Shown here: positions 1 to 64,000 of the stretch, in pieces | Layout: every line of letters begins with the position of its first letter | How positions within the stretch are numbered: position 1 is the first letter of the stretch | Source of the DNA: Psammoneis japonica | Lineage: Eukaryota | Direction of reading: 5' to 3' | DNA: 64,000 nucleotides | NCBI GenBank assembly: GCA_008632985.1 | Contig: QPGO01000003.1 | Coordinates: 744,001-808,000 of the forward strand | Made by a program: the position numbers and the translations under genes | Notes under the pieces: model-generated | What the model was told of the DNA's origin: nothing | The model's database searches: none | Seen by the model: only the letters and a program-made list of their open reading frames with translations

Positions 1-2150
1 AGACAGACAATGTTGCAGTGCATGAGGTGCTGACAATTGTGAACAACATGGTGAATTTTCACTTGCAACTTGGGTTGAGTTGCAGGTCTTGTGCTCACCT
101 TTTAGCTTCTGCACCCAGTTGACACAGTGACAGCAGTTGACAGCATTGGGGAAATGTGTTTGTGAGCCATGTGGTGAGTTTGGAGTTGGTGAGACCATGC
201 ACACACCTGTTGGCAAACTGACAAACTCCAACACAGAAGCTGAAAATTCAAAGCACAATGCTCAAAGAAGTGGCATTGTTCAAAGGCCAAGGATTGGAAG
301 TCATCAAGAATCAAAGAGCACACCAGGCTAGGAAGTTGTCAGGAATCCAAAGATGCACCTCATGTTGGCAGATTGTTGTAAACAAGCTGGCTGGATGAGG
401 GTGAAGAAACAATCTCTGGAGGGCCTTGCTGCAAATGAGCTGTCAAGAAGGGTCTGATGAAACAGGGTGTGGCAAAGTTGTGTTGGCATCAGTGAGACCA
501 AGTGTGCAACAGTCGGCAAGTCAAATGTTGGTCTGAAACAACATGGGCAAGGAGACAACTGAGTGCAGAACCACAAAAGATTTGAAGAGTGGGTGCATGA
601 CATCATTGCTGAACCAAGACTGCAGGCAGATGGTTGCACAGAAACTGCAAGGAAGATTGGTGAGTGTGCCGGAAGAATGTTCAGGCTGGAGATGCAGGTG
701 TTGGCATCTCTGCTGAGGCAGGAGAGTGCACCAAATGAGCCAGAGCATCTGTCAGGAGACAGCACATTGAAACAGGAAAAAGCAACCTGGTGCAAGCAAT
801 GTGATCACCATGCAAAACAGAATGCAACAACCTGCAAGACACAGAAGGCAAAGGCATTTGATGCAACCATGGGACAATGTGCAAAGGCCACCCACAACAA
901 GACTGCTGAAAGAGTGATGGAGTTCATGAGAGTCATGAAGGAGTGGGACATGGCAACACTGTTGGCAATTGCTTCTCAAGTCAATCTTGTTTGATGCAAA
1001 TTATGAGAAGATGTGTTTGCATGTCCAGGTGGTCAAAGCTTGGAGAAGCAGTTGGCACCAATTTGTCAAGATGAAGGAGAGGCACTTCAAGGTCAACACA
1101 ATTGGCTCACAAGCATTGTTGAGATGGCAGAAACATCCTGTGGCAGGATCATCTTAGAGGAAATCACCAAGACAGAAGATGGGTTCAGCAAGAATGCTGA
1201 CAACACCTGGAACAAAGAAAGAAACAAGTTGTCAGTGGCAATGCTGATGGAAGGCATCAAGGCACATTGGCACATCTTGAACAAAGACCTGCATTGGCAG
1301 TTTGCACTGGGGGCAGACAACAATTGTTCCAATTCAGCTGAGGAGGCACTGCAGGTGTTGAACACATGTGAGACTGACAAGAAGCCCAAGGGCACAAGTT
1401 TTGCACAGAACAAGAAGAAGCAGGTTAAATGCTGGAAATGTGGGTGAGGCTGGCCATGTGAAAAAGGGTTGCCCTGACAACAATGATGTGGGCCACAGAA
1501 ATTGGCAGAGCAGTTGAAGTGGTGTTGGGTGGCATGGTTTCCAAGTGTCATCCTCCTGTGCTGCTTGATGTGTGTGAGGTGAGTCAATTGACGGCTTGTG
1601 TGAAGGAGTGTGTTGGAAAACATTGGGATGGTGAGAGGCAGTTTTTGCAGGACAGACAGGTGGTGTTGCAGTGCAAGATGCACTGATGATTGTGGACAAT
1701 GTGGCAAATTTGCACTTGCAACTTGGGTTGAGTTGCGGGTCTTGTGCTCAATTTTTGGTTTCTGCACCTGGTTGACATGGGGCAATGGTGGCTGGCAGCA
1801 AATGTGTGTGTGAGCCATGTGGCCAGCTTGGAGTTAACAGGACCAAGCGCACACCTGTCAGCAAGTGCCATGAAACTCCAACAGGATCTTCTTGCTGCAT
1901 TTTGAATTTCTGGCAGCAGTGGCAACTGGAAACAAAGAAGCAGTGTTGGGGTGTGGGTGCGCGCAGAAAGAGGGGCAAGAGAAAAGGGCCAGGCTGCATC
2001 ACGCTGGATGAACTGCAGCACAAAATGAGATCAACTTTGTGTGGGCCACAAGATGTGAGAACATTGGATGGAGCACAGTCACAGTGAGGTGCTGTGCTCC
2101 TTTGATTTGTGCCATTTGACTGGAGTCTTGTCGTGTCACAATCCGAGCAC
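1..2150 (+). mobile_element. Degenerate LTR-retrotransposon relic with a gag zinc-knuckle remnant
   Basis: 1417-1475 reads KQVKCWKCG/EAGHVKKGCP (CX2CX4HX4C) across a 1-nt frameshift. An internal diverged direct repeat links ~3-230 and ~1652-1870. A related copy lies at ~11430-12660. The region is strongly CpG- and TpA-depleted. Confidence 0.65.
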
Positions 2151-2602
2151 GTGGGCAAGGTGGGTGCCCCCCAGGTGCTGCATGGCAGGCAGGCAGGTTA
2201 GGTGGGTGGGTACGGGCAGGCAGGTGGGCTGCTCTCTACTCTAGAGGCAGGTGGGACTCAACTGCCGGCAGCTGTGACAACAGAGGCAGGTTTTATGTAG
2301 GTGGGTGCGGGGCGGTCGGGTGCTGGGGCAGGTGCCGGCACTTGGCATGCCGGTGGGTTAGGTTAGGTTGAGGACATGATTGCCGTCTGGCCGTGGTACC
2401 GCATTTTATGTATCAGCGCGGCTATTCATATCTTTCATGTCTGAACACAATGAAATGTTACGAGGGAGTTTGAGTTTCTGTCAAATATAATTTTCCGGCT
2501 CGAGCGCCATGGCGACCGGCGTTTGAAAAGCAACTGCTTACACATACTGTATGCTAATCATCATCATTGTCTCTTCATAATAGTCTCTCTTTTTATTTTC
2601 TA

Positions 2603-5600
2603 ATGGATATCCAAGAAGAACGGGGAAGACCACGAAAAGCCTGGAAACAGACTCGCGATCGTTCTCGACGTGTTCGTTTCTGGGTCAAGCATTCGTTAAC
2701 ATCGCTTTCCCATACGGATGCCTTTGCTGCGGATGATCCTAGACGCCATGATGATCAATCTCTTCAAGAAAAGAATTCATTTGCTGATCTGGAAAGCAAC
2801 AGTAACAACAAAGAGAAGGAGAGCTTTCACGGAGAAGCTGCAACATGTAACAACATTGACGAGGCAATGGCCGCTTTGCATACGCTGCCGGATTGCGCCC
2901 ATACCGAAACAACAACGTGGCAAGACGCACCTCAGATACAAGCCGATTATGACTGGATTCTCGATGGTGACCCAGAATGGGCGGCTGAATTCGATAAGAG
3001 CCAGAAACTACAACAATCTCTGATGCAATTGGAATTGGAGGACCCGAATCTTCAACTAGACTTTGATGTACTGGGGAGACAAGAGAATCGGTTTGCTAAT
3101 TTTGATGACGATTATCCAAAGTCACAAGCTGTAGAACAGATCGATGGGGACAAACCTCAGCCAGAGATTGATGACAGCTTTGGGGACTTTGTTTCTGCAG
3201 ACGCTCATGAGGAGGAAGATGGGTTGACGACGCCACACAAAGGCAAGGCCGTAACAAAGACAGAGGAATCAAAGACACCAGAAAACTCTGAATCAAATAA
3301 TAATACAGCTGTAAAGGAACCGACAGAAACTAAAGCGAACATGCCGTGTACTCCTGTCACCAAGAAGATTGGTACGGAAGAGCAGGAAGAACCTCGATCC
3401 GTGCACAAGTTGTTTCCGCTTGCGGACGTTTCAAGCCCAGAAGGCCGCTTCACACGACGGTGGCAGCTCAAGACTCGTCAGTATGCTGATGATGTTGAAT
3501 CTGCGGATCATTCAGATGATGAAATGGAAGAGGAGTTGCCGCCAGAGTACTACACGGAAGATTTTGATGACACACTGGAACTGCTGCTCGATTTGCCTTG
3601 GGAGCATGTATCTTGTTGGCAAGAGGAAGAGAATGAAAATAGAGATATCAGTGTGGTTGACGAGCACGTGACACAACAGCTATCAAACCTCGATGCGCTG
3701 CATGCACGAGTTAGAACAAAGCTGCTTTGTAAGATTCAAACGAGAGAAGAATTGCTTCAGGCCGCAAACCAGCTTTTGCATGACGTGGATTACAGCTTGG
3801 AAATGGCTGTCATGTACGTGAAAAGGGGAAAAGAAGCGCTCAATATAGCTGAAGGGGATGAACAAGATTGCTCGGGTGTTCGAGGTGCCGCGACATTAAT
3901 TATGGACGCGGACCGACGAGATCAGTTGCGACAGGTGAATGGAGTCTTGGAGAAATGTCACAAATTGTTCGAGACAGAAAAGTCGATATTGGCAAGGATC
4001 GAATCGTTTGGCGTTGGACCCATGATGCAAGATATATCCGTGGCGCGGGAAGAGTATCGACAGGTGATTGAGTGCGCGGCTCAGTTACGAAGGGACGTTG
4101 ACCATGACGAAAGTCTTTCCAGGTTAGCTTGTTTGGATCCGCTTAGGGAGAGAGCTTGTACCGTGGTTGAGAGATTTCTTGATCAAATCAATAAGGCTTT
4201 GACTTTATTTATTGGTCGTTCATGTCAAGTTGTGGATGGCTTTTCGAGTTGCCAATACGAAACGCTACTTCGGGCCAAGCTTGATCTGAGCAAACGTCAC
4301 GCATCAGATAACGTGAATCGCGATGAATATGAGCCGGTCGATAGTCAGAGCTGGTCAAGCTGTATACTCGAATCTCTGTGCTATGAGGCAGACAAATCCT
4401 TGGCTCGTGCCTTGCTCGATCCAACACTGAGTGAGGAGGAATCCGGTGAATCAGCCTATGACAAGGAACTTATTCACTTGAGCTTTGAACTGAACAACGG
4501 GACCGGAGACTCGGCAAAGCTGCGTACCATGATGCACAATCTCGTAACCATCCGTTTCGACCTGGAAGCGAACCAGAATCACTTGCCTTGGGTATTTCAT
4601 AAGCTGTGCATGCTTCTTGCTGATGTCCTACACACTCACTACTTGCTCGTGCAATGGCATCAGACTCCATTTGATCAACGCAACAAAGATATGGCGTACC
4701 TACATCGACAAAGGGACAACGGAATACCAGAAGAAAAGAAAACCGACGATTGTGTGAGTGTCACTGGCGCGCCGAGGGACGTTACAAACAACTTTGCCGC
4801 CGATGAAACGGATGAATGCGTGCAAACAACCGCTAATCCACAGAGGTATTCAGCAGAATGGGTGGATGATGTTGCCAATGTCGAGCGAGAGCTCATGGAT
4901 ACCAAGCTTCCTCTTTGGAAACACTGCGAATCAGTGCTGACCACTTGCTTGGATCAATACCTGCATTTTGCAGCGAAGAAGAGTCTTTTCCAGGCTGGAG
5001 ACAGTCCTAAGGACGGAGACCAGGCCTGGGCTGAGGAGTTGGAGAGATTGCATGATGTACTGCGCCTAACCCAGCAATTTCTGTTATTAGGCCACGAATT
5101 TCTCGGGAGAAATTCCTCAGCTGAGGTGACTTCTTTAAAGTACGGAGGACACGAAAGTGAACTAAGGGAGAAATTATGTGATGTGTTTCGAAAGCACTTG
5201 CGAGTGGTTCATGTTGAAGCAATGAATTCTACCGGGGGGCTACTGTGCAATGAAGACTGGAAGCTGCTTCATGTTGACTACAGCAATGGAATGAAGGTAC
5301 ATGGAAATAATCCCGCTGCAGATGATGGCGGCAGCAAAAAGCTTGCAGTCAAAAAGGTAACTCATGGTTGGCTTGACGCTTTTCCCATCGCCTTTATGTA
5401 TCGTCCCTCAGAGGGTTTCTTCTTTCTTGACAAAGGTTGTAACAGGACTACTGGAAGGCTTTGCACCAGAGTTGAACAACAAGCAAAGGTGCTGGGATAA
5501 TCATTTTCACATGAAAGGATACATGTTTCTCCGGCATTTGCCAGAGTACGTGAATAGTGGGAACCCATTCACTGCTGCATCACATACAATTGGTGAAGAT

Positions 5601-7151
5601 GTTGTAAGATCCAGCTCTTCCCCTATCCGTGTCACCGAATTGGCAAGAATAGGAAACGGCTTGTCAGACAAGCAAGCACCGTTGGCGACTGATTCCTCAA
5701 CGACGTACGATGCAGATCTCTTTGACACGATATTCTCTCTCCTGGGCGCCGGTGACCGTGTATTCCCACCACTTGCGACTGAAAGCTCAGTACAAGGTCT
5801 CGCAAAGTGGAGCTGGCGACTCATAATGATCATGAAGAAGCTCCCCATCATTCTTGAGGACATCGCCGTCGTCTTTGCAAACATTTACGATCTCTATTTT
5901 ACCACTGTGTTTCGATTGTGCGCTGGTAATTCAGAGTACGAAAAGATCCTTCTTGGTGTGGAAGCACGGGCTTCTCATTTCGGTACATTGGGCGAAAGGG
6001 AACCAGCATCGGAACTCGCTTCTCCTAGAAACCCCAAGCGCCGTTCTACCTCTGGATCTGGCATTTTTAAACGATCCAGACGCCCGAGTCGGTCAAAGAC
6101 GCCTCCGCAAGTGTCCGCTACAGCGGAAGCTGACATTTGTGCTCCTTGCCAATCCATAAAGGAGCTGCGCGAGTTTATTCTACGTGGCCAATCGAGTCTA
6201 CAAGGCATTGTCAATCTCTCCAAGACTGAAGAATGGATGACGGACCCAACCATTTCGTCCACGGAGGTACAAGACAAGGACACAATGACTGCCATTTGTA
6301 CCGTCTTGCAGAAGCGAGAGGGTGCCGCATGGAGTTGTCTCTTTGTCGCAACGCTCTTGGAAACTTGTTGGTGCCAAGTACAAGAGACCCTTGTGCAGTC
6401 GCACCATCTAGACGGCATACTTGGGGGTACCGATACGGTAAATGACGCATTGATAGAGGCGCTGGCTCCCCTTGGGGCCTACACCAAGTCAGTCGTGACC
6501 ATTGCCCCGTCACTTTCTACTCTTGCCTCTCAGATTGCCAGCGCTCGAGCCGGATTAGTCAAGCCAGTCATTCAGGAAATCATTTCAGAATCATGTTGGG
6601 GCGAATCCGAGGTTCATGTTGACACGAATGACTATATCCATGAGCTGACCGACTGGTACACAACCCTGTGGCTCTTTTTGTCGTCCAATCATCGCTCGTC
6701 GTCATCGTGTTGTCCCAAGGTGTTGGATAAGACATGGAATCACCTAGTCCACGCCGCATACGGTTCCATTCTGGATGGCTTTTGCAGTGTCGTTGGTCAC
6801 GTGTCTAACTTTCCACCCGAAAGCATTGCTCTCATGAGTATGGATGTCGTTGCCTTTGAATCGAGCATGGCCGAGATTCACAAAAAATGCGACAGCGCCA
6901 CGTGCTTGCAGCGTTGGATCACGGCACTCTATCTACCCACCCAAGATTTGATGCAATGGGTTATCGAGAATCACCAAGATTATCATTTGCATCATGTCTT
7001 GGCGTTGGTTGCCAGTCATGTTGGAGATGATGGACCGAGTGATGAAGAAAGCAAGTTGATTTCTGAAATCAAGACGCTTTATGCCAACAACAGTGAAGCA
7101 GGCTCAAGCGAAAAACCGCTAGAGACTATTGAAAAACATAACACCTGCTAA
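2603..7151 (+). CDS. VPS50: Syndetin/VPS50-like EARP tethering-complex subunit; exons 2603-5356 and 5436-7151
   Basis: The 977-aa and 595-aa ORFs join in frame via a phase-0 GT..AG intron at 5357-5435. FRKHLRVVHVEAMNSTGGLLCNEDW and the C-terminal ILDGF..ESIALMSMD..WITALYLP..DLMQWVIENHQDY resemble syndetin. Confidence 0.75.
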
Positions 7152-7242
7152 CATAAGAATTGATATATTTGCAAAAAGACCAGTCGTGTAGTTGCACTAG
7201 TATCATTACGGATTCATACATGCGGCACACAAAAACGCATTC

Positions 7243-8380
7243 TTAGGGTGTAGATCGACAGGCGCGAAAGGGTACAGGCTTGGCCAATGTTTCCAAATCA
7301 CTCTCATCCATAACATCCAAGAGACTTGAGCTAACCTTGAGAATGCTGGGACAGGAAACAACGGTGGAATCATCGGGACTACCACACTCGTCATCTTCAG
7401 AAGACGCAGCGGGTAGAAAATCATCAAGAGGAGACGAGAGTACAACCGGAGACGAAAGAGGAGATGAAACATCGCGATCCAAAAGCTCATCCAAATCTTC
7501 CGTACCGTTATTGTGCAAGAGCGTCATGGCAACGGGATTTTCACATCCCCTACGTGAATCTTCACGTGTTGCTTGTGTAGATGATAATGTTGGTGATGTC
7601 GTCACCAAAAGACTTGAATCCAAACTTCCATCCAATTCTTCGGGTGGTGGTGTAGGAGGAGACCTACCGTGATGATGATGTATTATTTGATGACTCCTTG
7701 AAGACGCTGTTGACTTTAACAATTCTCGTGATGGAGTGTTTGCGGTTCCATCGTATCCGACTCTTCGGGGTGGCGGTTTCTTTTCCACCGTTTTTGGTTT
7801 TCGGGGTTCCACGCGGACTGCGCCAGTTGCTAGCATTCTGAAAAAAACAGGAAAAGAAAAACAGCATGGTGTAAGTAATACTTCTAAACAACATGTATCA
7901 TAACTTTTGCTTTGAAAAAACACGATATTCCTACCGTTTTGGTGTTTTAGGAACAAGTCTTAAAGCTCCTGTTTCCAGATGCGGTCGTTGCTTGGGTGTT
8001 AGATTTAGTTTTTGCAGCCTCGATGAGGGCGTTCGTATGGATGGCAGAGGAAATTCAGCTCGATTCGACAAGCCTCGTCCTGCTGCTTGTGGTTCCCGCG
8101 AGGGTGTGATTGGAGTAGTAGTTGCTGTCTGATGACTGACGTTTTCCTTATTCAATGGTTGCTTTTTTTGTTTTGACGTTGTTTGTATTGGAGCTACGTC
8201 TTGTCTTGAGCTGAAAATATTGTTCAGAGAAGTTTGAAAAGAAAAATCAGAACACCATACTATAGGTATGCAGTGCCATAAAAACAGTAAGTAAAATCCC
8301 ACGTACCGAGACTCTGTTTCACTCGAATCAGAGGATCCTTCTATAGCAGTATGGGCATCATCTCTTCTTGTAGTCGACAT
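7243..8380 (-). CDS. Hypothetical Ser/Pro/Thr-rich protein, 3 exons (~8380-8306, ~8211-7935, 7837-7243)
   Basis: Overlapping minus-strand ORFs are joined by GT-AG introns; intron 7934-7838 preserves frame (PKR|MLATG). Composition is normal genic. Confidence 0.55.
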
Positions 8381-9238
8381 CTTCACACGGATGGTATGAT
8401 TATTGAACAATACACAGGTACCTCTCGACAACGATATGCTGTGGAACCTTTCTGAAAATCCCGGATCAAGCCACAAAAAACAACACACAATTCCCCAATC
8501 TCAGAGACACCAATCAATTGTTTTCCCCAAGTCTCTAGCTTCTTTCATCCACAACAACAGCAACTCCCCTCCCCACACACAAAAATGACGCGGTCCAGCA
8601 AAGGACAGCGGCTGTAGAGTTTGCCTTCGTGGTGAACCACAAAAAACCGCGCAAAAAACGGCGGCTATCGGCTTTCAAGCTCTCATTCAAAAACCGTTGG
8701 CGTATGTTGGATAAAACGAACACTGCCGCCGCTGAATATTGAATATTCAAAATGAAATGTTAGATAGGTGTTATAACATTTATTTACTAACGAATACAAA
8801 TGTATACACAGGAAAATTGCAAGGGCTAGCGTGACATAATATTCAATCTTCAACTTGAATAGACAATAAAATTTGAAAACAAGAGCTCGAAAAGAGCTCG
8901 CGAATATTTCGAACAATTATGATTAGCTCGATTACAACCAAACACAAGCGTGACAGCCGATGTTGAAGTGATGACGTGGATAGCTGTTATTATTTATCTA
9001 TGACGTAATGAGATCTATTTTTCCTTTAATTGTGATTTCCGTTGGAATCCTCTTATCTTTTTATAAAGCTGTATGTGTGTCAATGTTTCATATTTTTGAA
9101 AGAAGGCGAATTCCTTCTTCAGAAAATACAATATAGGAAGCTACTAATATCATTTATTGAGAGCCAGTCGCGCAACAGAATGGTTTCGGCATTCGTCACA
9201 GTTTTCAGTACGCGGCTGCAGTGAAAAGACGCAGTGGC

Positions 9239-10088
9239 AATGACGACAAGTAGTACTACTACCGGTCAGATGGACACCGACATGGCGTCTCCACCACCAC
9301 CCCGATCATTGACAAGTGATGACTACCAACGTCGCTCTTGGGTTGTAGCCATGGATAAGAATCGTCGCGAGCGTTGTGAGGAAGCAAAGCACAACATGTC
9401 TGCAACAGAAGATTATGCTCAACCATTTCCAAATCAACTACCAGACAACGCTCATGAGGGAGGACAACTACTTCACGCTGTGAATCTACGTCCTCAACGA
9501 CGCGATTCTACTTTATGCTGTGTCGTATGTAGCTTAACGGTATGCATATGCTCGGAAGAACAACAAGAAGCAATGTCTCCGAGCTTTATTTTGGAAGCAC
9601 CGAGCGGAGGATCGAACGCCGGTGTTCTTCGCAGTACCCTTCAACCTCGTGAAACGACGATTATTCATCCATCTCAGGGCGACGCGTTAACGTCACCCTC
9701 TCCACCAGTCGATTCCTCTACCAAGACGACGGATCCTCCCCTGGCACTACCTGCACTGTTACCCATCAAGACACCCGACTTTTCACGTCCCAAGATTTCA
9801 AGTGCAATCATGAATCAACTCGTCAAGAATCAAACAGAAGAGGAGGCAAAACAACAACAAGCACAAGACAACCTACATAGTAGCATTGCACCACCTCCTT
9901 TGCTACCGATTGATACTCCCGATTTTTTACGTCCCACCGTGGGATTGTCCCGAAGCAACGTGGACTCTCTAAACTCGTCCTTGACGCTTTTGCAAGACAT
10001 GCCGGCCGCGCCGCCACCTTTTGAAGAAGTCGTGCTCATGACTCCTCCAACCATGGGACCAGGGAATAATAATTCATCATCTGCTTAG
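9239..10088 (+). CDS. Hypothetical Pro-rich protein with an internal repeat (LLPIKTPDF / LLPIDTPDF)
   Basis: 284-aa ORF with genic composition and no recognisable domain. It may contain an intron. Confidence 0.45.
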
Positions 10089-10399
10089 AGAGTACTACAA
10101 TAGTAATAATGTTCTAATAGAGAGAATTTGGGATCTTTTTGTGAATTATGTTTATTTCTATAGAAGCATGCCACAGCCCCAACATGTTGGCAGCCCAAGT
10201 CGTCACCCGACTCACTGCTCCTGCTCGGCAACCTGTGGAAACGCTACAGTTTACAGGCACATGTTAGTGGGTGCAGAGGACGGAAAAAGCGAGTCTCTAC
10301 ATCAGCTTGCTTTCTCTCCATCTTGAGCAATAAAAACGGAAACACAGTCCAGATCTCATGGGCCAGTTCACGGTCCCGAGTTGGACTGGCTTCTGGCCG

Positions 10400-13074
10400 A
10401 CCCACGGTTCCATGCTGCTGCAATGGCAAGGTGGAGGGGGGAATGGCGTCTGCAAATCTGCATTGGAGAATGATGGAGATGAGTTTTTTTTAGCACAGCC
10501 TGTTTTGAGCAAGATGGGCATCACTTTGGCCTCCTCACACGTCACTTTGTGGCCTCCTCACATCCCTCCAACAAAAGATCAATCAAATTGGTGAGATGCC
10601 CTTTTGTCTGGTTGTTTCAAAAAAGGGATGAACCATGTGTTTCTCCACCCAAAAGACCAACACAAGAACCGTGGCTGGCAGAATCATCACAGCAAACCAA
10701 TGGCGAGTGAAAATTTGTGTGCCCAGCAGCCCAGGGATGCTTGCCAGATGTGAGAGTCTTGCTGTGAGCATGCCAAAGTTCTTTTTGCCCTGGTGTGGCA
10801 CCCAGCAGGTGACATCATTAAAAATGCAGTGTGCCCCATTTGTTGGAAGCACCCCATGTTGCAAAACTCAGAAGTCAACACCAACTTCATGTTTCTCTCA
10901 TCTTTTGCTGGAGGGGTGGACACCACTTGCTTGACATCATGGTGGCAAACATTGTCACATTCTTTTTGCTCATTGTTGCAGCTGCAGAAAATTTGGTGGC
11001 AAGAGCTCAAGATGTTTTGCAAGCTCCCACCAAAAGCCCAATTTTGGACTGTTGGAGTTCTTTGAGACACAGTGCAGCCACCAACTTCAGGAACATGATG
11101 GGCAGCTCTTTGAATCCATTGCAGGGGGGGGGCACTTGTGGCCATGGATCTGGTGTTGATGTGCTTTTCATGTCCTGGTTCAATTTTGACAGCACATGGG
11201 TGTGTGCAGTGTCAATGTTCCCCCCCCTGCAGAGAGCAAATGGCAGCATGTTCATTGCACACAATCAACAGGCTTCAAGCTGCATGGCAACTCATGATTT
11301 TTGGCATTTCATGGTCTGCCAGCATGGTCAGGGATCATGTGAGGCTTTGGTCAAAAATCTTGCAAAAATCAAAAAAAAATTGGAATTTGCACCCACAACT
11401 TGCGGGTCAACATCTTGCGGATGACCTTGCTGGCACAGCCCACAGTGGTCCCAGAAATGTGGGCAAGGACACAGCTGAGTGTGGAAGCACAAAAGATTTA
11501 AACAAGCAGGTGCACAACACCATTGCTGAGTTGGGACAACAGGCAGCAGATGGTCACACAGAAACCACAAGGAACATTGGTGAGCATGCCGGAAGAATGT
11601 TCAAACCAGATGCAGCAAGCAGGTGCTCTGGCATCTCTGAGTCAGGAGAGCTTGCCAAAAGAGCCAGAGCATCCATCAGGAGATGCCGCCTTGGGGAGAA
11701 GGACAATGCAATCTTGTGCAAGCAATGTGACCCCCACGCAAAACAGAGCGGGATCTGCAAGATGCAGAAGGCAAAAAGGCATTTGACGCAATTGCAGTCA
11801 CACAGGACAACATGCAAAGGCCATTCAACACAAGAATCAAGGAGTGATGGAGTTCACAAGAGTTGTGAAGGAGTGGGAAGTGGTGACGTGGCTGTTGGAA
11901 ATTGTCAAGTTGACATCTTGTTCAATGCAAGTGAGAAGATGTGCCTGCATGTCCAGGCAGCCAAGGCTTGGAAGCAGTTTGCATGACTCATTGTTTGTTG
12001 AGATGAAGGAGAGGTGCTTCAAGACCATCATTGAGGTGGTGGAGCACCCTGTGGCAGGATCACCCCAAAAGAAATCTCACCAACAAGAAAGAAGATGGGT
12101 CACCAGCTGGGATGCTGATGACACCCAGAACAGAGAAAGAAACAAGTTGTCAGTGGCGGTGCCAATGGAAGACACCTGGGAACATTGGCACTTCTTGAAA
12201 GACCTGCACTGGCAGTTTGCACTTGGGGGGGCAATTGTCCCTGTTTTTTTTTTTGGCTGAGGAGGTGCCCCAGATGTTGAACAAATGATGCGGGGCCAAC
12301 AAGAAGCCTGGGGGCACAAATTTTGTGCTGAACGAGAAGAAGCAAGTCAAATGCTGGAAATGTGGTGAGGTTGGGCATGTGAAAAAGCGTCTTCCTGACA
12401 ACAGTTGCTTGTTGGCAGAGTTGGATGATGCGGGCTGCAGGAATTGGCGGAGCAGTCGAGGCAGTGTTGGGTGGCATGGTTTTCAAATTTCTCATCCTCC
12501 TGTGCTGCTGCTTGATGTGTGTGAGGCCAATCAGTTGGCAGCTCATGCAGGGTCAGAGAGCATTGGGGATGTGTTTGCAATTTGCAAGCCTTGTGGGGAG
12601 TTCAGAGTTGGTGAGACCAAATGCATGCTGGCCGGCAAGCCGCAAAATTCCAACAGTCATCAGCCCACAACAGCTTCCAACAAGGTTCAGATTGTTGTCC
12701 AATCTCTGGAGCCAACTGCTCAAGGCATTGCCCTGGCATTGATGTGTTCTTTGTGTCCTGCTTCAGTTTTGATGTGGAAGCATGGCATCAATTCTTCCTT
12801 GGACAGCTGTGTGGCTTTTGAAGAGCTGCTGCAGCCAGGCCCCGATGCCACAACAAACACTTTGTTGTCCACATTGTTTTCCCTCTCTTTTTGAAGTGCA
12901 GATTGTGTGGGGTGCAACACAGAGGCAAGTGATGATTGACAATGTTGTTTTCTGTGGTGTTGTGGAGTTGCTGGTTGTGGACAGAGCAAAACTGCGGCAC
13001 TCATTGTGAGCGCTGCTTGCCTTCCTGCGGCTAAACGCTGGGCAGTTTTGAGTCCTGAGCACTGTGCAATGCCC
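10400..13074. mobile_element. Degenerate TE relics, including a second copy of the gag-knuckle element (~11430-12660, + strand)
   Basis: KKQVKCWKCGEVGHVKK at ~12337-12390. Collinear similarity to ~500-1600 (e.g. RNKLSVA, KDLHWQFALG). CpG/TpA depletion. Confidence 0.6.
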
Positions 13075-13307
13075 GCATGCACCACATGAGCCAGGCCACT
13101 GAAGGGACATTACAGCTGAATAACTCGACTAAAACATTTTTTTGCGCGCTCGTCCGCCGTCCCACAATCCTCGTGCTTTTTGCACGAGAAAAAATGACAT
13201 CCACCATGGCAAGAAAATCGTTAGCATTGAAAATCGAGCAGGAATCTCATCTGGAGAGTCTTTTCACACCACATTGGGAGCATGTGGTACGGACATTTTT
13301 TTTCACA

Positions 13308-16300
13308 TGATGCCTTCTCATGCATTTTCGCTGCTGTTGCCTCCATCCAACAGAGTCCAGCAAACGTTTCAAAGGTCTCTCCGACCGAAGTGCATGCCAG
13401 AGCATGTACATTCATTGACCAATTTAATGAAAATGGTGGCATGGATGGAGTTGCCCCCGGGTGTTCCTGCTGGGTGGTCAAACACAATGGCAGAAGCAGC
13501 GCAACATTCCCGATGCTTTGCTTTTCGCCAAGGCATTGCGTGTCAACCAAGAGTCGCTCATCAATGCATGTGGCCATTGTCATGGAAAGAAGACACCAGA
13601 ACTTCACGATCAGCTTCAAACCTGTCCATTTTATGGTGCCACTGTTGTCACAATTGTTTCAGAAACGACAGAGAAAGGGAAACCATTCACTTGCCTCCGA
13701 GATGAGCAAGTGATTCGAGACGACAGGGATGCTCGAGCTAGAGCAAGAAGCCTGATCACAAACGCTAAAGCAGATGCTGTAGATTGTTCTAATGAGACCA
13801 CATCCTCCTCCCCTCCTTCTGCTCACTTCCGTGAAAGTGCCCTTGCTTCTGCAGCGTGAGTGTCTCCAGAGACGGTGGGATCAAGCCAAGAACCCAGCCA
13901 AGTGCCTCCGCCCACCCAAGCCACTCTTCAGAAGATGATTCAGAAGCATCTCAAGAGAGTAAATCTGGAAGAGCTACCCGATTTGATGTGTGACCCATTG
14001 TCAGAAAACTGTTCTCTTCGTGAATCTTCAAGTCGACGCCAAAGAAGAAAAAGCAATCGCAAGATGCCGCGAAGTCTTCGACATCTGCATCGCATCTGAA
14101 CGACATTGTCAATGCCACTGCATCAGAAATTGCTCATCCAGTTGAGCCAGATCTCAACGCACTTGCAGAAGAGGCAACCAAGCTGTTTCATGACTCGGTG
14201 TTGAAGGATTCATCACACAATCCCAGCACAGAACTTCAAACCCTTGCATTTTGGTTCTAAAGCAGTGCACCACAGATGACGGAACAATCATCTTGAAGTG
14301 CATGAAGAATGGCAGAGGATTCTCTGCAAAGTGCTCAAAGCTTCAACAGAGCAAGAAAATTCCTGAAGACATTAAAGATCCGAAGAAGCGAATGACAAAA
14401 TGAAAAGCGTCCGCCATTGAAAAGCAATTGGACGAGCACTCGGAGCAAAGCCTGGCCGTGCTCGAGCAAGTTGCAAAGAAGCGAAAACTCATCCTTGTCG
14501 AACAAGAGAAAATTGCATTTGCTGCTCCAGAGATTGTTGCATTGTGGCAATGTGTCAATCCGCACATGAGCGACAATGCGCTCCACCACTTGAACATGTT
14601 TCTCACGCATTCTCGACCCAATTGCCTCTCGTGCGTCTTCCCCCCAAATGCTCGAACTCTGGTGAATGAACACATCAAGAACGAGGACATTCCACGAAGG
14701 ACAACGAAAATGCCATTGTTCACTGACAGGAGCAAATCGAAAAAGAAATCATGCGTGATGTGGTTTCCGGTTGACTTGTGCTTGGTGCTTGAGAAGCTGA
14801 CAGCCAAGGCGATAGAAGCTGGAGAGTTCGAAGACTCTGAATCTTTCTCCGCATTAAAAGCCGTGGTTGCACCGGTCTTTGGCATGGACAAAGGAGGGGA
14901 TCTAACTTCATCATTGATCCGAGTCGCCAACCGCAAGGATGGCAATGCAGCCCGTCACTGTGGAGCACTTGCCGTGGTGGAAGAAGCCAGTGAATGCTGG
15001 GAAAATCTCCGTCTGAGCCCATTCCGAAAGGATCTTCCCTTGCGTTCTTACTTGCAGCTGCTGCTCGACAACAAGGTGACCGTGCCATTGATGGAAGTTG
15101 CAGGCAAGGACGGCAAGGTGGCGACGTGCATTCCTGTGCTTGCACAGCTGCAAGACAAGAGCACAAAGAAATCGGTGTTGTCCAACGATGTCGTCCTTGA
15201 GCGATCTCAAGATGTTGCACCTCACATGCCGGAATGACAACCCCGAGAGAAGCCCGCTACATTGTCTGTGGAAGGGAGCGATGCTGCGTCACCAGAAATT
15301 GCTTCCAATCCTGTGAGAAAGCTGGCAGCGAAGCTGGTCCTTGCCAATGCAAACAACAAGCAAACGAATGCCCCCGACAATGCAATCGTGTGCACAGGCT
15401 TCGAAGCACACGACGAATCTCACTCAATTTCCTGCAAGCTCATGTCTGCATGCTTCCCAACCCCTAAATTGCTCGTCGTTCCGGACGGTGCGAGTGTCAG
15501 AATCTCAAGCCGAGGAATGTTTGCTCTTCAATCTCATGATGGAAAGCAGCAAAATGTTTTGAACGGCATGGGAACCGCTCAGGTGCTTTGCTCGTGTCCT
15601 GCGTGCACCATGCAAGCTGCGGATTTTTCAAAGCATCTTCCTCGTTGGATGGAAGTTCACGAGAAGCCCACGGAGAAAGGGAAATGGAAGCACTGTGATG
15701 CTCCTCTTAGATCTGGCGAGAACTCCCCAACAGCCAACTTCGAGGAACACACAAAAAATCGCAACGGGGGCAATTTCAAGCGCACGGCTGCACAAGACCG
15801 ATCAGACAAACTCAATTCAGCCAGCCAAATGAAAGAAGCCTTTCTCGTTCAAGATCCGAATGAGGACCTCAGCTCTCCCATGCATTTTACAATGAACACG
15901 TTTTCATGCCATCTCTGCCCACTCATTAGAGACCGGTTTGCCGACATCGAGAAGAAAGCACCTCAGGGGGATTGCGTGCGCGACGTGAAAGATGTGCTGA
16001 GTGCACCAAGAAGACGCCCTCCAAGAGCTGCCAAGATCTTCTGAAAGCCAACCGGGATTGTGACAAAGATGTCAAGTCAATGGAGGTGGTGCTGGCTGCA
16101 GAAAAGGCCAAGAAGACTCCCTCTGAATCCACGGTGCAAAGGAACGAAGTGAATCTTGAGCATTTGAAGGGCGAGAAAAAGAAGCACTCGGAAGAAACAG
16201 AATTTGGAGCATTGACGAAGCTCATGTGCGGAGCATCAACTGTCCTTGATGCTGTCAATGCATGTGAAAAGTCTGACAACAAGGCAAAAGGACCTGCATG

Positions 16301-17166
16301 CTACGTTTTCACGAGGTCAATTGAAGTGTGCGGCAACGCAAGCTGTCATCCCATGTTCGGAGGATGCAAACATCTCGAGTGCGGCAAGCATCAAAGTCCT
16401 GTCCGTGTGGGGCAAGATCTGCAAAGCAACATGCAATGCACACAATGAGGATCAGAATCCAGAGGTCCGTGCTGCCATTGTTGAGTTGATGGACAAGACA
16501 AAAAAGGTGATGACACCGCTGCTTGCCAAGGCAAAGCCAATGAAAACTCAGCAGAAGCTCGGGGATGTTGACTTGCTGAAAATGGCGGAAGCAACCGCAG
16601 CGCACTCCAAAGCATGGAGAGAAGAATTCCCAGACAAAAACAAGAGCACCGGACCAGCATGTCAAGGCATGCATCGCGATGAATGTCATGGAGCTCCGGC
16701 TGGCAAACGGCTCAAAATGCAAGGGCGAGGTGACGAGGAAGGCTTCGAAAACTGCCACCCGCATCTGAACAATGCATGCAATGCAACAAGTGCAATGGTT
16801 GACACTCCACAAAGAGTCAATTGCCATGCTCGTCGAATCACAGAGAACCACTTGCCTGAGGTCCAAGCTGTCATCCAAAAGATTGAATCGAAGAGGCGGA
16901 AGGTCGTGCGGAAAGCCACCAAGAAAAGAACCGCCCGACTTCAACAGAAAGGGCCGGAAAGGGTTGGTGCATTGCTGGGTGCTGACCCATCAGGAGAGCA
17001 CATCAATGTTTTGGAGGATGAAGTCATCAAAAAGGCTTGGGCACCAGTCCATTTCCTCGCGGTGGAAAACAAGGCACCTGAAGACTGGCAGCAAGTTTTT
17101 CTCGAGGATGAAGAAATCGGGGATGAAACAAAGGCTGAGATTGAGTTTTGTGGCAGTGCAGCGTAA
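13308..17166 (+). pseudogene. Disrupted RAG1-core/Transib-like DDE transposase (start approximate)
   Basis: Spread over ORFs 14428, 15262, 15972 and 16246. Motifs: GMDKGG (14881-14898), HDGKQQNVLNGMGTAQVLCSCPAC (15535-15606), SPMH (~15874), MHRDECH (~16669-16689), DEEGFE (16732-16749). Confidence 0.8.
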
Positions 17167-17249
17167 ACTAAAGAGCCCATTGTTGCGGCACCGTCACTCA
17201 CCTTTCCTTTTGCAACGCAACGAAATGAGAAATGTGGAGCACAGAAGTT

Positions 17250-17370
17250 GCACCGACAGAGACAAAGTCGACGGCAACGTCGTTGAGGATGAGAACAACA
17301 CCGTTGAAGACGACAACAAAGTTGTTGACGATGAGAATGATGCCGTTGGCGACGAAAATGCCGTTGGTCC
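17250..17370 (+). repeat. Imperfect ~21-bp tandem repeat (gttgaNgaYgaNaaYNNNNNN) in the 3' subterminal region of the transposon
   Basis: 4-5 consecutive units visible: gttgaggatgagaac, gttgaagacgacaac, gttgacgatgagaat, gttggcgacgaaaat. Confidence 0.6.
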
Positions 17371-17752
17371 ATTGAAGCGAAATCAAAAAAGATGTGGCCG
17401 TTGGATTTGTGGTTGATGGGTCATGAGCTACTTCTACGCAATTTGTATGGTACAGTTTTTACGAGCCCATGTTTTGTTCCAGGTCTACGGCTCTAGCAGT
17501 GACCCCTGACTCACGTAGTGGCATGTCGACGCGCGAACAGCCAGAATGAATCGAAAAATTTGGAGTTCGCGCAAGTTCGCGCATCACCGCACCCACGACT
17601 TCGCCATCACGCGGATACGCTTTCCTCTTTCCTCTCTCCTCTCTCTTGAAGCTGGAGTACAGTGCATCCAACACCAAAACCCAAAACACGACAGCGGGGC
17701 GAATCCCTGTTACAACGTTTGCGACAACAACACCTCTTTCTTTTTGCGCATC

Positions 17753-19696
17753 ATGGCTTCATCATCTTCTGATTCTTCATGGCGTCAAATTGATATTGCC
17801 AAACAGAAAATTGCCATTGAACGGGAACGTCTCGAGGTGGATCGACTCTTGATCAAGGCGGAAAAGAAAAAATTACGTTTGCAGGAACGCAAACAGAATG
17901 AATTGAATGAAAAATCAGAACAACAAGCAAGTCTCGAAAAGGAATTAAAGACGGTCCGTGCGGAATTGGAACAAACCAACGATGATTACATCCAAAAGGA
18001 AAAAGAATGGATTGCCAAGACTGCAAATCATGAAAAGGAAATTGCAGGCTACAAGAACCAAGTGGAGAGTCTGGAGCAAGATTTGCAAGTCGTCAAGCAA
18101 GACTTGACCGAATTGGAGGATATCAAGAATGAACGAGACGAGCTGCAATTGAAACAAGAGGAATTGGAGGAGGATTGGAAAGAAACGCAAGAGGCGCATC
18201 GAAAAGAAATTGAAACGTGGGAGGAAAAAGTAGCAGATCATGAATCCGAGCTAAAAGAAAATCAAGACAAGTTTATGGAATTGGAAATGAAAATGACGAG
18301 TGAATTGAAAGCTCAAGAAGAGAAACATGAGGAGGAGGTGGAGGAATTGAAGAAGCGTATTTCCGAGCTTGAGGAGGAAAACAAAGACTTGAAGAGCAAA
18401 GTAGGGGTTGCAGCTGGCGTTTTGGGTGGAACAACCGCATACGGCGTTGCAGAGGAGTCTGACGACGACGATACTGAAATAATTGAGCAAGCGGTGGCAA
18501 ACAATAATGTTGCCAAACCTCGTGGCATGCCACTTGGACAACTAGATGCGAGTCCGGAGCTGGCAAAGAAGAGTGCAATAACTATGGATATGGCCAATTC
18601 ACACGAGCCGCCGCCGCCGGCAGCAGGCGATCCCGCACTGCTCAAGTTGCAAGAACAATTGGCTCAAATGCAAATGCAACAACAAAAATACGTCGAGAGT
18701 CGTGAACAGCAACGGGAGGAGCTTTTGAATTTGTTGCAGGGAGTGGGAGACAAGAAACAAGAGGTGTTTGATGAAAGCTTTCCCGAAATTGAGGCACAGG
18801 TGGATCGGTTGGGAAAACAATTGGATGAGTTGGAGGGTGAATTGTTGAGTGATTATGATGAGGATTTTGATTCCGATTACACGTCGGACGAAGACGATCA
18901 TCATCATCATAGCCCGAGTCCCAACGTTACCAAGTCCCATTCCAAGAAACCTCCGTCTGCTGTAGCAAAGCACCGAAAGAGCTTGACGACGGATGGTGTA
19001 TCCGCACAGCAAACTGCTTTGCAAAATAATGACAGTTCCACGAAATCGTTTGAATCATCCACCGACAAGAAACGGCGTCACGTGACCAAAACACAATACG
19101 AAAACCACCGATCTGGTTTAAAGGGAATGTACTCGGGTTATGTCAATGATCAGGGTGAACCCGATGGTCAGGGTAAATTGCGTTGTAGCAATGGTGATGT
19201 GTATGAGGGCGAATGGTTGAATGGGGTCATTCACGGACAGGGAGTGTACACATGGTCGGACGGGGATTTGTATACGGGTCCGTGGAGTGATGGACTTCGT
19301 CATGGTCATGGTGTTTTCTTGTGGATGGATGGGCGTTACTATGATGGAGATGTAAGTGTCATTGATGCTCGTATGGTGTGTGCTATGTGTTTGTGATGGC
19401 GTGTTGCTCATTGCGTTTTTGCACTCTATACACAATAGTATTTGAATGGCATGCGCCACGGCAAGGGTACAACGACACAAAATGACGGTTCACGGTACGA
19501 AGGTGACTACAAGGAGGATCAACGACACGGGCATGGTGTGTACGATTATCCAGATGGACGCACCTACAAGGGAGAGTTTCAGAATGATCGTAAACACGGC
19601 AAGGGTATTCTGACATCGAGTGATGGTGAAGTACTTGACGAGGGCATTTGGGAAAAAGATGAATACATTCGGTACACGGCTGTAACGCAAAAGTAG
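17753..19696 (+). CDS. Coiled-coil protein with C-terminal MORN repeats; exons 17753-19351 and 19439-19696
   Basis: E/K/Q-rich heptad region followed by repeats such as YEGEWLNGVIHGQG, YTGPWSDGLRHGHG and YEGDYKEDQRHGHG. Intron 19352-19438 (GTAAGT..TAG) keeps frame. Confidence 0.85.
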
Positions 19697-19747
19697 AAAA
19701 ATGACAAGTGTGTGTTGGTAGCATTTGATTTTGTTGTATTTTCGTCT

Positions 19748-20815
19748 CTATCTCCGTTTGGTTTTAGGTGCTGTCGGTTTCCAAACGCGTTGTTTGACCC
19801 ATGTCCACAATCCCTTTCTTCTTCGTCTTGTCGTATACAAGGCATCATGAAAGACCATCGGAACAACATTATTATTATCCGTGACGACGGCAGCATCAGG
19901 AATGTCCCTATAATGTCGTCGTCGTATCCGTGATTGCACAAAGGAAATGATATTGGCGGGTGAATGGAGAAAGCCATGCTTATCATCATGGTAATAAAGT
20001 AAGCCCCCGCCGATGCGTAACTGTATTTTTGAGACAAGTATTTTGCGTTTTGAATACACACAGTGAATATCAAAAAGACAGACACAAAACACACAAAAGA
20101 CACACGTCATGCACGTCACTTACGCATTGGATGCTGCTGGTAATCGTTGCCCCGAATACAGTCCCTCAACTTCCATTCCATTCTCATCGTATGCTTTCAG
20201 TTTTATACCTTGTATATACAATGGTTGTTTATCAATCAGTATACCCACAAATAGCTATACAGTACAAAAAACAGACACAATGACACACAACACATGTAAG
20301 ATTGAGAATCATGGGCAAATATCACAACCTGCATCCGCTTTTCGTTTGCATACCAAAAAAAGCACAGCCACCAAACTAAAAAATGCACAACCCCAAGCAC
20401 ACGTTTCTCCATTACAACAACATGAACTTTGTGGTTTGGGTGTTTGTCTATACAAGTAATCCTTGTATTGTTTATCGGGAACAAAATTTCGACAGGGACG
20501 TTGTATTCGTGGTGGTGGCGTTTCATAAAACGGTAATGCGGTAGTGGGGACGTTACAAATACCACCACTTTCCAAGTCATTGTCGTCAGAATAATATCCA
20601 CCACCACCACCACTGTCATATCCACCACTATTATTCATATTCATTAGGGTATCGTCGTCGTCGTCGTATCCTTGATCCAAACTCAAAGCAATTGCACCTC
20701 CTTCGAGTGCTTCGAGAGAATCATCCAACGACGGTGCACGTGAATGAGAAGGAGTTGCCGTTCGTGATACTCCCGGTGAAGAAAAACGTTTTCGTAATAA
20801 CGCTGGATTCCTCAT
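19748..20815 (-). CDS. Small spliced protein with about two transmembrane segments (exon structure uncertain)
   Basis: The 168-aa ORF ends in hydrophobic CAWGCAFFSLVAVLFL before a GTATGC donor. A second hydrophobic stretch, ASAGAYFITMMISMAF, lies downstream. Confidence 0.4.
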
Positions 20816-21182
20816 GCGGACAAGAGTATTTTATTAAAGCAATAATAGTAGTAGTGGTGGTACATTCATGTGTTTGTTGTTGTTGTTTCGTGTTGAGTAT
20901 TGTGTCGTTATGGTGCGATGGCAGTGTTCAGTGTGCTTTGTGTCTCGCGTCGGTCATTGTGTTTCCCGCCAAAATGAAACTACATGATTAGCTCGTACAC
21001 TACACGTAGCGATCTCATAGATTACACATGGAGACTACTACGAGGTTTATTTTGCATAGACAAGTGATTCCCGATTCCCGACTTTTTGATTTTTTTTGAT
21101 TTTTTGCAGCCGACGCAACGATCGACACAAAGAAAAAGGAGTCGCAGCTACTTTAGCAGCGACAGTAACAGCAAAACGTACA

Positions 21183-21806
21183 ATGCAGGGTTTAGTTTTT
21201 ATTCTCGCGCTTGTTTTGTTTGCTGTGGCTGCTCAAGGATTGTGTCTACCGTTATCAAAAAGTGCAAGAAATTACAAGCTGCTGTACGCTTCCTCACCAC
21301 AACAACAAGAGCCGTCTCCACAGCAACATCATCACTCGGCATTCAAGACAAGACGCGACACATTGGGATTCTCAATGATTCTCTCAAGAAATTAACAGGC
21401 CGCGGTGTCTTTGAACGCATGGGACTCGAAGAAAATGCAATCGACGACGTCTTGTCCAATGATCGTTTTGTATTAATTTCACACGACACCCAAGACGATC
21501 CCATTTATAATTTTGGTAATGTCGCTTGTTTACAAGCCTTTGTTCGAACATGGGATGAATTGTGTCAAATTCCATCACGAGAATCTGTCGTGATTTCTTC
21601 TGAAGATGATGTGTTGCGACAAAAACTCATGAACAAGGTTACACACGATGGATATGTCGAGGGAGCGTCTGGAATTCGAGTAACGGGGACGGGCGATTGA
21701 TTCGATTGGTGGATGCCGTCGTGTGGAATTGTCATAATGATGAACCTATTATGGACAAGCGGCATTGTTTGATCGTGAATTGCTAGAGGATGCAGGGACA
21801 ATGTGA
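21183..21806 (+). CDS. MEKHLA (PAS-like) domain protein with signal peptide; frameshifted in this sequence
   Basis: SHDTQDDPIYNFGN..QAF..TWDELCQIPSRES..VTHDGYVEGASGIR, then in shifted frames IRLVDAVVWNC and YYGQAALFDR. N-terminus is MQGLVFILALVLFAVAAQG. Confidence 0.75.
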
Positions 21807-23449
21807 GCACAACACATACAGCTAACGCATTCGCCGAGAGAGCAATAGAATACGCAACGCCTCCGTTTGAGGCGAGTCGGATTCCCCGTGCGAGCATCAC
21901 CATCATCATATAGTAACACAATAAGCACCAATCTACTATATTTATGCTGGTCCCCTGTTATTGCATTCACACATACACACAAAACTTAAAACCACACACT
22001 ACTTCTTCCGAAAGCTCAAACGTCTCAACGGGATGGAACCGCAGTTGCATTCATACCACAAAAATCGTCTGAGGTAGCAGCCGCCACCATTATGACTGGT
22101 GCTGGCTCCTCTTTACGTTCAAACAAATTCTTGACAAAATTGTCAAAGACCAACAAATTTGCGTACTGCTTGTAGTTCATTGGTGGAAAGTTGGCGGCAG
22201 GCGTTTCTTGTAGATAGGTCTGTTTGATATACCCCATGATCCGATTGGGTTGCCTGTTGCTGGATCGACAACGTGGTCATCATTGACCAGAGGCTTGTTT
22301 TGGAGACGAGCGTCATTGCGAATCTTGGAGACCAGCTCTGGATCATCCCCAAAAAGGACCGCCAAGCATGGTGAGGCCATGTCATCTCTTTATGCTTTGC
22401 TTGATAGTTCTTGTGTGCTTTGGCTCGCCACGACCAAAATCTCTTGATCAAATAGTCACCTAAACCTCCCATGATCATTCTCGGGGATCCCCAAAATCCT
22501 CAATTCGATTAGCTTGCGTCTGGAATTCGAGTGACTGGCGACGGGCGATTGATTCGATTGGACGATGCCGTCGTGTGGAATTGTCATAATGATGAAACCC
22601 ATTGTGGACAAGCGGCATTGTTTGATCGTGAATTGCTAGAGGATGCAGGGACAGTGTGAGCACAACACATACAGCTAACGCATTCGCCGAGAGCAATAGG
22701 ATGACGCAACGCCTCCGTTTGAGGCGAGTCGGATTCCCCGTGCGAGCATCATCATCATCATCATATAGTAACACAATAAGCACCAATCTACTATATTTAT
22801 GCTGGTCCCCTGTTATTGCATTCACACATACACACAAAACTTAAAACCACACACTACTTCCGAAAGCTCAAACGTCTCAACGGGATGGAACCGCAGTTGC
22901 ATTCATACCACAAAAATCGTCTGAGGTAGCAGCCGCCACCATTATGACTGGTGCTGGCTCCTCTTTTCGTTCAAACAAATTCTTGACAAAATTGTCAAAG
23001 ACCAACAAGTTTGCGTACTGCTTGTAGTTCATTGGCGGAAAGTTGGCGGCAGGCGTTTCTTGTAGATAGGTCTGTTTGATATACCCCATGATCCGATTGG
23101 GTTGCCTGTTTGATAATACCCCATGATCCGATTGGGTTGCCTGTTGCTGGATCGACAAAACATGGTCATCATTGACCAGAGGCTTGTTTTGAAGACGAGC
23201 TTCCTTGCGAAACTTGGAGACCAGCTCTGGATCATCCCCAAAGGATGTACCGGTTGGGATGCCCGACGGAACGGGTCCTCAGTTTTGAGTAAAGTCCACC
23301 AAGTATGGTGAGGCCATGTCGTCCTTATGCTTTGCTTGATAGTTCTTGTGTGCCTTGGCTCGCCACGACCAAAATCTCTTGATCAAATCGTCACCTAAAC
23401 CTCCCATGATCATTCTCGGGGATCTCCAATCCTCAATTCGATTAGCTTG
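21666..23449. repeat. Tandem duplication (~21666-22515 and ~22516-23449) of the convergent 3' ends of the MEKHLA and Rieske genes
   Basis: Both units start gcgtctggaattcgagt and end cgattagcttg. The ORF tail ...DDFCGMNATAVPSR occurs twice (22025 and 22877). Confidence 0.9.
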
Positions 23450-25615
23450 TCCTTGCATAACAACCGAATCTTCAAGTGAAATATGGTAATTCCAATTGTT
23501 CACCAAGAGAGTCAGCATGGGCAACATGCCGGGAATGCCGGTAATGGTGGAGAGGATTGGTCCACGAGGCAAGTGCTGTCGTAGCAACACGCGAGTTCGC
23601 TGGGGCGCCACTGGGATAATGTGGAATTCTTCTTCAAAGCCACTCACACCGCCGTGGCGAACAATGTTGGGTGGGTCAAAACGAAGAATCTTTTTGGGTC
23701 TACCACCCGCTCCAAGCTTTCCGAGGTGTCCCATTCCACAGTCGTCCACAAAGGCTGTAAGCTTGAGCTTTGGTAAATTCGAGTTGAGCATGCCAATGCT
23801 CTCAATCGGCGGGACACTGCCGTCGTGAAGGTAAAACAAGTGTGGGCTGTCCAAGTTGTTTTCCACAATGTAAGAATAGTCCACGGCATAATCCATAACC
23901 GTGTCGATTGGCACTGTTTCCATATCACCCTTGCGGCGAGAAGGAAGCAAGGACGGATCCGCCTCCAATACATTTCCACGCCACACGTACACCAATCCTT
24001 CGTGCTCCACGGCAGCTCGGTGGTTTCCGCAATTGGCGTCTGTCACTTTGTTTAGAAAGCGCGAATCATCTCCGCCAGAAACGACAGAGCCAGTGGTTTC
24101 ATCCACGGTCTTGAGCGTTGGTACATGCACACAGTCTCCTTTTGGTCCAAAGCGCCAACCATGGTACATGCAAACAAGTTCGCCCTTTTCGACTTGGCCC
24201 ATGGACAGAGGTACCGATCGATGAGGACAAACGTCCGCCATGGCCACGAGCTCACCATTGTTGTCGCGATAAACGACCAAGGGTTCGCCCCAGAGGCGTG
24301 TCGCAAATGGCTTTCTTTTCTTGTTTGTTTTACGCGAGAGGACGGCATCCGAGGGTGATTCATATCCGTCAATTTGCCACGGATAAGCGACCGCATACCA
24401 AACGTTTTCAAACGATGGTTTTCTTAATAGATCTGGATTATTGGACTGTGTCGGTGTGTAGGAAAAGACCAAGCCTCCAACGCGGTCATTAATGTGCTTG
24501 GCAATCTCCCCCTTGGCAGTCGCTGCCTTGCCGTCTCTGCTCTCGTCGTTATCTTGAGTATTTTTCTTCCGCGAAGCTGCCAAACAGAAATGAACCGCTC
24601 CACCCCAGCGACTACGATGCTCCAACAGCTCCATGTTGGCAATCGAGTCGAAAAAGATGCGTGCTTCGTTCGAAAAGGGAACGTCCACAAAGGGCTTGAG
24701 CGAATCCGTCATGCACAAGAGCGTCTCTGTACCACTTGCGGCAAAGGTAAAGAGTTCGTCCATAATGTTTCGGACCGCATCCTCATTGACGTAAAACAAG
24801 ACGGCTTCCCAAACAAACAACGTAGGAATGCCTTGTTTCAGTCCACCCTTTTCCCTCAGGGTCTCAATCAAACTTGCGGGATTCTCGCCACCGCAGTCGT
24901 TTAAATCTAGTGGCACCAACCGGGGCCCCTTATTTGTTAAGTCCCAATCCGGATCATGATTTTTCTGAAAGTTCTCGTACAGAGTTTGCTTTCCTGCAGT
25001 GACTTGAGGAAGATCCACTTCGACAAAGTTAATCTTTTCGTCGTGCTCATGTCGATAACGTATCGCACGCGTGTCATAACCGGCTCCAAACAAGACGACA
25101 TTGCACTCGAGTGCTTGTCCCGTGGTTGCATCGGTGCAGGCCGGACTCGTTAAAAAGTGCTCGAGTGCGCCTTCAATAAATTCGGTACGAGCCTGGATCC
25201 ATTCAGTAAACTTTACAACAGGATCAAAGAGATTACTGCCGGCATTGGTCGTGACGAGACCACGAGTGGTGGGGGGCAAAAAGGTGGCAGCCACATCATC
25301 CTGAATCAAGCCGCGTTGGTTCAGCAAAGCACGGACCCACAAGACGCGAAGATTCTTCGAACTGTCCTTTATTGGATCGTCGTCAAAGGCGTGAAGCACA
25401 TCAAAAGCGGCGCCTGTGACGGCATCGCTGACGACACCAAACACATTTTGAGAGGCTGCCTGGCTCTTGTTGTTGCTTTCGGTGGAGGAGATGGGCAGTG
25501 CTGTTTTCTTCAAGACGGTTTTTCGGTTGTTGGGTGTGACAAAGGCATTCGCCCTGATGAGGGCAGTCGCCACAAGAAGGAGAAGAGAGTGCTTCATCAT
25601 GGGTCGCATTGCCAC
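22877..25615 (-). CDS. Probably plastid-targeted LCM-type SAM methyltransferase + Rieske non-heme iron oxygenase fusion; clean ORF 25615-23279, C-terminus probably continues via indels to 22877
   Basis: Signal peptide + ANAFVTP. MTase motifs: VVLFGAGYDTR, FVEVDLP, LFVWEAVLFY. Rieske motif: CPHR...CMYHGW. Mononuclear Fe motif: ENNLDSPHLFYLH. Confidence 0.88.
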
Positions 25616-25850
25616 TCATCCCTGAGACAGAGCAGAGGCAAACGACCACAATGCCATTCCAATCAGATTGGGCGAGCAGATGTTTTGGTTGAATTGACAT
25701 GACATCCAGATTATCGGCTTCAACAGAGATGATTGACATCAATCAGTGACACTCAATACGTAGACGGCAAGTAACGTAAATAAAGTGCTGGCTGATCAAA
25801 AATTTCCCTCCCCGCCGTAGAACTTGGTACAGTCTTCACGTAAAAAGATA

Positions 25851-27945
25851 CTACGAATTCGGAAACAATTGCGCGTTTTCCAGCGCGAAGGTCGAATATC
25901 GCGCCTGAACCGACGATCGGCGCTTCGCGCAAAACTCATGTAGAAATACGTAGAAAACATACTAGAGCTAGAACTCCAGAACGGAGAAAATCATCTGAAT
26001 GGTGCGCGTATCATCACAATGATGTTGTTGCGTCCCTTCGTGAGCGTTTCTTACTACCATGCCACCCACAAAGAGACGAAAGCATTGTGTTCCTGCTCAA
26101 GCACCTGGAGATACAGTGACTCATCCGTCTAGTGGTGGCACTAGAGGCTATTCCCAGGCTCAACTTTTTTCCGGAGAGGTTTCTGGAGATGACGCCCGCG
26201 CCGACCCATACTCGGCCTTGTTTGAGCTATTCTTGATCGTTTTTGTTCATTGAAGACATGTCTTTTACTTTTAGGAGGTATAATTGATAGGTGAGACCCT
26301 TGGTTTGGTGAGAAACGGAGTAGTCGTTGTGTAGAAATCAAAAAATGGGTCTTTTCCATTTTTGGGCGGCAAAACCCATACTTTGATGTTATTTCGTTCA
26401 ATACACCTCCTCTGTTGCCTCCCATTGCTGTTATCTCTTTATTATAGATACGAAAAGTATCCCCTGTCTTGGGTATGCTGTGTGTATGATCTGTGGCGAG
26501 AAATATTGCTCACATTCGTGTGGTCTCGCATCGGCATTTTGAGACTACCACCGACCCATACTTTGATGTTTATTCGTTCATTTGGTCTCTTTACTCTCAC
26601 TTCTTTGATCGAATCTTTACTTTATAGTTGTGGTAGCATCATTCTGTCTTGGAAGCACAATAAATCCAACAAGAAATGCCAAGCAGAGGTTACAGTATGG
26701 TTGACGCGTCCACAGACGGAAAAGCACTGATGTCGCACCGACAAATGCTGACGAAGATAATCGAATTCCTATCGACAATATCGAAGTCGGAAGTACTGGC
26801 AACACATCAAACGATTCATCCTGTGATTCCTCCACTCATGATTTTCTAGTGAACGCGCTGACATTGTAAAACATGAGGATTGTAGTCAGCACTCGACTCT
26901 CGGATACACGAACAGCCGAGGAGCATGATGCTACCAATGAAAATGGGGGAATACTAGCTTCAGATAATAGAAGAATTGTTAGGTGTCACCATTCTATTTT
27001 ATGATTCTATTAGCAGTAGTATCCAACAGACTAGACTAACGGGAAAAGCGCATTCTCTGCAAGCGAGGAGAAGGCGTCGGCACATGGCACATGTCGCAGT
27101 TGGTTTTATCGATGAATACTTCTTGCCACAGCTCGCACCCACAGCAAATTCAAGACAGAACGATACTACCACAACTATAAAGTAAAGATTCGATCAAAGA
27201 AGTGAGAGTAAAGAGACCAAATGAACGAATAAACATTAAAGTATGGGTCGGTGGTAGTCTCAAAATGCCGATGCGAGACCACACGAATGTGAGCAATATT
27301 TCTCGCCACAGATCATACACACAGCATACCCAAGACAGGGGATACTTTTCGTATCTGTGATAAAGAGATAACAGCAATGGGAGGCAACAGAGGAGGTGTA
27401 TTGAACGAAATAACATCAAAGCATGGGTCGTGACCATTCCTGATTATCCGGTCAATCCAGTCAATGTGACAGTGCAATGTTTCTCACCACAGATCGAATA
27501 CACAGCATGACCAAGACAGTGAGTACCTTTCATATCTATAATAGAGAGACACCAGCAATCGCAGGCAACAGAGGAGGTGTTTTTAACGAATAAAGATCAA
27601 AGCATGGGTTTTGCCGCTCAAAATTGGAAAACACCCATTTTTTGATTTCAACACAACGACAACTCCATTTTTCGCCAAACCAAGGGGCTTACCTAACAAT
27701 CAGACCTCCTAAAAGTAATATCCATGTCTTCAATGAACGAAAACGATCAAGAACAGCTCAAACAAGGCCGAGTCTGGATCGGCGCTGCGCTATGTAAAAA
27801 AAAATCCACGCTCCAGGAAAAAGTCTCTCTCTAGTATGTTTTCTACGCATTTCTACACAAATCTTGCGCGAAGCTCCGATCGTTGCTTCGGGATGAAAAT
27901 TTGAGCTTCGCGCACGAAAACGCGCAATTGTTTCCGAATTCGTAG
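25851..27945. mobile_element. Non-autonomous foldback-type DNA element with long inverted arms, flanked by TA (Tc1/mariner-like TSD)
   Basis: TA|CTACGAATTCGGAAACAATTGCGCGTTTTC ... GAAAACGCGCAATTGTTTCCGAATTCGTAG|TA. Further inverted homology links ~26205-26650 and ~27150-27780. Confidence 0.8.
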
Positions 27946-28282
27946 TATCCATGACCAACAACTGACCCGCCGATCATAACGAGTGATCAAACGGACCACG
28001 TACGCACGGCCGGGGCAGGGGATATGAGAATCCGAATCATTCGACTGGATATGTCATAACGTCTTCTGAATAGTATCCTTCCGTTTTTGTCCGTTGAATG
28101 TTTTTGTATCCATCAAGTAGATACCATCATCTTTTATTCAAATGCCTATGTATTTATAATGTCAGTGTTGATCCAAAAATTCGAAAAAAATATTGCAAGA
28201 ATCCGCACAATGATCGGTTGCCAGTTGCCAGTGGGTTCCAGGTTGTGGACGAGTGAATACCGTGCTCAAGTAAGTTCTCACA

Positions 28283-29749
28283 ATGGGAACGACGACCTCA
28301 TCGCAAGAATCGCGAAAACATCCATGCTCATTGAGCATACGGCGACAGTCCAAGGCAATTCTGGGTCTTTGCATTGTGTTTGTTCTCGTCGGCGACTTTG
28401 GCATAGTGGAGTACGTTCGACTTTCGGATTCAACGACGCAATCAATTCACCACGAAAAGAAGAATGGAATGGAGCAAACAAAACAAGCAAACTCAAATCT
28501 TACTTCAAGACCACGGAAAATGCAATACACTGCTCTCGCTTCAAACGCAACAAATCGCACAGATGTAAAGGAAAATGTGGCGGCGAAACCAAGACAAGAA
28601 GCAATCTCAACATTTCCTACGAAACCAAGGATATTATTTCTAAATCCTGCTCTTGCGTCACAAGCACGAAAACCTACAGTCCAATTGGTTTATCCGATTG
28701 GTATGAATGCGAGCATTCCAAAACCGCCGGTCCGCGTCAAGAAAGAAGATCGTCCGTTTTACGAAGAATGCGAACCTATTGGTGATTGGCAAACGCGGTT
28801 TCATCCAACGTGCAATGCCATGCATGAAATTGACATTGCTGCTTTTAATGGTGACAACGCAAAAGCGCATGTTCTTTCGCGTCGTGGTACTTGGAGATTG
28901 GTTTGGAAAGTTCGTCTGGGCACCAAGTGGTTCGTATTGAAAACGTTGCATTTCGAACGCGAGTTCGATGCAAAGACATTCCCACATGCCATTGTGGATG
29001 CGATTGCAATGGAAAGACTCACTTCGTCACCCTTCCATGTCAATTCCTATGGCTTTTGTGGACAATCCATAGTTTCAGAGTATGCTCCAAATGAAGCAAC
29101 GGTTCTTATCAAGAATTCTCATTTCAGTGTTCACCGCCATGGTATTTTCTTCGCACGTCAGTTGGCACTCGGGATGCATCATATGCATTACATGGGCAAT
29201 GAAGGCTTACCATCATTTAGTCACAATGACATCAAAAGTGCCAACATGGTGTGGACATCGAATGGCCTAATCAAGTACAATGATTTCAATCTTGGTTTGC
29301 TACTTCGGCGAAATACAACTTCCAAGGAACCATGTGGATTCGCTCCCCACTTTATCAATCCAAAATGGCATGCCCCTGAAATAATCAAACATGATAGCTA
29401 CGTTTCGGAAAAGGCTGACATCTTTGCTCTGGGCAATATCTTTTTTCTCATCTTGACCAAGCACGACGCGTGGAAGCTAGAACTGGGTCGAAATCCGCGT
29501 ACGGAAACAAAACGGGAAAAGAAACTGGACGGTGTCCTGCCCTACCTGCCGGAAAAATATGCCAACACAAGTGTGTTTGAAGAGCGGGCAATAATTACTG
29601 CGTACAAAGCGTGCTTTCAGCATGATCCAAAGAACAGACCATCAGCACTCAGCTTGAGTCAAGCGTTTGCAAAAGTGATAGAATGGAGGAAAAAGGGAAA
29701 GAAAGGTACAGAACAGGAGCTACGGAAGCTCTTTCATCTAGTTGAATAG
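28283..29749 (+). CDS. N-terminally membrane-anchored protein kinase-like protein (paralog 1)
   Basis: 488-aa ORF. TM segment ILGLCIVFVLVG; motifs VLKTL, HNDIKSAN, NDFN, APE, DIFALG, and RP in subdomain XI. Confidence 0.88.
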   Translation: MGTTTSSQESRKHPCSLSIRRQSKAILGLCIVFVLVGDFGIVEYVRLSDSTTQSIHHEKKNGMEQTKQANSNLTSRPRKMQYTALASNATNRTDVKENVAAKPRQEAISTFPTKPRILFLNPALASQARKPTVQLVYPIGMNASIPKPPVRVKKEDRPFYEECEPIGDWQTRFHPTCNAMHEIDIAAFNGDNAKAHVLSRRGTWRLVWKVRLGTKWFVLKTLHFEREFDAKTFPHAIVDAIAMERLTSSPFHVNSYGFCGQSIVSEYAPNEATVLIKNSHFSVHRHGIFFARQLALGMHHMHYMGNEGLPSFSHNDIKSANMVWTSNGLIKYNDFNLGLLLRRNTTSKEPCGFAPHFINPKWHAPEIIKHDSYVSEKADIFALGNIFFLILTKHDAWKLELGRNPRTETKREKKLDGVLPYLPEKYANTSVFEERAIITAYKACFQHDPKNRPSALSLSQAFAKVIEWRKKGKKGTEQELRKLFHLVE

Positions 29750-30382
29750 GACACTCTTTCTTTGCGGCTAATGATCCCTCTCTAGAGTAGAGAGCGAGTC
29801 ATTTTGCGAGACAGTTGGCCGCTGAGATCAACCCAAATGTGAGAAACTGATCTCATCAACGGAAAAAAGCGTTCATGATGTGGCAAACGAATGCGATCGT
29901 CCTTGCTTTCCAGTCACTCCTGCTCTACCGGTAGCAGCTAACTGGTAGGCCCCCCTCTCTCTACTCTCTAGTAGTCCCTTGTAGTCCCTCCAGGCCCTCT
30001 CTACGGTACGGTACGGTAGGGCTAGCTCTCTAGAGAGCAGAGCAGTAAGGGCCCTATGTACTGTACGGTACAAGGTTTACGTCCGATGGACTTATTCGAC
30101 TTAACGTAGTCACGACTCGACTCACGACTCACCAAGCCGGCCGGTCCGGGAACTTTCCAACAGCACCATACTGACTCAGATAAATATTTCTATCGGTATG
30201 GATACACATTATTTGTTTGTACTGTAGGAGAGAATTATTTTTCGGAAATTTCCGCCGACGATCGCATGTCGCAACAAGTACTTCTAGGTAACAAGGTAAA
30301 GTACAAGGTTTAACAGTAACACGAACCTGGTAAGCACGTGAGCGTTTTCGATTCCTTCACTTACAGCTTACAGCAAGTTGTC

Positions 30383-31711
30383 ATGGTCGAAGCAATGTCT
30401 TCAACCGGAGAATCGCGTCAAAGTCGATGTTCACGGAGCACGTGGCGACGGTCCACAGCAATTCTAGCTCTCTGTTATGCCTTCTTTCTCATCGGTGACT
30501 CTGGCGTCGTCGAGTACATACGAATTTCGATTTCAACACCACAGTCAAGACACAACAAGAAACAAGCCAACTCAACATTTGTAGCAAGACCAAGGATAAT
30601 ACTGCTGTATCCGTCTCTTGCTTCAAAACCAACAAATCATACTCTCAGATCGGTTTATCCCATTGGTACGAATGTTAGCATTTCTAAACCGATCCCAATC
30701 AAAGAATTCGATCGTCCCTTCTATGAAGATTGCGAACCTTATGGTGATTGGCAGACGCAATTTCATTCAACGTGCAATTCTTTCCATGAAATTGACATTG
30801 ATGGGGCTTTCGAACGTGATAGGACAGAAATGCAAGTTCTTGGAGAAGGTTCGTGGAGATTGGTTTGGAAAGTTCGTCTGGGTGAGAAGTGGTTCGTATT
30901 GAAAACGTTGCGTTTCGAACAGGAATTCAATGAGGTGTCGTACCCACATGCCATTGTGGACGCGGTTGTAATGGAGAGACTCACGTCTTCACCATTTGTA
31001 GCAAATTTTTATGGCTTTTGTGGACAATCGGTTGTTACCGAATTTGGTCAAACGCCACTGAACGGTTTGATTCAGAACGTGAACTTTACAAGCAAACATG
31101 ATGGCATTTTCTTAGCGCGGGACTTGGCCATTGGAATGCATGATTTGCATTACATTGGCAATGCATCACAGCCAACATTTTGCCACAACGATGTGAAGAT
31201 TGCCAACTTCATTCGAGATTCGAAAGGCTTTATCAAATACAACGATTTCAATGTTGGTGTGCTACTTCGGCGCAACGCAACTTCCAAAAAACCCTGTGGA
31301 TTCCCTCCCTCCTACATCAACTTACGATATAACGCCCCAGAAGAAATCAGAAATCAGGCTTTCGTGACCGAGAAAGTTGATATCTTCGCTCTGGGTAACA
31401 TATACTTCCTTATCTTGACCAAGCGTGAACCGTTCCATTGGGAACCGGGTGGACCGCCACCCAAGGAAACAATGGTGCAAAACAAATTGAGCGGTATCTT
31501 GCCCTTCTTGCCGGAAAACATTGCCAACTCTACAATGATTGAAGAGCGGGCGTTGATCACTGCGTACAAAGCTTGCTTTCAGTCCGATCCAAATAACAGG
31601 CCAACGGCACTAAGATTGAGTCAAGCGTTTGGGAAAGTTATTGAATGGACTAAACAGGAAAAGAAAACTACTGACAAAGAGCTACGGAAGCTCTTTCATT
31701 TAGTAGAATAG
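30383..31711 (+). CDS. N-terminally membrane-anchored protein kinase-like protein (paralog 2)
   Basis: Motifs GEGSWRLVW, HNDVKIAN, NDFN, APE. Clear tandem paralog of 28283-29749, with the identical end ELRKLFHLVE. Confidence 0.88.
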   Translation: MVEAMSSTGESRQSRCSRSTWRRSTAILALCYAFFLIGDSGVVEYIRISISTPQSRHNKKQANSTFVARPRIILLYPSLASKPTNHTLRSVYPIGTNVSISKPIPIKEFDRPFYEDCEPYGDWQTQFHSTCNSFHEIDIDGAFERDRTEMQVLGEGSWRLVWKVRLGEKWFVLKTLRFEQEFNEVSYPHAIVDAVVMERLTSSPFVANFYGFCGQSVVTEFGQTPLNGLIQNVNFTSKHDGIFLARDLAIGMHDLHYIGNASQPTFCHNDVKIANFIRDSKGFIKYNDFNVGVLLRRNATSKKPCGFPPSYINLRYNAPEEIRNQAFVTEKVDIFALGNIYFLILTKREPFHWEPGGPPPKETMVQNKLSGILPFLPENIANSTMIEERALITAYKACFQSDPNNRPTALRLSQAFGKVIEWTKQEKKTTDKELRKLFHLVE

Positions 31712-31827
31712 AGTGGTGTTGTCACACTGCCTCTGGTTCTTGTACAGCGACTGAACTGGGATAATGCATGATAACTAGGTTGTAAGGAGGATTCAGCAAC
31801 CACCCTTTGTATAAAAATAAACACTCT

Positions 31828-32507
31828 CTATCGTCTCCGCTCGCCTTTTGTAGCACGTTTTCGACGTTCTTCCTTTAGCTTTTGCTTGGCCTCCTTGGCT
31901 TCTTTGGTCTTTATTTGTTCCGTCTTTTTACTTGTATTGTGTGCTTGTCGTGTTTTGCGCGCTTCGTCCACTGTGTGTTTGGTCGCCTCTTGCTTGTTGA
32001 AACTCACTGGCGTTTCTGATTTCTTCTTATTGTCGCTTGTTGTTGTTTTGAGATTGCCGTCGTGATCGTACTCTTCCGACTCGTCGTACGCAAAGCGCTC
32101 CATCAGGGCGCGTTTGGTGGCGTCCAATTCCTCTTTTGGCTCGTGTTGGTGTTCTATTCCAATTCCTTTTGTTTCGCCAATTCAATTTCCTTTTGTAGCA
32201 TATCGTGCTCTTGTTGCTTTTTCTTGGCAAGCTCGTCTTGGTGTGCCTGGAGGGCCTCTTCGCGTGCTTGGCATGCAATTCTGTAATTTCCAGTTTGAAT
32301 TGTTCCCACGCGGCATCGTCGTCACCGTGGGATTCTGATGAGGCACGCAACAATTCCAATACATCTTCCGAAAGCAATTCATCATCATCGTCATCATCGT
32401 CGTTCTCGACGGTTCCCGTCACGTACGGACCATAGTCTCAAAGTCCAACCCCAATTCAGGCAGTCGCGTTTCGAGAAAGCTCGAAGATAATGGTCGTCTT
32501 CTGACAT
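31828..32507 (-). CDS. CCDC43: CCDC43-like coiled-coil protein (frameshifted in this sequence)
   Basis: Fragments LDFETYGPYVTG, ELLRASSE, KRALMERFAY and C-terminal KEERRKRATKGERRR are typical of CCDC43. Confidence 0.65.
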
Positions 32508-33089
32508 TATGTGTTTTCCAGAGTCTTCAATAAAGCACTTGAATAATACAAAAGAATGTAGATAGGTTGTTGAGAAGATGATTGAGTAGATGGACTGCTG
32601 CTCTCGTTGTTCGTTGTGAAAAGTAGGTCGGAGGGAGTTGTTGTTCGTTGCTTGGCGGTTGCGCTTTCGCAAAAAAAAAAACGGAATCAACTCACCACTT
32701 ACTAAAACTTTTCTACGTAGGACTTGGTACATTTCTGCGTACCCCACACGGTGGCATGCGACCCGCACAAAATCACGTGCTCTGTCGCTTTCATTCATCG
32801 CAAGGTATGTCGTTTCTCTTGTTCTTGTGTGAATGTCTTGGATGTAGAGCTTATGCGACAGACAATAATATTTGACGTAATTTGATGAAACGAAAACAAA
32901 GAAACAAGCAGAGAGCGTTGTGGAGTGCCGTCATCTTTTTCGTTTCCGCCGTCATGGTCTTGACTGCGCGCGCGCGTTCATCGTGCAGTACAGTCTGTCG
33001 TGACACCGTGGTTCCTGCGTTTTTCCCTCACTTTTTTTTCTCACTGTGCGTTTCTGCTTTGTCGCTTTAGTGTTTTTGTTTCAAACAAA

Positions 33090-33406
33090 ATGACAGTCAA
33101 GAGGCGCAATCACGGACGCAACAAGAAGGGCCGCGGTCACGTCAAGCGTGTCCGTTGTGCTTCCACGGGCAAGGCCATTCCCAAGGACAAGGCAATCAAG
33201 CGTTTTATGTCCGTAACATTGTCGATGCTTCGTCTCTGCGAGATATCAAGGAAGCATCGGCCTACGCCGAATACCAGCTTCCCAAGCTTTATTTGAAAAT
33301 GTACTATTGTGTCGAAGCCGCGGTGCATCAGCGTATTGTGCGTGGTCGTTCCAAGGAGGGGCGTCGTGTCCGTACTCCTCCGGAACGCAGGTTTGGGCGT
33401 AAATAA
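33090..33406 (+). CDS. RPS26: 40S ribosomal protein S26 (eS26), with an apparent 1-nt deletion near 33210
   Basis: [33 protein letters not shown] / [38 protein letters not shown]. Confidence 0.95.
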
Positions 33407-33457
33407 ATTTAAAGTTATAGTAACGAGGGTTATTCAACATGTAAATGGAGTGCAGTC

Positions 33458-35660
33458 TTATGCGTTTGATGATTTTGATCGTCTGTAACGTCGTTCAAGG
33501 TAACCTCTGGCTTGAGACATGAACCCGGCAGCGGACGCGCTCAAACTCTTGTTTATTGCGCCATTGTTCCTGGTAGGCCGACTTGGTGTTTTCGACCCAT
33601 TGTTGTTCTCCGCTTCCCGATCGGCATGTTTGAACGTCACGCCACCTGGTAAACCATATGCCATAATGATGGCAGGCGGAGGCGCAATGCTTGCCAGTGC
33701 CTTTTGCAGACTGAGTCCGCCCTTGTGGCACACCAGTGTGACTTGGGATTCAAAAATCCACAAGGCACGGCTCGACTCGAGCAAATCATCGACATTGGTG
33801 GACGGGTACGCTTGCAACAATCGTAGACACTTGCTAAAGTCACCCTTGAGTAGTTCCTTCCGGACAATCATGACCATGGTGACACAGACATAGCGCAAAA
33901 AATTCTCCTTGTGCGTCGAGGCAAACATGGAATCCCACAAGCGGATCGTATCCGGAAGTAAGAATTCTCTCGACAAGAGCGTAGTGAGCCATCGAATGGC
34001 GTAAAAGGAAGCATCAATGCCACAATCGTTCAAGTGAGCGCTAACCTCGGGATCGTGCAGCGATAGTAGGGATACGACATTAGAGATTCGACCCTGAATG
34101 CCAGTGTCGGCCTCGTCCAAGTCTGGGACAAAGACATCACGCATCTCACCATGAGAATGTTAAAGAGAAAGTATGCATCCGCCTCGGCGTGGCAGGCCCA
34201 CTCTTCATTAAAATCATTGGCAAGAACGTAATCTATCAAATCGAGAGAGGGGGGGGAGAGGAAGATATGATAATGAGAGTATTCAGGCAAGCCATTATGT
34301 GGGGGCTGAATTGCAATAAGGCACTTACATATTGTTGCCACGATTTCATTCATGCCCTGTACATATCGAACCTACAAACAGACACAAGAGGCAAAGCTTG
34401 CATAATGAGCAAAAGTCATTGCAGAACAATAACTGTACATATGAACCACAAAAAACTCACCCCCTTGTTGAGTTTAGCCCACACAAACAAAATACGCTCA
34501 ATGGCCGCATACCGTCTCTGACCGAGATTTTGTTTGGGTTCCAAAAAGAAGAATAAATCGGGATGTGTCCGAACCACGTCTTTGCGAATTTCATCCAGCA
34601 ACAAGGCATTTTCATAGAAAAATTGCCACTTTGCCTGTGATTCGACATTGTCATTCTTCTGATTATTATCATCGTCGTCATCGGCCACGAGAAGCGTGTT
34701 GAGTCCCTTGATGCTTCCCGCCATGCTCGATAGAGCCTTGGTATCCCGGCCACTCTCTTTCCATTGTTTCTTAATGCTCGCTGGAATAATCATTTCCGCA
34801 TTGCGTGGTTTCACTCTTGTTGTTGTGGTAGCAGCAGAAGCAGCAGATTCTTCACCATTCGACTGCTGTTGTTGATTTTGTTGTTCCTTTTTATACGCAT
34901 CCATCAAATCTCCCATGCCGATTGTTTTTAAAAAATTACGGGTCCGTTCCGATCGATCCGAAACACAATCCTTTGTCACCTTGACGAGCTCTCGCGTACG
35001 ATTGGAAAGCTCCGATACGGTATCCAAGAGGGGCGAGTCGTCGGTCGGGATATCCCCCAAACTCTTGCATCGACGTAGCGATGCTTCCTCCCAAAAGGTT
35101 GGAGCATAACTAATGCTGTTGCGGCGTTGAATGGATTTGTTGGTGGGAAAGAGCTCTTCGTGTGGATCAATGGGTTTTTCCGGAGACAGTTTTCCATGGC
35201 TTTTGTTGTTCCTGTTGCATAATTTCACAACCACGTCTCGAGTGATGTCCTCGCAAATCACTGCCATTGGCATCGCTCGTTTCAACAAACAGCTCCTTGA
35301 CGAGCGTTCGATACAGGGTTCGTTCCTTTTTCAACAAATCATTCCACTTGTTCGTTTCGGGTGGCAAGTACCCCAGTAAGACTCTCCATGCGACGGCACG
35401 ATGACTCCCCTTGTCCACGACTCCTTGAGACACAATTCTTCGTAATTTCGACAACTCAATCACGTGACTTGGTTTCTTTGTTGTTGTTGTTGTTGTCCAT
35501 AAGAGATTCTCCCCAGCGGCCTTGATACAAGTCATCATCAAGACCGGAGGGCGAAATCACTTTGGATAATGGTTTTAGTACTGTTTGTTTTTGTAGGAGT
35601 ACTGTATGGAGAACCACCACCATTCTGTGATATAACAATGTTGTCTACTCCAAAGAGACA
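33458..35660 (-). CDS. TBC-domain Rab GTPase-activating protein (TBC1D13-like), multi-exon; start uncertain
   Basis: RAVAWRVLLGYLP, IRKDVVRTHP (R finger), YVQGMNE (Q finger; small exon ~34330-34373), EADAYFLF, FYAIRWLTTLLSREF..RLWDS. Confidence 0.85.
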
Positions 35661-36399
35661 TTCATCAATGGGACCAGGATCCTTATTGTTGTTCTTGGCA
35701 GCAGACATGACTTTGTATTGCGCTCTTTCTGGAGAACGGATAGTAAGAACAAGCCGTCCCAGTGTGTTTCAAAACAGAGGCATATACGAAACAAAGAGCT
35801 CTTTTCTCTGTATGCACCAAGCTCAATCTGAATACCAGCAACAATAGAACAAAAGGTTTATGGATACAGCAACAATCGACAGCAAAACGATAATAACGAA
35901 CATCAACACCGTTGCGAGAATGGGAGCGAGCGTTGAATGTCGTTTTGATTTTTTTTCTGCCGACGAAAATTGAACCGGTAAAATGACCCATCAAATGTCG
36001 AATCTACGTGTTCGTAGGTATCCATAGTACTGTGTCTGGGGGAGGACCCACGAAATGAGTTGTTTGAGTCGAACGATTCGATTTTCTGCGAGAGTCCAAC
36101 GAACTTTTTTTTTGGTGCGTCGAAACGTGAATGAAAACACAAGACCGTTGCTGCTGTTGTTGCTGCTGCTCCTGTTACGCTCTGTTTCCATTGACCTTGT
36201 TTCCATACACTCATCAACTGTAACTCTTTCCTTATTGACGCATCATAGATTGGTAAGCGGATTGGATTGGCGTTGCTTTCTCAAGGTATACCACAAAAAG
36301 AGGGATCGAGCGAGTCAGTCACGAATTGAGTCTTGGTTTTCTCGCTCACCCTATATTCTTATTGCTGCGTCCTCTCTCTCAGAATATATATACTGCAAC

Positions 36400-37178
36400 A
36401 TGAATTTCTGGAAAAAGCAACCAACTCCAAAAGAGGCGGCAAAAGCAGCCAAGAGGGAGACTCGACGAGAAGTTCGAGTAAGTTATTCTCTCTCTTTTAA
36501 TTACGTTTTGATGTCTGAAAATTTCTGAATTTCATAGACACCTTGATTTGTCGTTCTGACTCTCTCTCTCTTTCTTTATAGAGTTCACAACGAGACATTG
36601 ATCGCGAGATTCGCGAATTGGATCGTCAGGAAAAACAAATTACGGCGGAATTAAAACAACGGGCCAAGGCCCCGGGCGTCAATCCCTCCAAAGACTCGGC
36701 GTTAAAGGCACTCGCCAAACAACTCGTGGCGGTCCGGGCACAACGCGAAAAGCTCTTTTCCACCAAGGCACACCTTGGTGCGGTGGGTATGCACGCCACC
36801 AGCATGGCATCCCAAGTGGCCGCCACAGCGGCGATTGGGTCCGTGTCCGAAGCCATGGCGTCGGCCAACAAAGCGGTGGATGCCAAGGAAACGGCAAAGA
36901 TCATGGCGGAATTTACAAAACAAAATGAAACCATTCAAGTCAAGGAGGAAATGATGGATGATGTTTTGATGGATGCATTTGATACAGAAGAATTGGATGA
37001 ACAAGCTGAGGATGTGACGAATCAAGTCTTGGCAGAGTTGGGAGTGGAAATGGATAGTAAACTGGTGGGACTTGATGCGCCGTTGGCAAAACCGCAGGGC
37101 GAAGAAGTGGCAGAGGAAGAGCAAGAGGCACTCGACGCTGCATTGCCGGATTTGAAGGCGAGATTGGATGCGTTGTAA
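36400..37178 (+). CDS. CHMP2: ESCRT-III Snf7-family protein (CHMP2/VPS2-like); exons 36400-36477 and 36582-37178
   Basis: QRDIDREIRELDRQEK..LAKQLV..KEEMMDD..VTNQVLAELG..DLKARLDAL. Phase-0 intron GTAAGT..TAG. Confidence 0.85.
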
Positions 37179-37793
37179 AAAAAGATATAGTGATGCTGAA
37201 AAATTCTGTTGTTGCCGGGTGCGAAATGCACTGCACGGCTTTGGCCTCCACATCATGTGTACCGGTAAGCCTAGTATTCTCTCTAGAGAGTTCGTTTTTG
37301 TCCTCTTCTTGTGGTTGCCCTCTTTCCGTTCAATTCAAGTTTTGACTCGCAGTGTGGTGTGGTCGGTGTATGCTCCATGCTGCGACGATAACCCGGACGT
37401 AGGAGCATAAAATACTGTAACCGCGCGCGACCTGCAAATCGTGCATACAGTAGCGCATAGGCCTAGCCCTACCGGTAGCGGCATGAGGTGAAGGTGATGA
37501 GTTCAAACTTGCATGCGTTTATTTGCCTTTCGTAAACGATTTTCGACTCATGGCATCTCTTGCGAACACAATCTGGCCATAAAGCACGCTCTTGACCAAC
37601 GCTGATTTGAGAAGATAACTGAAGCCATAATTCCCATGTGACAATGGCATGTTTAATTTCACAAATTGAAGCCAGCGTTGTCTCGTTGTTCTTGGTTTTG
37701 CTGGTGTTGTGTACTTTCTCGATCCTTAGTCACCAAACTAACGCAATGCCGTGTTTGACGCCGCCAAAACAGAACCCCTTCTCTTGCCAAGCA

Positions 37794-38361
37794 ATGACTC
37801 CAGCCATGTGGATGACTGCCACTTTCTTCCTTTTACTTGGAAACTCGTCCCACGCCTTGTCAGTGCATTCCTTGCAGTCACATTCCAAAGCGACGTCGCA
37901 ACGGCATCCGATGGCCCTATCTTACAGGAATTCCGCTACCCCATCCACCGAGCCCAAGAAGCTGCCTGGACTGAAAAAGACCGAAATGAAGGAAACCTCC
38001 AGGATGGTCCCAACGGGACGCAGAAAGTGGGGTGTCGACAAGGACCATCACGATGAGTACTGGTTTAGCAAGAGGATTCATACTCTCGAAAACACTGGCT
38101 TCCTCGGTGCCGTACATGCTGCAATTTCTCCGATTGCGGCCAAAATGATTGATGATCAGGCTTGTAGAGGAGTCGACATTCGTCAAAGTGTAAGCTGACT
38201 ATGCTGTGTACAGTGGCGTGAATCGTGGTTTGGTGTACGCGAATGCTAAACGTTGCTTGCATTGTCGTTCCAATCTCACAGATCTCCAAGGAGCTCGACG
38301 GACAATTCAAGTCAAGCAAAGCACGAGTGCTTGATCTCTGCTGTGGTGTTGGCATGTCTAC
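37794..38361 (+). pseudogene. 5' fragment of a class I SAM methyltransferase gene, truncated right after motif I
   Basis: Signal-like N-terminus, then EYWFSKRIHTLENTGFLGAVHAA, intron 38190-38281, then RVLDLCCGVGMST. Homology ends there, beside the TE cluster. Confidence 0.6.
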
Positions 38362-41300
38362 AAGCTTCTCCTGCCACTTTACGTCTACGGGCTATCCAGC
38401 GATTCAAGTCGAAGAAGAAGGCAAGATGTATTACCGTGACGCAGATCAATGCCTTTGAGGCTGACGTAGCAAAGTGCATGGATCGACTAAAGACCGTCAA
38501 CTCTTCAGCAGAAGCTTGATTGCTTGCTTTGAAGATCATCCATAGTTTACAGGATATACTTTGTTAGAAGAAGTTTGTATCAAACTGTTTCTCATGAATG
38601 CGGTTGAGACCCGTTCCAAACACTCCTTTTTCAAAATCGAAGCACGTCAAAATCAAAGTTTTCCTGGTCAGAAGCACCCGGAAAACTTCGATTTTGGATT
38701 TTTCAACTTCGAAAAGCACGCTGAAAGACGTGGCACCTGCACCTGTTTAGGGTTTGGAGTGAACAGAAGGGACCTGCAGCCTCTCTACTGTAGAGCACAG
38801 CGTGGAGAAGCGTGAAGTTGTTCTGTTGCACCATGCCAAGTTTCTCCATCTTGGGGTCCCAAAGAAAGTCTAACAGGTGGGGCCCTGTGGGAAGACCAGC
38901 GCACTGTGTCTTGCCTGGAACACTCCTCTGTGCAATTCTTTGAAATGGCATGCGAAAGGATCATTTCATTCTGCCTGAGAAACACCAAAAACTGTGTGTG
39001 ACAATGGCACCACGGCACTTGCCAAGGTGCTTTCTTGCATCGAAATGGTTGAATTTCAGTTCCATGCCACCATCATCACCACTGCTGGGGTTTTCTTGGA
39101 ACAAACCTTGGAAAACACTGGCCAGTGTGGATGGACTAGCGTGCTTCTCTCCCTCATGTGTGTGGTCATCCACAAGTGAAAGCACCCTAAAGGTGACTTT
39201 CGTGAGGTTGTTCATTCTTGGTTCTAGCATGTGTGGCAGTTGTTGATCCAGCGATGGCCAAAGGCTGCTGCTCTCACACGCAAACTTGAGCTGATCCATT
39301 TACAGGCATGCAGGCATCATTGGCACCAGCAAGATGTTTTTGCAATCTTCTCTTACAACATGCTGAATTTCCTTGAAGGCAACATTCTGGTTTCTGAGAG
39401 ACATGGTCTTCCACTGGAAAACATTGAACAGTCTCACAATCTTGGCAGCATGCAATCCCTTTGCATCCAGAGTGTCATCAGTGATGGGCCACCATCACGC
39501 TGTTTCCCTTCCATCCAGCAGTGGCATGGATCTGGCACTTGCACCCACAGCAAGCTGCCAAGATTTGCCGTGGGCTTTGCTGCCTTTCTGGGAAACTCCT
39601 GCTCCCCCAAAAAAGACAGTTTGACAAGCAAGACAATCGCATCAGGGAATCCTTAATTTTTGGGGCCCTGTGGAGATGTCCTTCTGTTTGCAATGCCCAA
39701 CAAACATGAAGCAGTGGTGTGCACTCTTGAATGAACTGGCAAGACATTCCAGACAAACATCCCAAGGTCAGTGAGCAATGCCTCCCCACTGATCTGTGGG
39801 AAGAAGCTTCTCACAGGAAGACTTTGCTCTTCCAGTCCACTGAACTCAAGATGGGAGCAAAGTGCACCTGTCCTCTGACCATTTTGATCAAACAGCTGAA
39901 TGGAACAACCACAGGTTGGCTCATCAAAGCACTTTCTGAAAGCCCATTTAGAGAGCACTGTTTGGCAACATGTCACCACCAACAGTGCAAGCATGCACCT
40001 GAGCTTGGGAAATTGTTGAACAAAAACAGCAAAGACACACAATTCAAGGAGCTTCAGGAAAAGACACACAGATTGAAATGTTCATCAGACAATGATTTTC
40101 CAACACAGCAATTTGCAAGACTGCACCAATGGGCATGTCCTGAAACCAAAAAATTCTCATTTTTGAGAGGAGAGTGCTCGAGCACTTTTTGCCAGTCTTC
40201 ACCCTGACAATTGGAGCAGTTTTGCTCCTCTTTTACCTGAAGTGTCTTGGGCAATTTTGTGGACAAGAAGGCAATGCTGTGGAGGACTGCACCACCGTTT
40301 TAAATGCCCGTTGTGTCAATGGAAATGCTGCACTGCACTGAAAAAGTGATTTCTTCTCACAAAACAGAGCATTGCCATCAGACATGTCATGAACTTGGTG
40401 CAAATCATTGTGCAAAGCTTTGCACCACCACACCACCAAAACCAGCTGGTGCCTGGCATTGTCACACATGTCACATCTTCTTTGTGCTGAGTGCTTGTGT
40501 CACAACTTTGATGGCAATTTGGATGGACACAGGACCCTGCTGCATGATGTGACAACAGTGCTGCAACAACAGACTTTGTTTGTGCTGCCACACTGGCTGG
40601 GGCCTTCCAGGTGGCAGGTGGTGGGCTCCACAGTGCTGCAGCAGAGGCCATGTCTTCATTTGTTCCCCACACAAAAGAACAATGCAAGTGGAGTGCAGCA
40701 TCTGATCAAATTCATCGTGGGACCCCACAAATGCAGAGGGGGCCTCTTGCAGAGGTCTGCAGGAATTTTTGCATGTGGCGCTGAAACATGCAGGGTGGCA
40801 CAGTTTCTGTGACAAAAATTTGGAAAAATGCCTGGTTCGCGAGACAGCTCTGGTGCAAAACCTGTGCAATTAGCCCCCATGCATTCATGCAAAACTCTGT
40901 GCATTTCTGGGTTGCAGGTCCCTCTGCAGCCATTTGCAGGGACCCACAATGAAACTGCACCATGGAAGAAGCCTTCCTGCATGAAATTGATGCAGAAGCT
41001 CCATGTCTCCCAAATGTCACAAAGCCAATCAACATTGCACAGCTTGTCTTGCATTCCTTGCTTGAGCATCCAAGACAATTCACAATGCTTTGCTCCATGC
41101 TCACTGCCTGATCCAACTGCTGCCACAGGCACTGAATGCAGGAGGGTTGCATCACTGCCCATCAAAGAATCTATTTTGCCAGGTCACAAGCAGTGCTGAC
41201 CCCAGCCTTTTTGCTTCCAGCAGCATGTGACCACATCCTTTGTCAAATGTGTTCAGAAATTCTTTGGTTGTGTTTTTGCCTCTGCCATCTGCTGAAACTG

Positions 41301-44300
41301 GTGGATCATTGTCCACAAAGTTTTTTTTTGTAATTCAAGCATCTTGCTGAATCAGATTGGCTGATCATCATCACAAGGTCCCATCACCAATGGCAATCCA
41401 AGAATCCAATTGCATGGCTGCACATCTGTGCCAGCATTTGCACACCAGCACATGTTGCAGCAGACATTGTAAAGCAGTGCTTGGCTCAAAACACCTGAGC
41501 TTGGATCATGCAGGGGGTGTTTGCTCAGTTGTGCATGATGACATGATGTCCATCAACCAGGCTGAAGTGCTGATTCCACATCTCTCTCATCATGAAACTT
41601 GGCATCTTCTGTGCAGGAGAGGCATGCATCAGCTGTCTCTCTTGACACTCCAGCTCTTTTTGCAGATGGCGATCACTCAACTTTTGCAGAGCCCTGCAGT
41701 TTGCACCCCAATCTTTTTCAATGTCTTTCCAATGCAAGCAAGTCTGACCACATGATGTGCACTTGCACATGAGAATCAGCTCCTCCAAGTGTGTCTGCTT
41801 TTTGCTTCTGTCATTGTTGCAGCAAATTTGCAAGCTGCACTTGCATCTGAATTGGGTTGAGTTCATCACAGAAATTGGACTTGCGGAGCCAACCTTGTGT
41901 TGTTTCCTTGGGAAAGAGTGGAAGAGCCTGGTGATGGATTTCCTTCAATGCAGTCAATGCATGCACAGACAATGCATGCAATGATCTCCTTGGTGTTGAG
42001 GGTGAGGCTGCAGAGCAGGTGCTTTTGGCAAGTTCATGCCAGAAAGGCCCACCCACTTTTGATGTTGCAACTGCTGATGCTGTGTTTGGAGGCATCAGAG
42101 TGGCAGACATGAGTTGGCTTTTGGCAAGTCACAATGTCCAGATCAATGTCTTCTTGTGCTTCTTTGAGGAAGCTCACCCCCAAAGTTTGGTGTCATTGAG
42201 TTCAAAAGGCAGCATCTTGTGCCAGCATTTGTTCTCAGCACTGATCATTGATCTGCAAAGAGACGGCCAGAAAAATGTTGGGCACATGGAATGATGTGTC
42301 CCAAACAGCCCAGGCAACCCATCAGGCATTTGATCTGTTTGAAGCTTGTGCTGCCTTTCTTCATCAACTTGCACATTGTGCAGACCAGGCAAGCAACAAA
42401 CTTGCTTTCTGGCAGCATGATGCTTGTGCATCTGTCATCCAGTGGCCATCCAAGGATGATCTGGATTTCTTTGAGTCATCCTTCTGCATTGAGCTTCTTG
42501 AGGCATGTCAAATTGTCTCTTGTGAGGTCTTCTTGAGAGTGAACTGGTTTTCTGATGAGCGCAGGTGTTTCTCACAATGTGGTGGCTGCTTCTCCTCATG
42601 GCAAGTTCTTGTTGCTGATGTCTGGGAGATGAGGGCAACTGTGTGTTGTCAATGCAGACATCAACAAGATCCCAGACCCTTGTTGTTTTGGGGGATCTCT
42701 GCTTGCAGCAGCCCTTGTTCTTTTGATGAAGGGGCATCAAGCTTTGGGTCCTTGAATTTTTTTTGCTGGTGGAAGCTTGTCTTGGATGAGGTTGTGGAGT
42801 TCCAAGGGGTCTCAATCTTGGCATTGTAAGATGTCATTGGCAAGGTTGCATGCCATTGCCAACATGTTGCTCCACAGGTTTGGATTTGGTCTGCCACCAA
42901 AGGTGATTCACAGAGCCGGCAAGGCCAAGTTGTTCACTGTGAGGGCTGTTGTTTGAGCTGCAGCCTTGCTGTTCAGGTGACCTTGATGACATGTGAATTT
43001 GCAGTCAATCTTCTGGAGAAGAACAGAGGTCTGTGGGCATTGAATCCTGATGGAGATGATGCAATGGATTGGACAGTGCAGCATGTTTCTGCACATGCAT
43101 GGGGGGTCAGTTCAGCATGTGACTTGTGAGTTTGTGAATGTGCCAGAGCTGGGCTTGAGAGATTGGTCGTGGTCTCTTGGTTGGTCACTTTGAGCAGGGA
43201 TGCTGAAGTGTTGGGCAGGATGTGGATCTTGTTTTTTTGCAAGGGGAGTTCCCAGTCTTTTTTTTTGCACCTTGTTGTGCATTTTCACTCAAAGTGCTGA
43301 TGTGTTTCTTGCAGCTCACTTGTTGTTTCCTCATTGCAGGGCATCTTGGGTGTCTCACAGCCAAGCTTCTTCATTGACAGGCTCCAGTGGGTGTTTGGCA
43401 CCAGACAACAGGGTGCTGGTTGCTTTGCTCCACATGGGGTGGCAATGAAAGAAAGGGTGAAGATGACCCACTGGTCAAAATTTGGAACCACAGCCCAGTG
43501 CTGACATTTTTGGAGCCTGGACAGCTGATTCTAGGTCAAGGTTAAAGCAGTGTTCAAGGATTTGCCAGTTTGCCTCTGTGGCTTCAATTGTGGGCTTGAA
43601 AGAGTGGCTCATTTGGTTGGCAGTCAAGTTGGCTGTGACACAATGTCACAAATCAACTGGATGAATGCCTTGCTGCAAGACAGCTTGTTCAAGGCAGAGT
43701 TTGGGGAAGCTGTCAATGTCAGTTGGTGTGTGGTGCTTTCATGTGGAGGCAATGTTGCAGCAGGTTCCACTGGGCCAGTGTTGCAGCAGGTTTCACTGAG
43801 CCAGTGTGAAGTGGTGACTTTTTAGATTCAGGTGCCTCTGGCGGATCCACCAGGTTGACCTGAAGAGGTGGCTGTTTGGCAGGCTCTGCCAGGCCAGCCC
43901 CAAGAGGAGGCTTTTAGAACAATTGAAAACCTTTGGCTGTGCTGGACTGTCCTTGTCAGGAGGCTGAGCAGTTGGGTCTGCCATGTCATCTTGTGAGGGT
44001 GACTGTTTGGAATTGGGAAGTGCACTCTCATGGTGAAGAGTGTGTCCAGTTGTCTTGGGGAGCTGCAGTCTCACAGTGGCTGTCTTGCAAGTGTCTTGTT
44101 CCAGTTGCTCTGGTCAAGGGTTTCAAATGAGGGGGGATGCTTGCCAAGCATCTTGTTGAGCTTTTCACACTGCTCTGTCAAGTGGGTTTCTGTGATGTTT
44201 GAACCATCTTGGCATGTGCATGACTGTCTGGACAGAGTCGCACATGCCAATGCATGCTGGGGCACAATGCAAGCTGGGGTGTGATTTTTTAGCATGCACA

Positions 44301-47300
44301 CCTGAGGTGAACAAAGCACTCACACCAGCAAAAGTTGGAGGCTTGCCAGTCAGAGTCACAAAAAGATGCGTCATCAACAACAACCCTCTCCCTGCCATCA
44401 CTTTTTGTGTTGCACGGCAATTTGGTTGGTGCCAGCTTGTCAAGCATGGTGCAATGCACCTTGTGACATGTTGGTTGGTTGCTGATGTGGCACGTGCATT
44501 GTCATTGGTCACCACCTGTAAAAGTTCACTGATCAGTGGTGGTTTTGTTTTGGCACAGAAATTGCATGGATTTCTGCAGGGCATCATTTTTGTCATCCTC
44601 ATTTGTTGCCAACATGTTTCCATTCCCCAACCAAGGAATGGAGTGATCTGTTGGCATTTGCACTGCCAATTTGTCACTGTCACCATTCACTGTTTCCTTG
44701 TTCATCATGAAGGTTGGCCACCAAATTCCAACTCTTCTTTGATTTCTGTCACTCCCCATTGGCCTGACACTGTGAATGTCATTCATTTGTTTTTTGATTG
44801 GTGGCTTCTGGCTTTGCTGTCAAACGAACCCCAGAATCAACTCCAATCACCACTCACACACTTGTGTCCACACAACGTTCTCATCGCTCAATGAGAGCTT
44901 GTCACATTGGCAAGGGTCGTCAAGACCATCAATCTGACAGAATTTGAACAAGAATCACTCACTCTTGCTCTGTCTCCTTCGTTCAAGCTTCGATGACATC
45001 AGGTGGATGTGGCGAGCAGAACTCCAGCCTGGACCTGGTGCAACACCTTGCTGCTGTCTACACGGCAGACAAGTCTCCATGCAGGGACTGTTGCAGGTGC
45101 CCCTGTGAACAATGGGGACATGTGTTCCAGGGTCAGGAACAGTTTTTGTTTGGTCTGGCCAGGTGGAGGTGTCTGGTCTTGTGCCCATGATTGCACGCCC
45201 AGATGTTCAGACACCCCGCCCACATGCCTTGATTCATTCCCAACTTGCTTGATGTGAGCATCCAGCAGGTGAAGCATCCAACTCTGAGGAATGATGAACA
45301 CACATGACTGAATGAGTCCCGTCAAGCTTCCCAGAGCCACGGGCTTGATGCTCCATGACTCAATCATCAGCTCTTGCCCCCCCCCCCCCCCCATTGTTTG
45401 TGACAGCACACTGGGCCCTAAATGCTGCACAGTCTTTGACAGAAATTGAACACAAGAATGACTCACTCTTGCTTTGTCTCTGTCATTCGAGCATTGATGA
45501 CGTCAGGTGGACACATGGCAAGCAAAGCTCCAGCAGCACAGACCTGGTGCAACACCTTGCTGCTGTCTACACAGCAGACAAGTCTCCATGCAGAGACCAT
45601 TGCAGGTGCCCCTGTGAACAATGGGGGCATGTGTTCCAGGGTCAGGAACAGTTTTTGTTCTGTCTGGCCAAGTGGAGGTGCCTGGTCTCATGCCTGTGAT
45701 GGCACGCCCAGATGTTCAGACACCCAGACGGTCAAGACACGTGGTTGGTGTGACTCAAACCCAAGCCCACTTTGGAGTTTGCACCAGAATGTGCGATTGT
45801 CACCAACAGATTTCCATTCCCCAACCAAGGAATGGAGTGTGATCTGTTGGCACATTTGTGCTGCTAATTTGTCGCTGTTGCTGTTCACTGTTTCCTCACT
45901 CATCATGAAGGTTGATCACCAAAATCCAGCTCTTCTTTGGCCCCTGCAGTCTTGCGGAACATTGAGCCAGGGACAGCCCTGACACATCATGGTTGAACCA
46001 GGATGGTCCAATTTTCATTGACTGGCAAAGGCAGTCTCTGTGAGAAAGTGCGCCAGAGCAACAGACTCTTAATCTTCCAAAGCCGCTGCTCGCTGCACAA
46101 ATTTCCATGTGCCAGTGCAGCAGGGGGGAGCACTGGAGCTGGAACAATTCAACCAAAACATCTTTTTTGCTCATTCATCCACCATCCAAATTTCTTGTGC
46201 TTTTTGCTGTGTTGACAAAAATGCCTCATGGGCCCCATCATGGTGAGTGCCTTGTTGTGATGTCATTGATGTTGATGTGGGAGATTGCATCATTGCATGA
46301 GCATCTTTGTTGTCCCTGTTAGAAGGCATCTGTGGTGTGACACAACTTCCCAGTTTTGGCTTGAGATTGTGTCATCTTGACACCTCTCACTCTCTCTCTT
46401 GATGAGCATCACTTTGCTGTCTGCTGTTGCTGCCACGAAGGTGCCCAAGACCTCACTGGCAAAGGCTCATGACAAAGTTCAGTCATTCATTGAATGACCA
46501 GAGATCAACAAAGGTGACTTTGAATGGAGGGATCAGGCAGCACCTCATCATGCTCCACTTCAGCAACTTCCCACAATTCAACCACACACATCATTTCTCA
46601 TTGCGCAGTCAGCTGAAGACAAGTGGAAAGTGACATCTGCCACATGCAGCACTGGTGACAGCTGCTCTGAAGGGCTGCCAACATGAGGGCCACACATGCC
46701 TCAGTGAAGGCCAGGTCTTTTGTGATGACAGAGAGCTTGGATGCCACAAATGGAACAAAGTGGATGAAGTGCAAAATTCAATGACTGTGTTTCTTGCACC
46801 TGGGAGAGCCAGCTCTTCCACTTCCAAAGCATGAGCTGCACTGTGGTCTCTTCCCATGCATGCACCAGAGTTAAGTCCAGCTGCAAATGAGCCCCCACCA
46901 ACCCACACTGCTTTGTGCAACAAGCAGACAGAGTTCTGTCCATCACAAGAGGCTCTTGACAAAACAGCAGAGCTGGTGGAAGGCTGGCATGTGCCAGCTG
47001 CCCACTCTCTTTGAACCTTGCTGTCGGGAGACTGTGTTTGAGAGAGCAGCATTCCTCATGTCTGTGACTGATGAAGAGTTGTGCAACACCTTTTGTGCTT
47101 GTCTTTGTGAAGCAACGGGCAAATTTCTTGGCTCTTCCTGTTGCAGTCATGCTCTGGTTTGCAAAATGGGACCTTTGAAGATCAACCAGCCAGCATGCCA
47201 AATCTTGCCCCATGGATTGGATGCAGGAAGAGCACAAAGAAAAGTGCTTGCAACAGAATGAAGCCATGTGGGGCACCACCAACTTGGTTTGTTTGGAAGC

Positions 47301-50300
47301 CTTCAAGCAAAAGGCCGATCCAAGCAGCATGTTTGTCAGCAGCACAGCCACCACTGTGATGCTGCATTGGAGAAGTGTCACCATTGGAAGCACATCTGGT
47401 GGTGAAACAACTGTTGGGAACAACTCTGCTGCCTGCTGTGGTGGAAAGGGCAGCTCATTTTTGCACTTGTTGTTGTTGCTCTTTTCTTGGTTTTTTAAAA
47501 AGCTGGCAGCAATTTTGACAACTGGGGGCATGGTTGGCCATGTTTGGCATTGTGGGCAAACTTTCAAAGCACAGTGTCAGACCTGGCCTCAAGATGGCTT
47601 TGCCTGAAATGATGCACAACCCAAGTCAGTTTGGAACAAGCAAAACACTGGCTTGGTCAGCATGCCCCCATGCAGAAGATGTGCCATGACTCACAATCAA
47701 GCAACTCTGACTTGAAAGACATTCCAAGGCACCCGTGTTTAGACTCCAGGCATGGCAAAGAGGGAAAATGGAGTTGCCATTCATTTTTGGTTTGGGGCCC
47801 ATGCTCTCAAAAGTCTGTTGTGCGAATGTCAACAAGTTTGCTCTGCTTGCAACAGCGTCACACTCTGAGAACACATTTTGATTTTCTTTGTCCCCTCATG
47901 GTGCACAGAACCAAAATGCACAAAATCTCTGTGTGAAAACATCCAGTTGAGAAAAATGAAAAAGGTTGGGATTGGAAATTCGTGGAAATTGAAAATGAGT
48001 TGAAAATCAACCCGGGAGATCGGGCATTGTTGGTTGCTTGTGCAGAGGTGAGCCATGAAATTCAAAGCACAAATTCCATGACTTGCATGTGACAGTCGTG
48101 TGCAGCATGTGTCATGGTGCCAGCGACTGTTTGATTTTTAAAAGTGGTTGCTTTGTGGTGGTGCATGCATTGTGCCCTTCTGTCAATGATGTGTTGGCAA
48201 TGCATGCACCATGTGTTCCTGGTGACAATGCATGTGTCATGCATCCAAAGGCACTCATCCTGTCATGTGTCTGCAGTTGCAGTCTGCGTGTTTGTTTCGC
48301 ACATGGCAGTGTCTAAAATGAACTTGCTCATGATGCATCATCAAGGCACAGTTGTGGCATCAACCAGCTCTGCACATGTTGTCTGTGGTGAGTCCAGAGA
48401 TGGATCAACAGATCAACTTTTTAAATGTGTGGTGCAAGTCATGCACATGTCTGAGGAGCCTGTGACTCTCTGATCACAACGCATTGTCATCTCAGATTGG
48501 CTGTGCCAAGAGCCAAGTTCACCTGCTTTGGGTGCTGACAATGCATTTCCTGAGTGTGCCATTGAAATCCATGCCTTCAATGACAACTGATTGGAGTTGT
48601 TGCACCTCTTGGCAGGCCTCGTGATTGTGAAAGCACCGCAGGCCGCAGGGAATGACAAGTTTTGCCGGTGGCAGCCCCTTGGTTTCTCATGGGTTTCTGA
48701 GTCCTCTTCAAAATCATGCAAGTCCAGAGTGATGGCAGAGCACTTCACACTTCGACTGCTGGATGCACGACTGTCATGTTTGGGTTGGTTGGTTGTGCGC
48801 CACTTGGCAGCGGAGCAGCGGCAGTCCTCATGGTTGACATCGGTGTCTTTTGATGGTTGCAATCTCAAATTCCAGTGCTCATTTTGTGCGCAATTCCACG
48901 TGGCTGTTGAGAGGGACCCAGATGGTTGTTGTCAAAGGAAGAAAAAAAAGAGGACACTCACTCTCTCTCTTGAATTCTTGAACCCTTTTTGACATTTTCT
49001 CCTCAAACAGCAGGATGCAAGTGACAACAATCCTTGTGACACCACATCACCCATCATGAACCTTGCGACAATGCCGCCTCCGCTTCCCATTCATAAAGAG
49101 GGTGCAATTGTGCATTTGGTCTTTGGCGATGGGTGCATGGATGCAGCAGCTGCCTGGGAAATGCACGCCATTGCACTTTTTCCATTCACATTTGGCATCA
49201 AGACCAACCAGGTTTTTCTGACCACAACCAAGCAAGTTGGGATTGAGGAGGTGGATGGCTGGCAACAGACAATTGAGAAACGCTCCAACACGTCAACTCA
49301 TTCAAAGAACGATGTGGAACACCTGCCCTCCAAGCACCACGTGCACATTGCAGAGATTTGTTGAAACTGCACGACTGGCTTTGATCTCATGTCAAGCACA
49401 GTTCCAGGATGCATGCCCATTCAGATTGTGTCAGGACATGGATTCGGCATTGCGCGGGGTTTTGTCATGTGCACACGAACAAGTGATGGGCAAAAACAAA
49501 ATGTTCCTTTTGCTGACTTGCCTGGAATTCCCAGCGCTTTGTCAGTCTTTGGCATTTGTGGCTCTCAGTGCAGAGCTGCTGTTGTCTTTGGGCATTGTTC
49601 CAGTGACCCAAATGGAAAGTTTGCCAATCGCAAAAGCAAGGTCGCATCCAGCAAAGCACCACTTGCATGTGAAAATGCTGACAACACGCATGCTTTCTGT
49701 GTTGGGACTGTTGGTGATCATTTGAATCCTCCCGCCAATGAAACAGACCTCTCAAGCACTTTTGGAGATGCCGTCGTGTGCTGTGTGCTGGCCGCTGCAA
49801 AGACTTTTGTGGACAATTCCATGACTGGAGATTGTCTTGATGCCCTTTTTGAAGCCAAGTGCAACAAATTGATTGCAAGCTGCCTCAGTGCACCAGGGTT
49901 TCCTCGCCAACTCAAACCTGTTGCCAACCTTTGCCATTTGCAGAGTCTCGTGCAACAAGGTTTGTTGCAGTTGAACCTGGCTGCTTTCAATTGCTCTCTT
50001 TTTGCCTGCCAAGACGAATGGTTCTCATGCAGAGCTCAGAGAGAGCATTTCTTCCATGAGCACACACCTCCCCAAGAAACTGAACCAGCTTTTGATTGAA
50101 TTTGTTGTAACCTCGTTGGAGTTGTGGCACCACACACACCCAAACAAGGCTGAACATTTGGAGCTGTGTGGAGAAAAGATCTGGCCAAAGCTGTCAGGCT
50201 TGCTTGGACCCCAATTCAAGAGAATTTGTCTTGATTGGGATGATGATGCCAAGATCCTTTTGTGCTCCAATGACGGAATGGCAATTGGAGCATGGGCAAT

Positions 50301-51586
50301 GGCATGCCGTGATTAGCTGGTGTCACCAAGCATGTGCAAAACATGATTTTGAGCAGATCTTGGGATGACAATGAGAAACTCAGCTGCTGGACAGACAGCT
50401 GGTGCCACGGGGATGTCAAGGAACAGTGAGGGTGACAACGGGAGGAACGGCAAGGGCTGCAAAATGAGGAACAGCAAAGGTTCCAAGCAGAAGAACAGTG
50501 AGTGGACGCATGGACCAAGTCCAATTCTGAACCGCAAGAAAAAAGGATTGGAGGAGCACTGCCCGCCATGGGAAAGGAAAGAAACTGAATGCTGTTCATT
50601 GTGGATGATTTACAGTTGCACGCACCATTGAATTTTCATCTCCTGCTTTAGAGGCATGTTGCAATCTCAGGCATGTCGTGCATCCCTTGTCAACCAAGCC
50701 CCCAGAGAAATGATGGTCGCATCCAAACACACACCAGGCGATGCAATCCAAGGCAGCAAAACCAATGGTTGTGGCTTGTGTGAGCTTCCATTGCAAACAA
50801 CATGAGAGCCTTGATGACCTAAACTCAGAGAGTTGCTGCAACTTGTTTGTTTGTGCAGAGGGTCTGTTCTTGGCATTGTGAGACAAATTCAGTTGTTGTG
50901 CCAACCGTGGAGTGGCGAGTTTCAGCCTTGGGGTTGGCACTCATGTCAAACTGCTTGAGGGCCTAGAGCATGTCTCTGACTGCCTTTTTGTTTTTCTTGG
51001 GGAGCACTCCTTTCAAAATCTTTGGCATCTAGTTGGAGCAAACAAGACAGCGTGGGCAACAAGAATGCAGAGGAAACAATGCCTGCAGTGACTCATTTGT
51101 TTCCAGGAGACATTGTCAAAATGTGGGGTGTGTGCAATGAACAACTGGCCCCAGAATTTGGGCACAGTTCTTGAGTCTCACAATGCACTGGCAACAATGC
51201 CTTCCTTTTGTTCTGCAGCATCACAAGCCACCAGGATGCCAGGACTGGGTTGGGTGCTGCGTGTTTTTCCTGGCGGAGCTGGGGCCAACCCAAAATCAAA
51301 AAAACAATTGAGAGCAGTGGACATCTGACTCAGACAATGGAAAACTGTGTCCGCTGATGTCAGATTCTTGGTCTTTGCCAAAATTGTTGTGGGCTTGGTC
51401 ATGGCTTCCATGTTGACAGATGAGCTGAAAAGTCTCGCTGCCAGCTGATCTTTGCTCTTGTTTCCACTGGGCTCAATGATTGCACTTTCTCTGCCATTTG
51501 GATCTGATCTCTTTTCAAGGTTGTTCAGCAAGATCAAACTGCTCAATTTGAATTTGGCATCTGCATTGTCTGCACTCAGCTTTTGA

Positions 51587-54500
51587 CAGGATTTGAACAG
51601 GATTCAGGTGCTCGCGAAATGTCGCGCGCTGTTTAGTTTACCGCGCACAGTTTTGTGTGCTTTGGTTCCACGCGTTCGCGTGCGATGTAGTTTGCTTTCG
51701 AGCCACAAGGCTCACAAGAATGACAACAGCAGCCCGATTGTGCCGACTTGCACGTCTTTCGGCTCCTGCAATGGTCTCTGAGCGGAGACTCATCTGCCAT
51801 TTAGACAGCAGTGAGGAGTTGTTGTTTGAATTCTTGCCATTTGCCTTCAATTTCTGTCAGATTGACAGTCTTGCTCATTGTCAACCCATTGAGCAATCGC
51901 CATCGTCGTCGTTGATTTACCGACGACGCTGTTTCAATTCTGCGTGGACCTCCGCACACATTCTACGTACATCGGCAAGTCTGCGCACATTCAATGCCAG
52001 GCATCGGCAGGAATTTAACGTCACCGTCAAGTCTCCTTGCCGCTGGACATCTGGATTGATTGTGCCACCTTTCATCGCTGAAGACATGCATTCAACGGTT
52101 ACACCCAAGTCCACCCTTGATCCTCATCCCTTGACACACCCATTCAACGGTTAACGGTCAAGAACCCCACATGTTCCAAGATCTTCGTCGCTGAAGACAT
52201 GTGTGCACACAAACCTTCACGGCCAAGAACTTGAACCCACTCTTTGGACTGCAGCTTTGCTGCCACTCTACAAGCACACCGAGTCTATTGTGCCTCATCT
52301 GCCCCGGACTGCTGGTGCTCTGCAGTTCTGCCAGGTCCACCAGGACGACTGTGAGAGCAAGCAGCCGTGATTGCAGCCTGTGTTGTGGCGAGGGTGTTTT
52401 CCCATGTTTGTTCATTCGTCCACAGCGCCTGACGCCTGCGTCAACTGGCCAGCCTGATCGGGAAATCCAACCGACATAAAATGAGAACGGTTCGGGGGTC
52501 TTGTCCACCTCCAGTCAGCTTGCCTGCAGGGGTTTGCAACCCGCTGCTCCGCTCACAAGCAACCCAAAGCGCCGCAAGCTGCGGGTTCGGACGTGCCAGC
52601 ACAACTCTGCCGACCGGACAGGAAGTTTGGCACTTGACAACGAACGGGACATCACAGCCCGGCGACTTCTGATTTTAAGATGGTCCAAGATTTCAAGTCA
52701 AGTCCAGCTCAAGTCAAGTCTTTTTCAAGCCAAGTCACAAGTCAAAACTCCGAGTCAAGACCGCGCTCTAGATTGGTTCCTGTCTTTTGTTTCCACTGCA
52801 CCGTCCTCCATCATGGTTCTCACGCGACAGCAACAAACCGAAAGCTTTGGACACATTCCAGGCACTGTGCTCAATCAAGACGATGACAGCCCTCTTGTTC
52901 TGCCCTGTCCATCAACGGGATTGAATCGTGTGAGGAATTGTTCACATTCTCACCCACCCAAATTGATGCCCTCACTTGCAGAGATGGCGCCAATGCAGTT
53001 CTTTGCCACGGACCTGCAGAAACCTCCTGGCAGCTTTGATCAGCTTCTGCTTTGTCAAAGTTTGCAATGGTGATGATGTGACCAATGAACCCCAGTTGCT
53101 CACACCCGAGGAATTTCGCGACTGCCGCCTTGGCCCGGATTGCTTGACCTCTCTGGCCACTGGCGCAGCACCCTCTGCACCTGTGCCGAGTCCCTTGCCA
53201 TCCAAACCAGGTGAACCCAGTGCCATTTTGACACCAGCCTTGCACCGTGCCGCCACTCAGGTGTCCCCAAGAAGTGGTGTCAGTCGCGCCCCGCATGTCT
53301 TGACCAACCCGCCTGCAAGCAAACTTGGCCCAGTGCAGGATTGCAGCCCTTGCGCAGGCCCGCACTTTGAAACCAGTTGGGACACTCCACCCATGGCTTC
53401 CAAAGCTGCAGCCTTTGCACCCCACAAACCACGTGCTGCCAACCTCCACGTGTCGACTGACACCACTTCTTGGGGACACCTGAGTGGCGGCGCGGTGCAA
53501 GGCTGGTGTCAAAATGGCGCTGGGGCTGATCCAATTGGAGAAACGAGTCTCAAGGTGCAAGCCTTCGGGGATCGGATTGGAGCAAGACATCTTGTGGTGC
53601 AAGACTGCAGATGTCTGATTGGGGCAACCAGTCCCGTGCTGCAAGACTTCTGGAATCCAAAAGGACTTGCCAGTCTTGTGACACGAGTCTTCGGGGATCC
53701 AATCAGGAGGCCCAGTCTCGAGGCATGAGACTTGAGGCAACCAATCAGGAGGTGACAGGATTTGAACAGGATTTGGGTGCACGCGAAATGTCGCGTGCTG
53801 TTTAGTTCACCGCGCACAGTTTTGTGTGCTTCAGTTCCACGCGTTCGCGTGCGATGCAGTTTGCTTTCGAGCCACAAGGCTCACAAGAACAATGACAGCA
53901 GCCCAATCACACCGACTCACACGTCTTTCGGCTCCTGCAACGGTCTCTGAGCGGAGACTCATCTGCCATTTAGACAGCAGCAAGGAGTTGTTGTTTGAAT
54001 TCTTGCCATTTGCCTTCAATTTCTGTCAGATTGACAGTCTTGCTCATTGTCAACCCATTGAGCAATCGCCATCGTCGTCGTTGATTTACCGACAACGCCA
54101 TTTCAATTCTGCTTGGACCTCCGTGTGTGTTCTACGTACATCGGCAAGTCTGCGCGCATTCAATGCCAGGCATCGGCAGGAATTTAACGTCACCGTCAAG
54201 TCTCCTTGCCGCTGGACATCTGGATTGATTGTGCCACCTTTCATCGCTGAAGACATGCATTCAACGGTTGTGTCCAAGTCCATCCTTGATCCTCATCCCT
54301 TGACACACCCATTCAACGGTCAACGGTCAAGAACCCCACATGTTCCAAGATCTTAGGCGCTGCAGACATGCATGTGTGTGTCTTCACGGCCAAGAACTTG
54401 AACCCACTCTTTGGACTGCGGCTTTGCTGCCACTCTACAAGCACACCGAGTCCATTGCACCTGATTCACCAAGGACTGCTGGTGCTCCACAGTTCCACCA

Positions 54501-55632
54501 GGTCCGCGAGGACGACTGTGAAAGCAAGCAGCCGTGATTGCAGCCTGCGTTGGGGCGAGGGTGTTTTCCCGCATTTGTTCGTTCGTTCGTCCTCAGCGCC
54601 CAACGCCTGCGTCAACTGGCCAGCCTGATCGGGACATCCAACCGACATAAAATGAGAATGGTTCGGGGGTCTTGTCCACCTCTAGTCAGCTTGCCTGCAG
54701 GGGTTTACAACCCGCTGCTCCGCTCGCAGGCAACCCAAAGCACCGCCAGCTGCGGGTTTGGATGTGCCGGCACAACTCTACGGACCGGATGGGAAGTTTA
54801 GCACTTGACAACGAATGGGACAACACAACCCGGCAACTTCTGATTTTAAGACAGTTCAAGATTTCAAGTCAAGTCCATCTCAAGTCAAGTCTTTTTCAAG
54901 CCAAGTTGCAAGTTAAAACTCCGAGTCAAGACCGCGCTCTAGATTGGCTCCTGTCTTTTGTTTCTGCTGCACCGTCCTCCGTCATGGTCCTCACGCGACA
55001 GCAACAAACCGAAAGCTTCAAATGCATTCTAGGCACTGTGCTCAATCAAGACGATGACAGCCCTCTTCGTTCTGCCCTGTCCATCAACGGGATTGAATCG
55101 TGTGAGGAATTGTTCACGTTCTTGCCCACCCAAATTGACGCCCTCACTTGCAGAGACGGTGCCAATGTAGTGCCTTTGCCACGGACCCACAGAAACCTCC
55201 TAGCAGCTTTGATCAGCTTCCACTTTGTCAAAGTTTGCAACGGTGATGATGTGACCAATGAACCCCAGTTGCTCACACCCGAGGAATTTCGCAACTGCCA
55301 CCTTGGTCCGGACTGCTTGACCTCTCTAGCCACTGGAGCAGCACCCTCCGCACCTGTGCCGAGTCCCTTGCCATCCAAACCAGGTGAACCCAGTGCCATT
55401 TTGACGCCAGCCTTGCACTGTGCCGCCACTCAGGTGTCCCGTGGAAGTGGTGTCAGTTGCGCCCCGCATGTCTTGACCAACCCGCCTGCAAGCAACCTCG
55501 GCCCAGTGCAGGATTGCAGCCCTTGCGCCGGCCTGCACTTCGAGACCAGTTGGGACACTCAACCCATGGCTTCCAAAGCTGCAGCCTTTGCACCCCGCAA
55601 ACCACGTGCTGCCAACCTCCACGTGTCGACCG
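51587..55632 (+). repeat. Diverged direct duplication (~51587-53456 and ~53755-55632) containing a Copia 5' region and gag start
   Basis: Paired near-identical ORFs (51657/53826 and 52501/54672). A candidate LTR, TGTGA..TCACA, at ~52350-52656 is tentative. Confidence 0.8.
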
Positions 55633-55640
55633 CTGTCACC
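54984..55640 (+). pseudogene. CoDi-type (diatom Ty1/copia) gag N-terminus; second, frameshifted copy starts at 52813
   Basis: MVLTR..ILGTVLNQDDDSPLRSALSINGI..IDALTC..LTPEEFRNC resembles diatom copia gag starts, with Tyr replaced by Cys. Confidence 0.6.
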
Positions 55641-55796
55641 CTTCACAGCCTTCGTTTGGGAAGTGATGGAGATGACAACTTGCTTCTCGCATCTCCTGAT
55701 GGGGAGCCTCCTTTTCCCATCATTGAATCTGTTCACAACAGTTCAACCGGTTCATCAGATGGGGAGTTCAGGACATCCAAGCAGCTTCGTTGTCTT

Positions 55797-57135
55797 TGGA
55801 TCCCCCAAGTCTCGCACCTCGAGACTGGGCCTCCTGATCGGATGCCTCAAGTCTCGCACATCGAGACCAGGCCTTCTGATTGGATGCCTCAAGTCTCGTG
55901 CCTCGAGACCAGGCCTCCTGATTGGATGCCTCAAGTCTCGTGCCTCGAGACTGGGCCTCCTGGTTGGATCCCCCAAGTCTCGTACCTCGAGACTGGGCCT
56001 CCTGATCGGATGCCTCAAGTCTCGTACATCGAGACTGGGCCTCCTGATTGGATGCCTCAAGTCTCGTGCCTCGAGACTGGGCCTCCTGATCGGATGCCTC
56101 AAGTCTCGTACATCAAGACTGGGCCTCCTGATTGGATGCCTCAAGTCTCGTGCCTCGAGACTGGGCCTCCTGGTTGGATCCCCCAAGTCTCGCACCTCGA
56201 GACCAGGCCTCCTGATCGGATGCCTCAAGTCTCGTACATCGAGACTAGGCCTCCTGATTGGATGCCTCAAGTCTGGTGCCTCGAGACCAGGCCTCCTGAT
56301 CGGATGCCTCAAATCTCGTACATCGAGACCAGGCCTCCTGATTGGATGCCTCAAGTCTCGTGCCTTGAGACTGGGCCTCCTGAGATGCCTCAAATCTCGT
56401 ACATCGAGACTGGGCCTCCTGATTGGATGCCTCAAGTCTCGTGCCTCGAGACTGGGCCTCCTGATTGGATGCCTCAAGTCTCGCACCTCGAGACCAGGCC
56501 TCCTGATCGGATGCCTCAAGTGTCGTACATCGAGACTGGGCCTCCTGATTGGATGCCTCAAGTCTCGTGCCTCGAGACCAGGCCTCCTGATCGGATGCCG
56601 TACATCGAGACCAGGCCTCCTGATTGGATGCCTCAAGTCTCATGCCTCGAGACTGGGCCTCCTGATTGGATCCCCCAAGTCTCGCACCTCGAGACCAGGC
56701 CTCCTGATCGGATGCCTCAAGTCTCGTGTGTCGAGATTGGGCCTCCTGATTGGATGCCCCAAGTCTCGTGCCTTGAGACCAGGCCTCCCAACTGGACTCT
56801 CCACGTCTCGTGCCTCGAGACCGGGCCTCCCAATTGGATCCTCCGCGTCTCGTACCTCAAGACTCGGCCTCCGGATTGGATCCCTCAAGTCTTGCGCCAC
56901 GAGATTCGGCCTCCTGATTAGATCCCCCAAGTCTCGCACCTCAAGACTTGGCCTCCTGATTGGATCCCCGAAGACTCGTGTCACAAGACTGGCAAGTCCT
57001 TTTGGATTCCAGAAGTCTTGCAGCACGGGACTGGTTGCCCCAATCAGACATCTGCAGTCTTGCACCACAAGATGTCTTGCTCCAATCTGATCCCCGAAGG
57101 CTTGCACCTTGAGACTCGTTTCTCCAATTGGATCA
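55797..57135 (+). repeat. 42-bp minisatellite array 1 (~28 units plus a degenerate tail)
   Basis: Unit gagactgggcctcctgattggatgcctcaagtctcgtgcctc (ETGPPDWMPQVSCL). Confidence 0.95.
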
Positions 57136-57399
57136 GTCTCTCAGGAGATGCAGCTGAGCTTGCAATCGGATTGGTGGAACACAAGACCACCGCTTGCGCC
57201 TTTGAACTCATGCTTTCTCTGTTCCCCAAGTCGTGCAAATGCCATGCCACCCTGCTCGAGCACTGCTCTGTTTTTCTAGCAGCAGCCCAGTCTGGCAACC
57301 GTTCCAAGAACCAACAGACGGCTGTCAGTCTTTACGACCTTCGCTCAGGAAGTGATGGAGATGACAACTTGCTTGCATTGTCCTGCAATGTTGCCCCGC

Positions 57400-57600
57400 T
57401 GTTCAACATTGTCAGCCAGACCAAGCTTTGCTCCTTCCATTTCAAGTGCGGATGTGGAATCCCACAAGATCCCAAGTGTGCCTTGAGCTTTGAAAAGCAC
57501 AACGGCACCTGCAATTGGGGAGACGCAGCTCATCTCAAGATGACCCACTTGGAGAATGCAACGTTGCTCCAGGATCTTGATCCTTTCTTGTCTCCTCATG
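57400..57600 (+). pseudogene. Copia pol fragment (region preceding RT); duplicated at ~59375-59575
   Basis: FKCGCGIPQDPKCALSFEKHNGTCNWGDAAHLKM..LQDL resembles the copia FKYG..IP...AL..D..NG...W.DA...EM motif, with Tyr replaced by Cys. Confidence 0.6.
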
Positions 57601-58003
57601 TTTTGGTGCTTTGACTCCAAAGTTCTTTAGTCAATCCGAAGTCGAATCTGTTTCTGTGACTCCTCAAGCAAACTGGGGAGTGACAGGATTTGAACAGGAT
57701 TTGGGTGCGCGCGAAATGTCGCGCACTGTTTAGTTTACCGCGCACAGTTTTGTGTGCTTTAATTCCGCGCGTTCGTGCGCGATGTAGTTTGCTTTCGAGC
57801 CACAAGGCTCACAAGAAAAATGACAGTAGCCCGATTGTACCGACTTGCACGTCTTTCGGCTCCTGCAACGGTCTCTGAGCGGAGACTCATCTGCTGTTTA
57901 GACAGCAGCAAGGAGTTGTTGTTTGAATTCTTGCCGTTTGCCTTCAATTTCAACCGGTTCATCAGATGGGGAGTTCAGGACATCCAAGCAGCTTCGTTGT
58001 CTT

Positions 58004-59108
58004 TGGATCCTCCAAGCATGGCACCACGAGACGAGGCCTCCTGATTGGATGCCCCAAGTCTCGCACCTTGCGACCAGGCCTCCTGACTGGATGCCCCAAG
58101 TCTCGTGCCTCGAGACTGGGCCTCCTGGTTGGATGCCCCAAGTCTCGTACCTCGAGACTGGGCCTCCTGACTGGATGCCCCAAGTCTCGTGCCTTGAGAC
58201 CAGGCCTCCTGGTTGGATGCCCCAAGTCTCGTGCCTTGAGACCAGGCCTCCTGACTGGATGCCCCAAGTCTCGTGCCTCGAGACTGGGCCTCCTGATTGG
58301 ATGCCCCAAGTCTCGTACCTCGAGACTGGGCCTCCTGACGTCTCGTACCTCGAGACTGGGCCTCCTGACTGGATGCCTCAAGTCTCGTGCCGCGAGACCA
58401 GGCCTCCTGATTGGATGCCCCAAGTCTCGCACCTCGAGACCAGGCCTCCTGATTTCTCGCACCTCGAGACTGGGCCTCCTGACGTCTCGTACCTCGAGAC
58501 CAGGCCTCCTGACTGGATGCCCCAAGTCTCGCACCTCGAGACCAGGCCTCCTGATTGGATGCCCCAAGTCTCGTACCTCGAGACTGGGCCTCCTGATTGG
58601 ATGCCCCAAGTCTCGTGCCTCGAGACGGGGCCTCCTGATTGGATGCCCCAAGTCTCGTACCTCGAGACGGGGCCTCCTGATTGGATGCCCCAAGTCTCGT
58701 ACCTCGAGACCAGGCCTCCTGACTGGATGCCTCAAGTCTCGTGCCTCGAGACTGGGCCTCCTGGTTGGATGCCTCAAGTCCCGTACATCGAGACTGGGCC
58801 TCCAGATTGGATCCTCCATGTCTCGCACCCCAAGGCTCGGCCTCCGGATTGGGTCCCTCAAGCCTTGTGCCACAAGACTCGGCCTCCTGATTGGATCCCT
58901 CAAGTCTCGCACCTCAAGAATTGGCCTCCTGATTGGATCCCCGAAGACTCGTGTCACAAGACTGGCAAGTCTTTTTGGATTCCAGAAGTCTTGCAGCACG
59001 AGACTGGTTGCCCCAATCAGACATCTGCAGCCTTGCACCACAAGATGTCTTGCTCCAATCCGATCCCCGAAGGCTTGCACCTTGAGACTCGTTTCTCCAA
59101 TTGGATCA
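58004..59108 (+). repeat. 42-bp minisatellite array 2 (~23 units plus a degenerate tail)
   Basis: Same unit as array 1, with several internally deleted units. Confidence 0.95.
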
Positions 59109-61428
59109 GTCTCGCAGGAGATGCAGCTGAGCTTGCAATCGGATTGGTGGAACACAAGACCACCGCTTGTGCCTTTGAACTCATGCTTGCTCTGTTCCCC
59201 GAGTCATGCAAACGCCATGCCACCCTGCATGAGCACTGCTCTGTTTTTCCAGCAGCATCCCAGTGTGGCAACCGTTCCAAGAACCAACAGACGGCCATCA
59301 GTCTTTGCGACCTTTGCTCAGGAAGTGAAGGCGATGTCAACTTGTTTGCATTGTCCTGCAATGTTGCCCCGCCGTTCAACATTTTCAACCAGACCAAGCA
59401 TTGCTCCTTCCATTGCAAGTGCGGATGTGGAATCCCACAAGATCCCAAGTGTGCCTTGAGCTTTGAAAAGCACAACGGCATCTGCAATTGGGGAGACGCA
59501 GCTCATCTCAAGATGACCCACTTGGAGAATGCAACGTTGCTCTCGGATCTTGATCCTTTCTTGTCTCCTCATGTTTTGGTGCTTTGACTCCAAAGTTCTT
59601 TGGTCAATCCAAAGTCGAATCTGTTTCTGTGACTCCTCAAGCAAACTGGGGAGTGACAGGATTTGAGCAGGATTTGGGTGCGCGCGAAATGTCGCGCGCT
59701 GTTCAGTTTGCCGCGCACAGTTTTGTGTGCTTTAGTTCCGCGCGTTCGCGCGCGATGTAGTTTGCTTTCGAGCCACAAGGCTCACAAGAACAACAACAGC
59801 AGCCCGATTGTACTGACTTACACGTCTTTCGGCTCCTGTGATGGTCTCTGAGCGCAGCGGAGACTCATCTGCTGTTTAGACAGCAGTGAGGAGTTGTTGT
59901 TTGAGTTCTTGCCATTTGCCTTCAATTTCTGTCAGCTTTGCTGCACCAAAGGCCTCCAGAAGCTGGTCAAACCCATCAAAGCTTTTGCACTCCACACGCA
60001 TCTTGAGAGCAAGCTTCCAAATTGCCTGGACACCACCACACTTGATGCAGGCCATTGCTGCTGGCGGGTTTCTGGCAGCAATTGTGTCGTCCTCCGTGCC
60101 GCTGATCCACAGCTTTGAAGTGAGCTTTTGTTGGCAAAAACATTTGTTCCAGTTTTTCAAGCTGGGTGACAATCCACTGATGACATTGAGTTTTTGCTTC
60201 ATTGGAGCCAGATGCCAGTCAATGCAAATTTTTGATGGTGAATGGCCACTTGGAGTGCGTCCAGCACATCGGCTTGTGTGCACACCCGAGCTTCTCCCAG
60301 GCTTGGAAAGCATGTGGCAAAGAGTGAGACCAGAGTCAAAATGGAGTTTTTTTGCTGTTTCAGTTTCTTTTTGCCTCATGGAGTTTTCAACAGGCCGATC
60401 TTCCCCGTTCAAAGACTTTGGATGTCTCGCACATTTGCAGAGACTGACCAAACTGTGGCCACTTGCATTCCGGGGCATGCTGCTGCTGGCAGCAGAAGAT
60501 GCTGCACCCCAACTTGTGTTGTTGTTGTTTCATTGTTGTTGAGAATTCTTCGATTTTTATTTCTTCTTGGATTTCCACCCCATGATCAGCACCACTTGGC
60601 ACCTTTCATGGCAACATGAGTGCTCCTCTTGCCTTGCACTGTTCTGGCTGCTGTGGCAATGTTGGCATGTGAACCCAGCAGTCACCAAATGGCAAGAATG
60701 TGTTGCAGCTGGAGGCCCCAGAGCTGTCTGGACAGAACTCCCCAGGAAACTCCTGTGGACACAGCTGGAGTGGAGCACAGCAGCTTTTTTGCTGGTCGCT
60801 CTTGACCAAAGAACTTTTGAATCTTGTGCTCAGCTCACAGCTGATGTCTCTCCTGTGTGTGGCCAATCCTTCTGTTCCCAAAGGCCATGTTGGGGACAAC
60901 CCGCATGCCAGCATTGGGCAAATGTGTGGACTTGGTCAGCTCCACACATGTGCTTGTTTTCCCTGCCTGCGAGCGTGCAGCTTGAGATGACAAGGACATG
61001 TGCGGTGAAGGAGCAAAACACCACACTCGAAAGAAAACCCAACATGTGTCCCCCGCACATTTGGGCAAGCAAAGAGTGAAAATGGAACCACTCTTCATTT
61101 TCATTTCTGCTCTCAAAAGTCTCTTGCGAACGTCAACAACTTGTTCTGCTTGCATCTGTCGTTCAAGAACAACGTTTGTAAAAGTGTCCATAGTGCTATG
61201 ACGTCCACGCATGGCACACAGACGCCCAGCAGACAAAATTTTAAAAAACATCTAAAAACGTCAGAAAACAGGTGAAGAAACAATCGTTTTGGCTTGGAAA
61301 TTTTTGGAAATTGAAAATCCGTTGAAAATCCATTGTCGATGCTCAATGATGTGCATCATCATATCATCATCATCATCATCATCTCTGGCATCTCGCATGT
61401 TATCTCGACCTGTTGCTGTGCAAACATA

Positions 61429-62904
61429 ATGTATAAGTCTTTCGTGTTATTAATCTTTGTGTCGGTGTTGAAACTGCAATGGAAATGGGCGGAATCACTT
61501 ACGCTAAAAATGACAGCGTCGCCTCCTCGTCAGTCTGCTTCAAAGAACAGAAAGCATCGAGCATCTAGTAATACCAACATAGCCAAGGTTGCGGCGCCAT
61601 CTATAGGACAAGCAATTCAAGACGCTACTACCAGTTAAGAACTCTTGGCTGTAGCTAAAACTCTGTGGCTCCCAACGGATGAAAATCTCGCTCCACATTT
61701 CCGCACTCAGCGCATACACCACGAGAAGCGCCAGCGATGGAGTTCACAGCTACTGCACAAGCTAGGATGTAGTAGTACCTGTGGCATTGTGGACTGGGAG
61801 AACAACGATGCACTTGCACGAGCCGTCTTGGCTGCCGCTATCCCGTTTGATGACAAAGATTTACCCGGAAGAGAAGGACGTCATCTCCGAGATGCGCTCT
61901 GGGGATTGCACGCTGCGGCTGGAAAGAGTCATCTGACAGGAGAACAAGAGGTGCATATCGACATTTGCACAGGTATTGCGACAATGATTAGGCGAATAGA
62001 AGGAATGGCAAATGGTGTGTCCTTGCCAGAAGCCGTCGAAATGAGATGGGCTGCACGCGGACTACTATGCAGAATCGGAGCGAACCGGATACTGGGCAAA
62101 ACTGCCTCTGACGCAGACGTTGACGCACAAGAAATACTTGAACTAGCTATTCCTAATCTTGAGCGACGCACAAGTGCTCTTCCTTTTGATATTGTTCCAC
62201 TCGGTGTGGATTGGTCGAATCTGGTACAGGACAAGGAAGAAATCACAACGACTCTGCGAGACGCCATTCCATTTCAATTTGACACCATTGTGACGCGGTC
62301 GGGTTCGTCCGTGACGGAACGTAGAGGAACCGCATGGGTAACAGAAGACGGTATTGGGGCGCTGGCGTACAGTGGCAAGCTCATGCCTCCTCGTCCGATA
62401 CCTAATGTCGTTCGAGACACTATGCGATTGGTGGAAGAGCACACGTTTTCAAGCGACCTCGACGTCGGTCCATACTTTGACTGCGCACTCTGCAATCATT
62501 ATCCACATGGCGAAGCAGCCTGCAAATTTCATACAGATCCAGAGCATGGTCTTGTTTGGGAGCGCCTAACATGTGTCGTGGCTGCCGGCGACGAACGCCG
62601 GTTTGCCTTTCGTCCGATCCCCGGTACGTCTAGTTGGAGCAAATGGGACAGCCTGAGCGACAAGAATACAGAGGAGACAAGGCCTGCAGTGATTCATTTG
62701 TTTCCAGGAGACATTGTCAAAATGTGGGGTGTGTGCAATGATTGTTTTCATCATGCGGTTTATACAGCAGAACACGAGACTGGCAAAGGTGACGGGCGCG
62801 TAAGCTTGGTCCTCAAACGAGCCATTTCCCGTGGAGGAGGGAAACGAGGCCACGGGCTTGAGGGAAGAGGCAGACGGGCTCGAAGGCGATGTCACGCACG
62901 ATAA
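61429..62904 (+). CDS. AlkB-like 2OG-Fe(II) dioxygenase with a predicted signal peptide; one in-frame TAA at 61636-61638
   Basis: RRGTAW..LAYSGK..FDCALCNHY..FHTDPE (HxD)..FHHAV..RVSLVLKR. ORFs 61333 and 61645 are in the same frame. Confidence 0.8.
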
Positions 62905-63163
62905 TCACAAGGTTGGGAGGTGAATAACACAGAAGATCTTTCGCGTCATTGCCTCACAACGAACTCCAAGAAATGATTTAGTGATGCTGCCAGTCTTGAT
63001 AGCTTCTAATGACATCTCTGGATGATCCAATGCTCCCAGTACGAGGCGTTATATCAACTTTGTTTCTATTCACGAAGTTACAGACAGTGACAAGCTACCG
63101 TACTACAACACAGAGCTTGCGATCGCATTGTGCATCCTTTTGGTCCTCGCTTTTGCTATGCCG

Positions 63164-64000
63164 CTACAAATCACCGTTAGCAGCCGCAATTTTGACGCTT
63201 GGGTACTTCGTAGTTTCGACCGTTGTACGGCCATTCGAATCCGTTGTCTTTTTTCTGACGAAAACGGTTCCATCTTTTTCTATCCTCGTAATTTTCTCGA
63301 CAGAGTCCGATTTCTTCGACTTTTCATCGGGTTCAGTTGAAGTTGTGGATGTCACGCCTTTGGTTCCGTTAGCTTTCGATTTTTCTCCCTTGACACCAGC
63401 CTTCCTGGGTGATTGTGTCGTGCGACGAATTGTTGTAGTCTTGGTATCTGAAGATTTGTTGCCAGTCTTCATCTTGGGGGTTGGCTTAGTTGGTGATACA
63501 TGGCGGATCGTTGTTTTCTTAATGATTTTTCTGTTTGCGCTGGCAGCATGTAACGATATACTTGGTCAGAGCAGTGGTACGTAAAATCTTGTTATACAGT
63601 AATCATATATCAGCCGTCCAGACTTACGGATGCGACTCCTCGGCAAACACAGCTTCACTTTGCGCCACCGCCAAGCTGCACCGTGCTGCTTCCAAACGAC
63701 TCATTATCTCGCTGACAGCCTGGAAATGTTCGAAAGTAGCGTCTTCGTCATCAAATGCGACATTTGCATTAACAAGTTGATCATACTGTTGCTGCAACTG
63801 CCGAACCGCTTCCTCTCGCTCTTGCAAAGCACTAGAGTTAGGTGACATCGACGGAGTGCTGCCGTGACCGGAGGCCCTATTGGTCTGGGAACTGCCGTGC
63901 GCCAATTCGGTGGCAGCATCTTGAGCCTCCGCAAGTCTACTTCTCGCCATTGCCAAGCTAGTCTGGGCTTCTTCAAGTCGGTTGTTGATTTCACTGATAG
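63164..64000 (-). CDS. 3' part of a hypothetical coiled-coil / Lys-Thr-rich protein; intron ~63627-63541; runs off the window
   Basis: A GTAAGT donor and CAG acceptor join EESHP to ANRKIIKKTT..AANGDL* in frame. Confidence 0.6.

Follow-up and report, generated by a model that had tools for sequence, protein, structure and literature searches.

In-place loss of TpA from mobile and repeated DNA of Psammoneis japonica: footprints of a probable host process

Why would inserted DNA lose nearly all of its TA dinucleotides beside genes that keep theirs? The question is raised by the window analysed here, a stretch of 64,000 nucleotides from Psammoneis japonica (contig QPGO01000003.1, positions 744,001 to 808,000). 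In about 27 kb of it, 114 TpA were seen versus approximately 1,120 expected at the density of neighbouring genes. Two hand-chosen depleted sets, of 18,103 bp and 9,299 bp, were compared with genic TA density as the baseline, and contain 50 TA against 740 expected (Poisson log10 P = -242) and 64 against 380 expected (log10 P = -89), a deficit that is real and well outside chance. Observed/expected (o/e) ratios for TA, based on window composition, are 0.00-0.12 in 1-2100, 10500-13000, 14000-17200, 38900-51400, and 60000-61000, and 0.04-0.25 in 51500-60000, versus 0.40-0.73 in genic 1-kb windows. Host genes are moderately TA-poor themselves (o/e 0.57).

The missing TA is matched by a surplus of TG and CA, which increase roughly equally. 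In the two depleted sets, strand-symmetrised TG/CA o/e reaches 1.84 and 1.47, compared with 1.21 in genic DNA, and across 128 windows of 500 bp TG/CA o/e is inversely correlated with TA o/e (r = -0.78). The gain in TG/CA approximates the combined loss of TA and CG (39.8 vs 41.7 per kb in one set, 16.2 vs 20.6 per kb in the other). Borders between depleted and genic DNA are sharp to about 250 bases, falling inside one or two 250-bp bins. A sequence-only reading of the window had described this near-absence of TA, the richness in TG/CA and the sharp borders, all of which are borne out by the sliding-window ratios; its observation as a whole is partly confirmed. It had also called the depleted DNA transposable-element regions, which is not confirmed as a whole: 13080-17520 alone is classified, 1-2000 and 11340-17340 are multi-copy by read depth, 10673-11339 is single-copy at ≥80% likeness, and 38900-51400 is unclassified. 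The element type is unrecognisable for about two-thirds of the TA-poor DNA, and this counts against the explanation favoured below.

Deamination of 5-methylcytosine, the source of CpG decay in methylated transposons, likewise yields TG and CA and is present in the older depleted blocks, where CG o/e is 0.03-0.2; unlike the process considered here, it is unable to remove TA. The loss of TA is separable from CpG decay, because TA-poor windows can retain CpG: of 53 TA-poor windows of 500 bp, 11 have a CG o/e of at least 0.6 and another 11 one of 0.3-0.6, and in the interior of the transposon at 13080-17520 CG o/e is 0.63-0.83 while TA o/e is 0.02-0.10. TA loss also appears to be the faster of the two, since in a pair of tandem copies (pair A, below) 14 of 24 TA were changed versus 35 of 112 CG, discordant sites being excluded.

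Two depleted blocks lie in the left part of the window. The first (1..2199) is a TA- and CpG-depleted multi-copy repeat truncated by the window start (TA o/e 0.04-0.06, CG 0.04-0.09), with a summed contig depth of 1227-1806 versus about 59 for genes. In self-BLAST, 11-233 and 1664-1883 pair as LTR-like direct repeats, and the interior is similar to 11460-12543; the first run of TA begins at 2199, the right edge of the block. The second block (10492..13079), also depleted of TA and CpG, has two TA in the ten 250-bp bins of 10501-13000. Within it, 11340-12673 is multi-copy (depth 626-849), and 10673-11339 is TA-poor but single-copy at ≥80% likeness (depth 59). An ORF at 12289-12891 carries a weak gag-like zinc knuckle (zf-CCHC, E 0.0017, under the Pfam cut-off).

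To the right of this block lies a Transib/RAG1-like DNA transposon of 4441 bp (13080..17520, plus strand), recognised by its terminal inverted repeats (TIRs), target-site duplication, and transposase homology. The 5 bp duplication GCATG is found at 13075..13079 and 17521..17525 on the plus strand. The 16 bp TIRs (13080-13095 and 17505-17520) match at 13 of 16 bases; the three mismatches are all transitions, two of them TA/CA and CG/CA. The TIR pair cited in the sequence-only reading, CACCACAT and CACTACGT, is indeed present at 13080 and 17520, as the tip of the 16-bp TIR next to GCATG. The interior (14000-17170) is almost without TA at a CpG o/e of 0.6-0.83. TA is retained at the ends, with eight in the last 92 bp versus none in 17170-17428; that depletion is weaker at both ends and across the first 900 bases than in the interior counts against the favoured explanation. 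The summed depth of 120-250 corresponds to a few copies.

The transposon encodes a decayed transposase frame, P0109 (14404..17166, plus strand), with five in-frame TGA, a TAA end, and a single Tyr in 915 residues. It has 171 homologs at E ≤ 0.001, the nearest intact relative being only 27% identical; the closest intact homolog, P0110, resembles BbRAGL, HzTransib, and the RAG1 core in its fold (target-normalised TM about 0.6, Foldseek E 6e-9). Tyr makes up 0.11% of P0109, whereas its share is 2.11% in a set of ten host ORFs and has a median of 2.56% among the 151 listed proteins, P0109 included. Where Tyr is the plurality residue, P0109 keeps it in none of 10 columns, whereas among the other conserved columns it keeps the residue in 158 of 321 (Fisher test, p = 0.0019). 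At the 22 columns where at least 25% of homologs carry Tyr, P0109 has His seven times, Cys three times and Tyr never, so that His or Cys occupies 10 of 22 against a combined background of 6.3%. The proposal that Tyr gave way to Cys or His in the element proteins is thus upheld for P0109 and is not confirmed at the sites originally named. At the supposed conversion of Y-x-C-x2-C to C-S-C-P-A-C, the first column is already mostly Cys in the aligned homologs, with few Y, H, and F.

The supposed change of copia FKYG to FKCG fares no better: the ORF with FKCG (57441-57452) matches no Pfam family and has no usable Atlas hit, and no copia domain was found anywhere in the depleted-DNA ORFs. Across 192 depleted-DNA ORF references, every Pfam row at E ≤ 0.01 is under its gathering cut-off; these sub-threshold rows are the zinc knuckle (E 0.0017) and DUF7130 on one ORF, and stray 'Coiled' and zf-CHY matches.

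The right-hand depleted DNA starts with an unclassified TA- and CpG-depleted block of 12.7 kb (38872..51583; TA o/e 0.02-0.12, CG 0.03-0.6, TG/CA up to 2.3). Its ORFs of at least 75 aa contain no Pfam family above its cut-off and no recognisable protein domain, and self-BLAST gave a single internal repeat (44935-45216 vs 45437-45725). Five features follow, all on the plus strand. Pair A (51584..55630) consists of two tandem 1.9-kb copies, 92% identical, that are TA-poor with CpG retained. A 42-bp minisatellite array with higher-order periods of 84 and 126 bp, identified by TRF (55742..57034), is followed by the first copy of unit B, which contains the FKCG ORF (57035..57951), and by a second 42-bp array, defined by TRF and the unit table (57949..59010). 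The last feature (59008..61178) comprises the second copy of unit B (59008-59929) and then TA- and CpG-depleted DNA to the right border, TAs resuming at 61179.

Comparison of such copies shows that the change took place after insertion: repeat copies differ as TG versus CA, and some still have TA. In pair A, 127 of 149 mismatches are transitions, and the dinucleotide matrix gives TA/TA 10, TA/TG 6, TA/CA 8, TG/CA 30, CG/CG 77, CG/TG 18, and CG/CA 17. The 30 TG/CA-discordant dinucleotides compare with 0-3 in three control pairs. The two copies of unit B (pair B, 94.5% identity) show TA/TA 4, TA/TG 4, TA/CA 3, and TG/CA 4; pair C (11460-12543 vs 544-1596, 79% identity) has 33 TG/CA-discordant dinucleotides. 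The minisatellite variation TAC/TGC/CAC that had been read from the sequence is real: in a table of 40 units of exactly 42 bp, other lengths being excluded, columns 28-29 are TA in about 11, TG in 19-20, CA in 9, and CG in 1, and another column pair varies between TG and CA. Discordance of TG with CA can also derive from CpG, which counts against the favoured explanation. In a four-copy 300-bp segment, five TG/CA-discordant columns have a third state, which is TA in four and CG in one. At uniform rates, CpG or TpA alone predicts about two discordant sites in pair A versus the 30 seen; therefore rates were uneven or episodic.

Duplication alone does not appear to trigger the process. Two young duplicates in gene-rich DNA retain TA: a tandem duplication, 97% identical (21665..23449; TA/TA 29, TA/TG 2, TA/CA 2, TG/CA 0), and an intergenic inverted repeat with arms 94-98% identical (26198..27785; TA/TA 20, TA/TG 5, TA/CA 3, TG/CA 0). 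Together with some 0.7-0.85 kb of TA-poor DNA that is single-copy, they leave unsupported the suggestion that the process is repeat-restricted, or that it is homology-dependent like repeat-induced point mutation (RIP).

A public run, X1, yields separately assembled contigs that agree with the window at 99-99.9%, so the signal is no quirk of the assembly. X1 is one sample of unrecorded platform that may be the assembly's own source, which counts against the favoured explanation. One contig of 9,793 bases spans 1692-11489 with seven letters different, and three within 12353-16903 differ by 6-11 letters each. Differences amount to about 8 per kb in elements versus about 0.24 per kb in genes. Among the 22 differing sites listed for 10500-17200, 17 are swaps of YR dinucleotides (11 CG vs TG/CA, 4 TG vs CA, 2 TA vs TG/CA). 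These patterns suggest that the process is still active or was so recently.

The TA that remains has a distinct context: YTAR accounts for 62 of 107 surviving sites, whereas genic DNA has it at 166 of 1234 TA (p = 5e-24, odds ratio 8.9), and no ATAT, GTAT, or ATAC remains in depleted DNA. A 4-mer product model that takes genic DNA as its baseline gives a poor fit (r = 0.05 and -0.24), which counts against the favoured explanation.

Judged by these footprints, a host process very probably converts TpA to TpG and CpA in inserted mobile and repeated DNA. After insertion, an A:T>G:C transition would occur at TpA on either strand, at a rate high enough to strip 90-95% of the element TpA while adjoining genes stay normal. 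It would not depend on CpG methylation decay, a process that the older elements undergo as well, and would destroy coding capacity by replacing Tyr with Cys or His and by related changes, thus amounting to mutational genome defence. The data above show the composition, the direction of the change and its timing after insertion, its strand symmetry, its separability from CpG decay, and its recurrence in separately assembled contigs of a one-sample run. A second, strand-symmetric process at TpA on repeated or mobile DNA had been proposed beforehand and is supported by the CpG-retaining windows, the copies differing as TG vs CA, the Tyr replacements, the DNA transposon, and the X1 contigs. It probably acts at the DNA level, because a Transib/RAG1-like DNA transposon without an RNA stage is affected and TG and CA rise about equally.

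By analogy, this appears to be the same kind of process as one described for Bigelowiella natans, where integrated NCLDV and virophage DNA undergoes TpA>TpG/CpA hypermutation (Mettrop et al., 2026, bioRxiv 10.64898/2026.01.13.699255). In mutation-accumulation lines of that alga, two hypermutable viral regions gave 231 single-nucleotide mutations, of which 230 were A>G or T>C changes and every one of these 230 lay at TpA; the rate was about 6e-7 per site per generation, and DDE and reverse-transcriptase domains were over-represented in TpA-poor CDS (Mettrop et al., 2026). The two cases have in common the TpA target, the TpG/CpA products, TpA loss coupled to CpA and TpG gain in clusters, foreign or mobile DNA that is struck with host genes spared, and transposase- and reverse-transcriptase-type sequences, there among TpA-poor CDS. 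They differ in host, a diatom-like stramenopile here and a rhizarian (chlorarachniophyte) there, and in victims, a Transib/RAG1-like transposon, LTR-like repeats, tandem units, and a minisatellite here and giant-virus inserts there. Depletion here is near saturation (o/e 0.02-0.12, versus Rho 0.45 in the B. natans NCLDV region) and lies beside strong CpG decay, unlike in B. natans as far as described. The rate was measured directly there, and here the process is read from footprints, which counts against the favoured explanation; the YTAR context is an addition to the B. natans picture.

The process would presumably be enzymatic and targeted via chromatin state or silencing. Our leading guess, a tentative one, is that a TadA/ADAT-like DNA deaminase preferring 5'-T-A-Y-3' turns adenine into hypoxanthine; adenine deamination was one of two candidates in the sequence-only reading. 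It is doubtful, though conceivable, that under the same targeting thymine is modified instead (e.g., by TET/JBP-type hydroxylation at T-A) and then mispaired or mis-repaired to C, so that one strand shows TpA>CpA and the opposite strand TpG. This would also leave a strand-symmetric footprint, and with such a footprint the attacked base, A or T, cannot be told; the context of surviving sites fits equally as a 5' neighbour effect on T, and kinetoplastid base J and dinoflagellate 5-hydroxymethyluracil (5hmU) favour T before A. Against thymine modification, 5hmU ordinarily reads as T, and we know of no base J or 5hmU-type modified thymine from diatoms. Error-prone repair synthesis at silent chromatin, putting G for A after T, was the other candidate of the sequence-only reading (a Pol-eta-like WA hotspot), and A>G at TA is the preferred error of Pol-eta. 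It is nonetheless improbable and fits poorly, because AA, which should erode, is not depleted (o/e 1.22 and 1.27 vs 1.16 genic), and AG moves only from 0.88 to 1.02; moreover, all but one of the 231 B. natans mutations fell on TpA (Mettrop et al., 2026).

Three further explanations were weighed. Elements that were TA-poor from the outset, either because their donor was or because UpA was selected against in their RNA, would accord with the moderate TA-poverty of host genes (o/e 0.57), and the comparison above is with distant relatives (nearest intact 27%) rather than intact copies or a consensus of the same family. This account is highly unlikely and already largely refuted by Tyr loss, copy discordance, and the range of unrelated sequence types: one Tyr in 915 residues (relatives' median 2.56% among listed proteins) looks non-functional for a transposase, element copies differ as TG vs CA with TA kept at some sites, non-coding parts are also depleted, and the trait is common to a DNA transposon, LTR-like repeats, a minisatellite, and unclassified DNA. 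A technical artefact, in which heterochromatin TA is misread as TG/CA owing to a modified base or to bias in basecalling or polishing, gains some room from the unrecorded platforms of both the assembly and X1 and from X1 being possibly the source sample. We hold it to be very improbable, given the 99-99.9% agreement of the separately assembled X1 contigs, their word depth of 52-59, close to that of single-copy genes (about 59), where strand-specific reading would give half, and the five in-frame TGA and ordinary divergence in P0109. The B. natans result came from Illumina mutation-accumulation lines (Mettrop et al., 2026). ADAR-like A-to-I editing of element RNA, returned to DNA by reverse transcription, is the remaining candidate and is extremely unlikely. 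ADARs favour an A that follows U and act on double-stranded RNA derived from repeats, as is also argued in the Discussion of the preprint (Mettrop et al., 2026). RNA editing is already largely refuted, because the affected element characterised best is a DNA transposon of the cut-and-paste type and the strands are about equally affected (Tyr columns, H 7 vs C 3 and H 3 vs C 2); tandem copies and the minisatellite also diverged in place, and ADARs are animal enzymes.

The putative TpA process can be set beside other known systems. RIP of ascomycetes is likewise a mutational defence with transitions in one dinucleotide context across repeated or mobile DNA and sharp-bordered bias. It is opposite in chemistry and direction, C>T at CpA creating TpA, whereas here A:T>G:C removes it. 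GC content here stays at about 0.49-0.52, AT-rich isochores being absent, and homology dependence is not seen, as two young duplicates in gene-rich DNA are unaffected. APOBEC/AID and ADAR of animals represent similar deaminase-type hypermutation of selfish nucleic acids with a neighbour-base signature. However, APOBEC and AID alter C and not A, and ADAR has an RNA target and leaves a one-strand footprint in retro-copies, in contrast to the DNA transposon and both strands affected here.

This is not a first description, since in the literature searched such hypermutation is reported in one other, unrelated alga. What the present window would add is a second lineage with TpA hypermutation, near-saturation over several element types, a surviving TA population that is mostly YTAR, and duplicates in gene-rich DNA that are left untouched.

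In this window, a DNA-level, strand-symmetric, TpA-specific A:T>G:C process is confined to mobile or repeated DNA. The composition agrees with the sequence-only reading and is extreme, with blocks that are poor in TA and rich in TG and CA. In windows of 1 kb, the observed/expected ratio (o/e) of TA is 0.00-0.12 in 1-2000, 11000-13000, 14000-17000, 39000-51000, and 60000-61000, 0.04-0.25 over 51000-60000, and 0.40-0.73 in gene-bearing stretches. At a resolution of 500 bp, 53 of 128 windows have a TA o/e below 0.2. These form four contiguous blocks with a mean TG/CA o/e of 1.75 compared to 1.23 in TA-normal windows, and the borders between the two states span one or two 250-bp bins. Two author-chosen depleted sets, of 18,103 bp and 9,299 bp, contain 50 and 64 TA where genic density predicts 740 and 380, respectively. 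Their strand-symmetrised TG/CA o/e is 1.84 and 1.47 (1.21 in genic DNA), while GC content is nearly constant (0.485 and 0.517 vs 0.464 genic). Moreover, the gain in TG/CA (39.8 and 16.2 per kb) matches the summed loss of TA and CG (41.7 and 20.6 per kb) to within ~5-25%.

The public data against which the letters were checked are three runs of one sample from one study; the sample may be the assembly source, and the platform is not on record. A contig of 9,793 bases from one run (X1) covers 1692-11489 with 7 differing letters, and in the transposon region X1 contigs of 852, 847, and 909 bases have 7, 6, and 11 mismatched letters, respectively. With a word depth of 52-59, the X1 contigs lie at the level of single-copy genes, which speaks against strand-specific misreading. 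An assembly or polishing quirk is excluded as the origin of the TA-poor letters, in a check that is not fully independent: the X1 contigs reproduce the TA-poor sequence, but from what is possibly the assembly's own sample. Five of the 7 differences in the 9,793-base contig lie in its 1-kb TA-poor part and two in 8.3 kb of genes. Among the differences listed (40 of 1,047 rows), 22 sites lie in 10500-17200, and 17 of these are YR-dinucleotide swaps (11 CG vs TG/CA, four TG vs CA, and two TA vs TG/CA). Between the window and X1 contigs of the same depth, differences amount to ~8 per kb in elements and ~0.24 per kb in genes. From this we infer that homologs, or cells of the culture, are still diverging at YR steps ~30x faster in elements than in genes, and the element differences seem to reflect divergence between alleles, or within the culture, that the same process drives. 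Another run, X2, resembles spliced transcripts, falling on genes and almost never on depleted DNA, and speaks neither for nor against silencing. Its contigs at 2657-7130, 7183-8210, and 17710-19714 skip 5353-5431, 7838-7934, and 19352-19438, which look like short introns.

Among the affected sequences, the element at 13080-17520 could be assigned to a type. It has 16-bp terminal inverted repeats (TIRs) starting with CAC (CACCACATGAGCCAGG vs CACTACGTGAGTCAGG) and is flanked on both sides by a 5-bp target-site duplication (TSD), GCATG, features which we take to be defining for Transib. Its decayed transposase frame (14404-17166, +) has 171 relatives at E ≤ 0.001. The matches of these relatives to DUF1280 were weak, the Pfam RAG1 match of one relative (P0119, E 0.0097) is under the family cut-off, and three PDB searches, by sequence and by an 18-sequence profile, did not find RAG1 or Transib chains. 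The fold comparison was made on the closest intact homolog, P0110. With Foldseek, the P0110 model (mean pLDDT 68, core 80-95) matched 44 PDB chains at E ≤ 0.001, those listed all being RAG1 or BbRAGL, with target-normalised TM of 0.5-0.66; Helicoverpa Transib (HzTransib) was matched at E 3.8e-3. The RAG1-core fold, the amphioxus RAG-like protein, and Helicoverpa Transib were matched only via this fold search. As candidate residues of a DDE catalytic triad and a Cys2-His2 zinc site, an alignment of 18 homologs contains an invariant D, C, C (D+19, D+22) and H, of which the D, C, C presumably correspond to RAG1 D708/C727/C730. Taken together, the modelled fold of P0110 and the TIRs and TSD argue that 13080-17520 is a Transib/RAG1-like cut-and-paste DNA transposon, and the label "RAG1-type" that it had received from sequence was right, the P0110 fold resembling the RAG1 core with E down to 6e-9.

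The transposase frame records the loss of TA at the protein level. It contains five in-frame TGA codons (X on read-through) and one Tyr in 915 residues; Tyr makes up 2.11% of ten host ORFs and a median of 2.56% over 151 listed proteins, query included. Forty homologs were aligned, being the first 40 that had at least 350 aa and at least 1% Tyr. None of the ten Tyr-plurality columns is kept in the window copy (H three times, C and F twice each, and V, W, and T), whereas of the remaining 321 conserved columns it retains 158 (Fisher p = 0.0019). Where at least 25% of homologs have Tyr (22 columns), the copy has H in seven, F in four, C in three, N in two, six single residues, and no Y, the background of C and H being 6.3%. 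Since Tyr is lost in the decayed copy and present in its relatives, the family was not TA-poor while it was functional. The motif C-S-C-P-A-C, initially offered as a case of Tyr replacement, does not hold up as one, as its first column is already Cys in most homologs. Four of the 150 listed relatives are free of Tyr (P0141, P0146, P0204, and P0218, environmental proteins of 126-279 aa). P0141 and P0146 are close to each other, their sources being ENA and JGI assemblies, and P0141, P0146, and P0218 have too few aligned columns at Tyr positions to be informative. Other organisms may carry transposase copies struck by the same process; metagenome scans with P0146 and the window's own ORF returned pattern matches and no confirmed relative. 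Along the element, TA is nearly absent from 17170-17428 and from most of the coding interior, but the first 900 bases (13080-14000) are only half-depleted with 15 TA and the last 92 (17429-17520) contain 8. The mutated domain and the transposon thus differ in extent, and the less-depleted ends and first 900 bases hint that the trigger is domain-like (chromatin or transcription) and not based on homology.

The targets include this transposon and multi-copy repeats. Relative to genes (59), X1 word depth is ~20-30x in 1-2000, 10-14x in 11340-12673, and 2-4x in 12674-17342; by X1 read depth, 10673-11339, although TA-poor, occurs once at ≥80% likeness. The right-hand block of ~22 kb contains tandem units of 1.9 kb and of 0.9 kb as well as two arrays of minisatellites. 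Among the stop-free ORFs of at least 75 aa in depleted DNA (148 + 44 = 192 references), no Pfam family was found above cut-off, and the rows at E ≤ 0.01 (zinc knuckle with DUF7130, "Coiled", and zf-CHY) are all sub-cut-off. The motif FKCG, read earlier as a mutated copia FKYG, lies in an ORF without a detectable family or usable ESM Atlas hit, and no copia domain was found. The description of the depleted blocks as transposable-element regions therefore stands for one element and, as repeats, for several stretches, and does not extend to ~12.7 kb that is unclassified. For about two thirds of the depleted DNA, no element type could be assigned.

Genes with Pfam domains are spared (TA 0.40-0.73). 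Based on the relatives of its Rieske and leucine carboxyl methyltransferase (LCM) protein, the host DNA is that of a diatom-like stramenopile nucleus. Among named relatives, this 778-aa fusion of a Rieske [2Fe-2S] and an LCM-like domain (23279-25615, minus strand) is best matched by those of Ditylum brightwellii (70% identity), Corethron, and Triparma/Bolidomonas (54-57%), and the fusion is kept in diatoms, bolidophytes, and other ochrophytes. Further host domains are Syndetin_C, MORN, MEKHLA, two protein kinases, RabGAP-TBC, Snf7, and a 2OG-Fe(II) oxygenase. The putative introns indicated by X2 join the ORFs at 2558-5500 and 5361-7151 into what looks like one long gene with a Syndetin_C end, and the kinases are tandem paralogous membrane-anchored proteins (28274-29749 and 30320-31711, +) with 73% identical DNA. 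The 5' part of the MORN-repeat gene (17500-18500) has an intermediate TA o/e of 0.23-0.30 with full CpG (1.0-1.3), which may reflect the coding bias of a Glu/Lys-rich coiled coil or spill-over from the adjacent element. An AlkB-like 2OG-Fe(II) oxygenase (PF13532; 61639-62904, +) adjoins the right border of the depleted block. Although the family is one of DNA/RNA base repair, its position is probably a coincidence.

Comparison of copies reveals the direction of change. The tandem copies 51584-53457 and 53753-55630 are 92% identical, and 127 of their 149 mismatches are transitions. Their paired dinucleotides comprise TA/TA 10, TA/TG 6, TA/CA 8, TG/CA 30, CG/CG 77, CG/TG 18, and CG/CA 17. A site with TG in one copy and CA in the other requires one change per copy from an ancestral TA or CG. 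Under uniform rates, either source alone predicts only ~2 such sites by our arithmetic, so that the 30 observed indicate a class of sites mutated in nearly all copies. In three control pairs, TG/CA discordance is 0 (genic tandem duplicate), 3 (kinase paralogs), and 0 (intergenic inverted repeat). Wherever TA is involved in a difference between this pair, the unit copies 57035-57951 and 59008-59929, or 544-1596 and the left block, its partner is always TG or CA and never CG (0/24), and columns of four copies likewise pair TA with TG or CA. In a four-copy segment of 300 bp, the third state at five TG/CA-discordant columns is TA in four and CG in one. Similarly, one column pair of a 42-bp minisatellite (40 units of exactly 42 bp) has TA in ~11, TG in 19-20, CA in 9, and CG in 1, and the two TIRs of the transposon differ at TA/CA and CG/CA. 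Interspersed with the TA-linked differences are CpG>TpG/CpA changes that a second process contributes.

CpG decay produces TG and CA as well. Most TA-poor 500-bp windows have indeed lost CG, with an o/e below 0.3 in 31 and of 0.3-0.6 in 11, and among 60 TA-normal windows CG is at least 0.6 in 57 and below 0.3 in none. However, 11 of the 53 TA-poor windows keep a CG o/e of at least 0.6, and in the transposon interior (14000-17200) a TA of 0.02-0.10 occurs with a CG of 0.63-0.83. Windows that are TA-poor yet retain CpG mean that two processes feed TG/CA; CpG decay is rejected as sole cause, and the TA process is able to run alone, and further than CpG decay. The sequence-only reading had therefore judged correctly both that CpG loss is insufficient to explain TA loss and that a second A>G process acts at TpA. 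Fungal RIP also strikes repeats, but it converts C to T at CpA, raising TpA and lowering CpA/TpG, whereas the window shows the opposite, with a TA o/e of 0.04-0.12 and CA/TG of 1.47-1.84 in the depleted sets, and its chemistry is rejected. Duplication alone, the trigger of fungal RIP, also appears not to set off the process, since two duplicates in gene-rich DNA keep their shared TAs without TG/CA discordance. One is a tandem duplicate (21665-22516 and 22516-23449; 850 bp, 97% identical) with 29 shared TAs, and the other an intergenic inverted repeat with ordinary TA (26198-26651 and 27151-27785; arms 94-98% identical and ~500 bases apart) with 20. The tandem duplicate spans the stretch between the end of the MEKHLA-domain ORF and the 3' end of the Rieske/LCM gene, into which it extends. 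In the inverted repeat, 8 of 26 mismatches are TA vs TG/CA, from 28 TA sites, several-fold over other positions, and this excess may reflect low-level action of the same process.

Two other sources of A>G change were weighed. ADAR-type hyperediting of RNA, fixed by retro-copying, would need an RNA stage and leave A>G on one strand only, but a DNA transposon with TIRs and TSD, tandem units, and a minisatellite are affected and TG and CA rise together, and it is rejected. Mutagenesis by Pol-eta at WA hotspots, a candidate of the sequence-only reading, would erode AA along with TA; AA is not eroded (o/e 1.22 and 1.27 in the depleted sets vs 1.16 genic), and this candidate is dropped.

The surviving TAs show a strong context bias, with 62 of 107 in YTAR, while genic DNA has 166 of its 1234 TAs there (p = 5e-24). 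ATAT, GTAT, and ATAC are absent among the survivors, and a product of two per-strand terms describes the counts of surviving xTAy well. The gain in TG is mostly xTGY, chiefly TGC/GCA, at 13.1 of 16.2 per kb in the CpG-retaining set (author sums). A 4-mer model of the gain from the genic baseline fits poorly (r = 0.05 and -0.24), and the 36 polarisable pair events are too few to tell a +1 from a -2 neighbour effect. These patterns point to 5'-T-A-Y-3' as a candidate preferred site. TadA, the tRNA adenine deaminase, natively acts in the context T-A-C, which is also that of early base editors derived from TadA. On the strength of this correspondence, a TadA/ADAT-like enzyme acting on DNA is put forward tentatively as the leading mechanism, one that may well prove wrong; modification of thymine, the main alternative chemistry, appears quite improbable.

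A full-text literature search did not find TpA loss in diatom repeats and returned one directly relevant work, a preprint on B. natans. According to that preprint, 231 of 302 nuclear single-nucleotide mutations in mutation-accumulation lines fell in an integrated giant virus and virophage, with A>G or T>C in 230 of these 231, always at TpA, at ~6e-7 per site per generation and in some lines only (10.64898/2026.01.13.699255). The mutation rate in these lines is raised ~1000-fold, TpA-poor CDS are enriched in DDE and reverse-transcriptase domains, and an ADAT2 homolog is the enzyme proposed (10.64898/2026.01.13.699255). That text does not contain "diatom", trinucleotide, flanking, or context, although its supplements or figures may hold an extended motif (10.64898/2026.01.13.699255). 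The window resembles this system in that A>G and T>C changes at TpA are found between its copies, known from footprints alone, and in that foreign or mobile sequence is targeted and host genes are spared. TpA, dinucleotide, RIP, deamination, and Transib are not among the words in a 2025 preprint on diatom transposons. The finding is thus not categorically new but a second-lineage, near-saturated case of a process described months earlier. It adds ordinary transposons to the targets, separates the process from CpG decay and from duplication as such, and offers a candidate for an extended motif.

A wider reading, rather unlikely as a whole, is that diatoms and chlorarachniophytes, perhaps much of SAR, share a dedicated DNA adenine deaminase of TadA/ADAT2 descent. 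Such a natural A-to-G "base editor" would have retained a taste for 5'-T-A-C/T-3' and be steered to silenced foreign DNA. It would strip transposons and integrated viruses of TpA more quickly than CpG is lost through 5-methylcytosine, and the mild genome-wide TpA deficit of these algae could be its background activity.

To our knowledge, the mutational genome defences known before the 2026 preprint (RIP and APOBEC/AID) all attacked cytosine, and removal of TpA by A:T>G:C is a different chemistry. The o/e of TA together with the excess of TG/CA is a simple genomic marker for detecting the process elsewhere. In hypermutated elements, Tyr, Ile, and stop codons disappear and domain searches fail, which affects the annotation of repeats in such genomes. 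Moreover, the testable context (surviving YTAR, with gains mostly TGY/RCA) narrows the search for the enzyme, which would also be of interest to genome editing if it is a DNA adenine deaminase. In the window, the outcome over the long term is seen for a second algal lineage, one that is ecologically dominant, and on ordinary transposons instead of giant-virus inserts, and the phenomenon looks widespread rather than the curiosity of a single species.

Follow-up and report, generated by a model that had tools for sequence, protein, structure and literature searches.

The described systems closest to the locus treated here are the Transib and RAG-like (RAGL) transposons and the Chapaev elements. 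The accessible part of the Transib literature gives as hallmarks a 5-bp target-site duplication and 38-bp ends composed of a CACAATG heptamer, then a spacer and an A-rich nonamer, with transposases of about 700 aa (Kapitonov & Jurka 2005, PMC1131882); an available portion of a later preprint reports that duplication length varies even inside Transib and that CMC elements leave duplications of 2-4 bp (bioRxiv 10.64898/2026.08.26.747230). Both groups fall in the CMCT clade of Kojima 2025 (EnSpm/CACTA, Mirage, Chapaev, Transib, Plavaka, ESTA, Lanisha and RAG1), for which the sections at hand list C(2)C and H(3-4)H motifs that lie in the interval from the second catalytic D to the E, CA..TG ends and target duplications of 2-5 bp as common features (PMC12730594). 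Because the whole clade has them, these motifs and CA..TG ends do not single out Transib, and a preliminary description of the locus, which had taken a 5-bp duplication with CAC ends as the Transib/RAG signature and had matched its Cys and His motifs to RAG1, goes too far on this point. DUF1280 was reported, in the accessible part of the source, as the Chapaev transposase domain, clustering with RAG1 (PMC3985635). RAGL and Subgroup I Transib elements have been described as asymmetric at their ends (PMC9435367). The same source records Transib relatives from bacteria, fungi and plants, and AanRAGL, a RAG1L/RAG2L transposon with 5-bp duplications, from the pelagophyte and stramenopile Aureococcus (PMC9435367), so that the earlier view of such elements as known mainly from animals does not hold.

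The window, by which we mean the whole 64,000-nucleotide stretch of Psammoneis japonica contig QPGO01000003.1 that was analysed, contains at positions 13080-17520 what is very probably (rough probability 0.85) an inactivated, single-gene cut-and-paste transposon of a diatom family, with RAG1/Transib architecture, belonging to CMCT, where we read it as a separate lineage close to the branching of Chapaev and Transib. Membership of CMCT, from which RAG1 also arose, follows from an RNase H-type DDE centre with a C2/H2 zinc site; the features found were a DDE triad on an RNase H-like fold, C(2)C/H(3-4)H motifs, CA..TG termini and a duplication within 2-5 bp. A diatom-like host had been proposed from the letters alone, and a host gene shares 70% identity with a Ditylum brightwellii protein.

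The element is delimited by CAC...GTG ends read directly from the sequence (about 4.4 kb). Its 5' end at 13080 reads CACCACATGAGCCAGG and its 3' end at 17520, reverse-complemented, reads CACTACGTGAGTCAGG; over 16 nt without gaps the two match at 13 positions, all three mismatches being transitions, and with one 2-nt gap the inverted repeat lengthens to about 22/24 nt. The terminal inverted repeats were placed at 13080..13101 (+ strand; CACCACATGAGCCA GGCCACTG) and at 17497..17520 (- strand; reverse complement CACTACGTGAGTCAGGGGTCACTG), the latter by direct reading and repeat alignment. Exact copies of GCATG flank the element at 13075..13079 and 17521..17525 (both + strand), and the duplication is exactly 5 bp because the bases immediately outside the two copies differ. 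The imperfect 16-bp repeats and the perfect 5-bp duplication that had been claimed for this locus were thereby recovered, the latter in one copy. The end heptamers, CACCACA (5') and CACTACG (3'), each agree with the Transib consensus CACAATG at 4/7 positions, and an A-rich, AAAAAAATC-like nonamer at 12- or 23-nt spacing was not found at the ends of the window element. A possible second subterminal repeat block at 13124..13137 (+ strand; CTCGACTAAAACAT) is weakly supported: it matches a block near the 3' end at 11/14 positions, the partner lies at a different distance from its terminus, and by rough estimate the match is not significant alone.

To gauge how often such a signature arises by chance, the whole window was scanned for CAC..GTG ends that are flanked by a 5-bp duplication and agree as inverted repeats at 11/14 positions or more. 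Three matches were found in the window, and of 200 Markov-shuffled windows 80 contained one or more; the structural signature by itself is not more than chance. The GCATG repeat and inverted ends could on this count be coincidental, with the true boundaries elsewhere, the more so as GCATG and the C after it make up the palindrome GCATGC, so that part of the GCATG repeat could belong to a longer inverted repeat, and as neither of two metagenome contigs carrying a relative (L001 and L002) shows a duplication. We consider this highly improbable. The boundaries are solid because three independent facts converge on them: the ends bracket the sole transposase homolog that the family HMM finds in the window, they resemble those of the relative, and diverged siblings exist. 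The terminal 8-mer CACCACAT starts the 5' end of the window element and is identical at both ends of the relative (P0160/P0153 type), whose boundaries were fixed independently, where the 99.93% identity of the two contigs stops. The length of the inverted repeat and the restriction of its first-16-nt mismatches to transitions, as decay predicts, likewise argue against coincidence, as does the pile-up of sibling contigs from a public run, which begins no more than about 25 bp in from the 5' end. At fixed ends a 5-bp repeat would arise by chance about once in 1,024 (our own arithmetic), and the duplication can be read in one copy. No empty site was seen; the one public run that contains the locus contains the insertion too.

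One gene fills the element, as initially described. The transposase frame extends over ~14221-17151 (family HMM score 462, E 1e-141), and upstream of it lies a poorly conserved N-terminal coding part (13195..14193, + strand) in which ORFs follow each other in frames 0, 2 and 1, with a TGA at 13857-13859, ORFs at 13431-13859, 13860-14099 and 14024-14260, and a weak HMM match (13613-14401, E 0.032). The core in frame 1 (14194..16041, + strand; P0001, with 130 homologs, best E 4.7e-50, and conserved residues kept) comprises a stretch preceding the RNase H fold and then the RNase H fold itself with both catalytic D codons and the CxxC motif; it is interrupted by in-frame TGA codons at 14401-14403 and 15235-15237. 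Position 14401 is C in both sibling contigs that cover it. The frame then makes a detour at ~15994-16368: a frame-0 transposase stretch between compensating frameshifts (16059..16334, + strand) matches P0008 residues 1122-1214 and HMM positions 813-932 (E 1.6e-15), and relative to the window copy the sibling contigs have an extra A after 15994 and one base fewer at 16368. The C-terminal part, again in frame 1 (16372..17166, + strand), carries the H-x4-H motif and catalytic E and ends at a TAA stop (17164-17166). The core of the gene carries two in-frame TGA codons as well as two frameshifts, and the gene of the window copy is dead; the transposon ends are intact, as announced beforehand, but the gene is broken. 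No RAG2-like second gene was found by ORF listing and HMM within the window element, nor in L001, in agreement with the first reading.

The catalytic and zinc motifs named in the preliminary description (GMDKGG, D-x18-C-x2-C and H-x4-H...E) are all present and fall in columns conserved in the family. The D codon of GMDKGG lies at 14887-14889; in D-x18-C-x2-C the D codon is at 15538-15540 and the C codons at 15595-15597 and 15604-15606; and H-x4-H with its E at +20 occupies 16672-16674, 16687-16689 and 16747-16749. In the numbering of P0002, the closest intact relative, D441 is invariant and D654, K656, G663, C673, C676 and H774 are nearly invariant, with D654 and E1050 conserved in 94% of filled alignment columns and C673/C676 in 95-100%. 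The window copy keeps these residues except G663; in the MAFFT alignment it has no residue in the E1050 column, yet an E stands at the matching H-x4-H+20 position. D441 probably corresponds to D600 of RAG1, judging from its position in the predicted fold. The Cys/His richness of the window copy is in part a mutation artefact, because Tyr codons were lost; the CxxC and HxxxxH positions themselves are family-conserved.

The link to RAG1 runs through the relatives and their profile, because the window's own ORF pieces match nothing relevant (no relevant Pfam match for any of seven pieces, and none in the PDB by phmmer for any of three). A family profile built from 38 long members was searched against the PDB with HMMER; its best match was zebrafish RAG1 (3jbw), at a modest E of 5.1e-4 and in three colinear stretches, aligned without gaps over D-K...G...C-x2-C, SV..P..H...G and H-x4-H...SEE..E, which agrees with the RAG1 spacings that had earlier been quoted. 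Amphioxus RAG1L was matched at E 0.21, and HzTransib was not found at E<=10. An AlphaFold2 model of P0002 (pLDDT 75.3, pTM 0.72, core mostly >90) was compared with the PDB using Foldseek, and all 44 matches at E<=0.001 were to RAG1 or BbRAGL (best 3.8e-8), followed by HzTransib at 1.8e-3 to 8e-2, with the next unrelated match at E 0.32; this is the structural comparison with RAG1 and HzTransib that the preliminary description had proposed. VIA-align superposed model residues 321-1097 on RAG1 460-1008 (Z 19.1, 465 residues aligned, rmsd 3.8, ~12-13% identity in the structural alignment), with lower scores for BbRAGL (Z 17.5), HzTransib (17.0, 418 residues), the P element (7.8) and Hermes (4.5). 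Judged from the profile alignments and the predicted structure, the RAG1 likeness of the transposase is real, in fold as well as in catalytic and zinc motifs, and the proposal of a terminal-inverted-repeat DNA transposon with a RAG1/Transib-like fold and motifs stands. The PDB is not known to contain a CMC or Chapaev structure, and for that reason a match in fold does not tell Transib and Chapaev apart.

The family comprises 130 cluster representatives at E<=0.001 (54 at E<=1e-10; best P0002, E 4.7e-50), and tblastn with P0002 residues 232-1186 covers 14251-17148 of the window (E 2e-81). Among 20 representatives looked up, all eight named to an organism are from diatoms (seven Seminavis robusta, one Thalassiosira exigua), in keeping with the proposed host, and the other 12 are from metagenomes or run assemblies. 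The family is diverse as well as large, and its intact transposases measure about 1,200-1,500 aa. The relative in L001 and L002 measures 4,537 bp, is 99.93% identical between the two contigs within unrelated flanks, and has an intact ORF of 1,199 aa; L001 shows one ORF of 1,211 codons, other ORFs on either strand reaching only 90-246 codons; P0002 is ~28% identical to its P0160/P0153-type protein. The ends of the relative are bipartite: a 10-mer and CGTGTTTYCTCTC are set apart by spacers that differ in length, 17 and 6 nt. A tree that took in the diatom family and its matches groups the window copy with this relative and P0002/P0003/P0165 (local support 98). Flanking duplications of any length were absent from both metagenome copies, which may reflect chimeric short-read assemblies or a family that does not always leave a duplication. 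Near-identical intact copies in marine metagenomes suggest, from their sequences, that the family is currently active. In the public run, 158 contigs align to the element region, 72 of them <90% alike, and 13 cover position 13159; one contig joint leaves out 14945-17085, as an internally deleted derivative would. The search for sibling copies and empty sites advised at the outset yielded diverged siblings, a duplication in 0/2 metagenome copies to set beside GCATG, and no empty site. As a separate observation, the repeats of this genome show a striking loss of TA dinucleotides.

DUF1280 (PF06918) is the sole Pfam family repeatedly matched by the relatives. Its 25-bit cut-off is reached by 8/130 representatives, as against 1/130 for Pfam RAG1 (P0062, 26.6 vs 25 bits); of the 27 long members 12 gave matches at E<=0.01, among 91 shorter ones 11 did so at E<=0.001, and the 220-position profile is almost fully covered in P0107, P0147 and P0003. 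The window copy has no DUF1280 match in Pfam. The Transib/RAG placement first proposed is supported as regards the RAG1 fold and the CMCT clade and overstated as regards Transib; the family's significant Pfam link is to DUF1280. It is possible, if doubtful, that the element is simply a CMC transposon of the Chapaev type, resembling RAG1 through shared clade ancestry alone, its 5 bp being lineage variation or coincidence: the recurrent DUF1280 matches and the clade-wide C(2)C, H(3-4)H and CA..TG features are as expected of one, but the 5-bp duplication departs from the 2-4 bp given for CMC in the source at hand, DUF1280 spans the first-D region only, which makes the comparison with RAG1 uneven, and the language-model neighbours of P0002 320-1100 mix DUF1280-bearing with RAG1_RNase_H-bearing clusters (a lead only).

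That the element truly belongs to the Transib superfamily, either within Transib/RAGL or as its sister group, and that 5-bp duplications characterise its family, seems to us unlikely. Such a placement would account for the fairly GC-rich 5-bp duplication with CAC ends, for fold matches to RAG1, RAGL and HzTransib at Z 17-19, for the identical RAG1 motif spacings and for the bipartite ends of L001/L002, whose spacers resemble the asymmetry of RAGL and Subgroup I Transib (PMC9435367). Against it stand the balance of Pfam matches, the missing HzTransib sequence match, the poor heptamer and unseen nonamer, the length of the proteins beside the 700 aa given for Transib, and a duplication length that comes from one copy only and is, in the portion of the preprint available, variable even within Transib.

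Our preferred reading, that of a diatom lineage of its own close to where Chapaev and Transib part, would accommodate a first-D region that is Chapaev-like (DUF1280), a second-D-to-E region that is RAG1-like and a duplication that is Transib/RAG-like. By homology, a transposase dimer would bind and nick the CAC ends, the free 3'-OH would attack the opposite strand to leave hairpins on the flanking DNA, and the excised element would insert with a 5-bp stagger to give the GCATG duplication. The window copy is unable to make the enzyme and could at most be mobilised in trans. Tentatively, the diatoms may hold an undescribed, superfamily-level, still-active RAG1-fold lineage near the Chapaev versus Transib/RAG1 split, with 5-bp duplications and two-part ends with unequal spacers; the 17- and 6-nt spacers of L001/L002 differ by one helical turn, like the 12-/23-bp signals of V(D)J recombination. 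If that is right, the logic of asymmetric ends in RAG would predate the Transib/RAGL lineage and reach beyond it, and could be tested in a tractable alga.

This is a distinct, so far unnamed, large diatom lineage of a known clade; in the accessible parts of the literature on CMCT we found no diatom lineage named. More than 100 family protein clusters, named 'unknown protein' or 'hypothetical' if at all, become readable as V(D)J-recombinase-related transposases, and a deep protist-hosted branch that is Chapaev-like in its front half, RAG1-like in its back half and Transib-like in its duplication can help to root the CMC-Transib-RAG1 relationship. An active element could become a genetic tool for diatoms. 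The known range of the RAG1-type enzyme lineage is widened and the accepted picture left unchanged; after AanRAGL of Aureococcus (PMC9435367) the element is not the first in stramenopiles.

Set beside Chapaev, the family is alike in the DUF1280 matches of its relatives around the first catalytic D, in CA..TG ends and in C2/H2 motifs, and unlike in the 5 bp of its single readable copy; the comparison is limited to the region around the first D, the C-terminal two thirds lying outside DUF1280. With RAG1 and RAGL (ProtoRAG/BbRAGL, 6b40) it shares the best fold match and best PDB sequence match, a 5-bp duplication in the one readable copy, identical D-x18-C-x2-C and H-x4-H-x20-E spacing and, in the L001/L002 relative, bipartite ends resembling the asymmetric ends of RAGL; unlike RAGL transposons, the window element and L001 are without a RAG2-like gene, and unlike RAG1 the window copy has no Pfam RAG1 match. 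With Transib (HzTransib, 6pqn/6pqx) it shares CAC...GTG ends, a single gene, a DDE centre with CxxC and HxxxxH, the HzTransib fold and, in the one readable copy, the 5-bp duplication. It differs from Transib in a protein almost twice as long with ~320 extra N-terminal residues, in ~396 residues separating the second D from the E, in a possible second subterminal block of different sequence, and in end heptamers that depart from the consensus, with no A-rich nonamer seen, while retaining the invariant CAC.

The ends of the element were read directly: GCATG stands at 13075 and is followed by CACCACATGAGCCAGG from 13080, and the 3' end runs through CCTGACTCACGTAGTG up to 17520, with GCATG again from 17521. 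Read as inverted repeats, the ends agree at 13 of 16 positions, with transitions at all three mismatches, and the terminal repeat reaches 22 vs 24 nt if one 2-nt gap is allowed. The flanking pentamers are the same on both sides and the bases directly beyond them are unlike, which sets the duplication at exactly 5 bp. Inclusion of GCATG in the inverted repeat was rejected, as it would require an indel and leave unmatched flanks. A repeat finder reported a weaker subterminal pair (13111-13137 and 17469-17495); the short terminal pair was absent from the 25 longest of its 329 pairs. A terminal motif search of the window returned 39 matches vs 30 expected and no second pair of ends.

The whole window was scanned for CAC..GTG ends with a 5-bp duplication and at least 11 of 14 terminal matches, which gave three matches; at least one match was also obtained in 80 of 200 first-order Markov shuffles, and the structural signature alone is too common to prove an element. 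The boundaries at 13080 and 17520 are trustworthy because they enclose the sole family-HMM match in the window (14221-17151, E 1e-141), because contigs of a public run that contains the locus (run X1) pile up within them, and because the ends open with the octamer CACCACAT, as do both ends of a related element on metagenome contigs L001 and L002 that shares a clade with the window copy in the tree (local support 98) and had its own boundaries fixed independently. The second match of the scan is a candidate element at 39812-42158 (2,347 bp): its ends are CAC...GTG, its terminal inverted repeat matches at 16/19 positions (CACAGGAAGACTTTGCTCT vs CACAAGAAGACATTGATCT) and its 5-bp duplication is CTTCT; family searches of the window found no family transposase encoded in it. 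The third, 47646-50336 (11/14, CAAAA), is at chance level. Separately, a TA-poor block of 54-56% GC at 54672-59587 contains several long ORFs, the largest of 749 aa, that overlap one another; none had a Pfam match, and they probably arise as artefacts from the lack of TAA/TAG stops, or else represent a different type of decayed element.

Within the element, the family reading frame at 14194-16041 is interrupted by in-frame TGA codons at 14401 and 15235, the transposase frame then shifts over approximately 16059-16334, resumes at approximately 16372 and ends at a TAA stop at 17164, and the N-terminal kilobase of the gene runs through three frames. Position 14401 is C in both covering contigs of run X1, giving CGA and not TGA; after 15994 an additional A is present in two contigs, and one contig lacks a base at 16368. 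Since these contigs differ from the window exactly at the lesions, the lesions postdate insertion and arose in the window copy or in close relatives of it. The ends of the element are intact, yet it is not autonomous. A preliminary description had proposed CAC...GTG ends with 16-bp imperfect repeats, a perfect GCATG duplication and a transposase filling the element; the ends and duplication were seen as described, but the gene is broken by the two TGA codons and the frame shifts. A domesticated host gene was considered and rejected, as the copy is broken, multi-copy and bordered by inverted repeats.

The observed/expected ratio of TA is 0.13 in the element and 0.02 across 16001-17000, compared with 0.4-0.7 in genic stretches of the window and 0.61 in the intact relative on L001. 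CG in the element is still 0.74 while TA is 0.13, which indicates more than CpG decay. The tyrosine content of the window protein is 0.2% vs 0.9-5.4% across 61 tabulated relatives; at positions where relatives carry Tyr, the window shows Tyr at 3%, His at 13% and Cys at 8%, and intact members retain Tyr at 19-42% of such positions. Tyr codons of the transposase appear to have turned into His or Cys. Six-frame stop counts were 24 TAA, 23 TAG and 193 TGA, and the scarcity of TAA and TAG in every frame explains why the region is packed with 60 ORFs that reach 60 aa or more. Together this suggests a repeat-targeted mutation of TA to TG/CA (A-to-G at TpA); a literature search on such mutation in diatoms found no description. 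Across the window, TA was nearly absent (observed/expected 0.00-0.25 per kb) at 1-2000, 10500-17500 and 39000-61000, with TG/CA in excess there. Given the TA to CA/TG pattern, Cys/His motifs are unsafe if read from the window copy alone.

ORF pieces of the window gave no relevant match in Pfam (0/7) or among PDB sequences. A full HMMER scan with the read-through core of the window transposase (P0001) over 1.84 billion cluster representatives retrieved 130 proteins at E<=0.001, 54 of them at E<=1e-10 and three at E<=1e-30. A word-indexed protein search returned nothing for P0001 at near length, and its alignment query returned only P0002, the closest intact relative, and one close relative. Intact family members are 1,190-1,536 aa long and share approximately 22-35% identity across subfamilies. 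Sources were checked for 20 representatives: eight name an organism, Seminavis robusta (7) or Thalassiosira exigua (1), and the rest are from metagenomes or run assemblies; all eight organism-named proteins are annotated as unknown or hypothetical. Several of the intact members belong to Seminavis robusta. In a tree confined to the diatom family and its hits, the window copy groups with P0002, P0165, P0003 and the L001-type proteins P0005 and P0153 (local support 98).

Single-protein scanning of metagenome loci yielded the two contigs L001 and L002, and a viral-contig scan for family loci yielded none. The element they carry (L001 617-5152; L002 765-5300) is 4,537 bp long and 99.93% identical between the contigs, with unrelated flanks, an intact single ORF and a perfect 10-bp terminal repeat. 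Its ends are two-part, comprising the perfect 10-mer CACCACATTT and a 13-mer, CGTGTTTYCTCTC, which are separated by 17 nt at one end of the element and by 6 nt at the other. No duplication of any length was found in the L001 and L002 flanks under any pairing, and the two contigs may themselves be chimeras assembled through a repeat.

The diatom-like genome of the preliminary description is supported by a host gene at 23282-25615 (- strand), a fusion of leucine carboxyl methyltransferase and Rieske 2Fe-2S domains whose best named match is a Ditylum brightwellii protein (70% identity), followed by other diatoms and bolidophytes. The fusion is kept across diatoms, bolidophytes and other ochrophytes.

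Residue conservation was judged on an alignment of 38 long family members, using P0002 numbering. D441, G459, N460 and E476 are invariant, and D654, K656, G663, C673, C676, R716 and H774 nearly so. The window copy keeps every one of these save G663, for which there is no P0001 residue in the MAFFT column; counted directly, it has G at D+9, and the SEEGFE..H block is preserved. A profile of the 38 members searched against all PDB sequences placed zebrafish RAG1 first (E 5.1e-4); further entries for RAG1, and amphioxus RAG1L at E 0.21, lay amid coiled-coil noise. The three profile-RAG1 stretches are colinear and ungapped across the motifs, and the D-x-K...G...C-x2-C and H-x4-H...G..SEE..E of the family pair with their zebrafish RAG1 counterparts.

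An AlphaFold2 model of P0002, built from 102 aligned rows, had a mean pLDDT of 75.3, exceeding 90 in most of the core, and a pTM of 0.72. In Foldseek against PDB, all 44 matches of this model at E<=0.001 were RAG1 or BbRAGL, HzTransib (the Transib transposase structure) came next, and the first unrelated chain had an E of 0.32. VIA-align superposed model residues 321-1097 on RAG1 460-1008 (Z 19.1, 465 residues, rmsd 3.8 Å), followed by BbRAGL (Z 17.5), HzTransib (17.0), P element transposase (7.8) and Hermes (4.5). Agreement of a language-model atlas with the RAG1 likeness is only a lead. The RAG1 motif spacings given in the preliminary description were confirmed in the profile alignment, and in profile and structure searches of the kind that it had proposed RAG1 came first by profile, and RAG1 and BbRAGL came ahead of HzTransib by fold.

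Further copies were sought in the window by self-BLAST, tblastx, tblastn with 67 family proteins and the family HMM; no second family copy was found, the single extra being a marginal 35-aa match at 29444-29548. Run X1 carries the same insertion, with one contig spanning each junction, and no empty site was seen in this run. On the region it has 158 contigs, 72 of them less than 90% alike, and position 13159 is covered by 13 contigs; the differences are mostly transitions. One contig joins 14945 to 17085, omitting 2,139 bp, which fits a sibling copy elsewhere in the genome that has lost its interior and is non-autonomous. Directly upstream, 12300-12700 is another high-copy repeat, with a summed run X1 contig depth of up to 941 and several joints and loose ends; contig depth in the single-copy flanks is approximately 56-59. 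The element lies on the border of a repeat block that is depleted in both CG and TA.

By homology with RAG1 and HzTransib, the intact transposase would nick at the CAC ends, hairpins would form on flanking DNA, and integration would proceed with a 5-bp stagger. Tao et al. 2022 (PMC9435367) describe a RAG1L/RAG2L transposon of the pelagophyte Aureococcus that is active, generates 5-bp duplications and has asymmetric ends, and they report Transib relatives from bacteria, fungi and plants. A literature search found no such element described in diatoms, and the supplementary RAG1L species list of PMC9435367 might include them.

Placement was considered within the CMCT clade, that is, CACTA(EnSpm)-Mirage-Chapaev-Transib plus RAG1. 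A 5-bp duplication, observed here in one copy only, the window element, is a hallmark of Transib/RAG (PMC1131882). The preprint bioRxiv 10.64898/2026.08.26.747230 describes duplications of 2-4 bp for CMC elements and reports 3-bp and TA duplications in one Transib lineage, which makes duplication length a soft character. According to PMC12730594, the whole clade shares C(2)C, H(3-4)H, CA..TG ends and duplications of 2-5 bp. DUF1280 (PF06918), a domain reported to represent the Chapaev transposases and to group with RAG1 (PMC3985635), is the sole Pfam family matched repeatedly by relatives: 12 of 27 long members at E<=0.01, 14 of 38 at E<=1 and, among shorter members, 11 of 91 at E<=0.001. The comparison of DUF1280 (25-bit cut-off reached by 8 of 130 representatives) with Pfam RAG1 (cut-off reached by one, P0062, at 26.6 bits) is uneven, since DUF1280 models the first-D region only and RAG1 is the sole model or structure for the remainder; P0062 also matched RAG1 weakly in PDB (E 0.011).

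The RAG1/Transib assignment of the preliminary description is supported for RAG1-like motifs and fold and not supported for Transib proper. The Transib end consensus, given in PMC1131882 as CACAATG, a spacer and an A-rich nonamer, is unmatched by the element ends beyond CAC, and in size the family proteins are nearly double a Transib transposase. With motifs, ends and duplication range that are CMCT-wide, and with DUF1280 recurrent among the relatives, the Transib label is withheld.

Follow-up and report, generated by a model that had tools for sequence, protein, structure and literature searches.

Chlorophyll c3 is a major light-harvesting pigment of the sea and a standard chemotaxonomic marker. 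Among the enzyme groups closest to the gene described here, proteins of the LCM family, such as LCMT-1/PPM1, TYW4 and TcmP, methylate carboxyl groups, while SdmA, a sterol 4-beta-methyl monooxygenase, is a Rieske enzyme reported to convert a methyl group into a carboxyl, the type of chemistry that making c3 would need. ALKBH8 shows that an oxygenase and a methyltransferase forming a methyl ester can be fused in nature and serve one substrate. In chlorophyll metabolism, CAO is a Rieske oxygenase that acts on the C7 methyl (PMC9615114), the same group that would have to be oxidised for c3. The passages of a 2024 review that treat c3 predict a CAO-like oxidation followed by esterification and leave the enzyme unidentified (PMC11879082), whereas a 2026 review gives enzymes for c1 and c2 only. 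Our literature search returned no paper on c3 synthase or c3 biosynthesis. An earlier note on the DNA analysed here had known of no enzyme assigned to this step, and both the searched literature and those passages of the 2024 review (PMC11879082) agree.

We analysed a window of 64,000 nucleotides from the diatom Psammoneis japonica (contig QPGO01000003.1, positions 744,001 to 808,000), in which a minus-strand open reading frame runs from an ATG at 25609 to 23279 and encodes 776 amino acids (Table 1). The translation begins with a hydrophobic, signal-peptide-like stretch that ends in ANA|F at residues 20-23, as the earlier note had proposed. This ending is similar to the ASAFAP-type motif of plastid import in diatoms. 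An [ASGC]-F pair falls within residues 13-45 in 24 of the 33 fused homologues with full N-termini, as compared with 34% of shuffled N-termini. The gene lies near genes for MEKHLA, MORN and Syndetin_C proteins, two kinases and an AlkB-like 2OG oxygenase. No functional hint was found among these neighbours, and a protein-atlas search gave no usable match.

Table 1. Coordinates of the features of the fusion gene and its 3' region (window positions; aa, residues of the encoded protein).
Feature	Position	Strand	Basis
Start codon (25609-25607) and presequence, aa 1-24	25538..25609	-	Translation
LCM-type SAM-dependent methyltransferase domain, aa 88-285	24755..25348	-	Pfam PF04072
Rieske [2Fe-2S] domain, aa 428-502; ligands C461, H463, C480, H483	24104..24328	-	Pfam PF00355
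Catalytic non-haem-iron domain, aa 503-776	23282..24103	-	Ligand table, AF2 model, Foldseek
In-frame TGA, codon 777; polymorphic, since another contig from the sample has GGA (Gly)	23279..23281	-	
Same-frame continuation, 133 codons (23278-22880) and stop (22879-22877)	22877..23278	-	Homologue alignment, ORF list
Scrambled tail stretch; compared with copy 2, +2 nt and +35 nt (tandem repeat)	23083..23163	-	
Degenerate tandem duplicate of 22537-23429, period about 852 bp	21685..22494	.	

The methyltransferase half is well defined. Its match to the Pfam LCM family (E 3e-19, 70 bits against a gathering score of 22.3) recurs in all nine aligned family members, and the conserved region reaches from about residue 55 to 345, including a family-specific N-terminal SSKNLRVLW motif. 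The earlier assignment to the LCM/Ppm1 type was borne out by Pfam, by the motifs (GAGYDTR at aa 175-181, EVDLP at aa 197-201 and WEAVLFY at aa 267-273) and by the fold. The G-G-D-T-R motif is intact in 89 of 90 family rows. As a single sequence the domain matched no PDB chain at E<=0.01; a family profile found LCMT-1, Rv0731c, ML2640 and PPM1 with values of 2e-13 to 1e-7. In line with this, the AF2 model (pLDDT 89.3) had 3o7w, 2uyq, 6id6, 3iei, 1rjd and 2zwa as its top Foldseek matches, that is, LCMT-1, ML2640c, Rv0731c, PPM1 and TYW4. Against TIGR00027 the protein scored 65.4 bits, below the curated NCBIfam cut-off of 93.55. From the chemistry of its relatives, we predict that the domain methylates a carboxyl group rather than a hydroxyl.

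The second half carries a Rieske domain (PF00355, E 1.5e-22) followed by a catalytic iron domain. The CPH motif begins at 24229 and CMYH at 24172, and the iron motif E583-x3-D587-x2-H590-x4-H595 spans 23863-23825, with E713-D714 at 23473-23468; the earlier note had located the three motifs at about 24229, 24172 and 23865-23825, and all the motifs that it named throughout the protein were found in their places. The iron site (E583, D587, H590, H595 and D714) is kept in 43 of 43 fused tree rows and in 10 of 10 outgroup rows. An AF2 model of the oxygenase (pLDDT 82.7, pTM 0.84) matched 176 PDB chains at E<=0.001 in Foldseek, with dicamba monooxygenase first and GxtA/SxtT, guaiacol O-demethylase and NdmA also among the top matches. 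Pfam VanA_C stayed below threshold (13.5 bits against 23.5). The window protein did not match the PaO domain (PF08417) at E<=1, and three of nine family members showed weak PaO matches (best E 0.017).

The reading frame was said to be uninterrupted from 22877 to 25615. In the window this does not hold, as a TGA interrupts it at 23281-23279; it does hold for an open variant from the same sample. The 133 codons beyond the TGA align with a C-terminal tail that is conserved in eight homologues (family consensus IPxGTSFGD ... TPAANFPPxNYKQY ... LLVFD), and the tail motif is also kept in the consensus of haptophyte Rieske-only proteins. When we compared contigs from two DNA runs of one sample, a 2863-nt read-derived contig spanning 22884-25700 had GGA (Gly) at codon 777, while a 256-nt contig from the other run had the same TGA as the window. 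Both variants thus coexist in the sample, and an uninterrupted version of the gene does occur there. The window variant stops before the tail, and the other reads through. Relative to the downstream duplicate, insertions of 2 nt and 35 nt in the tail of copy 1 leave the frame open and replace a conserved motif of about 15 residues, so that the VDPATGNPIGSWGI-type motif lies out of frame within the scrambled stretch; the 2863-nt contig shares this stretch with 0 gaps. The duplicated unit takes in the 3' ends of the fusion gene and of the convergent MEKHLA gene, together with the intergenic DNA. An intron removing the TGA or the scrambled tail was sought by eye, but the only GT..AG candidates measured 21-56 nt, and removing them would not give back the reading of the homologues.

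Proteins with this fusion mark out an uncharacterised family. It has 96 library representatives at E<=1e-30, and both Pfam families are present in 74 of the 102 relatives listed. Diatoms, bolidophytes, pelagophytes and one dictyochophyte account for all the named fused members. The proteins of Triparma, Florenciella and Aureococcus are fused and intact, a Pseudo-nitzschia fragment is also intact (a transcript with 74% identity over aa 496-775), and a transcriptome of Ditylum brightwellii contains a fused orthologue (P0004) with 70% identity. At least 15 rows of the diatom clade have less than 80% identity, and the tree branch of the window gene is short (0.11). Four apparent paralogues in Aureococcus were not upheld, since the tree shows three of them to be identical or nearly identical strain copies; one strain has only two loci, JL720_10657 and JL720_9155. 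Phaeodactylum and Thalassiosira pseudonana had no named match, which is weak evidence of absence. The locus tags of the named homologues did not occur in the searched literature.

Haptophytes carry both halves as separate genes, as in Prymnesium parvum (Rieske half P0174, methyltransferase half P0435), and methyltransferase-only genes were found in Chrysochromulina tobinii and Emiliania huxleyi. No named Rieske half from E. huxleyi was among the 104 matches listed. That the same two modules recur as separate haptophyte genes argues that oxygenase and methyltransferase work together. In the haptophyte-type Rieske-only subclade, the Rieske ligands are present in 31 of 31 rows, whereas H590, H595 and D714 are retained together in only three of the 31; Phaeocystis cordata lacks two of these three residues and Prymnesium has H595N. 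The methyltransferase of the split clade is intact although the iron ligands of the oxygenase are mostly lost. Judging by these residues, at least in the haptophyte-type split clade the methyltransferase would work without a canonical oxygenase partner.

Taking together the observed domain identities and folds, the intact cofactor and SAM motifs, the presequence motif and the fused or split distribution, we consider it probable (roughly 0.65) that this nuclear diatom gene encodes a two-domain enzyme imported into the plastid, a putative oxygenase/carboxyl-methyltransferase of an uncharacterised family. Its parts would be, in order, a bipartite presequence, an LCM-type SAM-dependent (carboxyl) O-methyltransferase, a linker, an alpha3-type Rieske [2Fe-2S]/non-haem-iron monooxygenase and the conserved tail. 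Electrons would probably pass from plastid ferredoxin to the Rieske cluster and on to the mononuclear iron, which would hydroxylate or oxidise a C-H group, typically a methyl, of a small molecule in the plastid. A carboxyl of the same molecule may then be methylated by the methyltransferase half, so that a methyl-ester function would be installed or processed. The electron donor, the order of the steps, the choice of a carboxyl over a hydroxyl and the single shared substrate are presumed features of this scheme; the fusion itself shows coupling, not step order or a common substrate.

The one concrete candidate for the substrate is chlorophyll c2, which would be converted to c3, and the earlier note had put the fusion forward as a candidate c3 synthase. 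Here the Rieske domain would act on the C7 methyl of chlorophyll c2, or else of divinyl protochlorophyllide, and oxidise it in steps to a carboxyl, which the LCM domain would esterify, yielding the 7-methoxycarbonyl group. The architecture, the plastid presequence and the chemistry, for which CAO and the predicted route set out above are precedents, fit this role. So does the taxonomic range, since the named holders (diatoms, bolidophytes, pelagophytes, one dictyochophyte and haptophytes only) largely coincide with the lineages reported to contain c3; E. huxleyi and Phaeocystis contain it, and no named match was found in T. pseudonana or in Phaeodactylum, which to our knowledge lacks it. T. 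pseudonana has the pigment type DIATOM-1 (PMC5322898). The pigment data of one paper (PMC12696874) record c3 for Bolidomonas pacifica and for a florenciellalean dictyochophyte, and those of another (PMC13540600) for a culture of Pseudo-nitzschia, the genus to which the 74%-identical transcript belongs. Against the proposal stands D. brightwellii, which expresses the fusion: Table II of PMC2639444 gives c3 = 0 for a culture at both high and low light, in a comparison where Phaeocystis has 0.65 pg per cell, although the strains used for transcriptome and pigments may differ and trace c3 may be missed. The pattern that the earlier note had named as refuting its idea is thus partly seen: the fusion occurs in an alga whose culture had no c3, and in the c3-rich haptophytes it is absent, the halves being separate. 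The decay of the haptophyte iron site, with Phaeocystis cordata and Prymnesium among the cases, and the want of a named E. huxleyi Rieske half among the matches listed speak against it as well, as does the missing PaO domain. Furthermore, of 51 diatom species only about 12% have c3 as a major pigment, yet the diatom clade of the family has at least 15 rows below 80% identity. These distribution tests do not support c2-to-c3 conversion as the general role of the family, and we regard a c3 synthase as unlikely. A fuller version is just as doubtful: the fusion would perform both steps in one polypeptide in diatoms, bolidophytes, pelagophytes and dictyochophytes, haptophytes would after fission have retained the methyltransferase to form the same ester, with the oxidase replaced or remodelled, and c3 in Ditylum would be trace or conditional.

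Two further readings appear less probable still. The gene may be turning into a pseudogene in this organism, whatever the role of the family elsewhere, and the TGA that both the window and one read-derived contig have ahead of the conserved tail, the insertions that scramble the tail motif in both variants and the position of the 3' end in an unstable tandem duplication would all fit such decay. We nevertheless think it improbable, as the 776-codon core is open with all cofactor and SAM residues retained, the tree branch is short, the GGA variant is open up to the normal stop, and the insertions compensate in frame so that the distal tail is still encoded. It is also conceivable, but highly improbable, that the two domains write and erase a methyl group or form a catabolic pair, with the Rieske part as an O- or N-demethylase and the LCM part methylating, so that a methyl ester or methoxy group carried by a plastid metabolite or protein would be controlled or recycled. 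The solved structures nearest in both sequence and fold are indeed monooxygenases that demethylate (dicamba O-demethylase, guaiacol O-demethylase and NdmA), and the persistence of the methyltransferase where the oxygenase site of split lineages decays fits two separable activities; but structural nearness among Rieske monooxygenases tells little about substrate, an antagonistic pair in one protein would run a futile cycle, and our literature search turned up no fused system of this kind.

With the two-domain plastid enzyme as the preferred reading, the family supplies one concrete and testable candidate for c3 formation that combines the right pair of chemistries with a plastid address. Even if its product is not c3, the family is of interest as a plastid enzyme conserved within a restricted set of lineages of ecologically dominant algae. 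Its evolution is unusual, in that ochrophytes have a fused, fully intact protein, whereas in haptophytes the halves are split, the methyltransferase and Rieske cluster are conserved and the catalytic iron site decays.

Compared with known systems, the window protein resembles CAO and the PAO/TIC55/PTC52 group in being a plastid-targeted, single-subunit (alpha-only) enzyme with a Rieske [2Fe-2S] cluster and a mononuclear-iron motif, and differs from them in its N-terminal methyltransferase, its distinct conserved tail and the lack of a PaO match. The kinship with CAO/PAO/TIC55 suggested earlier is thus not visible as a PaO domain in the protein itself, but the proteins closest to the family from outside it (31-35% identity) do carry PaO and VanA_C domains. 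In a tree whose outgroup consisted of unnamed PaO-bearing proteins, a branch with support 100 separates the family from them. DdmC, VanA-type enzymes, guaiacol O-demethylase, NdmA and SxtT/GxtA have the same ligand motifs as the window oxygenase, with DdmC the best PDB match by sequence (2e-16) and the best fold match reaching a Foldseek E of 4e-16 (TM 0.6-0.7). Enzymes of this type are, however, only 17-20% identical to the window protein, are bacterial or cyanobacterial, act on small aromatics or alkaloids, and have neither a fused methyltransferase nor plastid targeting. SdmA (NF052579) is the best NCBIfam match of the oxygenase part, but at 69 bits, far below the 600-bit cut-off, the window protein is not a member, and SdmA has no methyltransferase. 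ALKBH8 joins an Fe/2OG AlkB domain to a Trm9-type methyltransferase acting on tRNA; its domains are unrelated and it is a precedent for the architecture only. Finally, the window methyltransferase has GxGxDTR, the acidic loop and EAxxxY in common with the LCM superfamily (LCMT-1/PPM1, TYW4 and the mycobacterial TIGR00027 proteins ML2640c and Rv0731c), and is set apart from these proteins by its SSKNLRVLW motif, its fusion to an oxygenase and its plastid targeting.

The fusion gene encodes an LCM-type methyltransferase and a Rieske oxygenase on the minus strand, and its motifs lie where an earlier note, made from the sequence alone, had placed them: ANA|F at residues 20–23, GAGYDTR, EVDLP and WEAVLFY in the methyltransferase, CPH (24229) and CMYH (24172) in the Rieske domain, and the iron-site motif E-x3-D-x2-H-x4-H (23863–23825), over which Pfam gives a sub-threshold match to VanA_C. 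The uninterrupted reading frame described there for 22877–25615 is, however, broken in the window by an in-frame TGA. Past this codon the same frame stays open for 133 codons, to 22877, and the continuation aligns with a C-terminal tail found in all eight homologues compared. The gene was compared with contigs of two DNA runs, both from one sample. The 2863-nt contig of one run, which covers 22884–25700 with six substitutions and no gaps, reads GGA (Gly) at the TGA codon, and the other run gave a 256-nt contig with TGA there, as in the window. Truncated and read-through variants of the gene coexist and are probably alleles, so that in this genome one variant ends before the tail; because the assembly may itself have been built from the two runs, their contigs do not independently confirm the organism's biology. 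The read-through contig further differs from the window by S303P, S420L, L696F and two silent changes. S303P (24703) occurs in contigs of both runs, at a codon where the compared fused homologues keep Ser; S420L (24351) and L696F (23522) are confined to the read-through contig. No plausible intron removing the TGA or the scrambled stretch of the tail was found in the fusion gene.

The 3′ end of the gene is also unstable. Its last ~900 bp, the intergenic DNA and the end of a convergent MEKHLA-domain gene form a tandem duplication (period ~852 bp), and the last ~60 nt of the MEKHLA ORF fall inside the duplication. The downstream copy has degenerated and contains frameshifts and a ~48-nt deletion; relative to it, the fusion gene's own copy carries insertions of 2 nt and 35 nt. 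The insertions do not close the frame, and the gene still codes for the distal tail (TPAANFPPMNYKQY...LLVFDNF), but unrelated residues take the place of a tail motif that homologues conserve and that can be read as VDPATGNPIGSWGI in another frame. The 2863-nt contig has the same insertion structure in its tail.

Positions of the fusion gene, its domains and other features of the window
Feature	Position	Strand	Evidence or remark
Fusion-gene ORF	ATG 25609 to TGA 23281-23279	minus	776 aa, translation
LCM methyltransferase domain	aa 88-285	minus	Pfam, 70 bits, cut-off 22.3
Rieske [2Fe-2S] domain	aa 428-502	minus	Pfam, E 1.5e-22
Tandem duplication, two copies	21685-22494 and 22537-23429		whole span 21685-23429
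MEKHLA-domain ORF	21068-21700	plus	E 3e-23; convergent with fusion gene
Two adjacent protein kinase-domain ORFs	28274-29749, 30320-31711	plus	
MORN-repeat ORF	17519-19396		
Syndetin_C ORF	5361-7151		
AlkB-like 2OG-Fe(II) oxygenase ORF	61639-62904	plus	PF13532, E 3.5e-9

Elsewhere in the window, the block 52000–60000 has a G+C content of 0.54–0.56 against about 0.48 and a negative GC skew; long ORFs overlap there in several frames on both strands, none with a Pfam match, and the block may be repetitive or foreign DNA. No link between the AlkB-like ORF and the fusion gene was established.

A word-indexed search returned 102 relatives, 74 of which carry both Pfam families (counted from the table), and an exhaustive HMMER search gave 96 cluster representatives at E ≤ 1e-30. 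Named fused forms come from diatoms (Ditylum brightwellii, 70% identity; Corethron hystrix; Thalassiosira exigua; Thalassiosira sp.), bolidophytes (three Triparma species), pelagophytes (Aureococcus, Chrysophaeum) and the dictyochophyte Florenciella; over residues 496–775, identity is 74% for a 5′-truncated transcript that clusters with a gene-model fragment of Pseudo-nitzschia multiseries. In haptophytes the two halves are separate genes, with Rieske-only proteins in Prymnesium parvum and Phaeocystis cordata and methyltransferase-only proteins in P. parvum, Chrysochromulina tobinii and Emiliania huxleyi. No named match fell outside these groups, which argues only weakly for absence elsewhere because only about a quarter of the database proteins are named. 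Three of four Aureococcus entries (P0130, P0325, P0353 and P0090) are identical or nearly so over the oxygenase region and are therefore copies from different strain assemblies; two loci come from a single strain (locus-tag prefix JL720), and the methyltransferase part is truncated in the second of them (P0090). Between presequence and methyltransferase domain, haptophyte-type methyltransferase-only proteins (P0435 of P. parvum, P0440, P0494 and others, in alignments A2, A3 and A6) carry a long Gly/Pro-rich repeat of GGPP-like units, which is absent from fused forms.

Proteins bound for complex plastids are imported by means of a presequence motif in which Phe follows a small residue. Such a pair occurs within residues 13–45, after a hydrophobic stretch, in 24 of the 33 fused homologues with complete N-termini, compared with only 34% of shuffled N-termini, and the haptophyte methyltransferase-only proteins start likewise.

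An IQ-TREE quick search (LG+G4, SH-aLRT only) on the oxygenase region of 90 rows below 80% identity gave a tree that splits the family (80 rows) from 10 PaO-bearing outgroups with support 100. The family comprises a diatom and Triparma clade (23 rows, in which the window protein is placed, together with Ditylum and Corethron, among 15 diatom rows), another diatom clade, of the Thalassiosira exigua type (6 rows), pelagophytes (12 rows), Florenciella (2 rows) and a clade of 36 rows in which three fused forms sit at the base of 33 Rieske-only proteins, including those of Prymnesium and Phaeocystis. This arrangement suggests that fission is the derived state. In the midpoint-rooted methyltransferase tree (88 rows), the 39 methyltransferase-only rows form one clade apart from the fused forms, so there the two halves agree only in part. 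When ligand columns were scored in the oxygenase alignment, E583, D587, H590, H595, E713 and D714 were kept in all 43 fused rows (two of which lack the stretch bearing the Rieske ligands) and in 10 of 10 outgroup rows. A Rieske-only subclade of 31 rows retains the four Rieske ligands (C461, H463, C480, H483) throughout, while the metal ligands H590, H595 and D714 persist in only three rows and the whole motif in two. Pairwise alignments confirm H595N in the Prymnesium half and show that the Phaeocystis half, which has a ~40-residue deletion, lacks the second His and the Asp. Methyltransferase motifs are almost invariant in fused and methyltransferase-only rows alike (G-G-D-T-R in 89 of 90). 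Because these motifs and the Rieske ligands are kept while the metal ligands are mostly lost, the methyltransferase and the Rieske cluster stayed under constraint after fission, and the canonical oxygenase site did not.

The locus is real and conserved, and is predicted to encode a plastid-directed bifunctional protein of an undescribed family, a Rieske monooxygenase joined to an LCM-type methyltransferase, which would most likely carry out two coupled steps on one plastid metabolite. The earlier note had proposed the protein as a candidate chlorophyll c3 synthase. The chemistry suits this step, and also in its favour is a 2024 review that describes the c3 enzyme as unidentified and predicts CAO-like oxidation followed by esterification (PMC11879082). 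A 2026 review treats c1/c2 synthase alone. Searches of the literature for c3 synthase, c3 biosynthesis, or Rieske together with LCM gave nothing relevant, and the fusion protein is the only concrete candidate for the step. The named taxonomic range overlaps c3-bearing lineages, among which pelagophytes, Prymnesium and Chrysochromulina hold the pigment. It is likewise present in E. huxleyi and Phaeocystis, is listed for Bolidomonas and a florenciellalean (PMC12696874), and occurs in a Pseudo-nitzschia culture (PMC13540600).

Against the proposal, a culture of D. brightwellii, a species in which a close fused orthologue is transcribed, had chlorophyll c3 of 0 under both high and low light (Table II of PMC2639444), compared with 0.65 pg per cell for Phaeocystis in the same HPLC run, although a different strain may have been cultured and trace amounts may have gone undetected. 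Among 51 diatom species, moreover, only about 12% have c3 in place of c1, and a further five contain traces. A fused gene is missing from the c3-rich haptophytes, most of their Rieske halves are not canonical oxygenases, and no named E. huxleyi Rieske half is among the 104 matches of one search. Given the Ditylum and haptophyte evidence, the distribution that the earlier note had named as contrary to its proposal, with the fusion equally common in algae without c3 and missing from c3-rich haptophytes, is in part what was found. The comparative data gathered weigh as much against the c3 assignment as for it, and we consider it unlikely, at roughly one chance in five.

The methyltransferase family profile matches LCMT-1, Rv0731c, ML2640 and PPM1, and the AF2 model of this half (pLDDT 89.3) has the same four proteins and TYW4 as its best fold matches. 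The oxygenase model (pLDDT 82.7, pTM 0.84) lies nearest by fold to dicamba monooxygenase, GxtA/SxtT, a guaiacol O-demethylase and NdmA, in agreement with the sequence search; the best NCBIfam match is SdmA, a sterol 4-beta-methyl monooxygenase, with a score far under its cut-off. The next relatives outside the family are 31–35% identical and carry PaO and VanA_C domains, and the window protein has no match to PaO. Given these relatives and the lack of a PaO match, the fusion protein is predicted to act in the manner of alpha-only Rieske monooxygenases and is related to the PAO/VanA class, but is not a demonstrable member of the CAO/PAO/TIC55 group. The architecture is new, and is made of known kinds of enzyme.
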